Notes under the pieces: model-generated
Database searches by the model: none
Seen by the model: only the letters and a program-made list of their open reading frames with translations
Told to the model about the DNA's origin: nothing
In this document: positions 1 through 64,000 of the stretch, in pieces
Numbering within the stretch: the first letter of the stretch is position 1
How the letters are laid out: the number at the start of each line of letters is the position of its first letter
From: Carcharhinus amblyrhynchos
Taxonomy: Eukaryota
DNA length: 64,000 nucleotides
Assembly: GCA_965287045.1 (NCBI GenBank)
Contig: OZ336878.1
Span: 100,254,001 to 100,318,000 of the forward strand
Direction: 5' to 3'
Made by a program: the position numbers and the translations under genes

Positions 1-82
1 TTACTGCCACCCAGAGAGGAATCTCAACTTCAGAATTCAATTCCTGACTGCCGGCAGCAGAGTGAGGTGCAATGAAGTGAAG

Positions 83-395
83 GGGTGGCAGGGTAGCACA
101 GTGGTTAGCACTGCTGCCTCACAGCACCAGAGATCCGGGTTCGATTTCTGGCTTGATCTACCATATGTGTAGAGTTTGTACTTTCCCCTCGGGTCTGTAT
201 GGGTTTCTCCCGGGTGCTCCGGTTTCCTCCCACAGTCCAAAGATGTGCGGGATAAGTTGATTGGTCGTGTAAAATGGCTACTCAGTGTCAGAGGCAATAG
301 CAGGATAAATATGTGGAACTATGGGCTTAGGAGCCTGGTGGGATTTTGCAGACTCGATGGGCCGAATGGCCCCCTTCTGCACTGTAGGTATCCCT
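83..395 (+). mobile_element. HE1-like tRNA-derived SINE (duplicate at 31983-32297)
   Basis: Pol III A/B boxes (AGCACAGTGG, GGTTCGATT), core CCCGGGTGCTCCGGTTTCCTCCCACAGTCCAAAGATGTG, CR1-like tail GATGGGCCGAATGGCC. Confidence 0.85.
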
Positions 396-499
396 ACTAT
401 GGTCCTCCAAGGTGCTTTTGATAAAGATGAGGGTGTGCATGTGTTGGGGGTGGCGGGGTTTGGGGAAGGGGAGTACGGAGCGGATGGTTAGAACTAGGA

Positions 500-810
500 T
501 CATAGTCTCACAACAACAGGTATGCCAATTGTCAATGGAGTGAGGAAGAGAGTCTTCAGAAAGAAGGTGGTGACTTTTTTGTGCTCACAACCTCCAACGA
601 GGCTGTGAAGGCTCAGTGGCTGAGTATGTTCAAAGCAGAGGCCCATAGATTACTAGGCCGAAATGACATCAAGCAATCTGAGTGTCATGCAGTAAGATGG
701 AAGATCAGCCATTATCTAGTTTATTGGTGGACCAGGTTTGATGGGCCAATTGGCAGATCAGGCATGATGGGCTCATTGGCCTTTCCCTGCTCAAATCTTC
801 CCATTTATGT
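500..810 (+). mobile_element. CR1-type LINE 3' end, degenerate (duplicate ~32400-32710)
   Basis: GGCTGTGAAGGCTCAGT...TTCAAAGCAGAG...ATAGAT and a GATGGGC tail typical of CR1 3' ends. Confidence 0.55.
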
Positions 811-2889
811 GACTTAGAGGTGGAACTTGAGATCTTTACATGTTCAACACTGTTTCAAAATCAGTGAGCTTCGAATTTTCATCAATTAATAAATGTAATC
901 AAAGTTGCTCTATTTTTAAGATTTACCAAATAAGTTTCCCACAACAGTGATCGAACTCCGATGTTGTCATCTGTTTGTAACTTCATGGTCTCAGTGGAAA
1001 TCCCACATTATATCGGTTTAATGTCCTGAACTGCATCAACTCAGAATTTAATTCCCAGAGATTGACAAACAGTGTGAAGGGACAGAGACAGGGAAGCTTC
1101 GAAACCCTTGCTCCAGTTTTCATCTGATTTGATTTATTTATGTCAAATATATTGAGATATAAAGTGTTGTTTCTTGCACGGTATACAGACAAAGTATACC
1201 ATTCATTGGGTGCATAGTGGAGGGAAAGGAAATATAGTCTTTTCGTAACAGTACAGTGTAGAGAAAGATTAGCTTAACATGTGGTGGGTCCATTCAAAAG
1301 TCTGATTATGGGGGTTGGTGATGCTTAATTGACCTTAGTGTCCAAAGATGTGCAGATTAGATAGATTAGACATTCTTAATGGGGTTAAGGGAGAAGGGCA
1401 GAGGATGAGGACTAGAAGATATTCCATCAGAGAGTCTGTACAGACCCGATGGGTCGATTTGACTTCCGCTGCGCTGGAGGGATTCTGTGGTTCTAATAAG
1501 TACAGCTGCTGCAAACGTTGTGTGCTAATCATTATAGTGCTGATTATATTTTGCAACAATGTACTGTGGTTACAAGTGTTGTATTTTGTTTTCTGTACTT
1601 TGAATGTGGCAGTGGGTTCCATTCCTATGATGGATTAATTTGACACACCAGTAATTGTCTCTTTAAGACATGCAACCGACATCAATCTCCACCCTTTGAG
1701 ACATTTTCTCTCAAGACAAGTGTACATATAGGCTGTCAGAATACAGATGTCAGTCTGAGGACAATAAGCATTACCAATATTACACTGTTAATAATTAGAT
1801 GAATGGTAGTGCACGTCTTCATAAATAAGACATTGTAATATCTGCAAAATTATGAAAGAACTATTGACTTCTAAAATAAAAATTCAGCTACTAGAACAAC
1901 ATTGCATTTACAGCACTGAAACTGTCAAATTGCTTTCTGTCAATATTTATGCTCCACAAGATGGGCTGAATGGCTCCGAATCCCTCCTAATCTAACCTGA
2001 TGAGTAGTTTATAGAATATCTTCAATGCAGAGGCCCAGCTTCACATGATTAATCTCATTTGCTTCCTGACTTATCTATCCCCATTTCAGGGGAATGGCTG
2101 TTCACCAATCTTTACTACATACTGACGTCCCCAACTCTCTTGATTAGGTTTGCTCCCACCCAACAAGGGCGTATTTCCACCCTATAAACCTCTCTGACTC
2201 GATGACTCTAATTGACATATTTGAAACAGCCTCATTGCCTCTCCTGCCTGTCAGGTTAGCTGAGAGGAACTTTCTGCTTCATTTTCAGCTCTGACATTGG
2301 TGACTTGGCTCCCTTCCAATAATCAGAGAGCGAGTGCACAAGTCAGTTACCTACGATCTCTGCAGGGATGATTGCTGCTGTTTTCCCTTCCTTCTCTGCC
2401 AAACACTTTGGCGCACTCAAACCTAGTCTGCACTGAATAGCTTTGCAGCTGAATATCCCCGTGTCTTGTGTATGCTTATAAAGTAGAGAACCCACAACAG
2501 GAGGCCGTAACTTGCAGGATGTGATTTGTACTGAGAAGATAATCAGCTTCTATAATCTCCACAAGAGAGTACAGTTCGGAAATATATTGCTTTGTGTGTT
2601 TGGTATGACTCTTTCTGGAAAAATAATGTGGTATTCCAAATTCTTTCGCGACTGTGGGACATAAATTTCCCAGACAGCTCCTGAAACAAAATTCGAAGAA
2701 TTTCCATCTTCGCTCATCTTTGACACAGATGTCATTGTTGAAAAACACAAGTCTTAATTAAAAGTTTGATCTGTTTGTTTGTTACTTAAGGTTTTGATCT
2801 GTATCCTGACCATCTGTGTCATGAGAGAGCCATTCATTGACCGTCTCCAACAAGAGAAAACCCAGCCATCTTCTCTTGACTTCCACTGA

Positions 2890-3545
2890 CATTACCGCAG
2901 CCTAACAGTCAGCACCAACACCTTGCAGTGAATGTGGGAGATGCAGCAGTTCACATTGACCAGAAACTAGCTGGACAAGTTAAATAAGTGCTGCAGTGAC
3001 AAGCTGCAGTCAGAGGACGGGTACCATGCAATGAGTAACTCCCCATCACACAGCCTACCTACGATTTACAAGGAGAACGCCAGGAATGTGATGGGATTCT
3101 CAACACTCGCCTGATTGAAAGATACTGAACCAACACGCCAGAAGCTGCAAACCATCCAGGGCGGCATACCGTTCGCCTACCTTACATATTCACTCCCTCC
3201 ATCACCAGTGCACTGTGGCTGTATTGTGTACCATACACAAGATGTAATGCAGCTACACTTCAAACCTCCTTTGATGACACTTTCCAAATTTATGACATCT
3301 ACCACCTGGAAGGACAAAACTGTCGGTGCAGGAAACGGCACCACCTGCAGGTTCCACTCCAAGTCATACAACTTTGTGATTTGGGAACATATCACTGTGC
3401 CTTCATGGCAATTGTGTCAAAATCATGGCACTCTCCCTCCCAAACAGTAGTGTGGGGGGACATCGAAACCCGATGCAGCATTTCAAGAAAACCAACGTCT
3501 CCCCCATTACATGAAACAATTAAAAGACGCAATAATTTGGGTCAC
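2890..3545 (+). mobile_element. Degenerate LINE 3' region (CR1/L2 group; duplicate ~34790-35450)
   Basis: Related to 13600-14400 and 31290-31690; TACAAGG...CAGGAATGTGATGG, CACCACCTGCAGGTTCCACTCCAAGTCA. Confidence 0.55.
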
Positions 3546-3554
3546 AATGTTAAT

Positions 3555-4043
3555 TTGAGGTTGGAATTACTCTGAGGGACTGCATTTAGTTAATGGACTG
3601 TATCAGTTTGAGGACAGTATCAATTTGAGTGTCTGTATTAGTTCGAGAGGATGCGGTTGTTTGAGGGGCTGTATTAGTTTGAGAGAATTTAAGAGTTGAG
3701 AGAACGTACCAGTTTGAGAGAATACCTTAGTTTGAGGGACTGTTTCAGTTTGTGAGATTGCATCTGCTTGTGGGACTGCAACAGTTGTGGGATTGTAACA
3801 GTTTGAGAGAATATATTAAGTTAAGAGAATGCATTCATTTGAGGGACTGTATTAGTTTGAGTGATTATAACAGTTGATGGATTGTACCAGTTTGAGAAGT
3901 TGTATCGTTGGATGGAATGGTACTAGTTTGGGGACTGCATTAGTTTAATGGACAGCACCAGTTAGGGTTTGTACCAATTTGAGAGAATCTGTTCATCTTG
4001 AGGAGCTGTATCAATTTGAGGGACTGTATCAATTTGACGAATT
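3555..4043 (+). repeat. Degenerate ~18-bp tandem array upstream of gene A
   Basis: Roughly 25 diverged units; consensus approximately TTTGAGGGACTGTATCAG. Confidence 0.85.
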
Positions 4044-4104
4044 GTTTTCTTTTCAGAGAAAGTCCTCATCTGATTTATTGAGTGGACTGGTACGTGTTAA
4101 AGAA

Positions 4105-4258
4105 TGATATGGAGATGCCGGCGTTGGACTGGGGTAAATACAGTAAGAAGTCTCACAACACCAGGTTAAAGTCCAACCAGTTTATTTGAGAGTAAAAATG
4201 ATCCTTTTCACTATCAAATAAACTTGTTGGATTTTAACCTGGTGTTGTGAGACTTCCT
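4105..4258. mobile_element. Short Penelope-like insertion forming a hairpin, with ~13-14 bp TSD (duplicate 36025-36177)
   Basis: Arms 4143-4198 and 4205-4260. TSD (T)ACGTGTTAAAGAA 4092-4104 / ACATGTTAAAGAA 4259-4271. Same terminal sequence as the GIY-YIG-bearing element at 28481-29019. Confidence 0.75.
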
Positions 4259-4547
4259 ACATGTTAAAGAAGGCAGCCACATCTCAGATGCAGCCGCACA
4301 GTCCTGAGAAGACAGTTCATATTTGAAATGGTAATTGCTGAATAGACACAGCTGAGAAAATCGTCATTGTAATATTGTGAGATCTGGGGAAGGACATGAT
4401 GCTGTGAGACTTATCAACACGATTGCTCAGAGAATAGAACTTCCAATTATTATTTGGTGAATTTGTGTGAATAAAACTGATCAGTCTTTTGTTTATCCCA
4501 ATGTAATCTCAGATCTAAACATGGTCTTTCACAACAGGCAGTGAACT

Positions 4548-4645
4548 CAGCTGTTGCAAAATGCTGACTTGTTTTGTTTTCAGAAACACATTTGAAAGAT
4601 GTTGTAACTTCAACGTCCCCATGGAGATGTCACAGTGTATAAAAA
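4548..4645 (+). promoter_or_regulatory. Putative core promoter of gene A
   Basis: CAGCTG 4548-4553, ATGTTGTAAC, TCCCCATGGA 4616-4625, TATAAAA 4638-4644 (87 nt before ATG). Conserved in the paralogues. Confidence 0.65.
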
Positions 4646-4724
4646 CAGTGAATATATCACACACGTGTTGAATTCAGAGAGATTGCCTGTACCACCAAGG
4701 ACAGATCACACCCTACAGAAAAAT

Positions 4725-7700
4725 ATGGAACCATTTCAAAGGATTCTAAAAATATACTACACAATTCTTGCTATCATTGGTGTACCTGGTAAGTGACTAA
4801 GAACGCTGAAGTTGTGTGAGTTGTTTTCTGTTTTACTCTGTGATTGGTAATGTTATACACTGATCTACTGGTGACTGTTATAATAAACTCGATCAATGAG
4901 ATCATTTGATTCAGTGTGTAGCTGAATCAGACATCAGTATATGCAACTCTGAGAGGAGAGATCTTCCTGGATGGAAATGTTACAGTACAGTTATAATACA
5001 TGTGGGTCACCACCCAGAACAATTTGTTTCTTTTGTTATGTCCAGGTTTGTGCTGATGAGTCTCTCCACCTCACAGATCTGTTTCTGTGTTTCTGAATGT
5101 CACCAGTGACTAAGCCAAATATTTTTTTTTGTTGTTGGCTCAAAGTGTTGTGAATAAATGTATCCAATGAAATACATTGATACTGTTCAGTCTCCACTGG
5201 AACTGCTACAGAAATGTTAAAAACAAATAGTTAAACATGGGAACCACCCAGTTACAGCATTCAAACCCTGTGGACAATAACGTCCTCCCACACACAGCAT
5301 AACTGCTGAAAACACTGTTTTTGTTTCATTGCTGTTTCCCTCAACACAGCTTTGAGAATCTGTGGATGATAGATGTTTTTTATTATTATTGGCATTCACA
5401 GGGGGTGAATTTTGGGCTATGTCAATTAAATTCCCAAATGTTCAATGTTTAACAGACCAGTAATAATCCAGATCGTGAGTTTCAACACACATAGCTTACA
5501 CTGATCTCCACTTTTAGCTCAGTGACGTATATCCCCTCGAGAAAAGACAGTTATGACTGAAGAACATTGATGTTGCATTTCGGAATGTAGAAATCAGTTT
5601 GGAAACAGTAAATGTGAACATTATTGCATTGCTAGTAATGAAATAAATAGTGTACATCTCAATTAAAACGTCACTTCTCCAAAGTTATCAAAGTATTGCT
5701 AAACGTGATTAATTAATTAATTAAAAGGGTAATATCGAACATGTAGCTCAGGTACAAACCATATGGCCTTCGATGTACAACACAGAAACTTTCTCCCATC
5801 ACTCTCCATGTGACTGTTTAGCACAGCTTTCTGTATTCTGTACCACTGTCTGTTTTTACCCCTGAAATTCCCTTTAAGTTAATTCACCCTATTCACATTA
5901 ACGTCTCCAAGTTGTCGTGAAATCCACATTCTGACCATTCTTTGAGAAGATCTGTTGCCCAAGTACAGTTTTGGATTTATTAATGACTATGGTATTTTAA
6001 TGATATTTTATCTCAGACCACCCATCAATTGTAGATGTCTTCTCTGTGGCCACTTTATCAAACACATTCCTCATTTTCCAGCACCTGTCGATCTGAGATC
6101 AGCATTAACTTTTCTAAAGAAAGACCTCGACCTGTTCCTTCTTTCTGGGCAGTTAAAATCTCTCAATTCTGATATTACCCATCTCAAAGATTTTGTACCT
6201 TCTGCTGTGCATTCAGACCCTTGTTGTACTCTGGCAACCAGACTGTGCACAATGTGTTCATTATCAAGAACCAATGTTTTATATAGGTTTACGGTAACCT
6301 TTTTTATTTTCAATTCTTTCCCACTCAAAATGAAACTCGGTGATTTCTTTGATGTTTTATAATGTGTGTGGTGAATTTAGATGATTTGTGCATCTGGAGG
6401 CCTTTCTTCTTTATCTTGACCTTTTATTTTACATCACATATGTAGGAACATGACTTGACCAGTTAAGAGCAAACTCTAGACATTTATTAATGAACAACAA
6501 CTATTTACAGCCTGATGCACATTTATGCTTCCAGACATGACTTTAGGCTCTAACTGCTAGAACAAGCCGAGACAAGTTGGAGTGAAGCCCCAACTCGTTT
6601 CCCGATTGTTCAGCCCTGGTCATGTGACCCTTTCAGAATATTGCCCCTGAAAGGGGTCAGACACCAGCCCTCCCCCTCCCAATTCCTTTATGGACAGCAA
6701 AATAGTTCATTTAGATTGTCCCCATAATTTACAATTACAATTACAATTGGGGCGGCACGTTGGCACAGTGGTGAGCACTGCTGCCTCACAGCTCCAGGGA
6801 CTTGGGTTCGATTCCCGACTTGGGTCACCGTCTCTGTGGAGTTTGCACATTCTCCCCATGTTGGCATGGGTTTCTTCCGGGTGCTCTGGTTTCCTTCCAC
6901 AGTTCAAAGATGTGTAGCATAGGTGGATTGGCCATGTTAAATTGCTCCTTAGTATCAGGGGGACTAGCTGCGGTAAATGCATGGGGTTCTGGGGATGGGG
7001 CCTGGGTGAGATTGTGGCCAGTGCAGACTCGATGGGCCAAATGGCCTCCTTCTGCCCTGTAGGGATTCTATGATTCTATGGAGCTCCTGACTGTTTTGAT
7101 TACATCATTCCTTGTCTCCTTGTTAATAATTACAGTTTCCCAGAATTGCCTATTCTTTTTCCAATCATTATTTGCCAGTTTGATTCTGCCCATTATAAAT
7201 TACTTTCTTTCTCCCTCTCTCTCTGTGCATTGATTTATTTTTACCTGCAGAGTATTTGATTGCAGGAGTAAATACGCCTTTCCACACTTGCATAGCACAT
7301 TGTTGATGCTGAACCAGGATCATTTTGTGCAGTTTCACTTCCTTTACCAAAGGATCAATACATTCTCTGGACAAGGAATTTATTTTTTCATTCATCCATG
7401 GTATGTAGTTGTCTCTGCTTGGGCCAGCATTTATTGCCCATCCCATATTGCCAGTACATGGCATGCTATTTCAGACGGCAGGTAAAAGTCAAGATTCAAC
7501 TTGGCTCTGGGCTCACATGCAGATTCCTGACACGGTATGAGTGAATCTGTGTTATTGTGGGTCAATCCACAACACGTGGACTGTAGTGTTTCAAGAAGAA
7601 AGCTCACCAACACATTTTCAAGGCAAACTTGGGACATGCATTAAATGCTGGTCAGCCATATGCCATCAATGAATTAAAAAAAATCAGATTTCATGGGAAT

Positions 7701-8823
7701 CGACAATGCTTTCATGAATGCCAGGAATGGGATTTTACTGTCCCGTCCGCCATGGGAATTGGGATTGGTGATGAATAGACAGTGGAAAGGCCTGTTGATC
7801 TAGCGTGGGATTTTATGGTTTTAAGACAAGTGAGGCTGGAAAATCCCACCCCAGATATTTGTTGACAAAGAATCTCTGAAACGTAATTTCCATTCTTTGT
7901 TCTCTCTTACAGTTAACTTAGCTGCGATATTAATCCTGTCCCGAGGCAGGTGCGGCCTCTCCGCCTGCACGACTCGTTACCTGGTAGCCATGGCGACAGC
8001 GGATCTACTGTTCATTATCTGTTCAGTCTTACTCTATCGAATAGGTCCTTATTATTTCCCTTTATCATTCCTAGAAATCACTCCTGTGTGTTCTGTTACC
8101 TTTGTCCTGCTTTATGCAACCTCAGAGTGTTCTGTCTGGTTCACCGTCACTTTCTCCTTTGATCGATTTGTGGCCATTTGTTGCCAGAAGCTGAAAACAA
8201 AATATTGCACTGAGAGAACTGCGGCTGTGGTTCTAGCAGCAACCAGCATTCTGCTCTGTTTAAAGAATATTCCCTTCTACTTTAGATTTGAACCTAGAGA
8301 GATAATTGGTAATGTTCCCTGGTTTTGTCAGGAAAAGCCAAGCTATTATATTGATCCAAGATGGGTGGCATTTGACTGGTTTGATAAGATTTTAAGCCCA
8401 TTTCTCCCATATTTTTCAATTCTGTTGCTCAACGCTCTGACAGTCAGATGCATCTTAATGACCAGTCAAGACCGTAAGGGACTTAGGGGTCAGAGCAAGG
8501 GAGAGAATCACAGTGACCCAGAGATGGAAAGCCGAAGGAAGTCTGTGATTTTACTCTTCACCATATCCGGCAGCTTCATACTTCTCTGGCTGTTATATGT
8601 TACATATTTCTTTTATTATACAACTACTGGAATCAATTCTGAATCTTACAGTGATTCTTTATATGTCTTTGCGGAAGTTTCAGTTATGCTGGTAGATTTA
8701 AGTTGTTGCACAAACACATTTATTTATGCAGTAACTCAGAGCAAATTTAGGGAACAGTTAAAGTGTGCAGTGGGACATCCGATTGCAACAGTTATCCAAT
8801 TAATTAATAAAGAAGGCAACTGA
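4725..8823 (+). CDS. Gene A: GPR139/GPR142-like class A GPCR, intact, 324 aa; join(4725..4788,7913..8823)
   Basis: Exon 1 ATGGAACCA...GTACCTG|GTAAGT encodes MEPFQRILKIYYTILAIIGVP. Acceptor TTCTCTCTTACAG|TTAAC; G+TT restores Val in frame with ORF 7897..8823. 64+911=975 nt. Seven hydrophobic segments, AxAD in TM2, ITPVC (C3.25), DRF, PWFC in ECL2, NTFIY in TM7. TM1 resembles GPR139 VYYSLLLCLGLPANI (recalled). Confidence 0.92.
6441..6681 (-). mobile_element. 3' LTR with polypurine tract, in the intron of gene A (also 38332-38571 in C)
   Basis: On minus: GGGAGGGGGAGGG, then TG...CA (6666..6441) containing AATAAA. Confidence 0.6.
6750..7080 (+). mobile_element. HE1-like SINE in the intron of A (duplicate 38641-38968)
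   Basis: Full head, core and GATTCTAT-repeat tail. Confidence 0.9.
7726..7851. mobile_element. MITE-like element just upstream of the exon 2 acceptor (also ~39612-39737; decayed ~59010-59122)
   Basis: Imperfect TIRs GGGATTTTAC ... GAAAATCCC. Confidence 0.45.
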
Positions 8824-9064
8824 GAACAGCCCAGAGGAGGACAAAAGTCTCTACTCCATGAATGTAAAATTGATCCAAATTCCTGCAACTGAAATTGACA
8901 AGATTCTAAAATTACCCCAATAACAATGGACATGAGGGGAAATCATGTGGAGATGCTAGCATTGGACTGGGATAAAGAAGGAACAATTACATTTGCTGTT
9001 TCTTTTCATCTGTGCCTGGAAATTGAGGGATTCTTTAGTTCTTCACGGAAGCAACTGTATCTTT

Positions 9065-9700
9065 TTACTTTCTCTGCGGATTAACCAGCCTCCTAGCTTC
9101 AGGAAAAGAAGCAGCTTTCTCTGCATTTTGGTTTTACATCTCAAAACCTTAACCGTCATTTTTGTAAAGCATTTTCTGTGAAAGTAGAGGTTTCCAGCTT
9201 CTTCAAAACTGCTTCATTACTTCTTCTTGTGAATGCTGGCTTTTCCATGAACTACAATAAACAGAGTCCCTGTGTTAACTGTTTAAGAGATGGTGTATTT
9301 TTCAAAACACATCTGCTTTTGAAATGTTCTTAGACTTTGAAGATTATCTATTTTATTTGAAGAGAGGAGTAAGGTTCGAACCTGACTTTGTCACTGCATT
9401 GACCCGTCAGTAGCCCATGCATAATCTGGCTGAACCATTTGCAAAAGCTTTAACGTGACTGGGGGACACCACCTCCTTTGGTTGGATTCAATGAGGTAAT
9501 TTTCCAACATGTACTGGAGGTCTGCTTTCACCAGTCTGTTCCTCTGGATTCAAAGGGCCTAGTCTGCAGGGAATGGTTGGAAGGCGGAGTTGTGCGTAAC
9601 TTGCAGCAGAAAACTGGAAGTCGGCCATGGGGAATTCTTGAAAGGTTTGTCGTTTGCTTTTATAGTGCAGGTCGCAGTGGACGGTGGTTCAGTGTTTTAT
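9065..9700 (-). mobile_element. Ty3/Gypsy relic containing the RT N-terminus (paralogue 43120-43760; partial 62100-62335)
   Basis: ORF 43397..43708 reads KAELQYMVENHLIESSQRSWSSPVMLNLKADGSIRSLMGYRRVNAVTK, the typical Gypsy RT start. Confidence 0.8.
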
Positions 9701-9729
9701 TTCTACCTGTATATAATTTGGACAGTTCC

Positions 9730-10010
9730 TAAACACGAGACACTACACTTGCAGTGTCCCCCACCCTTCCACCTCCTCTAACCTAAAGGGGATGAGAGAA
9801 TATCAGGGGAGCTCTTTCTTTCTTTTTCTTGGTTTATCTGAAAGTTATCTAGAGGGGGTATAGGGAAGGCAGTGCAATGTTCCTCCGGCAGAATGTTGGA
9901 GCTGAGGGACGCTGTCAGTGTCCCTGCTGATTTCACCTGTGGGAAGTGCACCCATCTCCAGCTCCTCAAAATCCACGTTAGGGAACTGGAGCTGGAGCTG
10001 GATGAACTTC
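9730..10010 (+). mobile_element. CR1-type LINE 5' end / ORF1 N-terminus (paralogue 43785-44125)
   Basis: AVQCSS..MLELRDAVSVPADFTCGKCTHLQLL...RELELELDEL, a Cys-finger plus leucine-zipper pattern. Confidence 0.7.
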
Positions 10011-10427
10011 GCGAGGATAATTAGGGATGGACAACATATGCTTGGTTTAGCAAATGATGCCTGAATCCCAGGAATATATTTTTAAATTAGTTTGACTGCT
10101 TTATACGGGCCACAGAACTGAGCTCAAAACATTTCCTGCTGTATAGAGTCATATTAACACATAACTCCCTATCTGAAAGATTTGAGTCTCGGCTTGCTTG
10201 TCTGACCATGATCGTTTTGGAAGCTTTATGGCATTGCTGAGGGCAATGCAGGCAATTGTGAGCCGTTCCTTCAATCTAGATTAAAATTCTACAATGCAAC
10301 ATTTGTCTCTCGGTTCGAAACTCCTTGAATACTTTCAGGACAGCTCTCGCCCGATGTGCATTGACGAGCAAAAACGGACATAACCCATCAGGTGCCGGTG
10401 CACCCAAGTGGCAAACAAATTAGTTCA

Positions 10428-10695
10428 TTGTGGCACAGTCTCTAACACTGCTGCCTCACAGCGCCAGGTACCCAGGTTCAACTGCAGCCTTGGGTGACTG
10501 TGTGGAGTTTGCAAATTCTCCCTGACTGCCTGGGTTCCCTCCGGTTGCTCCTGTTTCCTCCCGCATTCCAAAAGTGCGCAGGTTATGCAGATTAGCTTTG
10601 GGAAATGCAGGGGGTGAAGCAGATAGATGGAGGGGGTTGTGTGGGATGAAGATTCAATGGGCCAAATAGCCTCGCTCTGCATTGTGGGGATTCTC
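10428..10695 (+). mobile_element. HE1-like SINE
   Basis: Head CACTGCTGCCTCACAGCGCCAGG, core and tail present. Confidence 0.85.
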
Positions 10696-11219
10696 TCGTC
10701 CGATGGTTTACATTATGGCCCTAGTTATTTTTTTTTGAGTGTATCAGTCCTGAGTATGTGGGTGGTATGCTGAGGACCCCAACTGCTTCATACCCAAACT
10801 AATAACTCCCTGAGAAATGTCAGATGTGATGTTGGAACATTGATCCGACTGGACCTCAATGGATAATACATATCGAGTGAAGAATTTAATCAACTAGTGC
10901 CAAAAATCTCAGTGCCATTTCCAACAATGCAACTTGCGTTGCTTTACCCTCTCAAATTTGATATAAGCTTTGCCCGTGCTATTTTCAAAGGCTGCAAATT
11001 AGCCGTGGTTTACACAAATTGCCTTTTTTTGCCATCACAAAGTCCCTCGATTCAGAAAACAAGACATAGATCGAGCTCTGCCGTTAATCTGCTTTGCCTG
11101 AGTAATATCCAGTTTACATCTTCCTAGCCCATCTGCTAATAGCCATCTTTCAAAAAAAAAGCAAAATACCTCTGCATCACTTTCCTCAAAATTAGGGAGG
11201 GTGTGCATCAATGTAGAGT

Positions 11220-11560
11220 GACATGGTGGCACAGTGGTTAGCACTGCTGCCTCACAGCTCGAGGGACCTGGGCTCGATTCCCGGCTTGGGTCACTGTCTG
11301 TGTGGCATTTGCACATTCTCTCTATCTCTGTGTGGGCTTCCTCTGTGAGCTCGAACTTCATCCCAGAGTCCAAAGATGTGCAGGTTATATGCATTGGCCA
11401 TTCTAAAGTGTTCCATCTTGTCCCAGGGTGCATAGGTTCGAGGGAATAATGGGATAAATTTGTGGGGTTGCAGGGATAGACTCGAGGGGGGATTGTTATC
11501 AGTACAGTCCTGTTGGGCCGAATGGCCTCCTTCTGCACTGTAGGGATTCTATGATTCCAT
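11220..11560 (+). mobile_element. HE1-like SINE
   Basis: Complete head, core and tail ending GGGATTCTATGATT. Confidence 0.88.
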
Positions 11561-11789
11561 GTTACAGTTCCCCACACATTCTCGAGTTAAAATCAGGACT
11601 CTCTCCCCATCAAAATTTTGATGAGAGTCAAAATCAGCCTCTTGTTTTGTCTCCAGCAGCCGAAGTGAGTGATCGCTTACTGCTTTACTCAAATTGCTGA
11701 ATTCTGAACATGTTGAGAATTACCAAAGTTTTTTCCCATTTGTGTTCAACCAACTCTCTCATATGGTTGCAGTGGGCTCCAAAGTGGGC

Positions 11790-12600
11790 ATGGGTGCGAC
11801 TGTGAGGGGCATTGTCAATACTGAGGAAGACTGCAACATCTCAGAGGAAGGCATTCATTTAACGTATGGAGTGGGAAACTTTTGGAAGTAGAAGTGTGGT
11901 GGAAGTTTTGGAACCACGAGCTCTCGGAGCGCTGTTCCTTCATCGCTCACCTAATGAAGAAGCAGCACTCGAAAGCTGTTGACTCCCAATAAACTGTTGA
12001 ATTTTGACCTGGTGTTGTGAGAATTCTCAGCGACCACCCCAGTCCAACACCGGTATCTTCACATCGTAGAATATTTGGACAGGAAGAATAGGGAGCTCAC
12101 TTATTACTTGTAAGTTTCTGCAGCTTCAAGACGCAAATGAATCTCGGAGAACAAATACATCAATCAGTAAAATTTGAAGCTTTGTTAAGCAAGGCCATAA
12201 AACAAGAAAAACGCAAGTGTGGAGATTTGTTTGCCAGTGAGAGAACCGAATAGTCGGGAAGTTGCGCTCAGCCATATCAGAAGTTTCATAGACCACGCTA
12301 AAAGTGTGAAGGAAGAAATCTCACAACAACAAGTTAAAGTCCATCAGTTTTATTTGGAATCCCGAACTTTTGGAGCACTGCTCCTGTATGGAGGAGTGGT
12401 GTTTTGACAGTCTGCCCATCCCAATCCAATTCCGGCATCTCCACATAAAGTGTTAAGAGTAGCGAATACAAAGTGGCAGACTGCTGCAAGAAACCCTTGC
12501 TGTCGGGGTATAAAGAGGATGCTGAGGCCATAGAGAGGATGCAGGGAAGGTTTCCAGAGATTATCGCTGAAATTTGTGTGTGGATTTCAGGAAAATGTTT
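11790..12600 (+). mobile_element. CR1 RT fragments interrupted by two Penelope-like terminal-repeat insertions (11908-12065, 12312-12446)
   Basis: CR1-like GAGGAAGACTGC and GAGAGGATGCAGGGAAGGTTT. PLE ends AATAAAC..TTGGA..TTAACCTGGTGTTGTGAG and CCGGCATCTCCACAT. Confidence 0.6.
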
Positions 12601-13946
12601 GACAAGTTGGGTCTCTGTTCTCTTGATAACATGCTGAATGATAAACTGACTGTGGGATTTAAAACAGCGATTCTGCTTCCTATCCCCGAATGTTTCATTT
12701 CTCACCATATTTTGTCAACAACATTTCATCAGAAATCACCCCTGTGGTGGTGAGATGTTAAGGATAGAGCCAGAGCATCCCCTATCGGGACAGCAGGCTA
12801 ACAGAGGCCACGGTCACTCTTCAGCAACAATTGGTTTGATTCGCAACTCAAGGAGATAAACATGAATTAATAAAATTAATCATAAATTCTGAAATGGCGG
12901 GACATGTCCATTCTGTTTCGGTGCTGGGGCCCTGGAGGAGGGATTGGAACTGGTGCAGAGTTGAATAGACTCATCACCGAACATGGGCAGTTGCTCAGCT
13001 AAACAGAACTGACTCCCTGCTTGGTTTCCCATGGTATCTGGCATTGTTAACTGTTCTTTGTCTCATGGCTCCATCCCTCACTTATTGGATATTGGCCTAA
13101 CCACTCCCCCATCTTAAAAACTGATCCCCTAAATCCACCACTTTTGCATATCTTCGTTCCGTCTCCCTCTCTTTTATCCACGAATTACATAAGTGCATTG
13201 CAAGCAACAGGTTCATCCCATTGACCCTGCAAATCCATCTGCTTGAAATTTAAGCAGAGGCCAAAAACAGCACGTCAGTCGAGATATTCCCAGGCCACTT
13301 TTCCTCTGACATCATCAAGCCCGCGATGGTATTGAATGGACACAGTTGTGTTACTGACCACGCCAATGGAGGCCCACACAAACGGGTATTGCAGACTGGC
13401 CCCCGGCAATTTGGACCTGGTGTGTTGGCCTCACCAGTGGGTCCGGAGGCAGTTGAGGCCCCCTGGGAAGTCATGTTGGGGTTGGGGGGCGGGGGGGAAG
13501 TGGGGGGTGGGGGACAATGCTCCTTGGATAGTGTCAGCTGGGCACTCTGTGGATCATTCTGTGGATACCCGTGCAGCTGGGGTTGGTTATGCTTCAGTGA
13601 GTAGATCACAGCCTGGCTCCTCAAACACAGTCCATCTTCTGCAAGGCACAAGTTAGGGTTCTGATTTAACAATCTCCATTTGCTCGGATAAAAGTGATTC
13701 CACCAACACTCAAAAAGCACCACGCCCACACAGAATGTGACCCGTTCTACCACCATAAGAACTCAATCCCTCCTCACCAGTGCGCGGTTGCTATGATGCG
13801 CACATATACAAGATGCACTGGAACAACTTCGTCTCTCTTTCTGCAGCTCAGTCCAAATCTAAGAACTTTACCATCTGGAATGAGAAGGGCAGCAACTGTG
13901 TGGAAACAAATCACCTGCAATTATATCTCCAAACCACACACCGTAT

Positions 13947-14247
13947 GTCATAGAAACTCTACAGTACAGAAAGAGGCCATTCGGCCCATCACGTCAGCAC
14001 CAACCACAATCCCACCCACTAACCCCTCTAACCTAAGCATCTCAGAACACTAAGGGCAATTTTTAGCGCGGCCAGTCAACCTAAGCCACATATCTTTGGA
14101 CTGTGGGAGGAAATCGGACCACCTGGAGGAAACCCACACAGACACGAGGAGAATGTGCAAACTCCACACAGACAGTGACCCAAGCCAGGAATTGAACCCA
14201 GGTCCCTGGAGCTCTGAAGCAGCAGTGCTAACGACTGTGCTGCCGTG
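13947..14247 (-). mobile_element. HE1-like SINE inserted in a LINE relic
   Basis: Reverse-complement head, core and tail; absent from the paralogous segment near 31600. Confidence 0.88.
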
Positions 14248-14639
14248 ACGCTCTTGGATTGGATATGGGAGCGATTTCACCGTCCCTATGGTTACTACAT
14301 TAGCATCCTGATACTCCCTGCCTAACAGCTAGCTGAATTGCAGTAGCGTTTAAAAATGGTTCAACACCACCTTTCCCTGAGCAACAAGAATCGGCTGTCA
14401 CAATGTGAGGTGAGTTGTGTTTGAGGTTCTGTATTAATCCGAGGGGCAGTATTGCTTGAAGTTGTTGAATCATTTTAAAAATACGTTGAATCAATTCCCC
14501 CTGGTGACTTATTTCACAATTTGCAACATATGAAGAGGGCAGGACATCCAAGGCCACATTGCTGTCACCCAGAGAGGACTACTGAGCTTCAGAAGTAATT
14601 TCCTGGCTGAACAGTAGAATTAAGTGAGCTGAAGTGAAG

Positions 14640-14970
14640 GAGCAGCAGGATGTCACAGTGGTTAGCACTGCTGCCTCACAGCGCCAGGGAGTCGGGATTG
14701 ATTCCTGGCTTGGTCACTGTGTGCACGGAGTCTGCATGTCCCTCCGACCCCCACAGCTGCCCCCATATCTGTGTGTGTTTTTGCCGGGTGCTCTGTTTCC
14801 TCGCACAGTTTCAAATGCTTGGTCGTTAGGTTCCGTTGGGAATGCAAAATTCTCCCTCAGTGTATCCCAGTGGGCAACTGTGTGTGGTGACCAGGCGATT
14901 TTCACAGTAACTTCATTGCAGTGTTATTGTAAGCCTGCTTGTGACACTAATAAAAATAAAACTTTAAATA
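14640..14970 (+). mobile_element. HE1-headed SINE with an alternative tail (also 48157-48440)
   Basis: Tail TTTCACAGTAACTTCATTG...CTTGTGAC..TAATAAA shared by both copies. Confidence 0.75.
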
Positions 14971-15289
14971 AAGTTCACAAAGACACAGGTTGAGACAAGA
15001 GGAGGAGAAATGAATGAGTAAAGATAAGGAGATTAACGTTCCATTTTCAGAATTGTTTTCTGACTAAATGGTTGAGAAAGAACAAGAGCTGAAGGATGAA
15101 GTGGATATCTTTAGTTCAGGAAGGGTGGCAGAATGACACCAGAAAAATGAAGAGATGAAACGGTTGCAAGAGGAATCACACACAGAAGATTAATCTGATG
15201 GTTTGCTAGTGCTATTTTATTAAAACTAATGTCCTAGTGATGAAGTCGAGACATTTACATGTTCAGGCAGATGAAAATGGGTAGACATT

Positions 15290-16020
15290 CATCAAGTTAC
15301 ATGACTGGCGGTTTAAACAAAGGAGGTGTTTGCAGGTCGTGCATGAGGTTCCAGTAGGAGGTCATTTAGCAGTTAAAGTTACTCAGGGAAGTTATGGAAT
15401 GCTTGGAAGTCAAGGAGTTTAAACCAACTCTGAGCAGCCAAAAGCACAGGGAGTATTGGAATGGGATCATCAAACTTCAAAGACAATGTTGAGATACTTT
15501 AGTCAGGATTACACCATCGATGGAAAAGGAAATACGGAGATTACTGGGTGGGAATGGCTTTTACCGTAAATTCGTGTTAATCTTAGCCCTGTTTTGGTTC
15601 CATTGACAGACCTGCTGGAAAATCACAGAAAATGTCAGAGCACAGCTGTGTGTCAGCAGACATCTGACAGTCTGAAAGATGTGTTAACCACTGCACCCGT
15701 ATTGTCGACACCGAGTTAGACAAAAACATTCCATGTGGCCATTGATGCAAGCGATTTGGGTGTTGCTGCGGTTTAAAAGAAGATGAAAGAACAGAAATAT
15801 ATTTTGAGTATTTTCTCAGAAAGCTCAATATACATCATTGAGAAAGATGCATTGAGGGCAACTTCCCCTCCCACCAACCACGGGAATCGTAGCGGGTGGG
15901 TGGTGCGGGGATGGGGAGTGGGAGGTACATCGAGAGGCCTGGCTTTGGGATTGGCCAGTCTGTTCTAAACTGGGTAATATGGTTTCAGTTAAAACTGTTC
16001 AGTTGAGAGTTAATGTTCAA
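15290..16020 (+). mobile_element. Internally deleted Ty3/Gypsy pol relic, order IN-RT-RNaseH (RNase H part duplicated at 21750-22145)
   Basis: HEVPVGGHL (IN zinc finger), EWDHQTSKTMLR (IN core), GFYRKFV and PLTDLL (RT thumb), LTTAPVL and VAIDASDLGVAAV (RNase H). Confidence 0.75.
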
Positions 16021-18583
16021 TAAAACAATTAAAGTGTTGCAACTGTTGTAAGTTTAAGTTTGGGAACTAAAATATTGATTTAATGGAAATTTGCTTAAGA
16101 AAATCTGAGGTGACTCCATCCTTGGCTTGTCTCATTAAACTAAATGTTGGGAAAGAGGTTAAATTAATGGTTGAATTACAACTGTATAAAATATATATAT
16201 ATTTTATTACAGCTAAGCAGACAAATTTAATAGCAATATGCTCAAACTCACTTATTTTCCAACATTAGGGGGCGAGCGAGGGGCAGAAAATCCCTCCCAT
16301 AAGCTCGGTATTGTCATTGCAACTTTTCAACATTTATGTTGCCAGCGATTGATCAGAACCGGCGACTCAAATGTTGAGAATATAGAATAATGACAAATTT
16401 TAACTGATGGTGTGTTCTGTCTAAACAGAGTTAATGCATTTTTGTTTAGTTAGGTTTCATTTGGATTTTCAGAGTTGGGTTTTGATTAGATTTAGTGACA
16501 GCCATGTAATTAATAAGAAGAGCTATGCTTGCAGGAAAGCCAGTGCTGTAAATTATTTTAACAAAAAGGGGATTTTAATCCTGATGCGCATAATTTTAAG
16601 TTGTACTGACTCTCAGATCCTCTCTCTTCCCTAACTTCAGAGCTATTTCTGTTGGCAAAATAGAGTCATGGTTACCACACCAGGCAGTTATAAATTTTGT
16701 GATTTCTTCTGATGTAGGGCAGAAGAAACTGTTTGTAAAACGCGCTTTCCGACAGACAGAGATTGCTGGGAGTTCACAAAACTTTTCCTTCTGTGGGCTG
16801 AGTTCTCCCAACAGCTAAATTGTGGAGGTCCTGATACACCTTTTCCCATTCAGAACATCCTTTATCAGAACTAACCTCCGCAGAAGTCATGCCAAATTAT
16901 ACTCATGAGTTCGCAATTTAGTAAACAGTTATGAAGTTCATGCCTCATCTCCTTCATTCATCCTTGAACATGTTTACTCGCATCTTTGCATTGTATTTTC
17001 CATTGTTATTAAGTTCTCTGCGAAACTTGTGTTTATAGTGTTGTTCGACAATCATCATGTCAAAAGCACTGGTTTCTTCGATACAGTTATCTCTACAACT
17101 TTGTAGTTTCCATATCGAAAATATTACAGACTGACAGTCAGTGGAACACACTTGGAACTATCAAATTGGCTTGATTTTCATATCATCACGATTTCCTGGC
17201 ATTAATTGATTTGCCTATTAGTTATCCTGCTGAATCACTCAATTCAAAAAATTACAATGAAACGTTCCTTCTTTGAAGTTCATGAGTCAATCAGTAAAGT
17301 TAATCTAAAGTGCACATGGAGAGATATTTTGGACATTAGTTGTTTATTAAAGAGGACACACAGAAATGCAATGTTCCATTCTGGAAACAACTATACTGTT
17401 GATCGAAAGAACATCACCTAGTTCCATACTTCACCATCTGGCTTCAAAATGAATTAAGGCTCCTTTTCCCCACAGCCACGACTACTAGTGGGGGGTGGGG
17501 GTGGGACGTTTTAATTCAAAATGATTCTGGTACGATTCAATTGATTGAAGTATTGAGGAGATTCCCTCTTTTGCTTTCTTTACTCATGAGTTGAATAATT
17601 GATGTAAACGGACATTTAATTAAACTCTTGAACTGCTCCCTGAACTTGGATTGAGTCACCCCATAGATAAGTGTGTTTGTGCAGCAGTTTAATTCCACCA
17701 GCATAGATCCGACTTCCTTACAAATATATGAAGAATCATTAAAATCATCTGGATTAATACCTCTAATTGTATAATACAAGAAGTTTAATACATATAAAAG
17801 CCACAGAAGTATAAAGCTGCCAGATATGGCGAAAAGTAAAATCATAGACTTCCTTCTGCTCTCCATCTCTGGGTCACTGTGATTCTTCCCCTTATTCTGA
17901 CTCTTCAGTCCTTTACGGACTCGACTGCTCACTAAAATGTACCTCACTGTCATAGCATTGAACAACAGAATTAAAATATATGGGAGAAATGGGGTTGAAA
18001 TCGTATCAAACCAGTCAAATGCCACCCAAGCAGGATCAGTATAATAGCTTGGATTACTATCACAGAACCAAGGAACATCGTCAATTATCACACCAGGTTG
18101 AAATGTAAAGTAAAAGGGAAGGCATTTTAAACAGTTCAGGATGCAGGTTATTGTTAGAACCACGGTTGCATTTTTCTCAGTGCAATATTTTATTTTCAGT
18201 TTCTGACAACAAATGGCTATAAAGCGATCAAAGGAGAACATGACAGTAAACCAGGTCGAGCAGTTTGCAGCTGCAAAAAGTAGGACAACAATAACACTAC
18301 ACACAGGGGTGATGTCCAGAAAAGATCCTGGGAAATAACAAGAACTGATCCGATACAGTACCACCTGAATGAAATTGAATATTAGATCCGACAATGCCAC
18401 GGCAACCAATTAACGGGTGGTGCAGGTGGAGAGGCCACACATTCTCCGGGACAGGGCCACGGTTGTCAGTAAATTGACTGCAGGCGAGATAAAGAGAAAA
18501 AGATTAGATACATTCAACTAAACTTCATTGTGCCTGAATTCGTTCAGTGAGTGCATGATTTCACAACTCAGAAATCGATTATT

Positions 18584-18645
18584 TGTGTGTGTGTGTGTGA
18601 GTGTGTGTGTTTGTGTGTGCATCTGTGTGTGTGGATGTGTGTTTA
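18584..18645. repeat. (GT)n microsatellite in the B1 intron (also 25324-25372 in B2)
   Basis: Interrupted TG run. Confidence 0.9.
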
Positions 18646-19869
18646 CGTGGTGCTCCGGGGGTAATGTTTAAGAAATTTCAATCCCATCTTCAATCTGCCG
18701 ATTGCCAGATGGAATGAGATTGCGTTGGAGAGAAGGGACAAACAGCTACTCCCTCTAGAAGAGCTGGAATTTTCATTATTTAATGATAATCGAAATCTCT
18801 GATTTAATGAGGTTCACATTTGTTTCTCTGGCCAGATGCATTTTGCCCTGTTGGATTCCACATTGATAATCCCAGCCTGAGCAATCCCTGGACACTTGGA
18901 TTTGGACTCCATCAACTCTGGGGTGACATGCTGTTCAGATACTTTAGGATTGCCCCCTCCCAACCATCCACCCGCCCACCTCCCCAGCCTCCATTGCAAT
19001 TGGGCACTTCATCTGATCCTCACTGTGAATGGATGTCTTCATGCCCTGGGGAATTATTGGATCATGCAAGGTCTGAAAATTTCAATATTAAATGCTGATA
19101 GGAGCCCCATGACTGAACCACCTCTGGGGTTGGAATGGATTTGGAGTGCCACTGTGAGGTCTAATAGTTTTTTGACCCACTATTCGGGCAGGGTGAAAGG
19201 TTGGTCGCAATCCTTGAATCTGGAAAGTAAACTAATGTGGTCAGAGAAGACGGGCGAGGAAAAATGAAATTCATGAGCTTCTCTAATTCCACAGTAAACA
19301 TTCGTGTTTACACTAAAAATTGCAGGAAAATCATAATAATAATTAAATATTAATGAGGGAGGACATATTTGATAAAGTGACAAGGATAAGGTAAAACCGC
19401 AGTCAGAGGCACAAATATCTGTTCATAATCATCATCAGAATAGGGAATAGCGACAGTTCTGTCCTGCTCTGACCCTCTCAGTAAACAGTTACCGTGCGTT
19501 TCTGTTGATGTCGATGACAACACAACAGAGCAATACCAATATATAGAGTCATCCGGCAGTACAGAACTAAAGTGTTATTGAAAAAGGTGAGGTGAGGAAG
19601 CTTCTTGTCTTACAGACATCAGGGCATGGTCCTGATGTGGATATTGATGCAAAGTGTCTGAGGAGTGCAAAACACTCCACTTGTCTCTTTCTTCAGCAAT
19701 GCCAATATATTCTATTTATCAAGTACCCGGAACGATCACCCAATGGCAAAGATTTCCTCTGTTACCATTGATTACATTTGTACAATCACAGGGACGGCTC
19801 GATGGTTTCGAGAGATCATTCACCTGAAACAGCAGGTCCAAGGGAGAAACCACTTGGTTCCACTCAGAT

Positions 19870-20215
19870 AGGTAACACACTCAGCACAATTCCATACTGA
19901 CAAATACTCCCAGTAACACACAGACACTCAGATCAGGAGTTCCTCTCCAGTTAGTGACCCAAACTGTTCAGTTCTCTAGTTACACATTTCCCTGTAATAC
20001 ATTGTCACCAGGGTTAGTATTCCATTCCAGTTGAGACCCACAATCTGAAGCAGATACTCCCAGTAACACATGGCTGAGATCAGGTGTTACACGCTAGTTT
20101 GTGACCCATATGGAGTAAAATTATGCAGTGACAGATACGACCAGTACTACATAATCACTGGGATCATATGTTCCACTCAAGTTGGTGACCCATCCAATAC
20201 ATGCAATTCTTCAGT
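19870..20215. repeat. Degenerate ~70-80 bp tandem repeat in the B introns (also 26590-26900)
   Basis: Recurring ACARATACTCCCAGTAACACA...GATCAGG...GTGACCCA units, 4-5 copies. Confidence 0.6.
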
Positions 20216-20678
20216 GAAAGAGACACCAAAAGTACAGGAATGTTTTAGGTCAAGTGGTCCATTCTGTTTCAGATCCTCGGTACAATATTACAGTGACAGT
20301 TATTCCCAGCGTTTGTTTCATTTTGCTCGTTCACGGTGTTAAAATCTATCGTGTTCTACACAGTGTTCCACTATGAGCAATTACTCTTTGTCTTCCTTTC
20401 AGTTGAGGTAAAATAATAAAACCAGAGTGGTAATTCGGGAGATTTGACTTAAAGTATCATCGATTTCGTGCCTGTAAATTGGTGGCCACCAAATCTGCTT
20501 AAAACCAGAGATGAGCTCATAGTGATAGATAAACACAACTTCAAAGATCATACTCGCTTACCAGGGACACCGATGACAGAAAGAATCATGTAGTATATTT
20601 TCCTGATCGTCTCAAATGTTTCCATACTTTACTGTGAAGTGATCTATCTTTTGAGTGATATGTGCTGGGAGCCTTTCA

Positions 20679-20784
20679 TTTATACCCCCGTGAATTCTCC
20701 ACAGGGAGAATAAGGTTACAACATTCTACAAAATTGTTTTCATTTGTTTTTAAGTAGCAGAAAAAAAACGATCTTGGACAGCTG
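20679..20784 (-). promoter_or_regulatory. Putative core promoter of gene B1
   Basis: On minus: CAGCTG (20779-20784), ATGTTGTAAC, TCCCTGTGGA (20698-20707), TATAAA (20679-20684). Confidence 0.6.
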
Positions 20785-21119
20785 GGCCATGCGTTCGTTA
20801 TGGCAAATGTATTTATTACTGAGATCTGCTTGGAAAATCCCAAAATCCAGATAATATTGATAACATTAACTTGCTAAAGGAAATGGGCACTGCAAGTTCG
20901 ATGCACATTGTACATGTTTTCAAACTCTATCATTCACGTATCTAGAATTCATATTGTTTCAGTGATTTCCTTTATTCTGGTGTGCTCATTCAGTCAAAAA
21001 CATTCCACAATTTTGAGTGTGAAATTGAGTCATTGGATTTCTGAATTTAACAAATACAGCACTCGAAGACAGGACTTAAATCGAAGGCAGCAACTCCAGC
21101 CAATATTGTTTCAAATTAA

Positions 21120-21483
21120 CTGAGCAGCTCAAACTGAGAAAGCAATTCAAAGAATACAACTCCACGAATTTACATGGTCTATCAAATCAGGATAATCTTT
21201 CAATTAATGCAGTCTCTCAAACTGGGACATATACTCAACTTGATATAGTCCATCAAACCAGCACAGATCCTCAATCTGATACAGTCCCTCAAACTAATTA
21301 AGATCCGCAAAAAAAACCCTCAAACAACTACAGTCCCTCAAATACGGCAGTCCTTAAAACTAATAAAGGGCATCAAACGAATAAAGACCCTCAAACCAAA
21401 ATAGTCCCTCTAACTAGTATAGTTGCACAAAGTAATAAGACGCTCAAACAAATACAGATCCTCAAAGGAATACAACCGCAAAT
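21120..21483 (-). repeat. Same 18-bp array upstream of B1
   Basis: CTGATACAGTCCCTCAAA near 21276 is the exact reverse complement of the unit; many diverged flanking copies. Confidence 0.8.
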
Positions 21484-24092
21484 CCTGTTCAATTCACCAA
21501 CTGTAATTGGGAGCAGGAAGGCTTGCATTCCCTCACCGGTGCTGGGTATAGCAAAGTTCCATCATGGTTGGAGAACAAAGTGGATTGTCTGAAGGAACTT
21601 CGAATCACCGCGATACATCAAGAGAAGAGAAAAGAATAGGAGGAAGATCCTCTCTGTGGACAACAAAGCAGGAGCTAAATCAAAACAAGACCTCAAGAGT
21701 TATGATGTCTTGACTATTAGCCCAATCACATGAAAATGCTATTACAGCTGAGTACAGCTGTGTGTCAGCAGACACCTGACAGTCTGAAATATTTGTTAAC
21801 CACTGCACCCGTATCGTCGACACCGAGTTAGACAAAAACATTCCATGTGGCCATTGATGCAAGCGATTTGGGTGTTGTTGCGGTTTAAAAGAAGATGAAA
21901 GAACAGAAATATATTTTGAGTATTTTCTCAGAAAGCTCAATATACATCATTGAGAAAGATGCATTGAGGGCAACTTCCCCTCCCACCAACCACGGGAATT
22001 GTAGTGGGTGGGTGGTGCGGGGATGGTTGGGGGGTTGGGGGGAGGTGGCATGGAAAGGTCTGTTGGCTTTGGGATTGGCCATTCTGTTCTAAACTGGGTA
22101 GTATGGTTTCAGTTAAAAATGTTCAGTTGAGAGTTAATGTTCAATAACACAATTAAAGTGTTGCAACTGTTGTAAGTTTAAGTTTGGGAAATAAAATATT
22201 GATTTAATGGAAATTCGCTTAAGAAAATCTGAGGTGACTCCATCCTTGGCTTGTCTCATTAAAATTAATGTTTGGAAAGGAAGTTTAAATTAAAGGCTGA
22301 ATAACAATTCTATAAAATATATATACATTTTATTACAGCTAAGCAGACAAATTTAATAGCAATATGCTCAAACTCACTTCTTTTCCAACATTTGGGGGCG
22401 AGCGAGGGCAGAAAACTCCTCCCATAAGCTCGGTGTCATTGCAACTTTTTAACATTTATGTTGCCAGCGATTGATCAGAACCGGCAGCTCAAATGTTGAG
22501 AATACAGTATAATGACAAATTTTAACTGATGGTGTGTTTTGTCTAAACAGAGTTAATGCATTTTTGTTTCATTAGGTTTCATTTGGATTTTCAGAGTTGG
22601 GTTTTGATTAGATTTAGTGACAGCCATGTAATTAATAAGAAGAGCTATGCTTGCAGGAAAGCCAGTGCTATAATTTCTTTTCTTTTAACAAAAAGGGGAT
22701 TTTAAGTCTGTAAGAGGAACAACGCTTGAATTGGAATTAGTTTACAATCTATCCTGCCATGTTTAAGTATTGTTGAAATGTTAAATGATAACTGATTCAT
22801 TTGTTATAGTTACAGTGTATTGTTAAATAAAGGTTGTTTCGATAAAAGCTTCCTCGCATCAATAGAATCAGACCTGGTGTGAAACATCTTATGCTCGCAT
22901 TAATGCCAAAATGGCAAATCCTTGGAGACTAATCTAACTTCACAATAGGGTTTCTTTTTCGTACCCTAACAGTGGCAAGAAGAGCATCATCTTTTGCAGG
23001 AAAATGACTTTGGTAGTTTTTATTTGTATTTGTGTCATTTCATTGTAGTATCCCTCTAAAGGCCTGTGAGCTGGTTTTTAACAAGTTTGTTGACTAATTC
23101 ATTTTAATGGCACGGCTAATATTAGATGCTACATTTATTTTAGGTTCCAGATGGAATCTTGCAAAAGCTGCTCTGAACTGTATTTTGCGATTTGGTGTAT
23201 TTTGAGGAAGGATGCGAGAATCAGAGAAGGATGTCCTGGTGATTTCAAATGAAATAAAATGATCGTGTATTCAATAACAAAACACACAAAGAAGTGAACA
23301 AGAAATACACTTCATTAACTTAATCATGAAACACATAATTTTAAGGTGTACTCACTCTCAAATCCTCTCTCTTCCCTGACTTCAGAGCTGTTTCTGTTGG
23401 CAAGATAGAGTCATGGTTACCATACCAGGCAGGTATAAGTTTTGGGAATTCTTCTGATGTAGGGCAGAAGAAACTGTCTGTAAAACAGGCTTTCCTACAG
23501 ACAGAGATTGATGGGAGTTCACAAAGCTTTTCCTTCTGTGGGCTGAGTTCTCCAAACAGCTAAATTGTGGAGGTCCTGATATACTTTTTCCCATTCAGAA
23601 CACCCTTTATCAGAACTAACCTCCACAGAAGTCATGACAAATTATATTCATCTCATGAGTTTACAATTTAGAATACAATTATGAAGTTCAAGCATCATCT
23701 CCTTCATTCATCCTTGAACATGTTTACTCACATCTTTGCATTGTATTCTCCATTGTTATTAAGCTCTCTGCTAAACTTGTGTTTGTAGTGTTGTTAGGCA
23801 ATCATCATGTCAAAAGCACTGGTTCCTTCAACATAGTTATCTCTACAACTTTGTAGTTTCCATTTCGAAAATATTACAGACTGACAGTCAGTGGAACACA
23901 CTTGGAACTATCAAATTGGCTTGATTTTCATACCATCATGACTTCCTGACATTAATTGATTTGCCTATTAGTTATCTTGCTTAATCACTCAATTCAAAAA
24001 ATTACGAAGAAACATTCCTCCTTTGAAGTTCATGAGTCAATTAGTATAGTTAATCTAAAGTGCACATGAAGAGATATTTTGGACATTAGTTG

Positions 24093-24098
24093 TTTATT
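24093..24098 (-). terminator. Candidate poly(A) signal of B2 (B1 equivalent at 17343-17348)
   Basis: AATAAA on minus about 180 nt after the stop, conserved in both B copies. Confidence 0.45.
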
Positions 24099-24277
24099 AA
24101 AGAGGACACACAGAAATGCAATGTTCCATTATGGAAACAACTATACTGTTGATTGAAAGAACATCACCTCATTCAATACTTTACCACCTGGCTTCAAAAT
24201 GAATTAAGGCTCCTTTTCCCCACAGCCACAACTACTCGTAGAGGGTACATTTTGATACAAAATGATTCTGGTACCAT

Positions 24278-27200
24278 TCAATTGGTTGAAGTATTGAGGA
24301 GATTCCCTCTTTTGCTTTCCTTACTCGTGAGTTGAATAATTGATGTAAACGGACATTTAATTATACTCTTGAACTGCTCCCTGAACTTGGATTGAGTCAC
24401 CCCATAGATAAATGTGTTTGTGCAGCAGTTTAATTCCACCAGCATATATCCGACTTCCTTAAAAATATATGAAGAATCATTAAAATCATCTGGATTAATA
24501 CCTCTAATTGTATAATACAAGAAGTTTAATATATATATAAGCCACAGAAGTATAAAGCTGCCAGATATGGCAAAAAGTAAAATCATAGACTTCTTTCTGC
24601 TCTCCATCTCTGGGTCACTGTGACTCTCCCCCTTATTCTGACTCTTCAGTCCTTTACGGACTCGACTGCTCACTAAAATGTATCTGACTGTCATAGCATT
24701 GAACAACAGAATTAAAATATATGGGAGAAATGGATTTGAAATCCTATCAAACCAGTCAAATGCCACCCAAGCAGGATCAGTATAATAGCTTGGATTATTA
24801 TCACAGAACCAGGGAACATCGTCAATTATCGCACCAGGTTGAAATGTAAAGTAAAAGGGAATGCATTTTAAACAGTTCAGGATACACGTTGTTGACAGAA
24901 CCACGGTTGCGGTTTTCTCAGTGCAATATTTTATTTTCAGTTTCTGACAACAAATGGTCACAAAGCGATCAAAGGAGAACATGACAGTAAACCAGGTGGA
25001 GCAGTTTGCAGCTGCGAAAAGTAGGATAACAATAACACTACACACAGGGGTGATGTCCAGAAAAGATCCTGGGAAATAACGAGAAATGATTCGATTCAGT
25101 ACCACCTGAATGAAATTGAATATTAGATCTGACAATGCCATGGCGACCAAGTAACGGGTGGTGCAGGTGGAGAGGCCACACATTCCCCGGGACAGGACCA
25201 CAGTTGTCAGTAAATTGACTGCAGGCGAGATAAAGAGAAAAAGATTAGATACATTCAACTAAACTTCATTGTGCATGAATTCGTTCAGTGAGTGCATGAT
25301 TTCACAACTCAAAAATTGATTATTGTGTGTGTGTGTGTGTGAGTGTGTGTGTGTGGGTGTGGGTGTGTGTTTACGTGGTGCTCCGGGGGTAATACTTAAG
25401 AAATTTCAAACCCATCTTCAAGCAGCCGACTGCCAGATGGAATGAGATTGTGTTGGAGAGAAGGGACAAACAGCCACTCCTTTTAGAAGAGCTGGAATTT
25501 TCATTATTTAATGATAATCGAAGTCTCTGATTTAATGAGGTTCACATTTGTTTCTCTGGCCAGATGCATTTTGCCCTGTTGGATTCCACTTTGATAATCC
25601 CAGCATTCACAATCCCTGGACACTTGGATTTGGACTCCATCAACTCTGGGGTGACATGCTGTTCAGATACTTTGGGATTGCCCCCTCCCAACCACCCACC
25701 CGCCCACCTCCTCAGCCTCCATTGCAATTGGGCACTTCATCAGCTCTTCACTGTGAGTGGATCTCTTCATGCTGTGGGGAATTATTGGATCATGCAAGGT
25801 CTGAAAATTTCAATATTAATTGCTGATGGGAGCCCCATGACTGAACCTCTGTTGGGGTTGGAATGGGTTTGGAGTGACACTGTGAGGTCTAATAGCTTTT
25901 TCACCCACTATTCAGGCAGGGTGAAAGGTTGTTCGCAATCCTTAAATCTACAAAGTAAGCTCATGTGGTCAGAGAAGACCGGGGAGGAAAAATGAAATTC
26001 ATGAACTTCTCTAATTCAACAGTAAACATTAGTGAGTACATTGCAGGAAAATCATAATAATAAATAAATATTGGTGAGGGAGGACATATTTGATAAAGTG
26101 ACAAGGATAAGGTAAAACCGCAGTCAGAGGCTCAAATATCTGTTCATAATTACATTAGAATAGGGAATAGTGGCAGTTCTGTCCTGCTCTGACCCTCTCA
26201 ATAAACAGTTACCATGTGTTTCTGTTGATGTCAAACAGAACATAACAGAGCAACACCAATATACAGAGTCATCTGGCAGGACAGAACTAAAGTGTTGTTG
26301 AAAAAGGTGAGATGAGGAAGCTTCGTGTCTTACAGACATCAGGGCATGGTCCTGACATGGATATTGATGCAAAGTATCTGAGGAGTGCCAAACACTCCAC
26401 ATGTCTCCTGTTTCAGCAATTCCAATATATTCTATTTATCAAGTATTCGGAATGATCACTCAATGGCAAAGATTTCCTCTGTTACCATTGATTTCATTTG
26501 TACAATCACAGGGACAGCTCGATGGATTCGAGAGATCATTCACCTGAAACAGCAGGTCCAAGGGAGAGACCAGTTGGTTACATTCAGATAGGTAACCCAC
26601 TCAGCACAATTCCATGCTGACAAATACTTCCAGTAACACATAAACACTGAGATCAGGAGTTCCACTCCAACTAGTGTCCCACACTGTTCAATTCTCTCAT
26701 TACACATTTCCCTGTAATACATTGTCACCAGGGTTAGTATTCCATTACAGTTGAGACCCACAACCTGAGACAGTTACTCCGGTAATACATGGTTGAGATC
26801 AGGTGATCCATATGGAGTAAAATTATTCAGTGACAGATACGACCAGCACGACATAATCACTGGGATCATATGTTCCACTTAATTTAGTGACCCACCCAAT
26901 ACATGCAATTCCTCAGTGAAAAGACACCAAAAATACATGAACATTGGGGGGTCAAGTGGTCCATTCTGTTTAAGATCGTCAGTGCAATATTACAGTGACA
27001 GTTATTCCCTGCATTTGCTTCATTTTGCTAGTTCACGGTACTCAAATCTATTGTGTTATACAAAGTGTTCCACTATGAGCAATTACTCTTTGTCTTCCTT
27101 TCAGTTGAGGTAAAATAATAAAACCAGAGTGGTAATTCGGGAGATTTGACTTAAAGTATCATCGATTTCGTGCCTGTAAACTAGTGACCACCAAATCTGC

Positions 27201-27327
27201 TTAAAACCAGAGACGAGCTCATACTGATAGATAAACACGACTTCAAAGATCATACTCACTTACCAGGGACACCGATGACAGCAAGAATCATGTAGTATAT
27301 TTTCCTGATCATCTCAAATGTTTCCAT
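24278..27327 (-). CDS. Gene B2: GPR139/GPR142-like class A GPCR, intact, 334 aa; complement(join(24278..25218,27264..27327))
   Basis: Exon 1 METFEMIRKIYYMILAVIGVP|GTAAGT; acceptor TTTATCTCGCCTGCAG|TCAAT. 64+941=1005 nt. DRF, VPWFC, SDPEMESR and NTFIY motifs present. Confidence 0.92.
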
Positions 27328-27392
27328 ACCTTCCTGTGAAGTGATCTATCTTTTGAGTCAAACTCTGAGTGATATATGCTGGGAGCCTTTCA

Positions 27393-27500
27393 TTTTAAAC
27401 CCCCGTGAATTCTCCACAGGGAGAATAAGGTTACAACATTCTACAAAATTGTTTTCATTTGTTTTTAAGTAGCAGAAAAAAAAACGATCTTGGACAGCTG
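27393..27500 (-). promoter_or_regulatory. Putative core promoter of gene B2
   Basis: On minus: CAGCTG (27495-27500), TCCCTGTGGA (27413-27422), TTTAAAA in the TATA position (27393-27399). Confidence 0.55.
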
Positions 27501-27834
27501 GGTCACGCTTTTGTTCTGGCAAAATGTATTTATTACTGAGGTCTGCTTGGAAAATCCCAAAATCCAGATAATATTGATAACATTAACTTGCGAAAGGAAA
27601 TGGACACTGCAAGTTCAATGCACATTGTACATGTTTTCAAACTCTATCAGTCATGTATCTAGAATTCATATTGTTTCACTGATTTCCTTTATTCTGGTGT
27701 GCTCATTCAGTCAAAAACATTCCACAATTTTGAGTGTGAAATTGAGTCATTGGATTTCTGAATTTAACAAATACAGTACTCAAAGACAGGACTTCAATCG
27801 AAGGCAGCAACTCCAGCCAATATTGTTTCAAATT

Positions 27835-28195
27835 AACTGAGCAGCTCAAACTGAGAAAGCAGTTCAAAGAATACAACTCCATAATCTTACATGGTCTATC
27901 AAATCAGGATAATCTTTCAATTAATGCAGTCTCTCAAACAGGGACATCTACTCAACTTCATATAGTCCCTCAAGCCAGCACAGACCCTCAATCTGATACA
28001 ATCCCTCAAACTAATTAAGATCCACAAAAAAATTAAGATCCTCAAACAACTACAGTCCCTCAAATACTGCAGTCCTTAAAACTGATAAAGGACATCAAAT
28101 GAATAAAGACCCTCAGGCCAAAATAGTCCCTCCAACTAATAGAGTCCCACAAAGTAATAAGACACTCAAACAAATACAGATCCTCAAAGGAATGT
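27835..28195 (-). repeat. Same 18-bp array upstream of B2
   Basis: Repeated ...AGTCCCTCAAA...-type units. Confidence 0.8.
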
Positions 28196-28480
28196 AGCCA
28201 TGAATCCAGTTCAATTCAGCAACTGTAATTGGGAGCAGGAAGGCTTGCATTCCCTCACCAGTGTTGGGTATCGAAAAGTTCCATCATGGCTGGAGAACAA
28301 AGTGGATTTTCTGAAGGAACTTCCTTTCACCGTGATACATCAAGAGAAAAGAAAAGAATAGGAGGAAGATCCTCTCTGTGGACAACAAAGCAGGAGCTAA
28401 ATCAAAACAAGACCTCAAGAGTTATAATGTCTCGATTGTTAGCCGAGTCACATGAAAATTATCAGAGTGATGAATATGGT

Positions 28481-29019
28481 ATGATGTGGAGATGCCGGCA
28501 TTGGACTGGGATATCCCGATTGGGGCCGTCCTCATGTGTGTGGAACCTGGCTCAGCAACTCTGCACTGTCGTGTGTTGTGAAGGCCACCTTGGAGACCAC
28601 CTACCCAAAGATCAGAGGCCAAATGTCCATGATTGCTGAAGAGTTCACTAACAGGAAGAGAGCAGTCTTGCCACTCAAGCGGTGTTCACTCATCCGTTGT
28701 CATAGCGTCTCATCTTGGGTTCATGTCACATTATTTGTAATTCCCATGACTTGCCTGGGCTTGCAAAATATCACTCACTGTCCTGTCTGGAGACAATACA
28801 CATCTCTTTAACCTGTGCTTAATGCTATCTCCACTCAGAATTTCTGCACCTTTAAGACTTGATTAGCTGTAAACACTCACATTCGGATCAGTATTCTGTA
28901 AACTGAGTGTGTGCCTTTATATGCCCTGTTTGTGATCAGAACTCCCCACTCGCCTGACAAAGGTGTTTGCTACCAACTAAACCTGTTGGACTTTAACCTG
29001 GTGTTTTTAGACTTCTTAC
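28481..29019. mobile_element. Penelope-like retroelement fragment with an internal inversion
   Basis: Minus strand 28510-28710 encodes GIY-YIG C-terminal motifs (QRMSEHR; HGHLASDLWVGGLQGGLHNTRQCRVAE). Plus strand 28710-29019 is the 3' terminal repeat. TSD-like GATGAATA(T)GGT at 28469-28480 and 29020-29030. Confidence 0.75.
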
Positions 29020-29979
29020 GATGAATAGGTTATCCAGGCGTAAGTGTGGCTGAAGGAATGGTTTGGGAAAGTTTTATCACATTTGATAAGGCACAGGCAC
29101 AAATAATGGACAGGCTGGGGCTGCACCCTTCAAGGGTCTGCACATGAATGGGACTGGGATTTGTGTCCTTGTAGAAAGGATAAATAAGGTGGTTACAAGG
29201 AGATTAACCAGTAAAGTGACAGAGAGAGCCCAGGAAATAAATATAGAACAGAGAATATTAGAACAGGGAATATGGGAGCAGTTAGTGACCCAATGACCGA
29301 GCAATCCAACTGCCTCTGATAATGCTGTGGTCATATCTACTGAAGTCCAACCACGGCAACTGGTGGAAATAAAATTCAATTCATTACTAAATCTGGAATT
29401 GAAAACTTGTCTAAGTAATGGTAAATACTGAACTATCATCAGTTATCACAAAAAACCTTTTGGTTCACTAACGTCTTTTTGGTGAGGGCGAAGAAATCTG
29501 TCATCCTTACACGATCTGTTTGTGTGTGAATCCAGATTCACAACAGTAAGATTGATAATTAACTGTCTTCTGACTGGAACACATAAATCCATTTGACGGC
29601 AATTAGAAATCGGCAATAATTGTCTAACCAGCCATGCTGCATCCTATGAACAAATATACATTTCCAATTATACAGGAAACAGTAAAGAGAAAAAGGGTTG
29701 TACAAGAAAGAACAAAAAGGATCAGAGTAAAATAAGAGTTAGAAAGTACGTTCTGAACAATACTGTTAAAAAGGAAACCATTCATAATTGACCCGGGGAG
29801 AGAATAGGAAATGTACGAATGAAACTTGACATTAGAAGGACAAGTTAGGCTTTTTGGTCCAAATATTCCTTCTTTATGAAAATCCTAGGAGAATGAGAAA
29901 AAACATTAAATACAGGCACGTGCATAAACCGGAGGGCATTTAAATCAATTATGGGATGTGCGCATTATTCACTCTGACA

Positions 29980-30860
29980 CCATACTTGCCCTTGTGAAGA
30001 TGGTGATGTTCTGCCTTCTTACCGCTGCAGTCTCTAACATCTAGGTACACCAGTAGTGCTGTTAGGGATGGAGTTCCAGGACATTTGTCCATGAAACAAC
30101 CACGATATATTTCAAAATTTTGATGTTAATTGGCTTGGAGGAGAACCTGCATTTGGTGATGTCCCAGGTATCTGTTTCTCGTGTCTTCCTGGATAGTGGT
30201 GGTCATGGGTTTGGAAGGTGCTGCCTAAGAAGGCTGGGTGAATCCCTGCAGTGCATCTTGAAGATGTTACACACAGCTAAAACTGCATATCCGTGGTGGA
30301 GAGAGTGAATATTCGTGGAAGTGATATTAATCAAACACCTGCTTTGTCTTGGATGAGGCCAAATTACTTCAGTGTCACTGAAACTGCACTCACCTTGTGA
30401 CAGTATGCCATCACACATCTGATTTGTGTCCTATAGGTGGTGGACAGGCTTTGGGGATTCCAGAGGTTGATTACTCATTGCAAGATACATAACCTCAGAC
30501 CTGCTCTTTTTGCAACAGTATTTCTATGGCTCAATCTCATCAATGGTAACTCCAGTATGTTACTAGTGGGGGATTCAGGGATGATAATACACTGAATATA
30601 AGGGCCGATGTTTAGATTAACTCTTGTTCGCAATAGTCATTGCCTAGAACTAATAACAGCCGAATCTTACTTACCAGCTGTCGGCTGAAGCCTGGATATT
30701 GTTCAGGTCTTGCTACATTTAGGCATTAATCTCTTCAGTATCTGCAGAGACCTTAATGGTGCTGAGCACTGTGCGGTCATCAGCGAATAATCCCAGTTTG
30801 ATGGAAGGAAGGTGACATCTGAAGGCAGCTGAGTGTTTTTAGGCCCAGAAATCTCCCCTG
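29980..30860 (-). mobile_element. Degenerate LINE (CR1/L2 group) RT 3' half; related segment at 45460-45730
   Basis: Reverse complement resembles the + strand relics at 2890-3545 and 52000-53030. Confidence 0.6.
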
Positions 30861-30901
30861 AGTACCCAGAGATACTGAGAAGTATACTGAGATACTGAGA
30901 A

Positions 30902-32042
30902 GAACCTGGATCTCTGGTGCTGTGAGGCAGCAGTGCTAACCACTGTGCTACCCTGCCACCCCTTCACTTCATTGCACCTCACTCTGCTGCCGGCAGTCAC
31001 AAATTGAATTCTGAAGTTGAGATTTCCCCTCTGGGTGGCAGTAATGTGGCCCTAGGTGCAGCTGCCCTCTTCGACTGTTGCAATTTGTTACATAATTCAA
31101 GTGGGGAAATTGATTCAATGTATTTTCAAACTGATTCGACAACTTCAGACAATATTGAGAATAATACAGAACCTCAAACTAAACATCACTTCGCACTGTA
31201 ACAGGCCGATTAATCATTGCCCAATAGAAGGAGAGATTGAACCATACTTTGAAACTGTTACATTCTAACTGGCTGACCTGATGGACCTGATGGTTACAGT
31301 CTGACTCTTCAGACACTGTCCACCATCTGCAAGGCACAAGTCAGGAATCTGATTGAACAATCTCCATTTGCCCGGATGAAAGTGATTCCGCCAATGCCCA
31401 AGGAGTTCTACAGAACACAAAAAGTGACCCATTCAACCTGTCCTCACCAGTGCACGGTTACACCATGGTGTGTACATGTACAAGGTGCACTGGAAGAACT
31501 TTCATCTCTCTTTCCAAACCTGCGCCTTTACCATCTGGAATGAGAAGCCAGAAACTGCATGGAAAATAATCACCTTTCATACATCTCCAAACGACACACC
31601 ATATGGATTGGGACCTATTTCACTGTTCTTATGGTCACCGCATTAGCATCCTGATACTCCCTGCCTCACAGCCAGTTAGACTGCAACAGTTTCAAAGTAT
31701 GGCTCAATCTCTCCTTCTATTGGGCAATAATTAATGGGCCTGTTACAGTGCGAAGTGATGTTTAGTTTGAGGTTCTGTATTATTCTCAATATTGTCTGAA
31801 GTTGTCGAATCAGTTTGAAAATACATTGAATCAATTTCCCCACTTGAATTATTTAACAAATTGCAACAGTCGAAGAGGGCAGCTGCACCTAGGGCCACCT
31901 TACTGCCACCCAGAGAGGAAATCTCAACTTCAGAATTCAATTTGTGACTGCCGGCAGCAGAGTGAGGTGCAATGAAGTGAAGGGGTGGCAGGGTAGCACA
32001 GTGGTTAGCACTGCTGCCTCACAGCACCAGAGATGCGGGTTC
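30902..32042. repeat. Long inverted repeat: arms 30902-31275 and 31669-32042, spacer ~390 bp
   Basis: Arms are near-perfect reverse complements (mirror ORFs 31004..31201+ and 31743..31940-). Confidence 0.93.
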
Positions 32043-35000
32043 GATTTCTGGCTTGATCCACCATATGTGTAGAGTTTGTACTTTCCCCTCGGGTCTGTAT
32101 GGGTTTCTCCCGGGTGCTCCGGTTTCCTCCCACAGTCCAAAGATGTGCGGGATAAGTTGATTGGTCGTGTAAAATGGCCACTTCGTGTCAGAGGCAATAG
32201 CAGGATAAATATGTGGGACTATGGGCTTAGGAGCCTGGTGGGATTTTGCAGACTCGATGGGCCGAATGGCCCCCTTCTGCACTGTAGGTATTCCTACTAT
32301 GATCCTCCAAGGTGATTTTGATAAAGATGAGGGTGTGCATGTGTTCGGTGTGGCGGGGTTTTAGGAAGGGGAGTACAGAGCGGATGGTTAGAACTAGGAT
32401 CATAGTCTCACAACAACAGGTATGCCGATTGTCAATGGAGTGAGGAAGAGAGTCTTCGGAAAGAAGGTGGTGACTTTTTTGTGTTCACGACCTCCAACGA
32501 GGCTGTGAAGGCTCAGTGGTTGAGTATGTTCAAAGCAGATGTCCATAGATTACTAGGCCGAAATGACATCAAGCAATCTGAGTGTAATGCAGTAAGATGG
32601 AAGATCAGCCATTATCTAGTTTACTGGTGGACCAGGTTTGATGGGCCGATTGACAGATCAGGCATGACGGGCTCATTGGCCTTTCCCTGCTCAAATCTTC
32701 CCATATATGTGACTTAGAGGTGGAACTTGAGATCTTTACATATTCAACTCTATTTCGAAATCATTGAGCTTCGAATTTTCATCAATTAGTAAATGCAATC
32801 AAAGTTGGTCTATTTTTAGGATTTCCCAAATAAGTCTCCCACAACAGTGATCGAACTCCGATGTTTTCATCTGTTTGTAACTTCATGGTCTCAGTGGAAA
32901 TCCCACATTATATCGGTTTAATGCCCTGAACTGCATCAACTCAGAATTTAATTCCCAGAGATTGTCAAACAGTGTGAAGGGACAGAGACAGGGAAGCTTC
33001 GAAACCCTTGCTCCAGTTTTCATCTGATTTGATTTATTTATGTCAAATATTTTGGGATATAAAGTGTTGTTTCTTGCACGGTGTACAGACAAAGTATACC
33101 ATTCATCGGGTGCATAGTGGCGGGAAAGGAAATATAGTCTTAGAGTAACAGCACAGTGTAGAGAAAGATTAGCTTAACATGTGGTAGGTCCATTCAAAAG
33201 TCTGATTATGGGGGTTGGTGCTGCTTAATTGACCTTTGTGTCCAAAGATGTGCAGATTAGATAGATTAGACATTCTTAATGGGGTTAAGGGAAAAGGGCA
33301 GAGGATGAGGACTAGAAGATATTCCATCAGAGAGTCTGTACAGACCCGACGGGTCGAATTGACTTCTTCTGCACTGGAGGGATTCTGTGGTTCTAATAAG
33401 TACAGCTGCTGCAAACATTGTATGCTAATCATTATAGTGCTGATTATATTTTGCAACAATGTACTGTGGTTACAAGTGTTGTATTTTATTTTCTGTACTT
33501 TGAATGTGGCAGTGGGTATCCATTCCTGTAATGGATTAATTTGACACACCAGTAATCATCTCTTTAAGACATGCAACCGACATCAATCTCCACCCTTTGA
33601 GGCATTTTCTCTCAAAACAAGTGTACATATAGGCTGTCAGAATACAGATGTCAGTCTGAGGACAATAAGCATTACCAATATTACACTGTTAATAATTAGA
33701 TGAATGGTAGTGCACTTCTTCATAAATAAGGCATTTTAATATCTGCAAAGTTATGAAAGAACTGTTGACTTCTTAAATAAAAATTCAGCTACTTAGAACA
33801 ACATTGCATTTACAGCACTGAAACTGTCAAATTGCTTTCTGTCAATATCTATGCTCCACAAGATGGGCTGAATGGCTCCGAATCACTCCTAATCTAACCT
33901 GATTAGTAGATTATAGAATATCTTCAATGCAGAGGCCCAGATTCACATGATTCATCTCATTTGCTTCCCGACTTATCCATCCCCATTTCAGGGGAATGGC
34001 TGTTCACCAATCTTTACTACTTACTGACGTCCCCAACTCTCTTGATTAGGTTTGCTCCCACCCGACAAGGACCTATTTCCACCCTATAAACCTCTCTGAC
34101 TCGATTACTCTAATTGACATATTTGAAACAGCCTCATTGCCTCTGCTGCCTGTCAGTTTAGCTGAGAGGAACTTTTTGCTTCATTTTCAGCTCTGACATT
34201 GGTGACTTGGCTCCCTTCCAATAATCAGAGAGCGAGTGGACAAGTCAGTTACCTACGATCTCTGCAGGGGTGATTGCTGCTGTTTTCCCTTCCTTCTCTG
34301 CCAAACACTTTGGCGCACTCGAACCTAGTCTGCACTGAATAGCTTTGCAGCTGAGTATCCCCGTGTCTTGTGCATGCTTATAAAGGAGAGACCCCACAAC
34401 CGGAGGCCGTAACTTGCAGGATGTGATTTGTACTGAAATGATAATCAGCTTCTATAATCTCCACAAGAGAGTACAGTTCCTAAATATATTGCTTTGTGTG
34501 TTTGGTATGACTCTTTCTGGAAAAATAATGTGGTATTCCAAATTCTTTTGTGACTGTGGGACATAAATTTCCCAGACAGCTCCTGAAACAATATTCGAAG
34601 AATTTCCATCTTCGCTCATCTTTGACATAGATGTCATTGTTGAAAAACACAAGTCTTAATTAAAAGTTTGATATGTTTATTCGTAACTTAAGGTTTTGAT
34701 CTGTATCCTGACCATCTGTGTCATGAGAGAGCCATTCATTGACCATCTCCAACAAGAGAAAACCCAGCCATCTTCTCTCGACTTCCACTGACATTACCAC
34801 AGCCTAATAGTCAGCACCAACACCTTGCCGTGAATGTGGGTGATGCAGCAGTTAACATTGACCAGAAACTAGCTGGACAAGTTAAATGAGTACTGCAGTG
34901 ACAAGCTGCTGTCAGAGGACGGGTACCATGCAATGAGTAACTCCCCATCACATAGCCTACCTACTATTTACAAGGAGCAAGCCAGGAGTGTGATGGGATT

Positions 35001-35454
35001 CTCAACACTTGCCTGACCGAATGATACTGAACCAACACTCAAGAAGATGCAAACCATCCAGGACGGCATAACGTTCACCTACCTTACATACTCACTCCCT
35101 CCACCACCAGTGCACTGTGGCTGTATTGTGTACCATACACAAGATGTAATGCAGCTACACTTCAAACCTCCTTTGACAGCACTTTCCAAATTTATGACAT
35201 CTACCACCTGGAAGGACAAAACTGTCGGTGCAGGAAACGGCACCATCTGCAGGTTCCACTCCAAGTCATACAACTTTGTGATTTGGGAACATATCACTGT
35301 GCCTTCATGGTGATTGTGTCAAAATCATGGCACTCTCCCTCCCAGACAGTAGTGTGGGGGGACATCGAAACCCGATGCAGCATTTCAAGAAAACCAACGT
35401 CTCCCCCATTACATGAAACAATTAAAAGAGGCAATAATTTGGGTCACAATGTTA

Positions 35455-35963
35455 ATTTGAGGTTGGAATTACTCTGAGGGACTGCATTTAGTTAATGGAC
35501 TGTATCAGTTTGAGAACAGTATCAATTTGAGTGTCTGTATTAGTTCGAGAGGATGCGGTTGTTTGAGGGACTGTATTAGTTTGAGAGAATTTAAGAGTTG
35601 AGGGAACGTACCAGTTTGAGAGAATACCTTAGTTTGAGGGACTGTTTCAGTTTGTGAGATTGCATCTGCTTGTGGTACTGCAGCAGTTTTGGGATTGTAA
35701 CAGTTTGAGAGAATATATTAAGTTAAGAGAATGCATTCATTTGAGGGACTGTATTAGTTTGAGTGATGATAACAGCTGATGTATTGTACCAGTTTGAGAA
35801 GTTGTATCGTTGGATGGAATGGTACCAGTTTGGGGGCTGCATTAATTTAATGGACAGCACCAGTTAGGGTTTGTACCAATTTGAGAGAATGTGTTCGTCT
35901 TGAGGAGCTGTATCAATTTGAGGGACTGTATCAATTTGAGGGAATGTATCAATTTGAGGAATT
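35455..35963 (+). repeat. 18-bp array upstream of C
   Basis: Copy of the gene A array with one additional unit near 35920-35960. Confidence 0.85.
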
Positions 35964-36467
35964 GTTTTCTTTTCAGAGAAAGTCCTCATCTGATTTATTG
36001 TGTGGACTGGTACGTGTTATAGAATGATGTGGAGATGCCGGCGTTGGGCTGGGGTAAACGCAGTAAGAAGTCTCACAACACTAGGTTAAAGTCCAACAAG
36101 TTTATTTGATAGTAAAAATGATACTTTTTACTATCAAATAAACTTGTTGGATTTTAACCTGGTGCTGTGAGACTTCTTACGTGTTAAAGAAGGCAGCCAC
36201 ATCTCAGAGTGCAGCCGCACAGTCCTGAGAAGACAGTTCATATTTGAAATGGTAATTGCTGAATAGAGACAGCAGAGAAAATGGTCATTGTAATATTGTG
36301 AGATCTGGGGAAGGACATGATGCTGTGAGACTTATCAACACCATTGCTCGGAGAATAGAACTTCCAATTATTACTTGGTGAATTAGTGTGATTAAAACTG
36401 ATCGGTCTTTAGTTTATCCCAATGTGATCTCAGATCTAAACATGGTCTTTCACAACAGGCAGTGAAC

Positions 36468-36565
36468 TCAGATGTTGCAAAATGCTGACTTGTTTTCTTT
36501 TCAGAAACACATTTGAAGCATGTTGTAACTTCAATGTCCCCATGGAGATGTCACAGTGTACAAAA
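36468..36565 (+). promoter_or_regulatory. Promoter homologue of pseudogene C
   Basis: CAGATG, TCCCCATGGA 36537-36546, TACAAAA 36559-36565. Confidence 0.5.
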
Positions 36566-36645
36566 ACAGAGAATATATCATTCACGTGTTGAATTCAGAG
36601 AGACTGCCTGTCCCACCAAGGACAGATCACACCGTACAGAAAAAT

Positions 36646-39600
36646 ATGGAACCGTTTCAAGGGATTCTAAAAATATACTACACAATTCTTGCTATCATTG
36701 GTGTACCTGGTAATTGAGTGTGAACACTGAAGTTGTGTAAATCTGTGTGAGTTGTTTTCTGTTTTACTCTGTGATTGAGAATGTTATACACTGATCTACT
36801 GGTGACTGTTATACATAAACTCGATCAATGAGATCATTTGGTTAAGGGTGTATCTGAATCACACATCAGTATATGCAACTCTGAGAGGAGAGATCTTCCT
36901 GGATGGAAATGTTACGGTACAGTTATAATACATGTGGGTCACCACCCAGAACAATTTCTTTCTTTTGTTACGTACAGGTTTGTGCTGATGAGTCTCTCCA
37001 CCTCATGGATCTGTTTCTGTGTTTCTGAATGTCACCAGTGACCAAGCCGAATATTTTTTGTTATTGGCTCAAAATGTTTATGAATAACTGTATCCAAAGA
37101 AATATATTGATACTGTTCAGTCTCTACTAGAATATTACAGAAGACAGAAATGTGAAAAGTAGTTAAACACTGGGACCACACAGTTACTGCATTCAAACCC
37201 TGTAGACAATAACGTACTCTCACACACAGCATAGTTGCTGAAAACACTGTTTTTGCTTCACTGCTGATTAATCTGTTTTCCTCAACACAGCCTTGAGAAT
37301 ATGTGGGTCATGGATGTTTCGTTTTTTATTATTGGCATTCACAGTGGGTGAATTTTGGGCTATGGCAATTAATTTCCCAACTGTTCAATGTTTAACAGAC
37401 CAGTAAGAATCCAGATCATGAGTCTCAACACACAAAGCTGACACTGATCTCCGCTTTTAGCTGAGTGAGGCATATCCCCTCGAGAAAGGACAGTTACGAC
37501 TGAAGAACATTGATGTTGCATTTGGAATGTAGAAATCAGTTTGGAGGCGGTAAATGTGAAATTTATTACTTTGCTAGTAATGAAATAAATAGTGTGCACC
37601 TCAATTAAAAGGTCACTTGTGCAAAGTTATCAAAGGATTGCTAATTGTGATTAATTAATTAATATATTTATAGAGCCATATTGAATATGTAGCTCAGGAC
37701 ATATCACATGGCTTTTGTTGGACTGCACAGAAACGTTCTTCCATCACTGTCCATATAATCTGTTCAGCAAGCTTCTCCTATTCTGTACCACTGTCTTTTT
37801 TTTAAAATTTCCCTTTAAATTAATCCATGCTGTTCACATTAAAGTCTCCATGTTGCAGTGAATTACACATTCTGACCGTTCTTTGAGAGGATCTGTTCCC
37901 CCGAATACACTTTTGAATTTATTAATGATGATACTATTCTAATGAGATTTATTCTGATACCACCCATCAATTGTAGATGTTGTCTCTGTGGTCACTTTAT
38001 CGTACACATTCCTCATTTTCCAAAGAAAGACCTCAACCTGTTCCTTCTTTCCAGAGAGTTAAAATCTGTCAATTCTGATATTACCCATCTCAAAGATTTT
38101 GTACCGTTTTCTGTGCATTCAGATCCTTGTTGTACTCTGGCAACCAGACTGCGCACAATGCATTCATTATCAAGAACCAATGTTTTATAACCTCTTTTAT
38201 TTTCAATTCTTTCCCACTCTCAAGGGAACTTGGTGATTTGTTTGATTTTTTTAACTCGTGTGGTGAATTTAAATGATATGTGCATCTGGAGGCCTTTCTT
38301 CTTTATCTTGACCTTTTTTTTATATTACATATGTAGTAACATGACTTGACCAATTAAGAGCAACCTCCAGACGTTTATTAATGAACAGCAACTATTTACA
38401 GACTGATGCACATTTATGCTTCCAGACATGACTTTAGGCTCTAACTGCTGGGACAAGCCGAGACAAGTTGGAGTGAAGCCCCAACTCGGTTCCCGATTGT
38501 TCAGCCCTGGTCATGTGACCGTTTCAGAAGATTGCCCCTGAAAGGGGTCAGACACCACCCCTCCCCCTCCCAGTTCCTTTATGGACAGCATAAGAGTTCA
38601 TTTAGATTGTCCCCATAATTTACAATTACACTTACAATTGGGGCAGCACGGTGGCACAGTGGTGAGCACTGCTGCCTCACAGCTCCAGGGACTTGGGTTC
38701 GATTCCCGACTTGGGTCACCATCTGTGTGGAGTTTGCACATTTTCCCCATGTTGGCATGGGTTTCTCCTGGGTGCTGCGGTTTCCTTCCACAGTTCAAAG
38801 ATGTGCAGCTTTGGTGGATTGGCCAGACTAAATTGTCCCTTGTTATCAGGGGGACTAGCTACGGTAAATGCATGGGTTATGGGGATGGGGCCCGGGTGAG
38901 ATTGTGGCCAGTGCAGACTCGATGGGCCAAATGGCCTCCTTCTGCCCTGTAGGGATTCTATGACTCTATGGAGCTCTTGACTGTTTTGATTATATCATTC
39001 ACTGTCTCCTTGTTAATAATTACAGTTTCCCAAAATTGTCTATTCTTTTTCTCATCATTATTTGCCAGTTTGATTCTGCCCATTATAAATTACTTTCTTT
39101 CTCCCTCTCTGTGTATTGATTTATTTTTACCTGTAGAGTATTTGATTGCAGGAGTAGATATGCCTTTCCACACTTGCACAGCACATTGTTGATGCTGAAC
39201 CAGGATCATTTTGTGCAGTTTCACTTCCAAAAGATCAATACATTCACTGGAGAAGGAATTTATTTTTTCATTCATCTATGGATTGTAGTTGTCTCTGCTT
39301 GGGCCAGCATTTACTGCCCATCCCATATTGCCAGTACACGGCATGCTATTTCAGAGGGCAGGTAAAAGTCAAGATTCAACTTGGCTCTGGGCTCACATGC
39401 AGATTCCTGAAACAGTATGAGTGAATCTGTGTTATTGTGGGTCAACCCACAACACGTGGACTGTAGTGTTTCAAGAAGAAAGCTCACCAACACATTTTCA
39501 AGGCAAATTTGGGATGCGCATTGAATGCTGGTCAGCCATCTCGCACCAATGAATAAAAAAAAACAAGATGAGGATTCATGGGAATCGACAATGCTTTCAT

Positions 39601-40556
39601 GGGTGCCAGGAATGGGATTTTACTGTCCCGTCTGCCATGGGACTCGGAACTGGTCAGGAGTAGACAGTGGAAAAGTCTGTTGATCTGGCATGGGATTTTA
39701 TGGTTTCAAGACAAGTGAGGCCGTAAAATCCCACCCCAGATATTTGTTGGCAAAAAATCTCTGAAACATAATTTCCATTCTTTGTTCTCTCTTACAGTTA
39801 ATTTAGCTGCGATATTAATCCTCTCCCGAGGCAAGTGCGGCCTCTCCACCTGCGCCTCTCGTTACCTGGTGGCCATGTCAACAGCGGATCTACTGTTCAT
39901 TATCTGTTCAGTCTTTCTCTATCGAATAGGTCCTTATTATTTCCCTTTATCTTTCCTAGAAATCACTCCTGTATGTTGTGTGACCTTCGTACTGCTTTTT
40001 GTGACCACAGAGTGTTCTGTCTGGTTCACTGTCACTTTCTCCTTTGATCGATTTGTGGCCATTTGTTGCCAGAAGCTGAAAACAAAATATTGCACTGAGA
40101 GAACTGCGGCTGTGGTTCTTGCAGCAACTGCCTTTCTGCTATGTTTAAAGAATATTCCCTACTACTTTAGATTTGAACCACGAGAGATAATTGATAATGT
40201 TCCCTGGTTTTGTCAGGAAAAGCCAAGCTATTATATTGATCCAAGATGGGTGGCATTTGACTGGTTTGATAAGATTTTAAGCCCATTTGTCCCATGTTTT
40301 TCAATTCTGTTGCTCAACACTGACAGTCAGATGCATCTTAATGACCAGTCGAGCCTGTAAACGACTGAGGGGTCAGAGCAAGGGAGAGAATCACAGTGTC
40401 CCAGAGATGGAAAGCCGAAGGAAGTCTGTGATTTTACTGTTCACCATATCCGGCAGTTTCATACTTCTCTGGCTGTTATATGTTACACATTTCTTTTATT
40501 ATACAACTACAGGAATCAATTCTGAATCTTACAGTGATTCTTTATATGTCTTTGCG
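36646..40556 (+). pseudogene. Gene C: A-type GPCR pseudogene (exon 1 36646..36709, exon 2 from 39798)
   Basis: 2-nt deletion near 40321 (CTCAACACTGACAG vs CTCAACGCTCTGACAG in A) splits the ORF. Homology stops after YVFA at ~40556, so TM7 and the C-terminus are deleted. TATA mutated to TACAAAA. Confidence 0.9.
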
Positions 40557-40569
40557 TCGATAAACTTTT

Positions 40570-40674
40570 GGGTGGAATTTTATCTACGCGCCAGCCAGTG
40601 GAATCATCCAGTCCAGCCAATGGCAATGAACGTTTCAGTGTCCCCACCCTCGACGGGACAATAAAATTCTGCCC
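40570..40674. mobile_element. MITE-like element (paralogue 60432-60560)
   Basis: TIRs GGGTGGAATTTTAT / ATAAAATTCTGCCC (12/14 match). Confidence 0.55.
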
Positions 40675-41161
40675 TCAGACAAATGGAGAGATTTAGGCAG
40701 GGAGTTCCAGAGATTGGGGCCCACAAGCTAAACCTACCAATTCTCAGAGGGAGCTGAAGGAAATTGTTTTTCTCTTGCAGAGCCTTTTACATTTTAGATC
40801 GTGCTCAAGTGTCTAACTTTGGAATTTATAGCAAAGAAACACATCAGTCAGCCTGAAACTCCCCTGAAGGGAATAATGTTGCAGATATCTTCCCAACCCT
40901 CTGCATCATATCCTGTAAGCATTTCCTCATGTTATTTTCTCCCTCATCAGTTTATCCAACTTTCCCTTGAATGGAGCCAAGATTATGGAATCCAGCTCTC
41001 TCCCCAGTGGAGAATTGAACGTTTAAACATTGATGTGAAGTTACAAAAAACAACAAAGGGGAAATGATCAGGTCAGCTGAGATTTTGTTGAGCTGATGTT
41101 AACTGAGGTGTAGTGTTAGCCAGGTCACCGGGTAGGAAAGTCCCTCTGCTTCACTCCAAAA

Positions 41162-41247
41162 CAGGTCTGTGTCCTTCCATTCCCGTTCCAGGTCCATATC
41201 CTTCCATTCCCGTTCCAGGTCCATGTCCTTCCATTCCTATTCCAGGT
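41162..41247 (+). repeat. 27-bp tandem repeat x3
   Basis: CAGGTCCATRTCCTTCCATTCCCGTTC units; single copy at the paralogous site ~61047. Confidence 0.9.
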
Positions 41248-41369
41248 GTTCCCTCCGCCCACCCATCCCTCAAACTTTCCCTCTCTCATTTTCGTTCTCT
41301 CTCTGAAAATGAGAACAATGAGATGTGATCTCACTGAAATGTGCAAAACAAGTAAATTAACGACAGGGT

Positions 41370-41705
41370 ACAAACAAAGCACAACAAAGAACAAAACCAG
41401 CCCAGGAAACAGGCCCTTCGGCCCAACAAGCCCACGCTGCCATCTCAACACCACCTCTCTACCCATGACCCCTATCTAATGTTTTATGGCCATCCAGATT
41501 GAGGGAAAACTGATTTAGGGACAATTTATTCCTGCCAATCAGCCTAGCAGCACATCTTTGGGGTGTGGGAGGAAACCGGAACACCCGGAGGAAACCCATG
41601 CAAGCACGGGGAGAATGCGCAAACTCCCACAGACACCGGCCCAAATCCATGTGTCTGCACAGCAATCAGCGATAATCACTGAGCTGTCGTCTTGCCCAGT
41701 CTTGG
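41370..41705 (-). mobile_element. Young SINE-like element with HE1 core and a non-HE1 head
   Basis: Close reverse-complement match to 55262-55610; TTTGTT-type tail. Confidence 0.75.
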
Positions 41706-42569
41706 GTAGATTCAGAGAATATATTTCCCCTTGACTGGGGAGACTAGAACCAGGGAACATAATTACAAACCAAGGTCGATGCAACTTAGAACAGAGATGA
41801 AGAGACATTTCTTGATACTCAGCGTAGCATTCTTCGGGCTTTTGGATTCAGTAATTGTGCATATTTAAAGTAGAGGTTTGATACATTTCTGATTAAGAAT
41901 AAGGTAATTGTTTACGGGGTTAGTGTTTATAAAGTAATGGAAATGATTGAGATTGGCCACGGCCATGCTAAATGGCGGGGCAAGATTGACAAACAAAATG
42001 GGCTACTCCTATCTCTGTGTTCATTTTTTCTTATGTGGAAGGAGAAGATTGGAGAATGTTCCAGATATACTGGGTATTGGACGGGGGATACAATATGGAG
42101 CACAAATCCCAATGAATCTGCTTGAATCCCCTTTGTAAACTGAAATGGACAGTGTAATTAACAAGCCCATTACCTCACAATTAATAGCTATATCATAACA
42201 CAACTTTGTTTGATCTTCCCCATCACCACTTCCAATTCCATCTCCCCAATGCCCTTGTTCCCAATTCCCCTCCCCATTTTTCTCCTGGATAATCCGTGCT
42301 CCTTTCAATTCACTATCCCTTCCTCCTCAGAACACTTCCTCCTTTATCTTCATAGGTTCCAGATCCGAATTAGCCTCCCATCCCACATTAGACAGTTCCT
42401 CCTTTTTCTCTCCAACCATTTGGTATTCTCATTAATCACCCTCATTCCCCCATTCAGATCCCCTCTCTCCCATGCCCTTTCCTCTTATCCTCTTCCTATC
42501 TCCCATCCCCTGACTACACCCCATCCTCAGTCGCACTGACGCTCTGTCGCAAAGATAATCGTAGAACAA

Positions 42570-42885
42570 GAAGAACGCATGACCGTGGTGTATTTGGATT
42601 TTCAAAGGCCTTTTGATGAGGTCCCATGCAAGAGGTTAGCAAACAAGGTCAGAGCATAAAGGATTGGGGGTAAGAGACTGGTATGGACTGAGACAAAAAA
42701 ATAGTGATTGGTAATAAATGTGTCATTCCCAGTGTGACAGGCTGTCACTACTGGCCTAACACAAGAATCAGTGCTGGGCCACGTATTTCACAATTTACAT
42801 ATCAATGGAGTTAGGTACCAGATGTTGTATTTCCAAATTTGCTGTTGTCACAAAAGGAGATGGGATGTGTGTCCTGAAGGTGATG
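42570..42885 (+). mobile_element. CR1 RT fragment
   Basis: GTGGTGTATTTGGATTTTCAAAGGCCTTTTGATGAGGTCCCA, equivalent to VVYLDFQxxFDEVP. Confidence 0.75.
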
Positions 42886-44149
42886 TTGTTATGACTGAGT
42901 TGCAAAGATGATTTATCCAGCTAGTGACACATCTGCCTTACATATGACTCTCAGAATGACAACTCAATAAGCAGCTTGCTTCAATAAACAACAAATCCAT
43001 TAGTTATTTTTTTCATAAAACACAGAATGTTCAAGTCAAAAGGTAAAGCATATTATCATACAATGTGTACTACAAAAGAAGGAATAATTAGTCCTTCTAA
43101 GTACTAACTCACTAATCTTCTTACTTTCTCTGTGGAACGTAACCAGCCTCCCAGCTTTGGGAAAAGAAGCAGCTTTCTATGCATTTTGGTTTTACTTTTC
43201 AAAACCATAACCGTCATTTTTGTGAAGTATTTTCTGTGAAAGTAGAGGTTTCCAGCTTCTTCAAAACTGCTTCATTACCTCTTCTTGTGAATGCTGACTT
43301 TTCCATGAACCACAATAAACAGAGCCCCTGTGTTAAGAGATGGTGTTTTTTTTTTCAAAACACATCTGCTTTCAAAATGTTCTTAGACTTTGAAGATTAT
43401 CTATTTTCTTTGAAGAGAGGAATAATTTTAGAATCCGACTTTGTCACTGCATTGACCCGTCGGTAGCCCATCAGGGATCTGATCGACCCATCTGCCTTGA
43501 GGTTTAACATGACTGGGGAACTCCAACTTCTTTGGCTGGATTCAATGAGGTGATTTTCCACCATGTACTGGAGCTCTGCTTTCACCACAGTCTGTTCCTC
43601 TGGATTCAAAGGGCCTAGTCTGCAGGGAACGGTTGGAAGGCGGAGTTGAGTGTAACTTGCAGCAAAAACTGGAAGTCGGCCATGGGGAATTCTTGGAAGG
43701 TTTGTCATTTGCTTTCATAGTGCGGGTCGCAGTGGTTGCTGGTTCAGTGTTTTATTTCTACCTGTATATAATTTGGACAGTTCCTATACCCGAGACACTA
43801 CACTTGCAGTGCCCCCCACCCTTCCACCTCCTCTAACCTATAGTGGGTGAGAAAATATCAGATAAGCTTTTTCTTCCTTTTTCTTGGTTTATTTGCAAGT
43901 TATCTAGAGGGGATGGCAAGGAAGGCAGTGCAAAGTTCCTCCTGCAGAATGTTGGAGCTGAGGGACGCCGTCAGTGTCCCTGCTGATTTCACCTATGGGA
44001 AGTACACCCATCTCCAGCTCCTCAAAATCCACATTAGGGAACTGGGGCTGGAGCTGGATGAATTTCAGATCATTCGGGAGGCAGAGGTGGTCATAGATAG
44101 AAGCTTTAGTGGTGTAGTTGCTCTGAAGAATCCTATTGTCAAGCCGTGG

Positions 44150-45460
44150 ACTGCCACATAAAAAGAGATTGGCTTGGAGAGAAGGGAAAAAGAGCCACTC
44201 CCTTGAGACGAGCTGGAATTTTAACTATTTAATGATGATTGGAAGTGTTTGATTTAATGTGGTTCACAAACGTTACCCTGTCCAGGAGCCGTTTTCCCTG
44301 TTTGATTCCACTTGGATAGTCCCATCTAAAGCAAAGCAATCCAGGGACCCTTGACATTGGTTTACTCCAACTCTGGAGTAAAATGTGCTTCAGATCCATT
44401 GTAATTCCCACCCCACCCCCCCCCCCCCGCCACACCTCCACTTCAGTTGGGCAGTTAATTGCTGTGCTTGGATCCCTTCATGGCCTGGGTGAATTATTGG
44501 ATCACTGAAGGTCTTACAATTGCAGTATTAAGTGGTAATTGGAGCCCCAAGCCTGACCCTCATCTGCAGTTGGAATGGGGTTGTGTTGAAACTGTGGGGT
44601 CTAATACTACTTGCCGGTTTGCGAGGATGCCTGACTGGTTGATTTTTCCGGGCATTGCACTGGAACACCCTTGGAAGAATCTCACACCCCTGGGTTAGTC
44701 GTGAATTTGGGAAGCCTGTCTTCAAATCCTTTGCCACTGCACCCCCTGCCTCTCAACCACAGGTTTGGAGAAACGGTTGTACCTGAACTGCGCGGGTCGG
44801 AATGCATGCCAGGTCTTGGATCAGCAAACAACGTCTTTGCCCCATTATTCAGCAGGGAGAAGGGTGGGTAACAATCCTTTGAATGTTGGTAGTGAACTCA
44901 TGCAGTCAGGGAATGAAAAATTGAAATTGATGATCTTCTCCAATTCAATGTGAACACACTGGAGGAAAAATCTTAATAATAATTCAATGTTGATAAGGGA
45001 GGAAAGATTTGATAAACTGACAACGAGAAGCTGAAACCTCAGTTTGAGGTTCAAATATCTGTTCATCAATAATCATCAGGATAGTGAATCGTGCCGGCGC
45101 TGTCCTGCTGTGAACCTCTCATTAAACAGTTACCATGAGCTTCTGTCGATGCAGTTCGGAATGGAACAGAGCAGTGCCAATATAAATAGTCAGCTGGCAG
45201 TACAGAACTAAAGTGCTGGTGAAAAAAGTAAGATGATGAAGCTTTTTGCCTTGTAGACATCAGGCCGTATTCCTGATGCAAAGTCTTCTCAGGAATACAA
45301 AACAAAAACACTCCGTGTGTCTCTTATTTCAACAATACCAATGCATTCTATTTTATACAAGTAGCAGAAAATTTCACCAACAGGAAAGATTTCCTCTCTT
45401 GCCAATTATTACATTTGTGAATAACAGGGAAGACTCCATGGATTGGAGAGTTCATTAAGG
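44150..45460 (-). other. Remnant homologous to the B-gene intron, with no exons found
   Basis: Aligns with 18700-19830 and 25420-26545 (e.g. TTGGAGAGAAGGGA..., ACAGAACTAAAGTG, AAAGATTTCCTCT), with an insert at ~44620-44840. Confidence 0.8.
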
Positions 45461-46269
45461 TGTCAGCCGAAGTCTGGCTGTTATCCAGGTCTTGCTACAT
45501 TTAGACAGTAAAAGCTTCAGAACCTGCAGCGTCCTGGATGATGCTGAACATTGTGCAGTCATCAGTAAACATGTTTAGTTAATGGAACGAACGTGACTGA
45601 TGGAGCAACTGAATATGGTTGGGCCTAAAACTTCACTCTGAATAACTCCTGCAGAGACGGCCTGGAACTGAGGTGGTTGACATCTGACCATCAGAAACAG
45701 CTTGCTTTGTGCAAGGTTTAACTCCTACCATGTGAATCCCATTCATTGTCTGTGATTAAGATTCAATTAATGGAATGTTTGGAAGGAAGTGGTGGCAGAG
45801 GGCAGGAGATGACAAAACAGACATTGAGATCCTAGGCTCAGATAAGGAGGATGTCGACTCTCAAAGACTGTAAACGTGAAGTATCAAATCTGATAATGTT
45901 TAAAATGATTTTATAAAATTGGCAGGTTTGAAACAATGAATTTAACATGATTCAGAACAAGCTTATGGCCTGAAACTAGGGAGGATAAAGAAGTAAGAGA
46001 CAATGTAGAAATAAAAATATGCACACAAAAGTGAAAAAAGGCGCAATTCTTGATGACCGGGATGATGCAAAGCACTCTAAATGGTGACAAAGCAGACAGT
46101 AACAGTATTTCAAAGAATCTCTTCAGTGCCGGAGGAGGTTATTTTGCCCATCGAGTCTGCAATGACTCTCTCTCTGACAGATAATGTACTCTGTGATAGT
46201 GCAGTGGTTAGGATTCGGCATTTTCTCAGCCTCAGGTTCAATTCCCAGTGAGGCAAGGTGTTTGTAATG

Positions 46270-46850
46270 GGCAGCACGGTGGTACAATGTTTAGAACTGC
46301 TTCATCACAGTGCCGGAGACCAGGGTTCAATTCCTGGCTTGGTTCACGATCTGTGTGGCATTTGCACATTCTCCCTGTCTCTGCATGGGTTTCCTCTGGG
46401 TATTTGGGCTTCCTCCCACAGCCCACAGACATGCAGCTTAGGTCGATCGGCCATGCTAAATTGTCCCTTACTGACAGGGGACAGCTACTGTAAATGCTTG
46501 CGGTTGCAGGGATAGGTCCTGGGTGGGATTGTGATCAATGTAGACTCGATGGGCCGAATGACCTCCTTCTGTATTGTAGGATTCTAGTACCTTCCCCAAG
46601 TTCTTTCCTCTCCCTAACCCTGTATCCCCACACATTTACCATGGCTAACCTATTGAACCTACACATCATTGAACACTAAGGGACAATTTAGCATGGCCAA
46701 TGCAAGTAAACTGCACATCTTTAAACTGTGGGAGTAATGTGGGGCGCTCAGAGGAAACCCATGCAGATACGGGGAGAATGTGTAAACTCCAGCTAGTGAC
46801 CCAAATCTGAAGTCAATTCCAGGTTCCTGGTGCTGTATAAAGGCAGTCAC
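46270..46850. mobile_element. Two adjacent HE1-like SINEs in opposite orientation (46270-46585 +, 46610-46850 -)
   Basis: Both contain the HE1 core. Confidence 0.8.
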
Positions 46851-47189
46851 GAGGGGAGGGGGAGGCAGTTAAATCAGGGGGAATGAGAGGCTACAAAAAG
46901 CTTGCAGTTGATTTCAAATTGAATTTCACACACTTCCTCAAATTTTATTCATAAAAAAGCCACCAGGAGCTCTGAATGCAGTGCTGGCTACGCACTAGTG
47001 GTTGAGGTCAAACTGAGAATGGGTTAAGCTCATTGGATTTTTCAACTCATGACTCACAGGGTGTTGTGGTCTTCAAAGGGTTTTCATTTTCAGATCACAG
47101 ACATGAGGGCAGAGTGAACTTTACTAAAAATTTCCAAGACCTGTCCTGTAAAAAAAAAGATCAATTTTGATGGAGACCAGAGCCAGATA

Positions 47190-47990
47190 TTTAAAAGACA
47201 ATTATTTGACTAGGCAGAGTGGTTTTGTTGAATGGAAATTGCAGTTAAATAATTTATTAGGTTTTATTTAGGAATGAACAAGTGGCGGGGATAAGGGATA
47301 TTCAGTAGATAAAGGGTACTTAAATTTGAGAATGTGTAAGGTGGAACATCACAGAATATTGCTGCATGGTTTACAGTGTGTAACATACAAGTATGGATAA
47401 AGGATTGGTAAACTAATAGGCATGAATGGGTATTTTCGGTGGGTGGGTACTGGAGTGCCTCAAGGGCCAGTGCTTTTCAACTATTTACAATTTATAACAA
47501 TGGTTTGGATTAAAGGACCAAATGTATGGGAGTTATATTTGCCAATAGCACAAAGAACGTTACGAACATGAGCTATCAGGCAGGTTAAGTGAGCAAGCAT
47601 AAAATGGCCAGAATACAATGTGAGAAATGATAATTGCCCACGTGGCAGATACAATTTAAATGGAGAAAGTTGGCATACCTCGGTGATGCAGAGGGATCTG
47701 GGTGTCCCGCTATGTGAATCAAGAAAAGATAGCCTGCAGGATCGGCAAGTGATTAGGAAGACAAATAAAATATTGATGTTTATTGTAAGGGGAATGATGT
47801 ATGAAAGTCGAGTCGAGTTTCTTCAAACTGAGTTGGTCATATCTTTGACAGACTTTTGAGCCGAGGGTTATAGGAAGAAGTGGGGAGTGGGCAGATGGCA
47901 AAGTGGAGATTAGATCCCATTATGATCTAATTGAATGGTAGAGCAGGCTCCAGGGCCTGCATGCTCTATCCCTGAAATCCAATGTTCCCG
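47190..47990 (+). mobile_element. Degenerate CR1 RT and 3' UTR
   Basis: GCAGAGGGATCTGGGTGTCC (QRDLGV), GGAGTGCCTCAAGGG (GVPQG), GAATGGTAGAGCAGGCTC tail. Confidence 0.7.
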
Positions 47991-48454
47991 GTCACAAAGG
48001 ACAGGAGTCATTCAATCCGGTGAACTAATCAGCCTCCACAGCAATGATCGAAGATGCTTCTGACAACGCTATCAATCAGGACTTACGCAGCATTTTCTTG
48101 CTCACTGCTGCTCAAGCTGTGCTCTGCTGGAAATGCTTGGCTCCTGACTTAATTAGGGGCAGTGCAGTAGCACAATGGTTAGCACAGCTGCTTCAGAGCG
48201 CTGGGGACCCAGGTTCGAATCCTGGCTTTGTTCACTGTCTGTGTAGAGAGCGCACATTCTCCCTGTCTCTGCATGGGTTTCCTCCCGGTGCTCTAGATTC
48301 CGGCTACATTCTGAAAGACGTGTAGGTTAAGTGCATTGACCCAAACAGGCGATACACTCTGGCAATTCGGGGAATTTCACAGTAACTTCATTGTGTGTTA
48401 ATGTAAGTCTTACTTGTGACTCATAAATAAACTTTAACATCTAATGCCGCTTGG

Positions 48455-48830
48455 ATAAAAGAACTGAATTCAAGGCTGCTTTGCCGAGACAGCGGGAAGT
48501 GTAGCCACAATCAATGGATGGGACATTAGTTTGCGTGATGTATTGGGTTAATTTCATGACCTTTTGTAGTTCCTTGCGGTATTGATCAGAGAAGGAGCCA
48601 GACCAAGCTGTGATGCATCTGGAAAGAAAGCTTTTTTGTGTGTTGCACCACAAACGAAGAACATAAGGACCAGACCAAGTAAGGATGGCTGTATCCATAC
48701 CATAAAGGATATTAATGAAGTAGATGCATTTCTACAATGTTCAGTTGTAGTTTCTTGGTCATCCTCACTGAGACCCTCTGAAAATCTATTCATATTCCAC
48801 ATCTATTACTGAGATGTAATATTGAACAGA
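48455..48830 (-). mobile_element. Rex1/Babar-type LINE RT C-terminal fragment
   Basis: ORF 48441..48698: SFLSRCITAWSG...RKELQKVM...ITQTNVPSID..YTSRCLGKA. Confidence 0.7.
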
Positions 48831-49114
48831 GAAAATTGCCCAAAATAGTGAAGGAGGGCTGGATTGATGCTCAGGATAGGGACTCACTCACTGCACATGG
48901 AATGCAGGCTGAAAAGAAATGCATAACTTTTCCATCATATTCTCTGTCTGTTAGAGACGTCTTCACCACCCTTTGCTGTTCCTACACAAGCATTTACACC
49001 TTCTTTCAAACCATCTTCAGTCATTTCCATTGGGCAATTCACATTACACCATTATTCCTTTGTCATTCAATCACTAGCCTCCAGTCCATCAAAGGTCATG
49101 GAAACATGGTATTG

Positions 49115-49430
49115 TAAAATCCCCACAATGCGGAAGGAGACCATTCGTCCCATCAAGCCTGTACTGGCAATAATCCCACAAAGGACCTATACCCATAATC
49201 CCACATACTTACCCTGCCAATCCTCCTGACACTAAGAGTCATTTCACCACGGCCAATCAAACTCATCCACACATCATTGGTGTATGGGAGGAAACCAGAG
49301 CACCCAGAGGAAACACACGCAGACGGGGAGGGGGGAGAATGTGAAAACACCACACAGTTATGCAAGGCCAAAATTGAGCCCCAATCCCTGATACTATGTG
49401 GCAGCAGTGCTAACAACTGTGCCACTGTGT
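49115..49430 (-). mobile_element. HE1-like SINE
   Basis: Reverse-complement head GGCAGCAGTGCTAACAACTGTGCCAC plus core. Confidence 0.8.
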
Positions 49431-49909
49431 CCTCTTTGTTCTACCCTCCCTATACTTCATATTTCTCCGGCTCATTCATTGCTTGAAAACCCTGCTATTT
49501 CTAATAACTGATGAAAGATAATCAATCTGAAATATTAAGTCTATTTTTATATCCACACATGCTGATTGGCCCGAGGAGTAATTTTAAGATATCACTTTCA
49601 TTTATATATTTATGCAGTCACTTTATGTTACTTTGGTGATGAGATTATAAAGTTGTGATGTTGTCACTGGACCAGACACAAAGGGGACCTGAGTTTAAAT
49701 CCGGCCATCACAGATGATGAAATCTGAATTCAAGGAACAGCTGTAATTAAAAGTATAATGATAACCATGAAAAGATTGTGGTTAGAACTACATCTGGTTC
49801 ACTAATGACCTTTACCAGAAGAAATCTGCTATCTTTACTTTGTTGGTCCTACATATAACTCCAGCATCGCAGCAATGATGTTGACGCTTAAACTGCTTCC
49901 TAATATGGC

Positions 49910-50225
49910 GCTCTGACAGTCAGGGACAGATGGAAAGCAGAAGGAAGTCTATGATATTGCTCTTCAGCATTTCTGGCAGCTTTCCACTTTGTGGTTATTG
50001 TGTGTTATACATTTCCTATAGTATATTATCACAGGAATCAACCATGTGTGTTCCAGTAATCTTACATATTTCTTTGCAGATGTTGGAGTTATGCTTCTGA
50101 ATTTATATTGTTGTCCAAATGCGTTTATTTATGGGGTGATTCATCACAAGATAAGGGAGCAGTTCAAGAGTGTGTTGAAATATCCATTTACATCCATTAT
50201 TCAATGACTTAATCAACAAAACTAC
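49910..50225 (+). pseudogene. Gene D: decayed 3' fragment (TM5 end to C-terminus) of a sixth paralogue
   Basis: GCTCTGACAGTCAG (ALTVR), then ATGGAAAGCAGAAGGAAGTCTATGATATTGCTCTTCAGCATTTCTGGCAGCTTT (MESRRKSMILLFSISGSF), then CCPNAFIYGV-like and REQFKSVLKYPFTSIIQ-like segments, with an internal deletion, frameshift and stops. Confidence 0.85.
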
Positions 50226-51969
50226 AGTCAGCAGACCAGAGGCGAGTACTAGAGCTTGCATTTCATGATTGGAACATTTATCCTGAGTTTTCAATCAACT
50301 GAATGATATCAGGAATCACTGAGGATATAAAAATACCTGCAGTCGTGGCGTGGTATTGGTGATGGTGGAGAGGAAGAGATCGGCATTTGGACATGGACGG
50401 GGGGGAGGACGACCATTACAAGGTCCCCTACAGGACATGATGGGGAACAGAAGCCATAGGGCTAGATATTCGAGCCCTTGACACTGGTGAGATCTTCCAG
50501 TCCCGGCAATGTAAATAGGCAGTTAAAGGAATTGCCGTGACTTAATTTTCTCCACCTCCACTCAGCTACTCATACCTGCTCAGATAGAAACAATATTTGC
50601 TTAAAAGACTGGCTGCTGCGAATGCCAACCATTTTATTATATATATTACCCTGAGTATTAGGTTTTTGAAGATATTTGATTTAACCTGTATCCACGCCCC
50701 TTCCACCCCCCATCCCTCCACCCCGCCCATCCCACACTCTATCTTTTATCTCTAATTCTCTCCTTCTTTTCCCATCATTACATTGGGGATGGAAGGGTGG
50801 GTTTCTGTCTGCCTATGGCCCTGCTGAGTGGACCAAACATGGAGAGGAGAGCTTGGGTGAGCTACTGGGATTGGCGTCATAGCATCTGCCAATTATGGCA
50901 TCACAACCTAGTGGCTGATTACTGGGCAGGAACTAATCCCTTCCTTGCTTCAATGTCAGCTGATACCTGTTATTGTAGATAAGTTAATCACTTCGTGGTT
51001 CATCCCTGCTTCCTTGAAATCCCTCGATCTGCATCATAGCTGCTGCAGGGACTAGAGTTCCGAGGGAGACTAGGCCTGAATCAGCACTGCGCTGGATTTT
51101 AAACACTGAACAGTTGCTGCGCTCCACTCTCCGGACGCTTCTCCCATATGGAACAGAATCTTCAGAGCTGTGGATCGATATTCCCTATTTATGGCATCAT
51201 CTACTGTAAATCTGTAACTCCCACCCTCTTTGACAAATAAGAATTTGATTATGTAAGATAAGCAAGTGGAATGAGTTGGTTGACTGGGGGGACTGGGTTG
51301 TTGGAGGCTAGCCTTACAACTTAGGAGGTTGTGTGTTCAGGGGCGTGAGGAGGCAGAGGGTGCAGGGAGGTGGGATATCCTGGAAGTCAGATGGTCAGGG
51401 TGTCATGCAGAGGGAGAGGTGGGATTGTAGGTGGGAATAGGAATCGGATTGTCACAGGTTGGGAGGTGGGGTAATCGGATCACCGTTGCTATGAAGAATT
51501 GGAAGTGGTAGTGATTTGTCTAACATTTCCTGGCTGACTATTCTGCTAATAAAATCTGAACCACATGAAGACTCCAATTCAAAATGGAGACTGGGATGGT
51601 TCCAGGCTAATGGTTGAACGAGAGTTTGAAGTACTGGGCATTTCATGTGCAGCTCTCTGGTGTTGATCCAGAAGGAACTCTTCCCATTTGGACAATAAAA
51701 ATATAATGATACTGACTCCAATTTATAAATCAAAGAAAAGGTTTAATGAGGAAATATCATTACTCCAATACCTAAGGCCCCACCCTAAGCCATTCCAAGC
51801 CATCTGACAACTCCCAACAGGTTCTTATTCATATTGAGTCCACTGGTCAGCTGATCATCACATCATTCTGTCCTTGACTACATGGTTTATTGGTTTGTAG
51901 AAGGTGTCAGCTGGCCCTTACGGCTTGTTATGATGGGTCACAGAACAGCAGATATAGTACCAGTTACAT

Positions 51970-53030
51970 TCTAACATTGCAAAACTTGGAGGGGGGGTGG
52001 GGACACTCAGATCCTATAGCACATGTTTTGGGTATTGCAAGGGTCTGACCATCAAACAGGTTCAAGGCCATCCTATTCCTCATGACGGGGTGAGCGCAAT
52101 ACATCGGCACAAAGAATAATGATGAAGCATTTGCAACCATCTTCACCCAGATCTGCCTTGTAGACAATCCATCATCTATGAAAACTGAACTTGTACATGT
52201 GACCCTTTGGCCAATTCATTCACAGAAAGAATATCAGCAAAGATGCTGAGGGTACTGGGTGATACAAAGTCTTTGCGCCCTGCTATATCTCAGCAGTTGA
52301 ATGAAGAATGCTGCTCCAGAACGAACTGCTTGTCCCAGCCAACTTGATCCATTGCAGCTAAACGCTGGGAAATTGACTAGGTGGGTCCAGTCCATGGAAA
52401 GCAGGACAGGTTGAATATAATGAACTCCTTGGCATATTCTCTATCATCAGAAATGTGATAGAAGGTGTCACAAACAGCCTTATCAAGCGAGCACTTACAG
52501 GTGAACAACCTTGCTCAATGATGCACGCTTGGGTGCTGCCAGGACCATTCAGGTCCTGATCTCATCACTGACCCCATGCAAACAGACACAAGATCCACAT
52601 TAATGGGTGAGAAGAGAGTGATTGCTCTTAACGTCAAGGCAACATTAGACTGAGTGAGATATCAAAGAGCACTAGCAGAACTGGAGTAATCAGAATCAAG
52701 GGAAAAAAACCATCCGTTTGTTGGACTCAAACCTGGCACAATTGAAGATGGTTGTTGTCCTTGGAGGCCAATCATCTCAGACCCACCACACCTCTCCTGA
52801 TGTTCGTTGATTAGTGTTCAAGGCCCAACCATCTCCAACTGATTTGCAAAAGAAGTGGGGATGTTCTTTGTTAACTGCACAATGTTAAGCACCGTTTGCA
52901 GCAACTCTGGAAATGAACAAGTCCGCTTCCATCTGCAGCAAAACATTAGCAGCATGCAGCATGAAAAGAGGCAAGTGATATTCTTAGTACACAACTGCCC
53001 AGCAGTGTCCATCTCCGGCAAAAGAAAATA
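51970..53030 (+). mobile_element. Degenerate LINE (CR1/L2 group) RT region
   Basis: GAAGCATTTGCAACCATCTTCACCCAG (EAFATIFTQ), GCTCTTAACGTCAAGGCAACATTAGAC (ALxVKAxxD), CAAGGCCCAACCATCTCC. Confidence 0.6.
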
Positions 53031-55261
53031 TTTTGTTGAATCTGTGATTTCAAAGCTTGTAATGATCCTGTTGGAGCCTGAGTGAAAAGGGAAACTGAGG
53101 GTCCATTCAGCCTAGATGGTCAGAAGAGAGAAATGCCCCGGAGGTTCCACTGCGAGATCATTCAGAGACTGATGAGGTTCATTTAGGTGGTGGGACAAAA
53201 ATTGAGCCTTTGGCTGAAAACAAGTCGACACTGGACTTTCCTGCAGTGGTGCTGCCTTCTGCTATGGTACCAGGGGAGGCTTAGTTGCTGATGGTGGTGA
53301 TGCCGAGTTTCTGAAGTTTCCTGTACTTGGTGTGAATGTAGATGCCATTGTTCCGTTGTCTCATCAGCATGGCAGTGTTTCACAGCTATTCTGCCTCCTG
53401 AGCATACGTTGAGAATACGGATTTATTAAGCATTTATTGCCCATCCCTAATTGGTCCTAAACTGCATGCATTTCTGAGGGCATTTTAAAAGTCAATCGCG
53501 TTTCTGTGGACCTGAGGATTCATGTAGGCCAGATCAGAAACGGATTGTAGAAGTTTCTCCTGAAATGAGATTTCTTTTCCAACATTTACCTGCTGCACAA
53601 TTCTTCTGGGGTCTTGCGATGCTGGCCATCACAGAAATGCCACAGATTAGAGTTGGAGAAAAAGAGGGAACATCCATTTTTTATTCGACTGGCTGCCGTA
53701 TGATGTGTTCAAATGTCTTGTCTTAATATTGGTCAATGGACGAGCAAATAGGTGAGTGAGTGGATGAATAGGTGAGTGAGTGAATGAGTGAGGGAGCAGA
53801 TGGATAGTTGGCTCGGGCAGATGGACCGGCAGTCCAGTCATGCTTTCATTTTGTCTCTGAGAACATATGTTTTCTATTAAAACAGTTAGATTATGTCCAT
53901 CGCTGATATGAACACTTCCTGGCTGGGCTAAGGAGACACTATAATCCAATTCACGGCCCTGAATTAAATGAGCAGCTGGGTAGCCATGTAAAGGAGGTAG
54001 GATGGGTAAATGGGTCATTGGTTACTTGCGTTTGCGTTGGTAGTTTGTGTAGGTGGCCGGGTTTGTGAGTACGGTTGGAGGTCAGGTTGGATACATGAGT
54101 AGTTGGTTAGTTTGGTGAGGCGGTAGGTTGGTAGATTGGCGAGCTGATCTTGTCGGTGTGCGAGTAGGTAGTCGTGTTAAAGTTTGGCTCGGTTGAGGAA
54201 TGTCGGGTGTTGAGGAAGGGCAGTCAGGCTGGAAATAAAATGAATTACTCATTGGAAGTTTGATATTCCTATGTAGGCTCATTCACCAGGCTGTGTCTCT
54301 GTGTGTAACTTCCTTCAAACACTTGAGCCCAACAAGAATATTTTGCCTCTTATTATCTTTGGGTCTATTTAATCACAACAAAATCGACTTTAATCTCACT
54401 GGAACAAATACCACTTCAGTCTACATAACATGTTCCCATTCATTTAACCCCCCAATCATTCCAGTAAATATGGAACAGGGTTCCTCTGCAGAAGTATAGT
54501 CTTCTTCACATGTGGTCAGAACTTAATCAATACTTCAAATATGATCCAAAATATATGATGCAATTGTGGCCTAACATTAAGCCATTTCTGTCCCAGACCT
54601 TTTGAAACACTGGTGCCACGTCGCAGCTTTTTCTAGCTCAGTGTCTGCTGGATGGCAGCTGATAGTTGGCATATTTCAGATAGCCACATTCCCTCTCCTG
54701 CCTGTCTGAGAGGAACTTTCTGCTTCTTTTTCAGCTCGGGCATGGGTGAATTGTTTCGAGTAATCAGAGAGTGAGTGAGTGTGCGAGTCAGTTACCTGCA
54801 ATCTTTGCAGGGATGACTGCTGCTGTCTTTCCTTCCTTCTGTGTCAAACAGCCCGGCGCACTCAAACCTGCTCAGCACTGAATAGCTTTGCAGCTGAGTT
54901 TTCTCCCAAATTGGCAGGAAAACAGTTCTAGATCCCGACTGTTTTCTCAGTTCAGTTTCTCACCCGAATCTCCACACTCTGTGCACTGCAGAGGTCCCAG
55001 TTCTGAATATCATTCAGAAGCCAGGGAGCTGGAGTCTGACAATTCTGGAGCTCCACACATGCACTGTGGCCCGATCTGTTAGTCGCCCCATTTTCTGGCC
55101 GGCTCCCCAACCCCCCCGCGCCTCTGCCCCCACCCCCCAACGCACCCTCCCCTCTCTGCCTCATGTCCAACGAGGGGCATACACGTGATGGGTCGTACTG
55201 GGGCTGCTCTTGGTTGTTCGAGATTGGCCTAGTGCTTCATGTCGTTAGTGTGTGCCTAAAC

Positions 55262-55610
55262 TGGACAAGATACTGTGCAAGACGGCAGCTCAGTGACTAT
55301 CGCTGATTGCTGTGCAGACACATGGATTTGGGCCGGTGTCTGTGGGAGTTTGCGCATTCTCCCCGTGCTTGCGTGGGTTTCCTCCGGGTGCTCCAGTTTC
55401 CTCCCACGCCCCAAAGATGTGCTGTTAGGCTGATTGGCAGGAATAAATTGTCCCTAAATCAGATTCCCTCAATCTGGATGGCCATAAAACATTAGACAGG
55501 GGTCGTGGGTGGAGAGGTGGACTGGTGGTGTTGAGATGGCGGCGTGGGCTCGTTGGGCCGAAGGGCCTGTTTCCCGGGTTGATTTTGTTCTTTATTCTTT
55601 GTTCTTTGTT
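55262..55610 (+). mobile_element. Young SINE-like element, same family as 41370-41705
   Basis: Shared GCAGCTCAGTGA..ATCGCTGATTGCTGTGCAGACACATGGATTTGGGCCGGTG head. Confidence 0.75.
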
Positions 55611-55969
55611 CCACCCCGCTCCGCCTCCCACACCCCCGCCACTCCCCACATCCCAAACACGGATCTCACAGCAATTCCTGAGCCAGCCTTGGCCATCCCT
55701 TCCTGGAGCGTGACGATGCACAGCCTACACCCCCAGCACTGGCAACCCCCCCACCTCCCTCATCACAGTACCCGCCCCACCCCGGGCTGATCGCCTCACA
55801 GAATGGCATAGAACATTACAGCGCAGTACAGGCCCTCCGGCCCTCGATGTTTCGCCGACCAGTGGAACCAATCTAATGATCCTCTAACCTAAACTATTCC
55901 AGTAGGTAGAACCCCTCTCCCCCTCCGCACTGCGGAGGCAGGCCCCACCATCGGCAAACAATGTAAGAA

Positions 55970-56301
55970 TTGAGGGGATGTAGCAGTTGAGAGAATACCT
56001 TAGTTTGAGGGCATGTTTCAGTTTGTGGGACTGTATCTGCTGGTGGGGCCGCTACAGTTGTGGGATTGGAATAGCTTGAGAGAATATATTAGGTTGAGGG
56101 AATATATTCATTTGAGGGACTGTATTAGTTTGAGGGATTATAACAGTTGACGGATTGTACCAGTTTGAGAGAATGTATTGTTGGATGGATGGTACCAGTT
56201 TGGGGACTTTATTAGTTTAAGGGACAGCACCAGTTAGGATTTGTACCAATTTGAGAGAATATGTTTCATCTTGAGGGGCTGAATCAGTTTGAGGGACTGT
56301 T
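55970..56301 (+). repeat. 18-bp array upstream of E
   Basis: Alignable to the proximal two-thirds of the gene A array. Confidence 0.85.
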
Positions 56302-56630
56302 TTCTTTTCAGAGAAAGTCGTCACCTGTATTTTTGAACAGACAGGTGAAATAAGGCGGCCACATCTCAGAGTGCAGCCACACAGTCCTGAGAAGACACCT
56401 CATATGTGAAATGGTAATTGCTAAATAGACACGGCAGAGAAAATGGTCATTGTAATATTGTGAGATCTGGGGAAGGACATGATGCTATGAGAATTATCAA
56501 CACCATTGCTCGGAGAATAGAACTTCCAATTATTACTTGGTGAATTAGTGTGATTAAAACTGATCAGTCTTTAGTTTATCCCAATGTGATCTCAGATCTA
56601 AACATGGTCTTTCACAACAGGCAGTGAACT

Positions 56631-56727
56631 CAGCTGTTGCAAAATGCTGACTTGTTTTTTTTCAGAAACACATTTGAAAGATGTTGTAACTTCAATGTCC
56701 CCATGGAGATGTCACAGTGTATAAAAA
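56631..56727 (+). promoter_or_regulatory. Putative core promoter of gene E
   Basis: CAGCTG 56631-56636, TCCCCATGGA 56698-56707, TATAAAA 56720-56726. Confidence 0.65.
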
Positions 56728-56806
56728 CAGCAAATATATCACACATGTATTGAATTCAAAGAGATCGTTTGTATCACCAAGGTCAGATCACAACGTACAG
56801 AAAAAA

Positions 56807-59800
56807 ATGGAATCATTTCAAAGGATTCAAAAAATATACTACACTATTCTTGCTATCGTTGGTGTACCTGGTAAGTGACTGTGAACACTGAAGTTGTGTA
56901 AGTCTGTGTGAGTTGGTTTCTGTTTTACTCTGTTATTGATAATTCACTTATCTACTGGTGAATGTTATACAGAAACCTGATCAATGAGATCATTTGGTTA
57001 AGGGTACAGCTGAATCGGATATCAGTACAGGCAATTCTGAGAGGAAAGATCTTCCTGGATGTTTATCTTACGATACAATTGTACTGGATGTGGGTCACCA
57101 CCCAGAAAAAATTGTTTTTTTCTATGTGCAAGTTTGCGCTGATGAATCTGTCCACCTCATGGATCTGTTTATGTGTTTCTGAATGTCACTGGTGACCAAG
57201 CAGAATATTTTTGTTGTTCTGTTGGCTCAAAATGTTTGTGAATAAATGCACCCAATGAAATATATTGATACTGTTCAGTCTCTATTAGAACTGCTACAAA
57301 AGACAGAAATGTTAACTGCAAACAGTTAAACATTGGGACCACACAGTTACTGCATTCAAAGCCTGTAGATGACGGCTTACTCTCGCACACAGTATAGTTA
57401 CTGAAAACACATTATTTGTTTTATTGTTGATTAATCTCCTTCTCTCAACACAGCCTTTTGAATCTGTGGGTCATGGATTTTTTTTTTATGAATGGCAATC
57501 ACAGTGGGTGAATTTAGGCCAATGGTCAATGAATTTCCCAATTGTTTAACGTTTAACAGACCAGTAACAATCCAGATCATGAGTTTCGACGCACATAACT
57601 TAAATCGATCCTGCATTTAGCTCAGTGAACTGTATCACATCAAGAGAGAATAGTTATGACTGAAGAATATTGATTAATTAATTAATAGGGTCACATCAAA
57701 TATGTAGCTTCGGGATAAACAATCTGTTTTTTGCTGTACTATACATAAACCTTCCCTCATCGCTCTCCAGATAACCTGATCAGCACAGCTTTCTACTATT
57801 CTGTACTGCCTGTCTTGTTTCCTGAATTTCCCTTGAACTTGATCCATACTCTTCACATTAGCAGCTCCAAGTTGTCACGAAATCCACATTCTGACCATTC
57901 TTTCAGTAGATATGTTCCCCTTGAATACATTTTTGGCTTTATTAATGACTATAGTATTTTAATGATATTTTATCTCAGACCACCCATCAATTGTAGACGT
58001 GGTCTCCATGGCCACTTTATCGAACACATTCCTCATTTTCCAGCACCTGTCTAACTGCGGTCAGCATTAACTTTTCAAAGGAAAGACCTCAACCTGTTCC
58101 TTCTTTCTGGATAATTAAAATCTCTCAGTTCTGATATTATTCATCTCAAAGATTTTGAACCTTCTGCTGGGTATTCAGATCCTTGTTGTACTCTGGCGTA
58201 CAGACTGTGCACCATGCGTTCATTATGGAGAACCAATGTTCTATATAAGTTTACTATAACCTCTTTTATTTTCAATTCTTTTCCACTCAAAATGGAACTC
58301 GCTGATTTGTTTGACTTTTTTTAATGCATGCTTTAATTTAAATAATTTGTGGATCTGGAACTCCTTACTGCTTTGGTTGCATCACTCATTGTCTCCCTGT
58401 TTATAATTACAATTTCCTAAAGTTGCTGATTTTTGTTTTCCATTCACTATTTACCAGTTTGATTCTACCTATTAGAAATTACTCTCTTTCTCTCTCTCTC
58501 TGTGCATTGATATATTTTTACTTCTTGAATATTTGAGTGCAGGAGTACATCTGTCTTTCCACATTTGGATGGCACATTGTTAATACTGAACCTGTATTAT
58601 TTTGAATAGTTTCTCTCCTTTTACCTAAGGATAGGTACATTCGCTATCAAAGGAGTTTGTTTTTTCATCCATGGGGTGTAGTTATCTCTGCTTGGTCCAG
58701 CACTTATTACCCATCCCATATTGCCGGTACACAACATCTTATTTCTGAGGGCAGGTAGAAGTCAAAATTCAACAGTGGCGCTGGAGTCACATACAGATTC
58801 CATTCCCTAAAGGGTATGAGTGAATCTATGGCATTGTGGGTTCAACCCACAGGTGTGGACAGCAGCGTTTCAAGAAGGCAGCTCACCACCACCTTTTAAA
58901 GGCAAACTAGCGACGGGGATTAAATGTTGGCCAGCTATATCCCATCAATGAATAAAATGAAAAAGAACTGGGTTTCATGGGAATGAACAATGGTTTCATG
59001 AATGCCAGAAATGGAATTTTACTGCCCTGTCCACCATAAGAATCGGAGCTGGTGAGGAGTGGAAAGCAGATAGTTGTATTGACATAGGGTGGGATTTTAT
59101 GTTTTTGGGACAAGTCCCACCCCAGAACTTTGTTGACATACAGAATCTCTGAAACATAATTTCCATTCTTTGTCCTCTCTTACAGTTAATTTACCTGCGA
59201 TACTAATCCTGTCCCGAGGCAAGTGCGGCCTCTCCGCTTGCAGCTCTCGTTACCTGGTGGCCATGGCGACAGCAGATCTACTGTTCTTTATCTGTTCAGT
59301 CTTTCTCTATCGAATAGGTCCTTATTACTTCCCTTTATCTTTCCTGGAAATCACTCCTGTGTGTTCTGTTACCTTTGTACTGCTTTGTGCAACTGCAGAG
59401 TGTTCTGTCTGGTTCACCGTCACTTTCTCCTTTGATCGATTTGTGGCCATTTGTTGCCAGAAGCTGAAAACAAAATATTGCACTGAAAGAACTGCGGCTG
59501 TGGTTCTAGCAGCAACCGGCATTCTGCTCTGTTTAAAGAATGTTCCCTTCTACTTTAGGTTTGAACCGGGACAGATAATCAATAATATTCCCTGGTTTTG
59601 TCAGGAAAAGCCAAGCTATTATACTGATCCAAGATGGGTGGCATTTGACTGGTTTGATAAGATTTTAAACCCATTTCTCCCATATTTTTCAATTCTGTCG
59701 CTCAACAGTCTGACTGTCAGATATATTTTAGTGGCCAGTCGAGCCCGTAAGAGACTGAGGAGGCAGAGAAAGGGAGAGAATCACAGTGACCCAGAGATGA

Positions 59801-60096
59801 AAAGTCGAAGGAAGTCTGTGATGTTACTCTTCACCATATCCGGCAGCTTCATACTCCTCTGGCTGTTATATGTTACATATTTCTTTTATTACACAACTAC
59901 AGGAATCAATTCTGAATCTTACAGTGAGTCTTTATATGTTTTTGCAGAAGTTTCAGTTATGCTGGTGAACTTAAGCTGTTGTACAAACACATTTATTTAC
60001 GCAGTGACTCAGAGCAATTTCAGGGAACAGTTAAAGCATGCAGTGGAATGTCCTATTGCAAAAATTATCAAGTTAATTAATAAGGACAGCAACTGA
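56807..60096 (+). CDS. Gene E: GPR139/GPR142-like class A GPCR, intact, 324 aa; join(56807..56870,59186..60096)
   Basis: Exon 1 MESFQRIQKIYYTILAIVGVP|GTAAGT; acceptor CCTCTCTTACAG|TTAAT, in frame with ORF 59170..60096. Same motifs as gene A. Confidence 0.92.
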
Positions 60097-60280
60097 GAAC
60101 AAACCAGGGAAGGGCCAATGTCTCTACTCCATGAATGTAAAATTGATTCCCAAATTCCTTCAACTGAAATTGCCAAGTTTCTAAAATTACCCCAGTAGCA
60201 ACAGACATGGGGGGAAACGCAGAGGATAAAGGGCAGAATCAGAGTTCATCAGAGTTCTTAAGCACAGGAAAGGAAAACGG

Positions 60281-60342
60281 TTGTCACCATCTGTCTGCCA
60301 TCTCTGCCAATTTGTCACCATCTGTCTGCCATCTCTGCCAAT
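60281..60342 (+). repeat. Perfect 31-bp tandem duplication in the 3' flank of E
   Basis: TTGTCACCATCTGTCTGCCATCTCTGCCAAT x2. Confidence 0.95.
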
Positions 60343-60378
60343 TCAACCCTTATCTTCTCACATTAAGTCAGAATGAAA

Positions 60379-60384
60379 AATAAA
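60379..60384 (+). terminator. Candidate poly(A) signal of gene E
   Basis: AATAAA about 280 nt after the stop codon. Confidence 0.4.
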
Positions 60385-61944
60385 AAGCCAAATCCGCCAA
60401 ATGATGATATTTTCCTGTCTCGATAAACTTCCGGTGCAATCTTATCTGCACGCCAGCCGGTGGGATCTTCCAGTTCCGCCAGTGACAATGAGCATTTGAG
60501 TGTCTCGCCGCAATCGTGGGCCCCGCCCACACCCGCGACAGGACACTAAAAATCCGCCCTCACACAAATAGGGAGATTTAGGCAGGGAGTTCCAGAGATT
60601 GGAGCCCACAAGGCTAAATCTATCAACACTCTGAGGGGGCTGAAGGAAATTTCTTTTCACTTGTGAAGCCTTTTACAATTTCAGGCTGCCTTAACGTGTT
60701 TTACATTAGAACTAACAGCACAGAATCACACCAGTCAGCGTGAAACACCCCTGAAGAGGGTAATGTTGCAGAGAGCCTCCCATTCTTCTACACCTTATCC
60801 TGTCAGCATATCCATATATCCCCTTCTCCCTCATCAGTTTATCTAACTTCCCCTTGAATGGAACCCAGATTTTGGAATCCAGCTCCTGCCCTGGTATAGA
60901 GTTGGATATTTAAATATTGTCATGAAGTTACCAAAAGCAACAAAGGGGGAACGAGCAGATCGCAGAGATTTTGCTCGGGGTGATGTTAATTGAGGTGAAT
61001 TATTAACTGGGTCACCGGGAAAAAATCCCTCTGATTTGTTCCAATACGGGTCTTTGTCTTTCCATTCCAGCTGTAGCTCTCACTCCACCCGTCCATCTCT
61101 CGATCTCCCCCTCTCTCACCCTTGTTCTCTTCTGAGAACAAGAAAATTAAGATGTGATCTCATTAAAATATACAAAACAATTAAATTTGACTGGATTGAT
61201 GCAGAGAGTGCATTTCACCTGGATTGGGGAGACTAAAACCAGGGGACATAATTTAAAAATAAGGGAGATGGAACTTTTCTAAGTTCAATTTCTTGACACT
61301 GAGGGATAGCATTCTTCGGGCTATTGGAGGTCAGTAACTGTGCATGTTCAAAACAGAGATTGATAAATTTCTGATTAAGAATAAGGGAATGCTTTCTGGG
61401 CATAGTGTTTATAAATTCATTGCAGTGACAAGATCAGGCATGACCGAACTAATTGACGAGTGAAACGGGCTACTCTTGTCTTCATGTTCCTATTTTCTTA
61501 AGAAGGAAAAAGTTGGTTAATTTCCCAGAGAGTGGGTGCTGGAGTGGGGGTACAAACTGGATTACAAATCCCAGTAAATCTGTTTGAACTTCCTTTGTAA
61601 ATTGAAGTAAATAAATATAAGAAACAAATCCATTATCTAACGCTTAATAGCTGTATCATAACACTGCTTTGTTTGATCTTCCCCATCTCTTCTTCAAGTT
61701 CTACCTCCCTAATGCCATTTCTCCCAATGTCCTCTCCCCCATTTTTCTCCTGGATATCCTTTCAATTCCCTACCCCTCCCTCTAAGAGCCATTCCTCCAC
61801 TTTCTTCATATTTTCCAGGGCTGAATTCCCCTCCCATCCTACATTAGCTACTTCCTCCCTTCTTTCTCCCCCCATTCTACGTTATCATTAACCACCTCCG
61901 TTCCCCCATTCCGTTCCCCTGTCTCTCATTCCCTTTCCTCTTTC

Positions 61945-62097
61945 ACTCTCTGTGTGGAGTTTGCACATTCTCCTCGTGTCTGTGTGGGTTTCCTCTGGGT
62001 GCTCCGTTCCTTCCTACAGCCCAAAGATGTGCCAGTTAGGTTGACTGGCCATGCTAAAAAAAATTGCCCCTTTGAATCGTAGGTCAGAGGGATTAGC
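61945..62097 (+). mobile_element. Partial HE1-like SINE
   Basis: Core CTGTGTGGAGTTTGCACATTCTCC...CCAAAGATGTG. Confidence 0.75.
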
Positions 62098-62699
62098 GTT
62101 CTATGCATTTCTTTATGGTTTTCAAAACCTTAACCATCACTTCTGTAAGACATTTTCCACAGCCGAGAGGTTTCCGGCTTATTTAAAACTGTTCAATTGT
62201 CTCTCCTTTTAAATGCTGACTTTCCACAACTACAGTAACCGATGTCCTTGTGTTAATGGTTTAAGAAGTGGTGTATTTTTGAAAACACAACTACTTCCAA
62301 AATGTTCTTAGACTTTGAAGATTATCTATTTTCTGTGATGCATGCATTCTTGACGCTAACTTTCCTGGAGAAATGATACACTATAATATTTTGTGTTTCA
62401 CTGCAGTGTACGCTGACAAAAATACTAAAGCACATATATTCATTCACGTTTTAATGCAAAACTGATAGTCATTCCTTATATCAGTTTGCCTTTTAGACAA
62501 TACGAAGCAAAGTTAAATTACAGAATCGTCAATTATATTGTAATTTTTCGGTAATGGAGACACGTTTTAAGTGATGAGACTATAATAAATTTATCATAAT
62601 AGTCTGGCATTCTGGTTTCTATTGTTCTACAAACACCCCTGGGTTGGGATCAGTATGTATCAGTGTCTCCCTGCATCCATGCAAGCATACACTTCAACA

Positions 62700-63680
62700 T
62701 GTTCAAGAGGGAATAGTATGCCCAAGGCTTCCTCCTCCTTAACTTAGTATCTGTCTTGGTGTTGATTTAACTTTTTGAAAAGTGTCCCCCCTGGCTATTC
62801 TGCGCCTATTTTTTTTGCAACAGAAATGCATCTACTCTCTGGTTACCAACATCAGTTGTTAAGTTGAAGGGTTTAGCGAAATTTGAACACTGGTTAACTG
62901 TGCTTGTGTCCTTTCAGAAGATACTAAGAACTGTCAGGTTCACAATGCTTTGCATTTCTTTTGTAACAAGGCCTTCAACTGAGTGGCTGTGGTGCTGGAA
63001 TTTGCTACAAATCTCCACTAATCTATAGAATCCCCACGCTCCCTCGGTTAGCGTTATGGACCACCACCACTGTCGGTAATCTTGTTGTTATTGGCAGTAC
63101 TTGTCCTAACTTCTCCATCAAGGAAGATTGGTTGGTCCGGGGGCATGATTCTTACTTTGGGTGTTGCAATGAGCGAATGTGCAAGAGAGATCTGTTAAAA
63201 CCCCAAACGAGTCCCCATTGATGGGAGCGCAGTGGCACCTCGATGATCACTTCTGCCTCATAGTGTGAGGAACCGGGGTTCAATACTGTCTCGAGAGTAA
63301 GTGCGGACTTGATGAACGGAATGGCCAGCCTCTTAATCCATTTGTTGGGATTATATATCCCTTAGGCACGTTGCCAGCCCTGCTAAAAATTCGCATTCGG
63401 TAAGTGTTCTTTTCCATTTCAGTTGGCCGTAGTTTTGCGAACAGGACTTGTAGCTGCTGCAAGTGACCTTTCCAAGTGTCACTGTATATTAATATATCAT
63501 CAGAGTAAGTCACACAGTTAGGACACACTGGCTGGTACGTGGTTCATTGCAATGTGAAAAGCTGTTGGGGTATTTATTTTAGCGTGAATGGAGTCATTGG
63601 GCCTTGGAAAAGACCGCCTGCAGTGAGGAAGGCTGAATTATTCTTGGTATCTGGGTGTAAAAGGAATATGTCAATATTCT
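62700..63680 (-). mobile_element. Ty3/Gypsy RT-RNase H relic, interrupted by a SINE head at ~63222-63310
   Basis: NCVTYSDDILIYSDTWKGHLQQL (YxDD) and FAKPFNLTTD (RNase H start). Confidence 0.75.
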
Positions 63681-63814
63681 TTCAGCACGTTTGTTTTAGT
63701 AAGACACAAATGCACGTCCACAACAATAGAAAATTCTGGAAAATTTCAGAGCATCAATGGAGAGAGAATAGAGCCAATGCTTTGAGTCTGGATGGCCCTT
63801 CGTTGGAGCTCCAT

Positions 63815-64000
63815 GGAACATAGAATATAGAACATAGAACACTCCAGCACAAACAGGCCCTTCGGCCACAAGTTGCGCCAATCATATCCCTACCTACTAG
63901 GCCTATCTATAACTCTCAATCCCATTGAATCCCATGTACTCATCCAGAAGTCTCTTAAAAGACCCCAGCGAGTTCGCCTCTACCACCACCGACGGCAGCC
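63815..64000 (-). mobile_element. CR1/HER1-type LINE 3' end
   Basis: (CATAGAA)n tail followed by ACAGGCCCTTCGGCC; a similar end at 55805-55900. Confidence 0.7.

Follow-up and report, generated by a model that had tools for sequence, protein, structure and literature searches.

A degenerate 18-bp tandem array upstream of shark receptor genes: probably a fossil minisatellite co-duplicated with the promoter of one GPCR subfamily

Introduction

The human INS VNTR and the 5-HTTLPR of SLC6A4 are composed of imperfect tandem units of 14-23 bp situated about 0.4-1.4 kb upstream of the gene. The length of such promoter-upstream VNTRs varies within the population and is linked to expression. Homotypic repeats also figure in work on mouse olfactory receptors (ORs): HD and O/E motifs define the promoters and enhancers of OR genes, and x21 was engineered by multimerizing a homeodomain site of 21 bp (10.1101/2022.05.05.489571, PMC12547500), with TAATGA-type Lhx2 sites on the same helical face (PMC12547500).

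Here we analyze degenerate 18-bp arrays upstream of class A GPCR genes in a stretch of 64,000 nucleotides of the shark Carcharhinus amblyrhynchos, hereafter the window. Like the vertebrate promoter-upstream minisatellites or VNTRs, they consist of imperfect tandem units upstream of a gene; however, they are far more degenerate than the INS and 5-HTTLPR repeats (57-64% unit-to-unit), nearly fixed in copy number between paralogues, common to anciently split paralogues and known here from sequence alone. They resemble x21 and the OR elements in that a homotypic repeat precedes genes of a large, clustered class A GPCR family, but differ from them in having neither TAATGA nor O/E sites, in a period of 18 bp that is not a multiple of the helical repeat, and in that the receptors are not ORs.

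A literature search, mostly over papers available without subscription, found no publication on the shark receptor expansion or the 18-bp repeat. Term searches of PMC11979771 (catshark, main text), PMC8455134 and PMC10620051 returned no passage on the receptor family, and one of PMC6504862 returned nothing on the repeat or the expansion; a search of the shark-minisatellite literature likewise produced nothing relevant to the 18-bp repeat.

Results

Receptor genes in the window

The genes in the window are two-exon class A GPCRs of a shark-expanded family, and exon 1 is retained in five of them (A, B1, B2, C and E):

4725..4788, + strand: exon 1 of gene A, with the ATG at 4725 and 21 codons followed by a GT donor
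7913..8823, + strand: exon 2 of gene A, intact, a 7tm_1 class A GPCR
17537..20625, - strand: gene B1, with the ATG at 20625 and an early in-frame stop in exon 2
24278..27327, - strand: gene B2, with the ATG at 27327, an intact two-exon GPCR
36646..40556, + strand: gene C, with the ATG at 36646, exon 2 frameshifted and 3'-truncated, a pseudogene
44129-45456, - strand: B-type intron remnant, matching most of that intron at 73% and lacking any neighboring exon 1, exon 2 or array
49909-50222, + strand: exon-2 remnant of another family member, a decayed 3' part with stops and a frameshift, without exon 1 and without an upstream array
56807..60096, + strand: gene E, with the ATG at 56807, an intact two-exon GPCR

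Gene B1 is probably a pseudogene, and the intron copy at 44129-45456 is the remnant of a further B-like gene. The Pfam domain 7tm_1 was the sole match for both exon-2 types tested. Among the best 120 of 2,223 protein matches to exon 2 of gene A, all bear shark names and 117 are named probable or putative GPR139, 'probable GPR139' being an automatic NCBI name. The window receptors share 63-78% identity and the same short exon 1 with close shark proteins, and are typical members of the shark 'probable G-protein coupled receptor 139' expansion. Human GPR139 matches them with E=2.8e-7, no better than GPR15, and the label is nominal in their case. A receptor query against metagenome contigs gave 108 pattern matches, none of which was confirmed. 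The shark expansion as a whole is only remotely like human GPR139, and this class A GPCR expansion is very large: Heterodontus alone contributes dozens of paralogues to the best 120 of the 2,223 matches.

A phased 18-bp array upstream of each gene with an exon 1

Degenerate 18-bp arrays of 19-28 units are found about 0.5-1.15 kb upstream of the ATG in all five genes with an exon 1, in each case with the polarity of the gene:

3571..4050, + strand: array upstream of A, 27 units, 77% identity to consensus
35473..35970, + strand: array upstream of C, 28 units, those of A being followed at the 3' end by an additional near-consensus unit
55969..56305, + strand: array upstream of E, 19 units collinear with A units 8-27, its 5' end cut
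21116..21466, - strand: array upstream of B1, 20 units, 71% identity to consensus
27833..28188, - strand: array upstream of B2, 20 units, 70% identity to consensus
4082..4259 (A) and 35998-36181 (C), no strand assigned: palindromic MITE-like insertion between array and promoter, absent in E

The distance from the 3' end of the array to the ATG is 675 bp in A, 676 in C, 502 in E, 491 in B1 and 506 in B2; in A and C the palindromic insertion has shifted the array about 175 bp further from the ATG. The units run head-to-tail with a period of 18 bp, some being of 17, and the arrays thereby qualify as minisatellites. Unit-to-unit pairwise identity is 57-64%. The consensus units derived from A only and from B only differ at one of 18 positions.

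Matches to the unit with at most three mismatches number 24 in the window versus 0.09 expected from shuffles, and all 24 fall inside the five clusters. A weight matrix built from A alone recovers the B arrays and one built from B1 alone recovers those of A, C and E; matches of at least 6 bits number 11-17 per 300 bp in the five arrays and 2-3 in the best window elsewhere. The phased arrays thus bear out the preliminary description as to their location about 0.5-1.1 kb upstream of the ATG of A, C, E, B1 and B2, their shared polarity with the gene, and their absence from the rest of the window. Its further statement that the array precedes every receptor gene is correct for the five genes with exon 1 and does not extend to the exon-2 remnant and the B-type intron remnant.

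Array A shows a weak higher-order period of 89 bp (five units), although the lag-5 signal is significant only in E (p=0.001, versus p=0.20 in A). Unit-by-unit collinearity between A-type and B-type arrays was not recovered, either along the best diagonal (p 0.02-0.66, four pairs) or at the nucleotide level (p 0.12-0.41, three pairs). We rejected a coding role for the array: stops interrupt every frame, and no array contains an open stretch of more than 70 codons. A tblastn search of 291 proteins against translations of the array, promoter and intron gave no match, a protein search with a stop-free array frame gave none among 48 candidates (weak evidence), and an array pattern scan found none in viral contigs and none in metagenome contigs. 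In Rfam, the segment 3000-5000 had no match on the array and a single weak one on the palindromic insertion (MIR5062 hairpin, 40.6 bits versus a gathering threshold of 140). Pieces related to this insertion are also found at 11979-12065 and 28966-29020.

Motif content

The preliminary description had likened the array to multimerised homeodomain sites of OR promoters, and its site content speaks against this analogy. TAATGA is absent from all five arrays, and O/E (EBF) sites, for which two patterns were used, are absent from both arrays and promoters. TAATTR is absent from A, C and E and occurs three times each in B1 and B2 (0.8 expected), with none in the consensus unit; GATA, TCF and NF-kB patterns are not enriched in the arrays. 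By site content, then, the array falls outside the class of OR-type HD/O-E choice elements. It might nevertheless work like such an element through another factor.

Depth of the array in assembled runs

Contigs of four of 24 runs (X1, X6, X9 and X17, from four samples and studies and with three different organism labels among them) were aligned on gene E at 80% identity. As contig depth is rough and gives no copy number, only orders of magnitude were used. All 30 bins of gene E are covered in each of the four runs. Summed depth is 14-248 in the array bins and 10-281 in the promoter and unique-intron bins, 199-34,634 in the exon-2 bins (with peaks of 11,000-35,000) and 91,000-742,000 in two LINE-type bins, i.e. 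more than 1,000-fold (3-4 orders of magnitude) above the array in all four runs. Hence, the array is not a high-copy repeat at 80% identity. Its central bin (52-248) resembles the bin with the end of exon 1 (125-281) and is far below the exon-2 peaks; since arrays less than 80% alike are missed by this method, the depth fits either restriction to a subfamily or presence throughout the family below 80% identity. Together with the lack of any other array in 64 kb, it ties the array to the receptor genes rather than to a common dispersed minisatellite. The central bin has 2-10 times the depth of its two neighbors, and some contigs have letters between the units that were not recognized by eye in the window arrays; further arrays may therefore exist.

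Duplication history and homology between A- and B-type genes

Genes A and C are parts of an 8.7-kb duplicate (1-8673 versus 31900-40556, 92%), and B1 and B2 of a 5.2-kb duplicate (16575-21737 versus 23320-28459, 92%), while the homology of A and E, at 83-85%, consists of four blocks that start within the array and continue through exon 2. The A-C homology extends more than 3.5 kb past the array and that of B1-B2 breaks about 250 bp 5' of it. As A/C/E and B1/B2 are segmental duplicates, the five arrays are not independent retentions: the evidence on the array is that of one origin and two retaining lineages. Just 5' of the C-bearing duplicate block, and overlapping its start, is a 374-bp inverted duplication (30902-31275 versus 32042-31669, 97%).

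In a tree of 148 rows (four window genes and their 144 best homologues, none dropped; a quick method with SH-aLRT support only), A/E and B1/B2 fall in one 18-row group (support 96) with genes of Cetorhinus, Rhincodon, Stegostoma and Scyliorhinus, and A/E are nearer a Cetorhinus gene (92) than B. On this tree, the A/B split would be older than the Jurassic separation of those shark orders, and the array is accordingly old; it lies immediately 5' of a promoter whose conservation exceeds that of the introns. The K2P distance at four-fold sites between A/E and B is 0.52-0.59 on 81 sites, a distance at which blastn loses unique DNA.

This bears on the earlier statement that A- and B-type introns do not visibly align, which is true of blastn and fails with sensitive local alignment: the latter recovers E versus B2 (z 9.6, 855 columns, 63%) and A versus B1 (z 5.8, 781 columns, 61%), with z -0.8 for a reverse-complement control. 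The first 400 bp of the intron alone give z 3.7 (E-B2) and 0.2 (A-B1), and the last 200 bp and the 3' flank did not align between the types. Between array and ATG, E and B are homologous in both the distal (z 10) and the core promoter (z 12). The supposed contrast of a kept array with lost introns thus dissolves, as A and B share homologous introns and a homologous 5' flank from array to ATG, and the same contrast arises under neutral decay.

Divergence between A and C is a mosaic, with 3% in the array, 12-18% in mid-intron and 5-8% in the 3' intron (A, C and E compared over 3686-8660), and in 5701-6200 A is closer to E than to C. Such a pattern suggests gene conversion among the paralogues, as a sign of which it confounds comparisons of regional rates.

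Decay and copy number of the units

Identity to the unit consensus is 0.77 in A and E and 0.70-0.71 in B. Neutral simulation of a homogeneous array yields 0.77 at K=0.28 per lineage and 0.70 at K=0.38; on this model, the units would have decayed at about the rate of neutral drift at the measured synonymous distance, a fit that assumes an array homogeneous near the A/B split, as an older one would need constraint or homogenisation. Of 40 pairs in the same simulation, the array could still be detected in 37, and blastn recovered a 900-bp intron in 11. Paralogues differ at 66 of 904 aligned sites with the consensus in at least one copy and at 12 of 259 sites without it; we estimate about 7% in both site classes once back-changes are allotted, i.e. 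no overall pull to the consensus.

Copy number is almost frozen between paralogues: A and C differ by one unit and B1 and B2 by none, while E has lost 5' units and its cut end lies next to LINE-like DNA. This gives no support to the idea that copy number tunes expression. Both the spacing of the array (the A/C insertion) and its size (the E truncation) have changed next to intact genes.

Signs of constraint

All p-values in the following comparisons are uncorrected and the array units are not independent. Between A and E, both intact, the array differs at 38/345 positions versus 390/2248 in the pooled intron (p=0.003), and at 43/346 versus 61/402 when compared with the nearest 400 bp of intron (p=0.29), amounting to a divergence of 11-12% versus 15-21% in introns. 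Between B1 and B2, array and intron divergence are equal (32/371 versus 156/1995, p=0.6). Within the unit there is a better-kept core, TTGA..CT. At positions 2-5, 10 and 11, chosen from B only, A-lineage changes are fewer than elsewhere (10/270 versus 42/542, p=0.03), with a change ratio of 0.48 versus 0.89 from base composition; the reverse test on B1-B2 was null (9/120 versus 17/231, p=1).

Conservation by position is correlated between A and B2 (Spearman rho 0.46, within-base permutation p=0.019), but a neutral simulation with base-specific rates reaches at least this value in 12% of runs. Positions with the same base (T) differ in conservation in A (p=0.007) and, less so, in B2 (p=0.055), again uncorrected and with units that are not independent. 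A contig of run X9 over the 5' junction of E and the array differs at 40/405 letters, and three E-like intron contigs at 52/1388, which points away from constraint if their orthology, itself inferred and uncertain, holds. The core and the lower A-E divergence are thus hints of constraint that B1-B2 does not replicate.

Discussion

Origin of the array and alternative explanations

We favor the view, with a probability of roughly 0.6, that the array is a fossil minisatellite, duplicated together with the promoter of a single receptor subfamily. A single tandem expansion of an 18-bp unit would have taken place about 0.5 kb 5' of the ATG in the founder gene of the subfamily, around or shortly before the A/B duplication. 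Each later duplication would then have carried array, promoter, exon 1, intron and exon 2 as one block, by which the position and polarity of the array are fixed with no selection on the repeat itself. The units would subsequently have decayed by point mutation at about the neutral rate, their number almost ceasing to change. Its units, being periodic copies, still betray their shared ancestry at a divergence that puts unique DNA beyond the reach of blastn, which is why the array remains visible and the introns appear lost. The arrays are co-duplicated with homologous flanks, low in copy number and neutral-like in decay; from these we infer a single origin near the root of the subfamily and the absence of a function of the array. 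Against the fossil minisatellite stand the A-E divergence below that of the pooled intron, the fewer A-lineage core changes, the unequal conservation of positions with the same base, the dependence of the neutral fit on assumed homogeneity near the A/B split, and the fact that no large deletion has taken the array from either lineage.

Several of these points are shared by a tentative alternative, to which we accord clearly less weight, namely that the array is a weak homotypic cis-regulatory element. In this view a single sequence-specific factor would bind the co-opted repeat at clustered low-affinity sites; the likeliest candidate is a zinc-finger protein of the C2H2 type that recognizes TTGAG-N5-T, rather than a homeodomain or EBF protein. 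The sites would sum to set the activity or the activation probability of the adjacent promoter, and their redundancy would let single units decay without loss of the core or of the array as a whole. This alternative is consistent with the array having been kept in both old lineages immediately 5' of a conserved promoter and with its coverage in all four runs, with the better-kept core positions in both lineages (rho 0.46, p=0.019), the deficit of core changes in the A lineage (p=0.03) and the 11-12% array divergence of A-E against 15-21% in introns. Weighing on the other side, the correlation arises in 12% of neutral runs, B1-B2 is without constraint (though B1 is a pseudogene), gene conversion of the kind suggested by the A-C mosaic can lower divergence next to the promoter, the X9 contig comparison (40/405 versus 52/1388, orthology uncertain) goes the other way, and spacing and size have changed next to intact genes. 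In its boldest form, which we consider doubtful, the array would be a putative natural multimerised enhancer of the subfamily or even of the whole shark orphan-GPCR family, in which a dedicated protein reads TTGAG-N5-T and the number of intact units sets the chance of each gene being switched on. Were this true, it would represent a receptor-choice system built on a motif unlike the Lhx2/EBF logic of mammalian ORs.

Two further explanations appear very improbable to us. One is that a common dispersed minisatellite or part of a transposon came to lie upstream of the receptors by chance. The genome is repeat-rich, LINE-like DNA is found on the 5' side of the A, C and E arrays, and the raised central bin with its unfamiliar between-unit letters leaves room for further arrays; yet array depth is 3-4 orders below the LINE bins in all four runs, the 64 kb hold no other array, and 5' of the arrays A and B have no related sequence (z 0.3-1.1), so that no shared transposon body flanks them. 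Equally improbable is a structural role without sequence-specific binding, whereby the array would promote or mark duplication or conversion breakpoints, position nucleosomes or form G-quadruplexes. The A-E homology does stop inside the array, that of B1-B2 breaks near its 5' side, and the consensus unit has one GGG run; however, the A-C homology runs on well past the array, G6-G8 do not stand out as the best conserved (0.59-0.89 in A, 0.60-0.75 in B2), and units at 57-64% pairwise identity are presumably too divergent for efficient misalignment.

As a fossil, the repeat is a marker for one receptor subfamily and has little significance beyond this and a caution: periodic sequence outlasts the alignability of unique DNA of the same age and thereby mimics conservation. 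If the weak constraint on the core is real, it would offer a handle on the regulation of a large shark orphan-GPCR family. The receptor family itself may be more interesting than the array.

The promoter between array and gene

The DNA between the array and the ATG is represented in gene A by the following feature:

4260..4724, + strand: promoter and 5' UTR of A with a predicted transcription start, containing a TATA-like site (4637-4643) and showing homology to the 5' flank of B-type genes

Promoter divergence is about half that of introns in both the A-E and B1-B2 comparisons, the latter with 19/489 differences (half the intron divergence, p=0.005). A core-promoter block is common to A- and B-type genes at about 72-76% identity, and it is a better candidate regulatory element than the array. 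The block has the form TGTTGTAAC ... TGGAGA ... TCAC ... TATA-like, and occurs at 4584-4643, 36505-36554, 56666-56725, 20739-20679 and 27454-27405. The B-type intron contains a second degenerate repeat of about three copies with a period near 84 bp, at 19898-20193 and 26618-26894 on the - strand.

Follow-up and report, generated by a model that had tools for sequence, protein, structure and literature searches.

A probable core-promoter block with an EBF/COE-like site upstream of tandem shark receptor genes of the "probable GPR139" family

Receptor genes and upstream features of the locus

The window, a 64-kb stretch of the Carcharhinus amblyrhynchos genome, contains five tandem two-exon class A GPCR genes, here called A, B1, B2, C, and E, of which three are intact (A and E, 324 aa each, and B2, 334 aa) and two, B1 and C, are pseudogenes (Table 1). 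Each consists of a coding exon 1 of 64 nt, an intron of 2.0-3.1 kb, and a long exon 2. All four translated exon-2 regions matched Pfam 7tm_1 with 58-75 bits (gathering cut-off 30.5), and the start codon is typical of the family, with 21-22 residues preceding exon 2 in 59 of the 66 database models that have an exon-1-like segment. Also present is a lone 3' fragment of a sixth receptor gene, a more distant paralogue that is 70-74% identical to the others; neither an exon 1 nor the upstream block was found for it in the window.

The five copies fall into two lineages, A/C/E and B1/B2. Genes of the A type and the B type are separated by a dS of 0.60-0.67 and are 61-64% identical at four-fold sites, and dN/dS of the receptor genes is 0.32-0.50. 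The unit carrying A (1-8673) and that carrying C (31900-40556) are 92.5% identical across 8.7 kb, and this unit is a mosaic, because the upstream DNA from -1500 to -340 is 96% identical and the intron only 91%.

An earlier note on this DNA had described a motif block common to both subfamilies, which is present as described upstream of all five genes, 99-126 nt above the receptor start codon and at no other place in the window. Within the block, the longest invariant stretch is the 10-mer ATGTTGTAAC, which contains TGTTGTAA, is found exactly five times in the window, and is better kept than the O/E (EBF/COE)-like site TCCCYRTGGAG that begins 17 nt after each ATGTTGTAAC and ends 11-12 nt above the TATA position. 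The claim that a TATA box follows in both subfamilies stood for three of the five genes, A, E, and B1, where it is canonical, but not for C (TACAAAA) or B2 (TTTAAAA); B2, the only intact B gene, reads GGGGGTTTAAAATG with no TATAWAW. The E-box is likewise found in all five genes (CAGATG in C), at a distance that in B slightly exceeds the 60-75 bp given for it, its start preceding the O/E-like site by 67-68 nt in A/C/E and by 77-78 nt in B. CAGCTG occurs at 34 places in the window. Besides the TGTTGTAA of the 10-mer, a second copy of the 8-mer lies as TGTTGCAA at -47 in A/C/E. TGTTGYAA may resemble C/EBP-ATF-type bZIP motifs. Tandem TGTTGCAA and TGTTGTAA, 9 nt apart, were also seen at 16035-16051 and 22159-22175, in a duplicated segment adjoining the B genes. 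A search of the window against Rfam gave no matches.

Further upstream, about 400-1000 bp above the block, all five genes carry a degenerate 17/18-bp array of 15-26 units in the same orientation, which occurs nowhere else in the window, has higher-order periods of 71 and 89 bp, and contains a TTGAGRGA core resembling one EBF half-site. Array identity is 87.8% between A and E, 91.8% between B1 and B2, and 62.2% between A and B2; the array thus diverges at about the neutral rate, and it is therefore regarded as an ancient minisatellite that was copied together with the duplication unit. A multimerised enhancer was considered and was not supported: although the TTGAGGG core is better preserved than the remainder of the unit, the array diverges about neutrally and its units do not count as independent.

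Two other repeats were observed. Between array and block in A (4096-4271) and C (36020-36190), and not in E, there is an element about 165 bp long that encloses a palindrome and is bounded by a 9-bp direct repeat, GTTAAAGAA; a related piece is located near 11979-12065. Copies of a 300-bp interspersed repeat, which is probably a shark SINE, are found with 67-78% identity at 82-391, 6749-7066, 11218-11547, 13947-14255, 31980-32293, 38640-38960, 46266-46586, and 49115-49436.

Table 1 Coordinates of the receptor genes and of the features upstream of them in the window
Feature	Position	Strand	Details
Array upstream of A	3595..4045	+	17/18 bp, unit about AGTTTGAGGGACTGTATY
E-box CAGCTG of A	4548..4553	+	overlaps TGTTGCAA element 4552-4559; aligns with B E-box
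10-mer ATGTTGTAAC of A	4599..4608	+	invariant; contains TGTTGTAA; reads ATG-Leu-stop
O/E (EBF/COE)-like site TCCCCATGGAG of A	4616..4626	+	one mismatch to TCCCYRGGGAR
TATA box TATAAAA of A	4638..4644	+	
Gene A, coding exon 1	4725..4788	+	64 nt, GT donor
Gene A, exon 2	7913..8823	+	spliced protein 324 aa, intact, 7tm_1
Gene B1	17537..20625	-	exon 1 20625-20562, exon 2 from 18477; pseudogene, stop at codon 44
Upstream block of B1	20678..20784	-	E-box 20779-20784, 10-mer 20715-20724, O/E-like 20697-20707, TATAAAT 20678-20684
Array upstream of B1	21263..21474	-	18 bp
Gene B2	24278..27327	-	exon 1 27327-27264, exon 2 25218-24278; intact, 334 aa
Upstream block of B2	27393..27500	-	E-box 27495-27500, 10-mer 27430-27439, O/E-like 27412-27422, TTTAAAA 27393-27399
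Array upstream of B2	27980..28188	-	18 bp
Array upstream of C	35497..35959	+	18 bp
Upstream block of C	36469..36566	+	CAGATG 36469-36474, 10-mer 36520-36529, O/E-like 36537-36547, TACAAAA 36559-36565
Gene C	36646..40555	+	exon 1 36646-36709, exon 2 from 39798; pseudogene, 2-nt deletion, 3' end lost
Isolated 3' fragment	49928..50283	+	sixth, more distant receptor paralogue
Array upstream of E	55960..56300	+	18 bp
Upstream block of E	56631..56727	+	E-box 56631-56636, 10-mer 56681-56690, O/E-like 56698-56708, TATAAAA 56720-56726
Gene E	56807..60096	+	exon 1 56807-56870, exon 2 59186-60096; intact, 324 aa
Probably homogenised tract among A, C, and E (-250..+46 from the 10-mer)	A 4349-4645, C 36270-36566, E about 56431-56727	+	

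Descent, likely constraint, and probable homogenisation of the upstream DNA

From -340 to +46, A/C/E are 95% and B1/B2 96% identical, so that the five copies provide one real comparison, not five. Between the subfamilies, the upstream DNA can be aligned for at least 700 bp, with 61-73% identity (z 4-13 against shuffles) and a near-neutral identity of about 62%, and the intron 3' ends and 3' flanks of the genes do not align (z at most 1.0). As read from these alignments, most of the sharing between the promoters is plain common descent.

The block itself is gap-free between the subfamilies over 46 nt, of which 31-33 are identical, little above the neutral 61-64%. The 39 bp that abut the TATA position on its 5' side are homologous by descent and mildly raised in conservation, forming the highest-conserved non-coding window of the alignment: 28 of the 39 columns are invariant among the five copies, the corresponding figures being 152 of 312 for gap-free upstream columns and 26 of 50 for four-fold sites. 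In simulated neutral evolution, such a block had a P of 0.001-0.009 if its position was fixed beforehand and, as the best window in 400 bp, a P of 0.08-0.33, which is not significant, so that some constraint on these 39 bp is likely, though of modest strength. The invariant run of 10 columns had a neutral P of 0.09-0.23.

Within the subfamilies, the promoter region is more similar than its surroundings. A and E are 94.7% identical over -340..+46, compared with 82.3% for their introns and 83.8% for their leaders, and B1 and B2 are 96.3% identical over the same interval, compared with 92.2%. Changes private to E number 3 of 295 positions in -250..+46 and 185 of 1278 in the intron, whereas those private to A are not reduced (10 of 295 and 49 of 1278; Fisher P for the ratio 4e-5, for a tract whose boundary was chosen after the data had been seen). 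E is the nearest relative of C over -250..-60 and of A over -60..+46; in the intron, A and C are sisters. The pattern suggests that the tract in A/C/E was probably homogenised by gene conversion, which is favoured over steady selection because the E branch alone is shortened and the tract is near neutral between the subfamilies; uniform purifying selection as the source of the identity was rejected, only the E branch being shortened. Relaxed selection on A after the duplication may be an alternative. Conversion-like homogenisation has been described in mouse V1R promoters, for which gene conversion was likewise suggested (PMC1955453).

The O/E-like site and the possible activity of the block

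As the earlier note had stated, TCCCYRTGGAG is one mismatch away from TCCCYRGGGAR, and this holds in all five copies and in both lineages. The mismatch lies inside a half-site, at the G adjoining the spacer, a base that both published consensus strings give as fixed, TCCCNNGGGA (PMC4312928) and TCCCyngrgar (PMC3247239). Within TCCCnnTGGAGA, differences between copies fall on the two spacer bases only (CA versus TG), which could be two decay products of one ancestral CpG; TCCC and TGGAGA are invariant across the copies, which represent two lineages only. The window contains 9 one-mismatch matches to TCCCYRGGGAR where 6.55 were expected, and 20 of 100 shuffles reach 9; since the motif is not enriched, what carries weight is where it lies and that both lineages have retained it. 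In simulations, two neutral lineages both had a one-mismatch TCCCYRGGGAR at the same position within 200 bp with a P of 0.7-1.3e-4, which a rough correction for 177 motif families changes to about 0.02, and the corresponding retention of TCCCNNGGGA had a P of 7e-4. The proposal of an O/E-type promoter thus fared partly well: a core promoter is likely and the O/E resemblance beats usual neutral retention, but the mismatch falls in a half-site and the sharing is mostly by descent.

In mouse, O/E sites are concentrated close to OR and V1R start sites (PMC3247239, PMC3247230), and in odorant receptor enhancers EBF tolerates degenerate half-sites when Lhx2 binds at a fixed spacing (PMC5608512). In A/C/E, TAATKR sites lie about 150 and 267 nt upstream; none is found in B1/B2 within 400 bp, and neither TAATKR nor TAATTR stands next to the O/E-like site in any of the five copies. 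An Lhx2/Ebf composite motif was rejected, no ATTA being found at the composite spacing on either side of any of the five copies when these were compared by eye with the published probe. An RFX X-box, in the form that we presume for this motif, was also rejected: A/C/E differ from it at two positions, and B has nothing matching at the site. For the predicted palindromic dimer site TCCC-NN-TGGA, EBF/COE is the best named candidate, an assignment that we hold tentatively and at somewhat less than even confidence; the COE site is plausible but putative.

The block is a probable proximal core promoter. An initiator-like TCACTC is found at +29/+30 below the TATA position in B1/B2, and no good initiator was found at +28..+32 in A/E. 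We lean slightly towards the overall proposal of a Pol II promoter of a duplicated gene family, copied with the gene units, served by TBP and one or more upstream activators, and homogenised within the subfamilies. According to this model, each unit would comprise the 18-bp array, about 400 bp of proximal DNA with the promoter, the 64-nt exon 1, the intron, and exon 2. TBP would bind the TATA box or its variant, transcription would start about 25-35 nt below it and give a short leader, and one or two activators would bind directly upstream, possibly a dimeric factor on TCCC-NN-TGGA, with EBF/COE as the best named candidate, and a bZIP-type factor on TGTTGTAA, and gene conversion would keep the promoter homogeneous within each subfamily. 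The start site, the bound factors, and the tissue are predictions of this model from the sequence.

Olfactory expression had been suggested from the motif set, and it survives as one plausible reading, the motif set itself not fixing the tissue. According to this reading, a true O/E site would drive expression in olfactory sensory neurons, which in sharks are microvillous, and the genes would encode chemoreceptors, a possibility that we regard as real but doubtful. The tandem arrangement of the genes, the two pseudogenes among five copies together with the fragment, the dN/dS values, and a hypervariable ligand pocket (see below) are consistent with it, as are the O/E-like sites present in all 39 mouse V1R promoters examined (PMC3247230), the conversion-like homogenisation of V1R promoters (PMC1955453), and the degenerate EBF sites known in OR enhancers (PMC5608512). 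It is weakened by the lack of TAAT/ATTA at composite spacing in every copy and of TAATKR from B1/B2, and by a catshark atlas whose top-50 list for brain and olfactory epithelium contains no GPCR (PMC11979771), though this counts for little, sparse receptors being expressed at low levels. The caution that EBF also acts in B cells and other neurons was borne out: EBF1 functions in B cells, in adipocytes, and in other neurons, and together with E47 it regulates a B-cell promoter (PMC4312928), so that the combination of an EBF site and an E-box names no tissue. Chemosensory neurons are accordingly only one plausible site of expression, which the sequence features would suit but which we would not expect with confidence.

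A functional promoter active elsewhere, in B-lineage or other immune cells, gut, or brain, is a similarly tentative reading, in which EBF would act with an E-box factor of the E2A type, or a C/EBP-ATF-type bZIP factor would act on TGTTGYAA. The joint action of E47 and EBF1 is consistent with this, as is the fact that the best-kept run is the 10-mer with TGTTGTAA and not the O/E site, with a second TGTTGCAA at -47 in A/C/E; true GPR139, moreover, is described as a brain receptor. Against it, TGTTGYAA is common, with 21 matches in the window, and no octamer is common to the five promoters. ATF5 and C/EBP reportedly act at V2R promoters, to which we gave no weight as evidence.

It is rather unlikely that the block is just the best-preserved stretch of inherited upstream DNA, with no functional site besides TATA and an incidental O/E match. 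Such a neutral relic would agree with the long upstream alignment at close to four-fold identity, the non-significant best-window P, the lack of motif enrichment in the window, a CA/TG spacer that would fit CpG decay, and an effective sample of two lineages. It is opposed by the fixed-position P, by the joint keeping of the one-mismatch O/E site (P about 1e-4), and by a conservation peak lying directly against TATA in genes whose intron 3' ends and 3' flanks are unalignable.

The least probable reading, which we consider improbable, is that the block belongs to a longer 5' leader transcribed from further upstream, in which ATG-TTG-TAA (start-Leu-stop, within the 10-mer of all five copies, e.g. 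4599-4607; neutral P of sharing such a 9-mer about 0.02) would be a minimal uORF: a pyrimidine tract with CAG lies at -18 in A/C/E, and mouse V1R start sites lie inside, not below, the homology peaks (PMC1955453), but the acceptor-like site has 10-11 of 14 pyrimidines against 12-13 in the real acceptors, sites with at least 11 pyrimidines occur 1.4-1.9 times per kb per strand, B has none there, and the TATA box of B1 with its correctly spaced initiator favours a start below the block.

As a gauge of promoter conservation across the family, database gene models reading through the leader or promoter were sought. A query of residues 1-45 of P0099 returned only P0099 itself, no representatives were found of the 61-aa read-through frame of gene A, and of the 66 exon-1-like models four extend by at least 8 residues, none of which beat its own shuffles against the promoter translations. 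By eye only, the extensions of P0099 (Cetorhinus) and P0104 (Heterodontus) contain a QRDCL stretch like the leader frame of gene A, hinting that this leader may be conserved across sharks; in the test of this likeness P0099 was not significant, and P0104 is outside the four models tested.

The receptor family and comparison with known systems

Two homologue searches gave 1346 and 2157 matches, of which the best 120 of each were examined. Among the best 120 of one search, 119 were named shark proteins, mostly "probable GPR139"; in the other, all the best 120 were shark proteins, the closest among them from Cetorhinus (74-78%). About 74 clusters at <90% identity in the former list, counted by eye among its 120 matches, came from Heterodontus francisci. 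In a tree of 44 of the 143 fetched proteins, picked to cover species, together with four proteins from the window, A and E form a group with basking, whale, zebra, and cat shark genes that leaves out B (98/92, from a bootstrap that had not converged); the split between A and B therefore probably predates those shark orders.

GPR139 is the best solved-structure match for B2 (E 4e-10), another GPR139 match has an E of 3e-7, and for gene A, GPR15 outscores GPR139. In GPR139, the polar residues R244 (R6.51) and N271 (N7.38/39) take part in Trp/Phe binding (PMC5430874). In the family alignment, position 6.51 is mostly Y and 7.39 is variable, so that these polar ligand residues are not kept. Orthology to GPR139 was rejected, given only distant E-values and the loss of these residues, and the "probable GPR139" label is, judging from these comparisons, a best-hit name.

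Entropy was calculated for 128 of 144 sequences, 16 having been dropped as short or lacking the anchor motif, and is 1.77 bits at 24 canonical pocket positions chosen by class A numbering; 126 other TM positions have 0.63 and, in the outer helix halves, 35 positions outside the pocket have 1.17 (P 0.006 for the latter comparison). The family thus has features of the chemoreceptor type, namely a large tandem family, pseudogenes, and a variable ligand pocket. Tandem layout, frequent pseudogenes, and a variable pocket give it the look of a ligand-diverse repertoire, which immune or gut receptor families could match. We found no study of the shark "probable GPR139" family in the literature available to us, which included PMC12294341 and in which subscription journals are thinly covered. 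A term search of the accessible text of a GPR139 review gave no mention of sharks (PMC12208981), and GPR139 does not occur in the accessible text of a shark chemoreceptor survey (PMC10116579), nor "gpr" in the main text of the catshark atlas (PMC11979771).

OR, TAAR, and V1R genes are very scarce in sharks, and the catshark has 34 V2Rs (PMC10116579). We raise as speculation, without expecting it to hold, that the shark "probable GPR139" genes might be an overlooked chemoreceptor repertoire of dozens to hundreds of genes per species, independent of OR, TAAR, V1R, and V2R and with convergent regulatory logic, in which an EBF site would stand against the core promoter and conversion-homogenised promoters would let paralogues compete for singular choice. 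If this were true, the view that the shark nose relies on about 34 V2Rs plus a few other receptors would be overturned, and if the family is expressed in olfactory neurons, the shark chemoreceptor repertoire would be much larger than thought. Taken alone, the motif is unremarkable, an imperfect transcription-factor site within a duplicated promoter, and it matters as a pointer to the family: it adds one example to a known class of elements, and the receptor family with its V1R-like promoter behaviour is the stronger lead.

Among known systems, GPR139/GPR142 resemble the shark family as the best solved-structure match for B2, in the kept W6.48, and as the source of the database label, whereas the shark family is distant, multi-copy, and hypervariable in its pocket, and has lost the polar ligand residues. 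Mouse odorant receptor promoters with O/E sites (PMC3247239, PMC5318403) likewise have a TCCC-NN-GGGA-type site less than 200 bp from the presumed start, are AT-rich, belong to tandem GPCR clusters, and have TATA in a subset; in contrast, the shark site is single and mismatched at the half-site G next to the spacer, homeodomain sites are not shared between the subfamilies, the first exon is coding, and the receptors do not belong to the ORs. For the Lhx2/Ebf composite (PMC5608512), the core TCCTTGGAGAT of the Sfaktiria probe resembles the A-type CCCATGGAGAT, but all five shark copies lack ATTA at the composite spacing. Mouse V1R promoters (PMC1955453, PMC3247230) share with the shark genes paralogue promoters that are closer than the introns, signs of conversion, homology across co-clustered subfamilies, and O/E-like sites near the start; they differ in that the shark tract measures about 300-400 bp, compared with 500-1000 bp in V1R, and abuts a coding exon, and in that the receptor families are unrelated.

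Follow-up and report, generated by a model that had tools for sequence, protein, structure and literature searches.

Six copies of one class A GPCR gene, each intact copy made of two exons, lay in the 64,000-nucleotide stretch of Carcharhinus amblyrhynchos DNA analysed here (the window). They belong to a large family that, judged from its sequences, is likely an undescribed array of chemical detectors in animals credited with only a handful. Our literature search found no description of this family, and the databases automatically name its genes 'probable GPR139'.

Receptor genes of the window

Comparison of the window with itself by tblastn, together with exon mapping, showed three intact copies, two broken ones and one fragment, confirming the at least six paralogues in 55 kb (three intact genes, two pseudogenes and a fragment) of the preliminary description. 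Genes A (exon 1 at 4725-4788, exon 2 at 7913-8823) and F (56807-56870 and 59186-60096), both on the forward strand, were intact and encoded 324 aa each, and gene C, on the reverse strand (27327-27264 and 25218-24278), was intact with 335 aa. Gene B (reverse strand, 20625-20562 and 18477-17537) was a pseudogene with an in-frame TAA at codon 44, as was gene D (forward strand, 36646-36709 and 39798 to about 40556), which had a 2-base deletion near 40318 and had lost its 3' end, its similarity to A stopping abruptly in TM7. Copy E (forward strand, about 49912-50283) was a frameshifted fragment containing TM6-TM7 and the 3' flank, for which exon mapping within the window found no exon 1.

Each of the five copies having exon 1 had 64 coding bases in that exon, followed by a phase-1 intron with a GT donor and an AG acceptor that falls directly ahead of N1.50, an identical splice layout that agrees with the compact two-exon genes described earlier; in gene A the first exon (4725-4788, forward strand) comprised 21 codons plus one base and encoded the first half of TM1. 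Pfam 7tm_1 was matched by 4/4 window receptor frames scanned (E 1e-18 to 1e-20), and an Rfam search of the window gave no matches. The two subfamilies originally proposed were real, since protein identity was 87% between A and F and 66% between A and C, and B and C were 91% identical in the tblastn self-comparison. A small correction concerns fragment E, which stands apart: its DNA identity to either subfamily was about 70-73% in the self-comparison, and it looks like a third lineage.

Two duplications were evident in the window. The segment at 31900-40556 (forward strand) duplicated positions 1-8673 with 92.5% identity and carried gene D as the copy of gene A, and a tandem duplication of about 6.7 kb (15638-28459, 92-93% identity) gave rise to B and C. 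An 18-bp minisatellite array was found about 0.7-1.1 kb upstream of gene A (3595-4045, forward strand), with similar arrays ahead of the other exon-1-bearing copies (21263-21474, 27980-28188, 35446-35965 and 55960-56336), so that 5/5 of these copies had one, in constant orientation relative to the gene. The array was missing from the C41 cluster; it was local to the C9 subfamilies and was rejected as a family-wide switch.

Size and turnover of the family

A TM3 motif pattern gave 1,312 exact matches in the genome and none in the control. In a census of 864 kb we found 38 copies, 28 of them with an intact exon 2 and 10 broken. The TM3 pattern recovered 27/38 of the census copies, corresponding to about 1,850 copies genome-wide, and a second pattern (876 matches) recovered 11/38, corresponding to about 3,000. 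The family thus comprises more than 1,300 copies and, after correction for motif misses, about 1,800-3,000, likely about 2,000. Mark-recapture with the two patterns, applied to contigs C1-C12, put the number at about 2,700-2,800 on the assumption that they are independent, and the census-based range is preferred; tight DNA patterns, with 34 and 128 matches, were undercounts of the family. These figures dispose of the possibility, raised in the preliminary description, that the family is limited to a handful of copies.

New copies of the family come from segmental duplications that span entire gene units, and copies are lost through stops, frameshifts and truncation. Tandem expansion with birth-and-death turnover was supported, and the family has hundreds of clustered genes with such turnover, as chemosensory repertoires do.

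Descent and relation to GPR139 and GPR142

The phase-1 intron acceptor directly before N1.50 was found in the window genes, in 58/60 fetched copies, and in the genome's own GPR139, L123 and L124. L-Trp and L-Phe activate the class A orphans GPR139 and GPR142 (PDB 7VUG), which resemble the family in their two coding exons, in this intron and in N5.58 and W6.48. Unlike them, the family has mostly lost the polar anchors R6.51, E3.32 and N7.39 as well as P6.50, has a TM3-ECL2 disulfide that is absent from shark GPR139/142, and numbers more than 1,300 copies as against a single gene each. In this genome the two genes lie on other contigs and share 19-22% identity with the family, whereas orthologues of GPR139 or GPR142 would be single conserved genes with about 70% identity or more across vertebrates (PMC7318219). 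An AU test rejected a clade of the family with GPR139 and GPR142 (p=5.3e-5). On these three grounds (identity, separate true genes, AU test) we rejected the family as GPR139 or GPR142 proper.

The sister of the family, with support of 100/99, was an unnamed amphibian and sturgeon receptor (Pleurodeles XP_069092602, Xenopus tropicalis P0297, Acipenser P0313; 'probable GPR139' in RefSeq). It formed one cluster per species in 20 amphibian species, was also present in the sterlet, and is conserved and apparently single-copy, with 66-74% identity across salamanders, frogs and a caecilian. It shares the ICL3 DPE motif and the very short N-terminus with the family and differs from it in keeping P6.50 and a basic 6.51. 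Since no separate orthologue nearer to the sister gene was found in this genome, the whole family is likely co-orthologous to the amphibian and sturgeon gene; because that gene is conserved and apparently single-copy, the expansion is lineage-specific, like those of known chemoreceptor families.

The next branch out consisted of coelacanth and teleost receptors of the general GPR139/142/210 group, which also have a short N-terminus. A third GPR139/142 subtype, GPR210A/GPR210B, has been named for coelacanth, gar and teleosts, the available part of that report making no mention of sharks (PMC6504862); the A or B assignment of the receptors compared here stays at the level of the general group. 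The family is separate from L123, the genome's single orthologue of the coelacanth gene (64% identity). Besides GPR139 and GPR142, two further single genes of the group stay one-to-one in this genome. The key branches of a quick 53-row tree were confirmed by a careful 24-row tree; rooting was at the midpoint, without other vertebrate GPCR families, and the monophyly of the superfamily is outside its scope.

Trees and Foldseek placed both the nearest named relatives and the nearest solved structure in the GPR139/GPR142/GPR210 superfamily. The top Foldseek row for the predicted model was GPR139 (E 2.4e-10, 21% identity), barely ahead of neurotensin receptor 1, and VIA re-alignment (Z 26.4 for GPR139, 28.0 for the best) singled out no receptor. 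Of the earlier designation as GPR139/142-like receptors, kinship at the level of the group stands, given the intron position and the top Foldseek row, but the genes are not paralogues in the narrow sense, a shared clade being rejected. Further out, FMRFamide/myosuppressin receptors are the protostome sister of GPR139/142, according to the part available of PMC8557429.

N1.50 was residue 23 in the window genes, and helix 1 began at residue 2 in the predicted model of a 78%-identical relative (pLDDT 86.7), so that the N-terminus is indeed short and its earlier length of about 8 residues before TM1 was, if anything, an overestimate. N1.50 lies at residue 23-26 in single-copy amphioxus, coelacanth and salamander relatives. 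On this comparison the very short N-terminus is ancestral and not a sensory adaptation, and, being common to those single-copy relatives, it offers no evidence of a sensory role, contrary to what had been proposed.

Receptor motifs, ligand pocket and selection

All 40 aligned proteins (members and relatives) matched 7tm_1. In a set of 73 paralogues, obtained by thinning 95 intact exon 2 sequences at 97% identity, D2.50, R3.50, N5.58 and Y7.53 were kept in 73/73, and the class A motifs tested (D2.50, D/ER3.50, W6.48, N7.49-x-x-x-Y7.53 and the TM3-ECL2 disulfide) were present in 70-73 of the 73, as expected of class A receptors; P6.50 and P7.50 were mostly absent. No olfactory or vomeronasal Pfam family was found among the 40 proteins scanned, and the TAS2R profile gave a weak match in 2/40 (best E 2.9e-6). 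The absence of olfactory and vomeronasal profile matches and the coding intron ruled out membership of the OR, TAAR, V1R or T2R families.

GPR139 binds Trp and Phe through F3x33, H5x43, W6x48, N7x38, R6x51 and E3x32 (PMC7318219). W6.48 was kept in 70/73 copies and position 3.33 was aromatic in 38/73 (F in 15, Y in 23). R6.51 and E3.32, however, were each present in 3/73, N7.39 was outside the eight commonest letters among the 73 copies, and the His position (alignment position 179) was H in 4/121 proteins. The polar anchors of GPR139 being mostly lost, we rejected Trp/Phe sensing, a form of the amino-acid reception that the preliminary description had suggested.

Omega among the 73 paralogues was 0.73 at 29 pocket positions versus 0.28 at the 109 remaining TM positions and the 75 intracellular ones, and entropy was 2.43 bits in the pocket versus 1.14 bits (p=2e-9); the pocket was defined with Ballesteros-Weinstein numbering once the variability profile was in view. 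Of the M8 sites with a posterior above 0.5, 18/20 were pocket or extracellular. In 15 young paralogues (median identity 85%), pN was 0.132 in the pocket versus 0.014 in the inner loops, and inner-loop omega in the 73 paralogues and the young cluster was 0.18-0.28. A variable pocket and outer loops with a conserved transducer face were thus found, as in chemosensory repertoires, and a hypervariable pocket with a conserved G-protein face is what receptors that read many ligands into a single output should show.

M8 was favoured over M8a with 2dlnL of 34 (omega 1.4) and 79 (omega 4), branch lengths being fixed up to scale; the C41 analysis omitted one broken copy of 16. In the young cluster the tree-based omega was about 4 at 13% of sites, synonymous divergence was 0.18 near the pocket versus 0.074 elsewhere, and the distance matrices of gene thirds correlated only at 0.19-0.31, indicating mosaic evolution. 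The tree-based omega above 1 was discounted because of this gene conversion check (mosaicism and raised local pS). When synonymous rate variation was allowed, only 2 sites exceeded 0.9, and pocket pN/pS was 0.66-0.81 with local pS (0.66 in the young cluster) and 1.1-1.3 when gene-wide pS served as the reference, the intervals including 1.

Promoters

A proximal promoter block with a C/EBP-like site, a TCCC-N4-GAGA element (O/E-like or kB-like) and a TATA box was located upstream of gene A (4599-4646, forward strand), with corresponding blocks at 20677-20724 (B), 27392-27439 (C, TATA box altered), 36520-36567 (D) and 56681-56728 (F). The factor names are presumptive and come from consensus motifs picked after the sequences had been viewed. 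Of 45 promoters displayed, 33 had a clear TATA box and were thinned to 28. An O/E-like site, a motif picked post hoc, stood 10-32 bases before the TATA box in 8/28 promoters versus about 0.5% of background windows; other post hoc motifs were C/EBP-like (13/28) and kB-like (4/28), and forkhead motifs fitted too. A stretch resembling kB/CK-1, again a presumptive name, adjoined the C/EBP-like site. A homeodomain motif in 9/28 promoters showed no clear excess over background (18-27%), and the block was absent from 16/16 C41 promoters. Odorant receptor promoters are marked by O/E motifs, according to the part available of PMC12547500.

Possible roles of the family

There is about an even chance that the family is a receptor repertoire that detects external chemicals, probably peptides or cues resembling them, in sensory cells of the nose, taste organs, skin or gut. 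Each copy would bind its own set of ligands and all copies would feed one shared G-protein pathway. The ligands would be peptide-like, because two features of peptide receptors, a TM3-ECL2 disulfide and a beta-hairpin, are kept, the lineage descends from the W/Y/F-amide receptor branch, and the polar Trp/Phe anchors of GPR139 are lost. We counted in favour of a detector repertoire the family size, the fraction of intact exon 2, the diversification of the pocket, the conserved activation motifs, the apparently single-copy sister and the O/E-like promoter sites. A parallel is offered by the nematode srw chemoreceptors, proposed detectors of environmental peptides that arose from relatives of FMRFamide/myosuppressin receptors, a birth-and-death radiation from the same branch (PMC2576165, part available), and Srw-bearing clusters were among the nearest by language-model features; the origin is nevertheless independent, with Pfam Srw matched by 0/40 members and relatives, and the analogy is functional only. 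OR, TAAR, V1R/ORA, V2R/OlfC and T2R genes likewise show large clusters, pseudogenes, a variable pocket and a conserved inner face; they differ in ancestry, and the family has a coding intron in TM1.

Against this role, almost all olfactory neurons of the catshark are of the microvillous TRPC2/Go type and V2R expression is robust, so the nose already has a receptor family; the same source, in its available part, counts only 34 V2R genes and 4-9 each of OR, TAAR and V1R (PMC10116579). No GPCR of any kind was among the top 50 genes by abundance and specificity in a brain-plus-olfactory library of the catshark, as given in the part available of PMC11979771, a result uninformative for weakly expressed families. 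The post hoc multi-factor promoter fit, the block missing in C41, the insecure positive selection and the ancestral short N-terminus also count against it.

A role in innate immunity or irritant sensing, on granulocytes, mast-like cells or nociceptors, is somewhat unlikely. The receptors would then detect microbial, parasite or venom peptides, like mammalian formyl-peptide receptors or MRGPRs, which are clustered, short-N-terminus sensors of peptides and irritants. The mosaic pattern, in which divergence is highest near the pocket codons, resembles arms-race loci, and the high tree-based omega of the young cluster and the C/EBP-like sites adjoining the kB/CK-1-like stretch would fit such a role, but the promoter matches are post hoc, and the one to two thousand genes contrast with the tens that make up known immune GPCR families. 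Cartilaginous fishes reportedly lack MAS1 and the receptors related to it, according to the available part of PMC8455134, leaving an MRGPR-type role vacant there.

It is improbable that the family serves reproduction or internal signalling (in sperm, oviduct, gut endocrine cells or brain) as many tuned copies with a neuropeptide- or nutrient-receptor role like that of GPR139/142. The retained W6.48 and aromatic 3.33 point that way, and the forkhead-like and C/EBP-like motifs would presumably fit expression in gut or liver; over a thousand receptors with hypervariable pockets, however, are not needed for internal ligands that form a fixed set, and GPR139, GPR142 and the two further genes of the group are single in this genome. 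The lineage does descend from neuropeptide receptors (PMC8557429, in part), and a snail expansion of FMRFamide-like receptors was tied by its authors to reproduction (PMC11589774, in part), but true peptide receptors stay one-to-one across species, according to the part available of PMC2576165.

That unstable, repeat-rich chromosome regions and uncollapsed haplotypes account for most of the copy number, few copies mattering, is more improbable still: duplication does proceed in 7-40 kb blocks carrying minisatellites and transposons, many matches are on small contigs, some of them scoring identically, and may be allelic or assembly duplicates, and 10/38 census copies are broken, but exon 2 is open in 28/38, pairwise dN/dS between window copies (0.29-0.50) and inner-loop omega are low, members occur in at least nine shark genera, in rays and in a chimaera, and the 73 paralogues are far apart, with a median identity of 59%.

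Returning to the detection of outside chemicals, a bolder form of it is tentative: vertebrates may have in this family a seventh kind of chemoreceptor, and cartilaginous fishes their principal one, with one to two thousand peptide-tuned receptors that arose from the GPR139/FMRFamide-receptor branch in parallel to srw, each the only one made by its sparse olfactory or taste neurons. If true, the idea that a few dozen receptors serve the sense of smell in sharks would fall. Whatever tissue expresses it, this is probably the largest receptor family of cartilaginous fishes, on a par in size with mammalian OR repertoires, its one to two thousand intact receptors concealed by the automatic label 'probable GPR139'. 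The sister gene, single and conserved, makes Xenopus a laboratory system in which the ancestral ligand may be sought.

Results

Self-comparison and exon mapping revealed six copies of one GPCR gene (A-F) in the window, located at G000:C9:100,254,001-100,318,000 of a genome of 2.92 Gb. Copies A, C and F were intact, B had a stop at codon 44, D carried a frameshift and was shortened in TM7, and E was a TM6-TM7 fragment. The inventory of the preliminary description (three intact, two pseudogenes, one fragment) was thus reproduced, except that E by its sequence looks like a third lineage beside the two subfamilies. In all five exon-1-bearing copies the coding exon 1 was 64 bases long with canonical splice sites, and their introns measured 2.0-3.1 kb. 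Self-comparison also indicated two duplications: one of at least 8.7 kb (92.5% identity) gave rise to A and D, and a tandem one of ~6.7 kb to B and C; pairwise dN/dS between window copies was 0.29-0.50.

Along G000:C9:100138000-100404000, the cluster was built of a unit recurring every 32-40 kb, in which an A-type gene on the plus strand was accompanied by one or two C-type genes on the minus strand; ~265 kb within this interval held 21 copies, and the flanking stretches held none. The window also contained a dispersed repeat of ~320 bp, probably a SINE, with copies 67-78% alike (80-391, 6749-7070, 11218-11561, 13947-14251, 31980-32293, 38640-38960, 46266-46586 and 49115-49429), two copies of a decayed retroelement-like piece with 89% identity (43115-44066 and 9059-10010), whose frame 43397-43714 gave no match in a Pfam scan, and an inverted repeat of 374 bp with 97% identity (30902-31275 / 31669-32042) at the left-hand boundary of the large duplication. 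A probable satellite, a long tandem repeat whose open coding frames ran to 927 and 1,504 codons, lay at about G000:C9:100444000-100453000 (L173-L174).

The family was real and much larger than the preliminary description saw. Comparison of gene A exon 2 with the genome gave 3,526 first-look candidates, and the 130 scored all had E <=1.2e-122. A degenerate pattern of the TM3 motif had 1,312 exact matches genome-wide and none in the control, so the proposed tandem expansion was not limited to the handful in the window; the ICL3 pattern had 876 matches, and the exon-1 donor pattern 643 as against 17 in the control. As a correction for misses, 864 kb were examined irrespective of gene content (464 kb surrounding the window, plus 200 kb from each of two other family-bearing contigs). 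They held 38 copies, 28 with an intact exon 2, 9 broken and 1 fragment, corroborating the pseudogenisation that had been claimed. The TM3 and ICL3 patterns caught 27 and 11 of these 38, giving scaled totals of ~1,850 and ~3,000 copies. Because the three census regions were not chosen at random and the copy count may be inflated by uncollapsed haplotypes on small contigs, ~2,000 copies, roughly three quarters intact, is only an estimate, and 1,312 is the hard count.

Of 3,892 candidates in the protein database, 2,157 clusters matched at E 0.001; the nearest 120 of the 2,157 all came from sharks (nine genera), and 117 of these were named 'probable' or 'putative GPR139'. Members were also found in the skates and rays Leucoraja, Hypanus, Rhinoraja and Mobula and in the chimaera Callorhinchus.

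The likeness to GPR139 and GPR142 proposed in the preliminary description held in part. A phase-1 intron before N1.50 was common to the family, GPR139 and two further single relatives in this genome, L123 (64% identical to a coelacanth receptor) and L124, and the top Foldseek row, obtained with a confident model of a relative 78% identical, was human GPR139 (7VUG). Orthology with GPR139 or GPR142 was ruled out, since GPR139 (C18) and GPR142 (C21) were each present in this genome as a separate single gene and were the only two matches of the GPR139 motif pattern, the family was only 19-22% identical to them, and a clade of family, GPR139 and GPR142 was rejected (AU p 5.3e-5) with midpoint-rooted trees in which each of the two was one shark sequence. 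A quick 53-row and a careful 24-row tree placed the chondrichthyan copies in one clade (92/94) with a salamander gene as sister (100/99). Among 25 matches at E 1e-20, each of 20 amphibian species had a single cluster of this gene (66-74%), as did sterlet (46%), and no amniote or teleost match was among those listed. These proteins (P0236, P0294-P0313) represent a conserved receptor auto-labelled GPR139. The Xenopus protein gave a flat list in the shark genome, all <=35%, with 118 of the 3,051 candidates scored.

L124 (G000:C7:106816749-106817645, minus strand; likely exon 1 at L113, C7:106836015) belonged to the GPR139 superfamily as a single-copy gene on a long branch; it kept E3.32, P6.50 and R6.51 and had a near-identical catshark counterpart (XM_038798774.1). 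L124 possibly represents a fourth, unnamed subtype in vertebrates; the third, GPR210A/B, has been named for coelacanth and fishes, and the accessible part of PMC6504862 does not mention sharks.

N1.50 was residue 23, leaving almost no extracellular N-terminus. The minimal N-terminus described previously was therefore present, but it is inherited rather than a sensory adaptation, because N1.50 is at residue 23-26 in the amphioxus, salamander and coelacanth relatives. The paralogue set (95 sequences of this genome thinned at 97% to 73; median identity 59%) kept D2.50, D3.49-R3.50, N5.58 and Y7.53 in 73/73 and W6.48 in 70/73. Residues of GPR139 that bind Trp/Phe include R6.51 and E3.32 (PMC7318219, in part). 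The binding residues were largely lost in the family, these two each remaining in 3/73 copies, which leaves the suggested amino-acid (Trp/Phe) receptor system unsupported. Loss of R6.51 marks the radiation, as this residue was kept in GPR139, GPR142, L123, L124 and the sequences from coelacanth, teleosts and amphioxus. The TM3-ECL2 cysteines were kept in 72/73 and 71/73 copies, and the model of the 78%-identical relative had a predicted ECL2 beta-hairpin; the two features occur together in peptide receptors. Shark GPR139 and GPR142 (L121, L122) lacked these cysteines, which all other group members examined kept.

Across 121 shark proteins, variability showed peaks at one-turn spacing in TM2, TM3, TM6 and TM7 and a further peak immediately behind the ECL2 cysteine. 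In the 73 paralogues omega was 0.73 at 29 pocket positions, listed by class A numbering once this variability profile was known, as against 0.28 at the remaining TM and the intracellular positions. M8 exceeded M8a by 34 units (omega 1.4 at 7% of sites; our own codon likelihood matched the IQ-TREE value), and 18 of the top 20 sites were pocket or extracellular, only 2 sites remaining above 0.9 once synonymous rates may vary. Among 15 young copies from a single cluster, M8 omega was about 4; since these genes are mosaics with raised synonymous divergence near pocket codons (0.18 versus 0.074 elsewhere) and local pN/pS was 0.66 in the pocket (0.17 in inner loops), omega above 1 does not establish strict positive selection. 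Differences concentrated in ligand-facing segments, and the transducer face was conserved or homogenised. The young cluster, at G000:C41:2000001-2200000 (L201-L220), where 15 of the 16 copies within 200 kb were intact, had near-identical promoters and exon 1 but TM2-TM3 and ECL3 segments in a patchwork, which points to gene conversion sparing or shuffling ligand-facing segments.

Most copies had a TATA box about 70-110 bases 5' of the ATG. Before it, among 28 non-redundant promoters, a TCCC-N4-GAGA-type element (13/28, or 8/28 by a stricter O/E consensus with one mismatch), a C/EBP-like site (13/28) and a forkhead-like site (8/28) were each far above background; a homeodomain motif was near background. 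As the motifs were picked after viewing the sequences, and the promoters are related by descent, these frequencies show conserved blocks and not the identity of a binding factor. The C41 subfamily had the TATA box in 16/16 and the TCCC-GAGA element in 0/16, and an 18-bp array 5' of each window gene was confined to local subfamilies.

Discussion

A variety of pockets over one shared inner face is how a detector repertoire is built. We give about even chances to the family detecting outside chemicals, probably peptides, in sensory cells of nose, taste, skin or gut, a sensory function that we infer from sequence. Of the promoter motifs, C/EBP beside kB would instead suggest myeloid genes. O/E motifs are typical of odorant receptor promoters (PMC12547500, in part). 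The protostome receptors that bind aromatic-amide peptides form the sister group of GPR139/142 (PMC8557429, in part), and the same receptor branch gave rise to the nematode srw chemoreceptors, proposed sensors of environmental peptides (excerpts of PMC2576165), a likeness to the shark family. One point against the nose is that in catshark almost every olfactory neuron is a microvillous TRPC2/Go cell and V2R expression is robust (PMC10116579, in part).

An immune or irritant-sensing repertoire is rather unlikely; the mosaic genes would suit an arms race, and MAS1 relatives are reported absent from sharks (PMC8455134, in part). Reproductive or internal signalling appears improbable, and we give little credence to mostly neutral amplification.

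The family genes are present in RefSeq under automatic names, and are misnamed as GPR139 on the sequence evidence. The family is apparently undescribed: full-text searches, which covered few subscription journals and not all supplements, found no paper on it among the matches listed, and term searches found no mention in the accessible parts of the catshark sensory genome paper (PMC11979771) and the whale shark paper (PMC8455134), or in those on zebra shark (PMC10620051) and Greenland shark (preprint 10.1101/2025.02.19.638963) and a GPR139 review (PMC12208981). Part of PMC11589774 and the supplements of PMC8569936, PMC10529500 and PMC13188829 were also covered. Newly added here are a copy census, a sister gene in amphibians and an analysis of the pocket, and both orthology with GPR139/142 and Trp/Phe sensing are rejected.

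Given one cluster per amphibian species and the flat list in the shark genome, a conserved ancestral gene probably remained single-copy in those bony vertebrates that retained it, and underwent an explosive expansion in cartilaginous fishes. The family would then be an independent radiation of detector-type GPCRs, with the amphibian/sterlet gene as its tractable single-copy sister.
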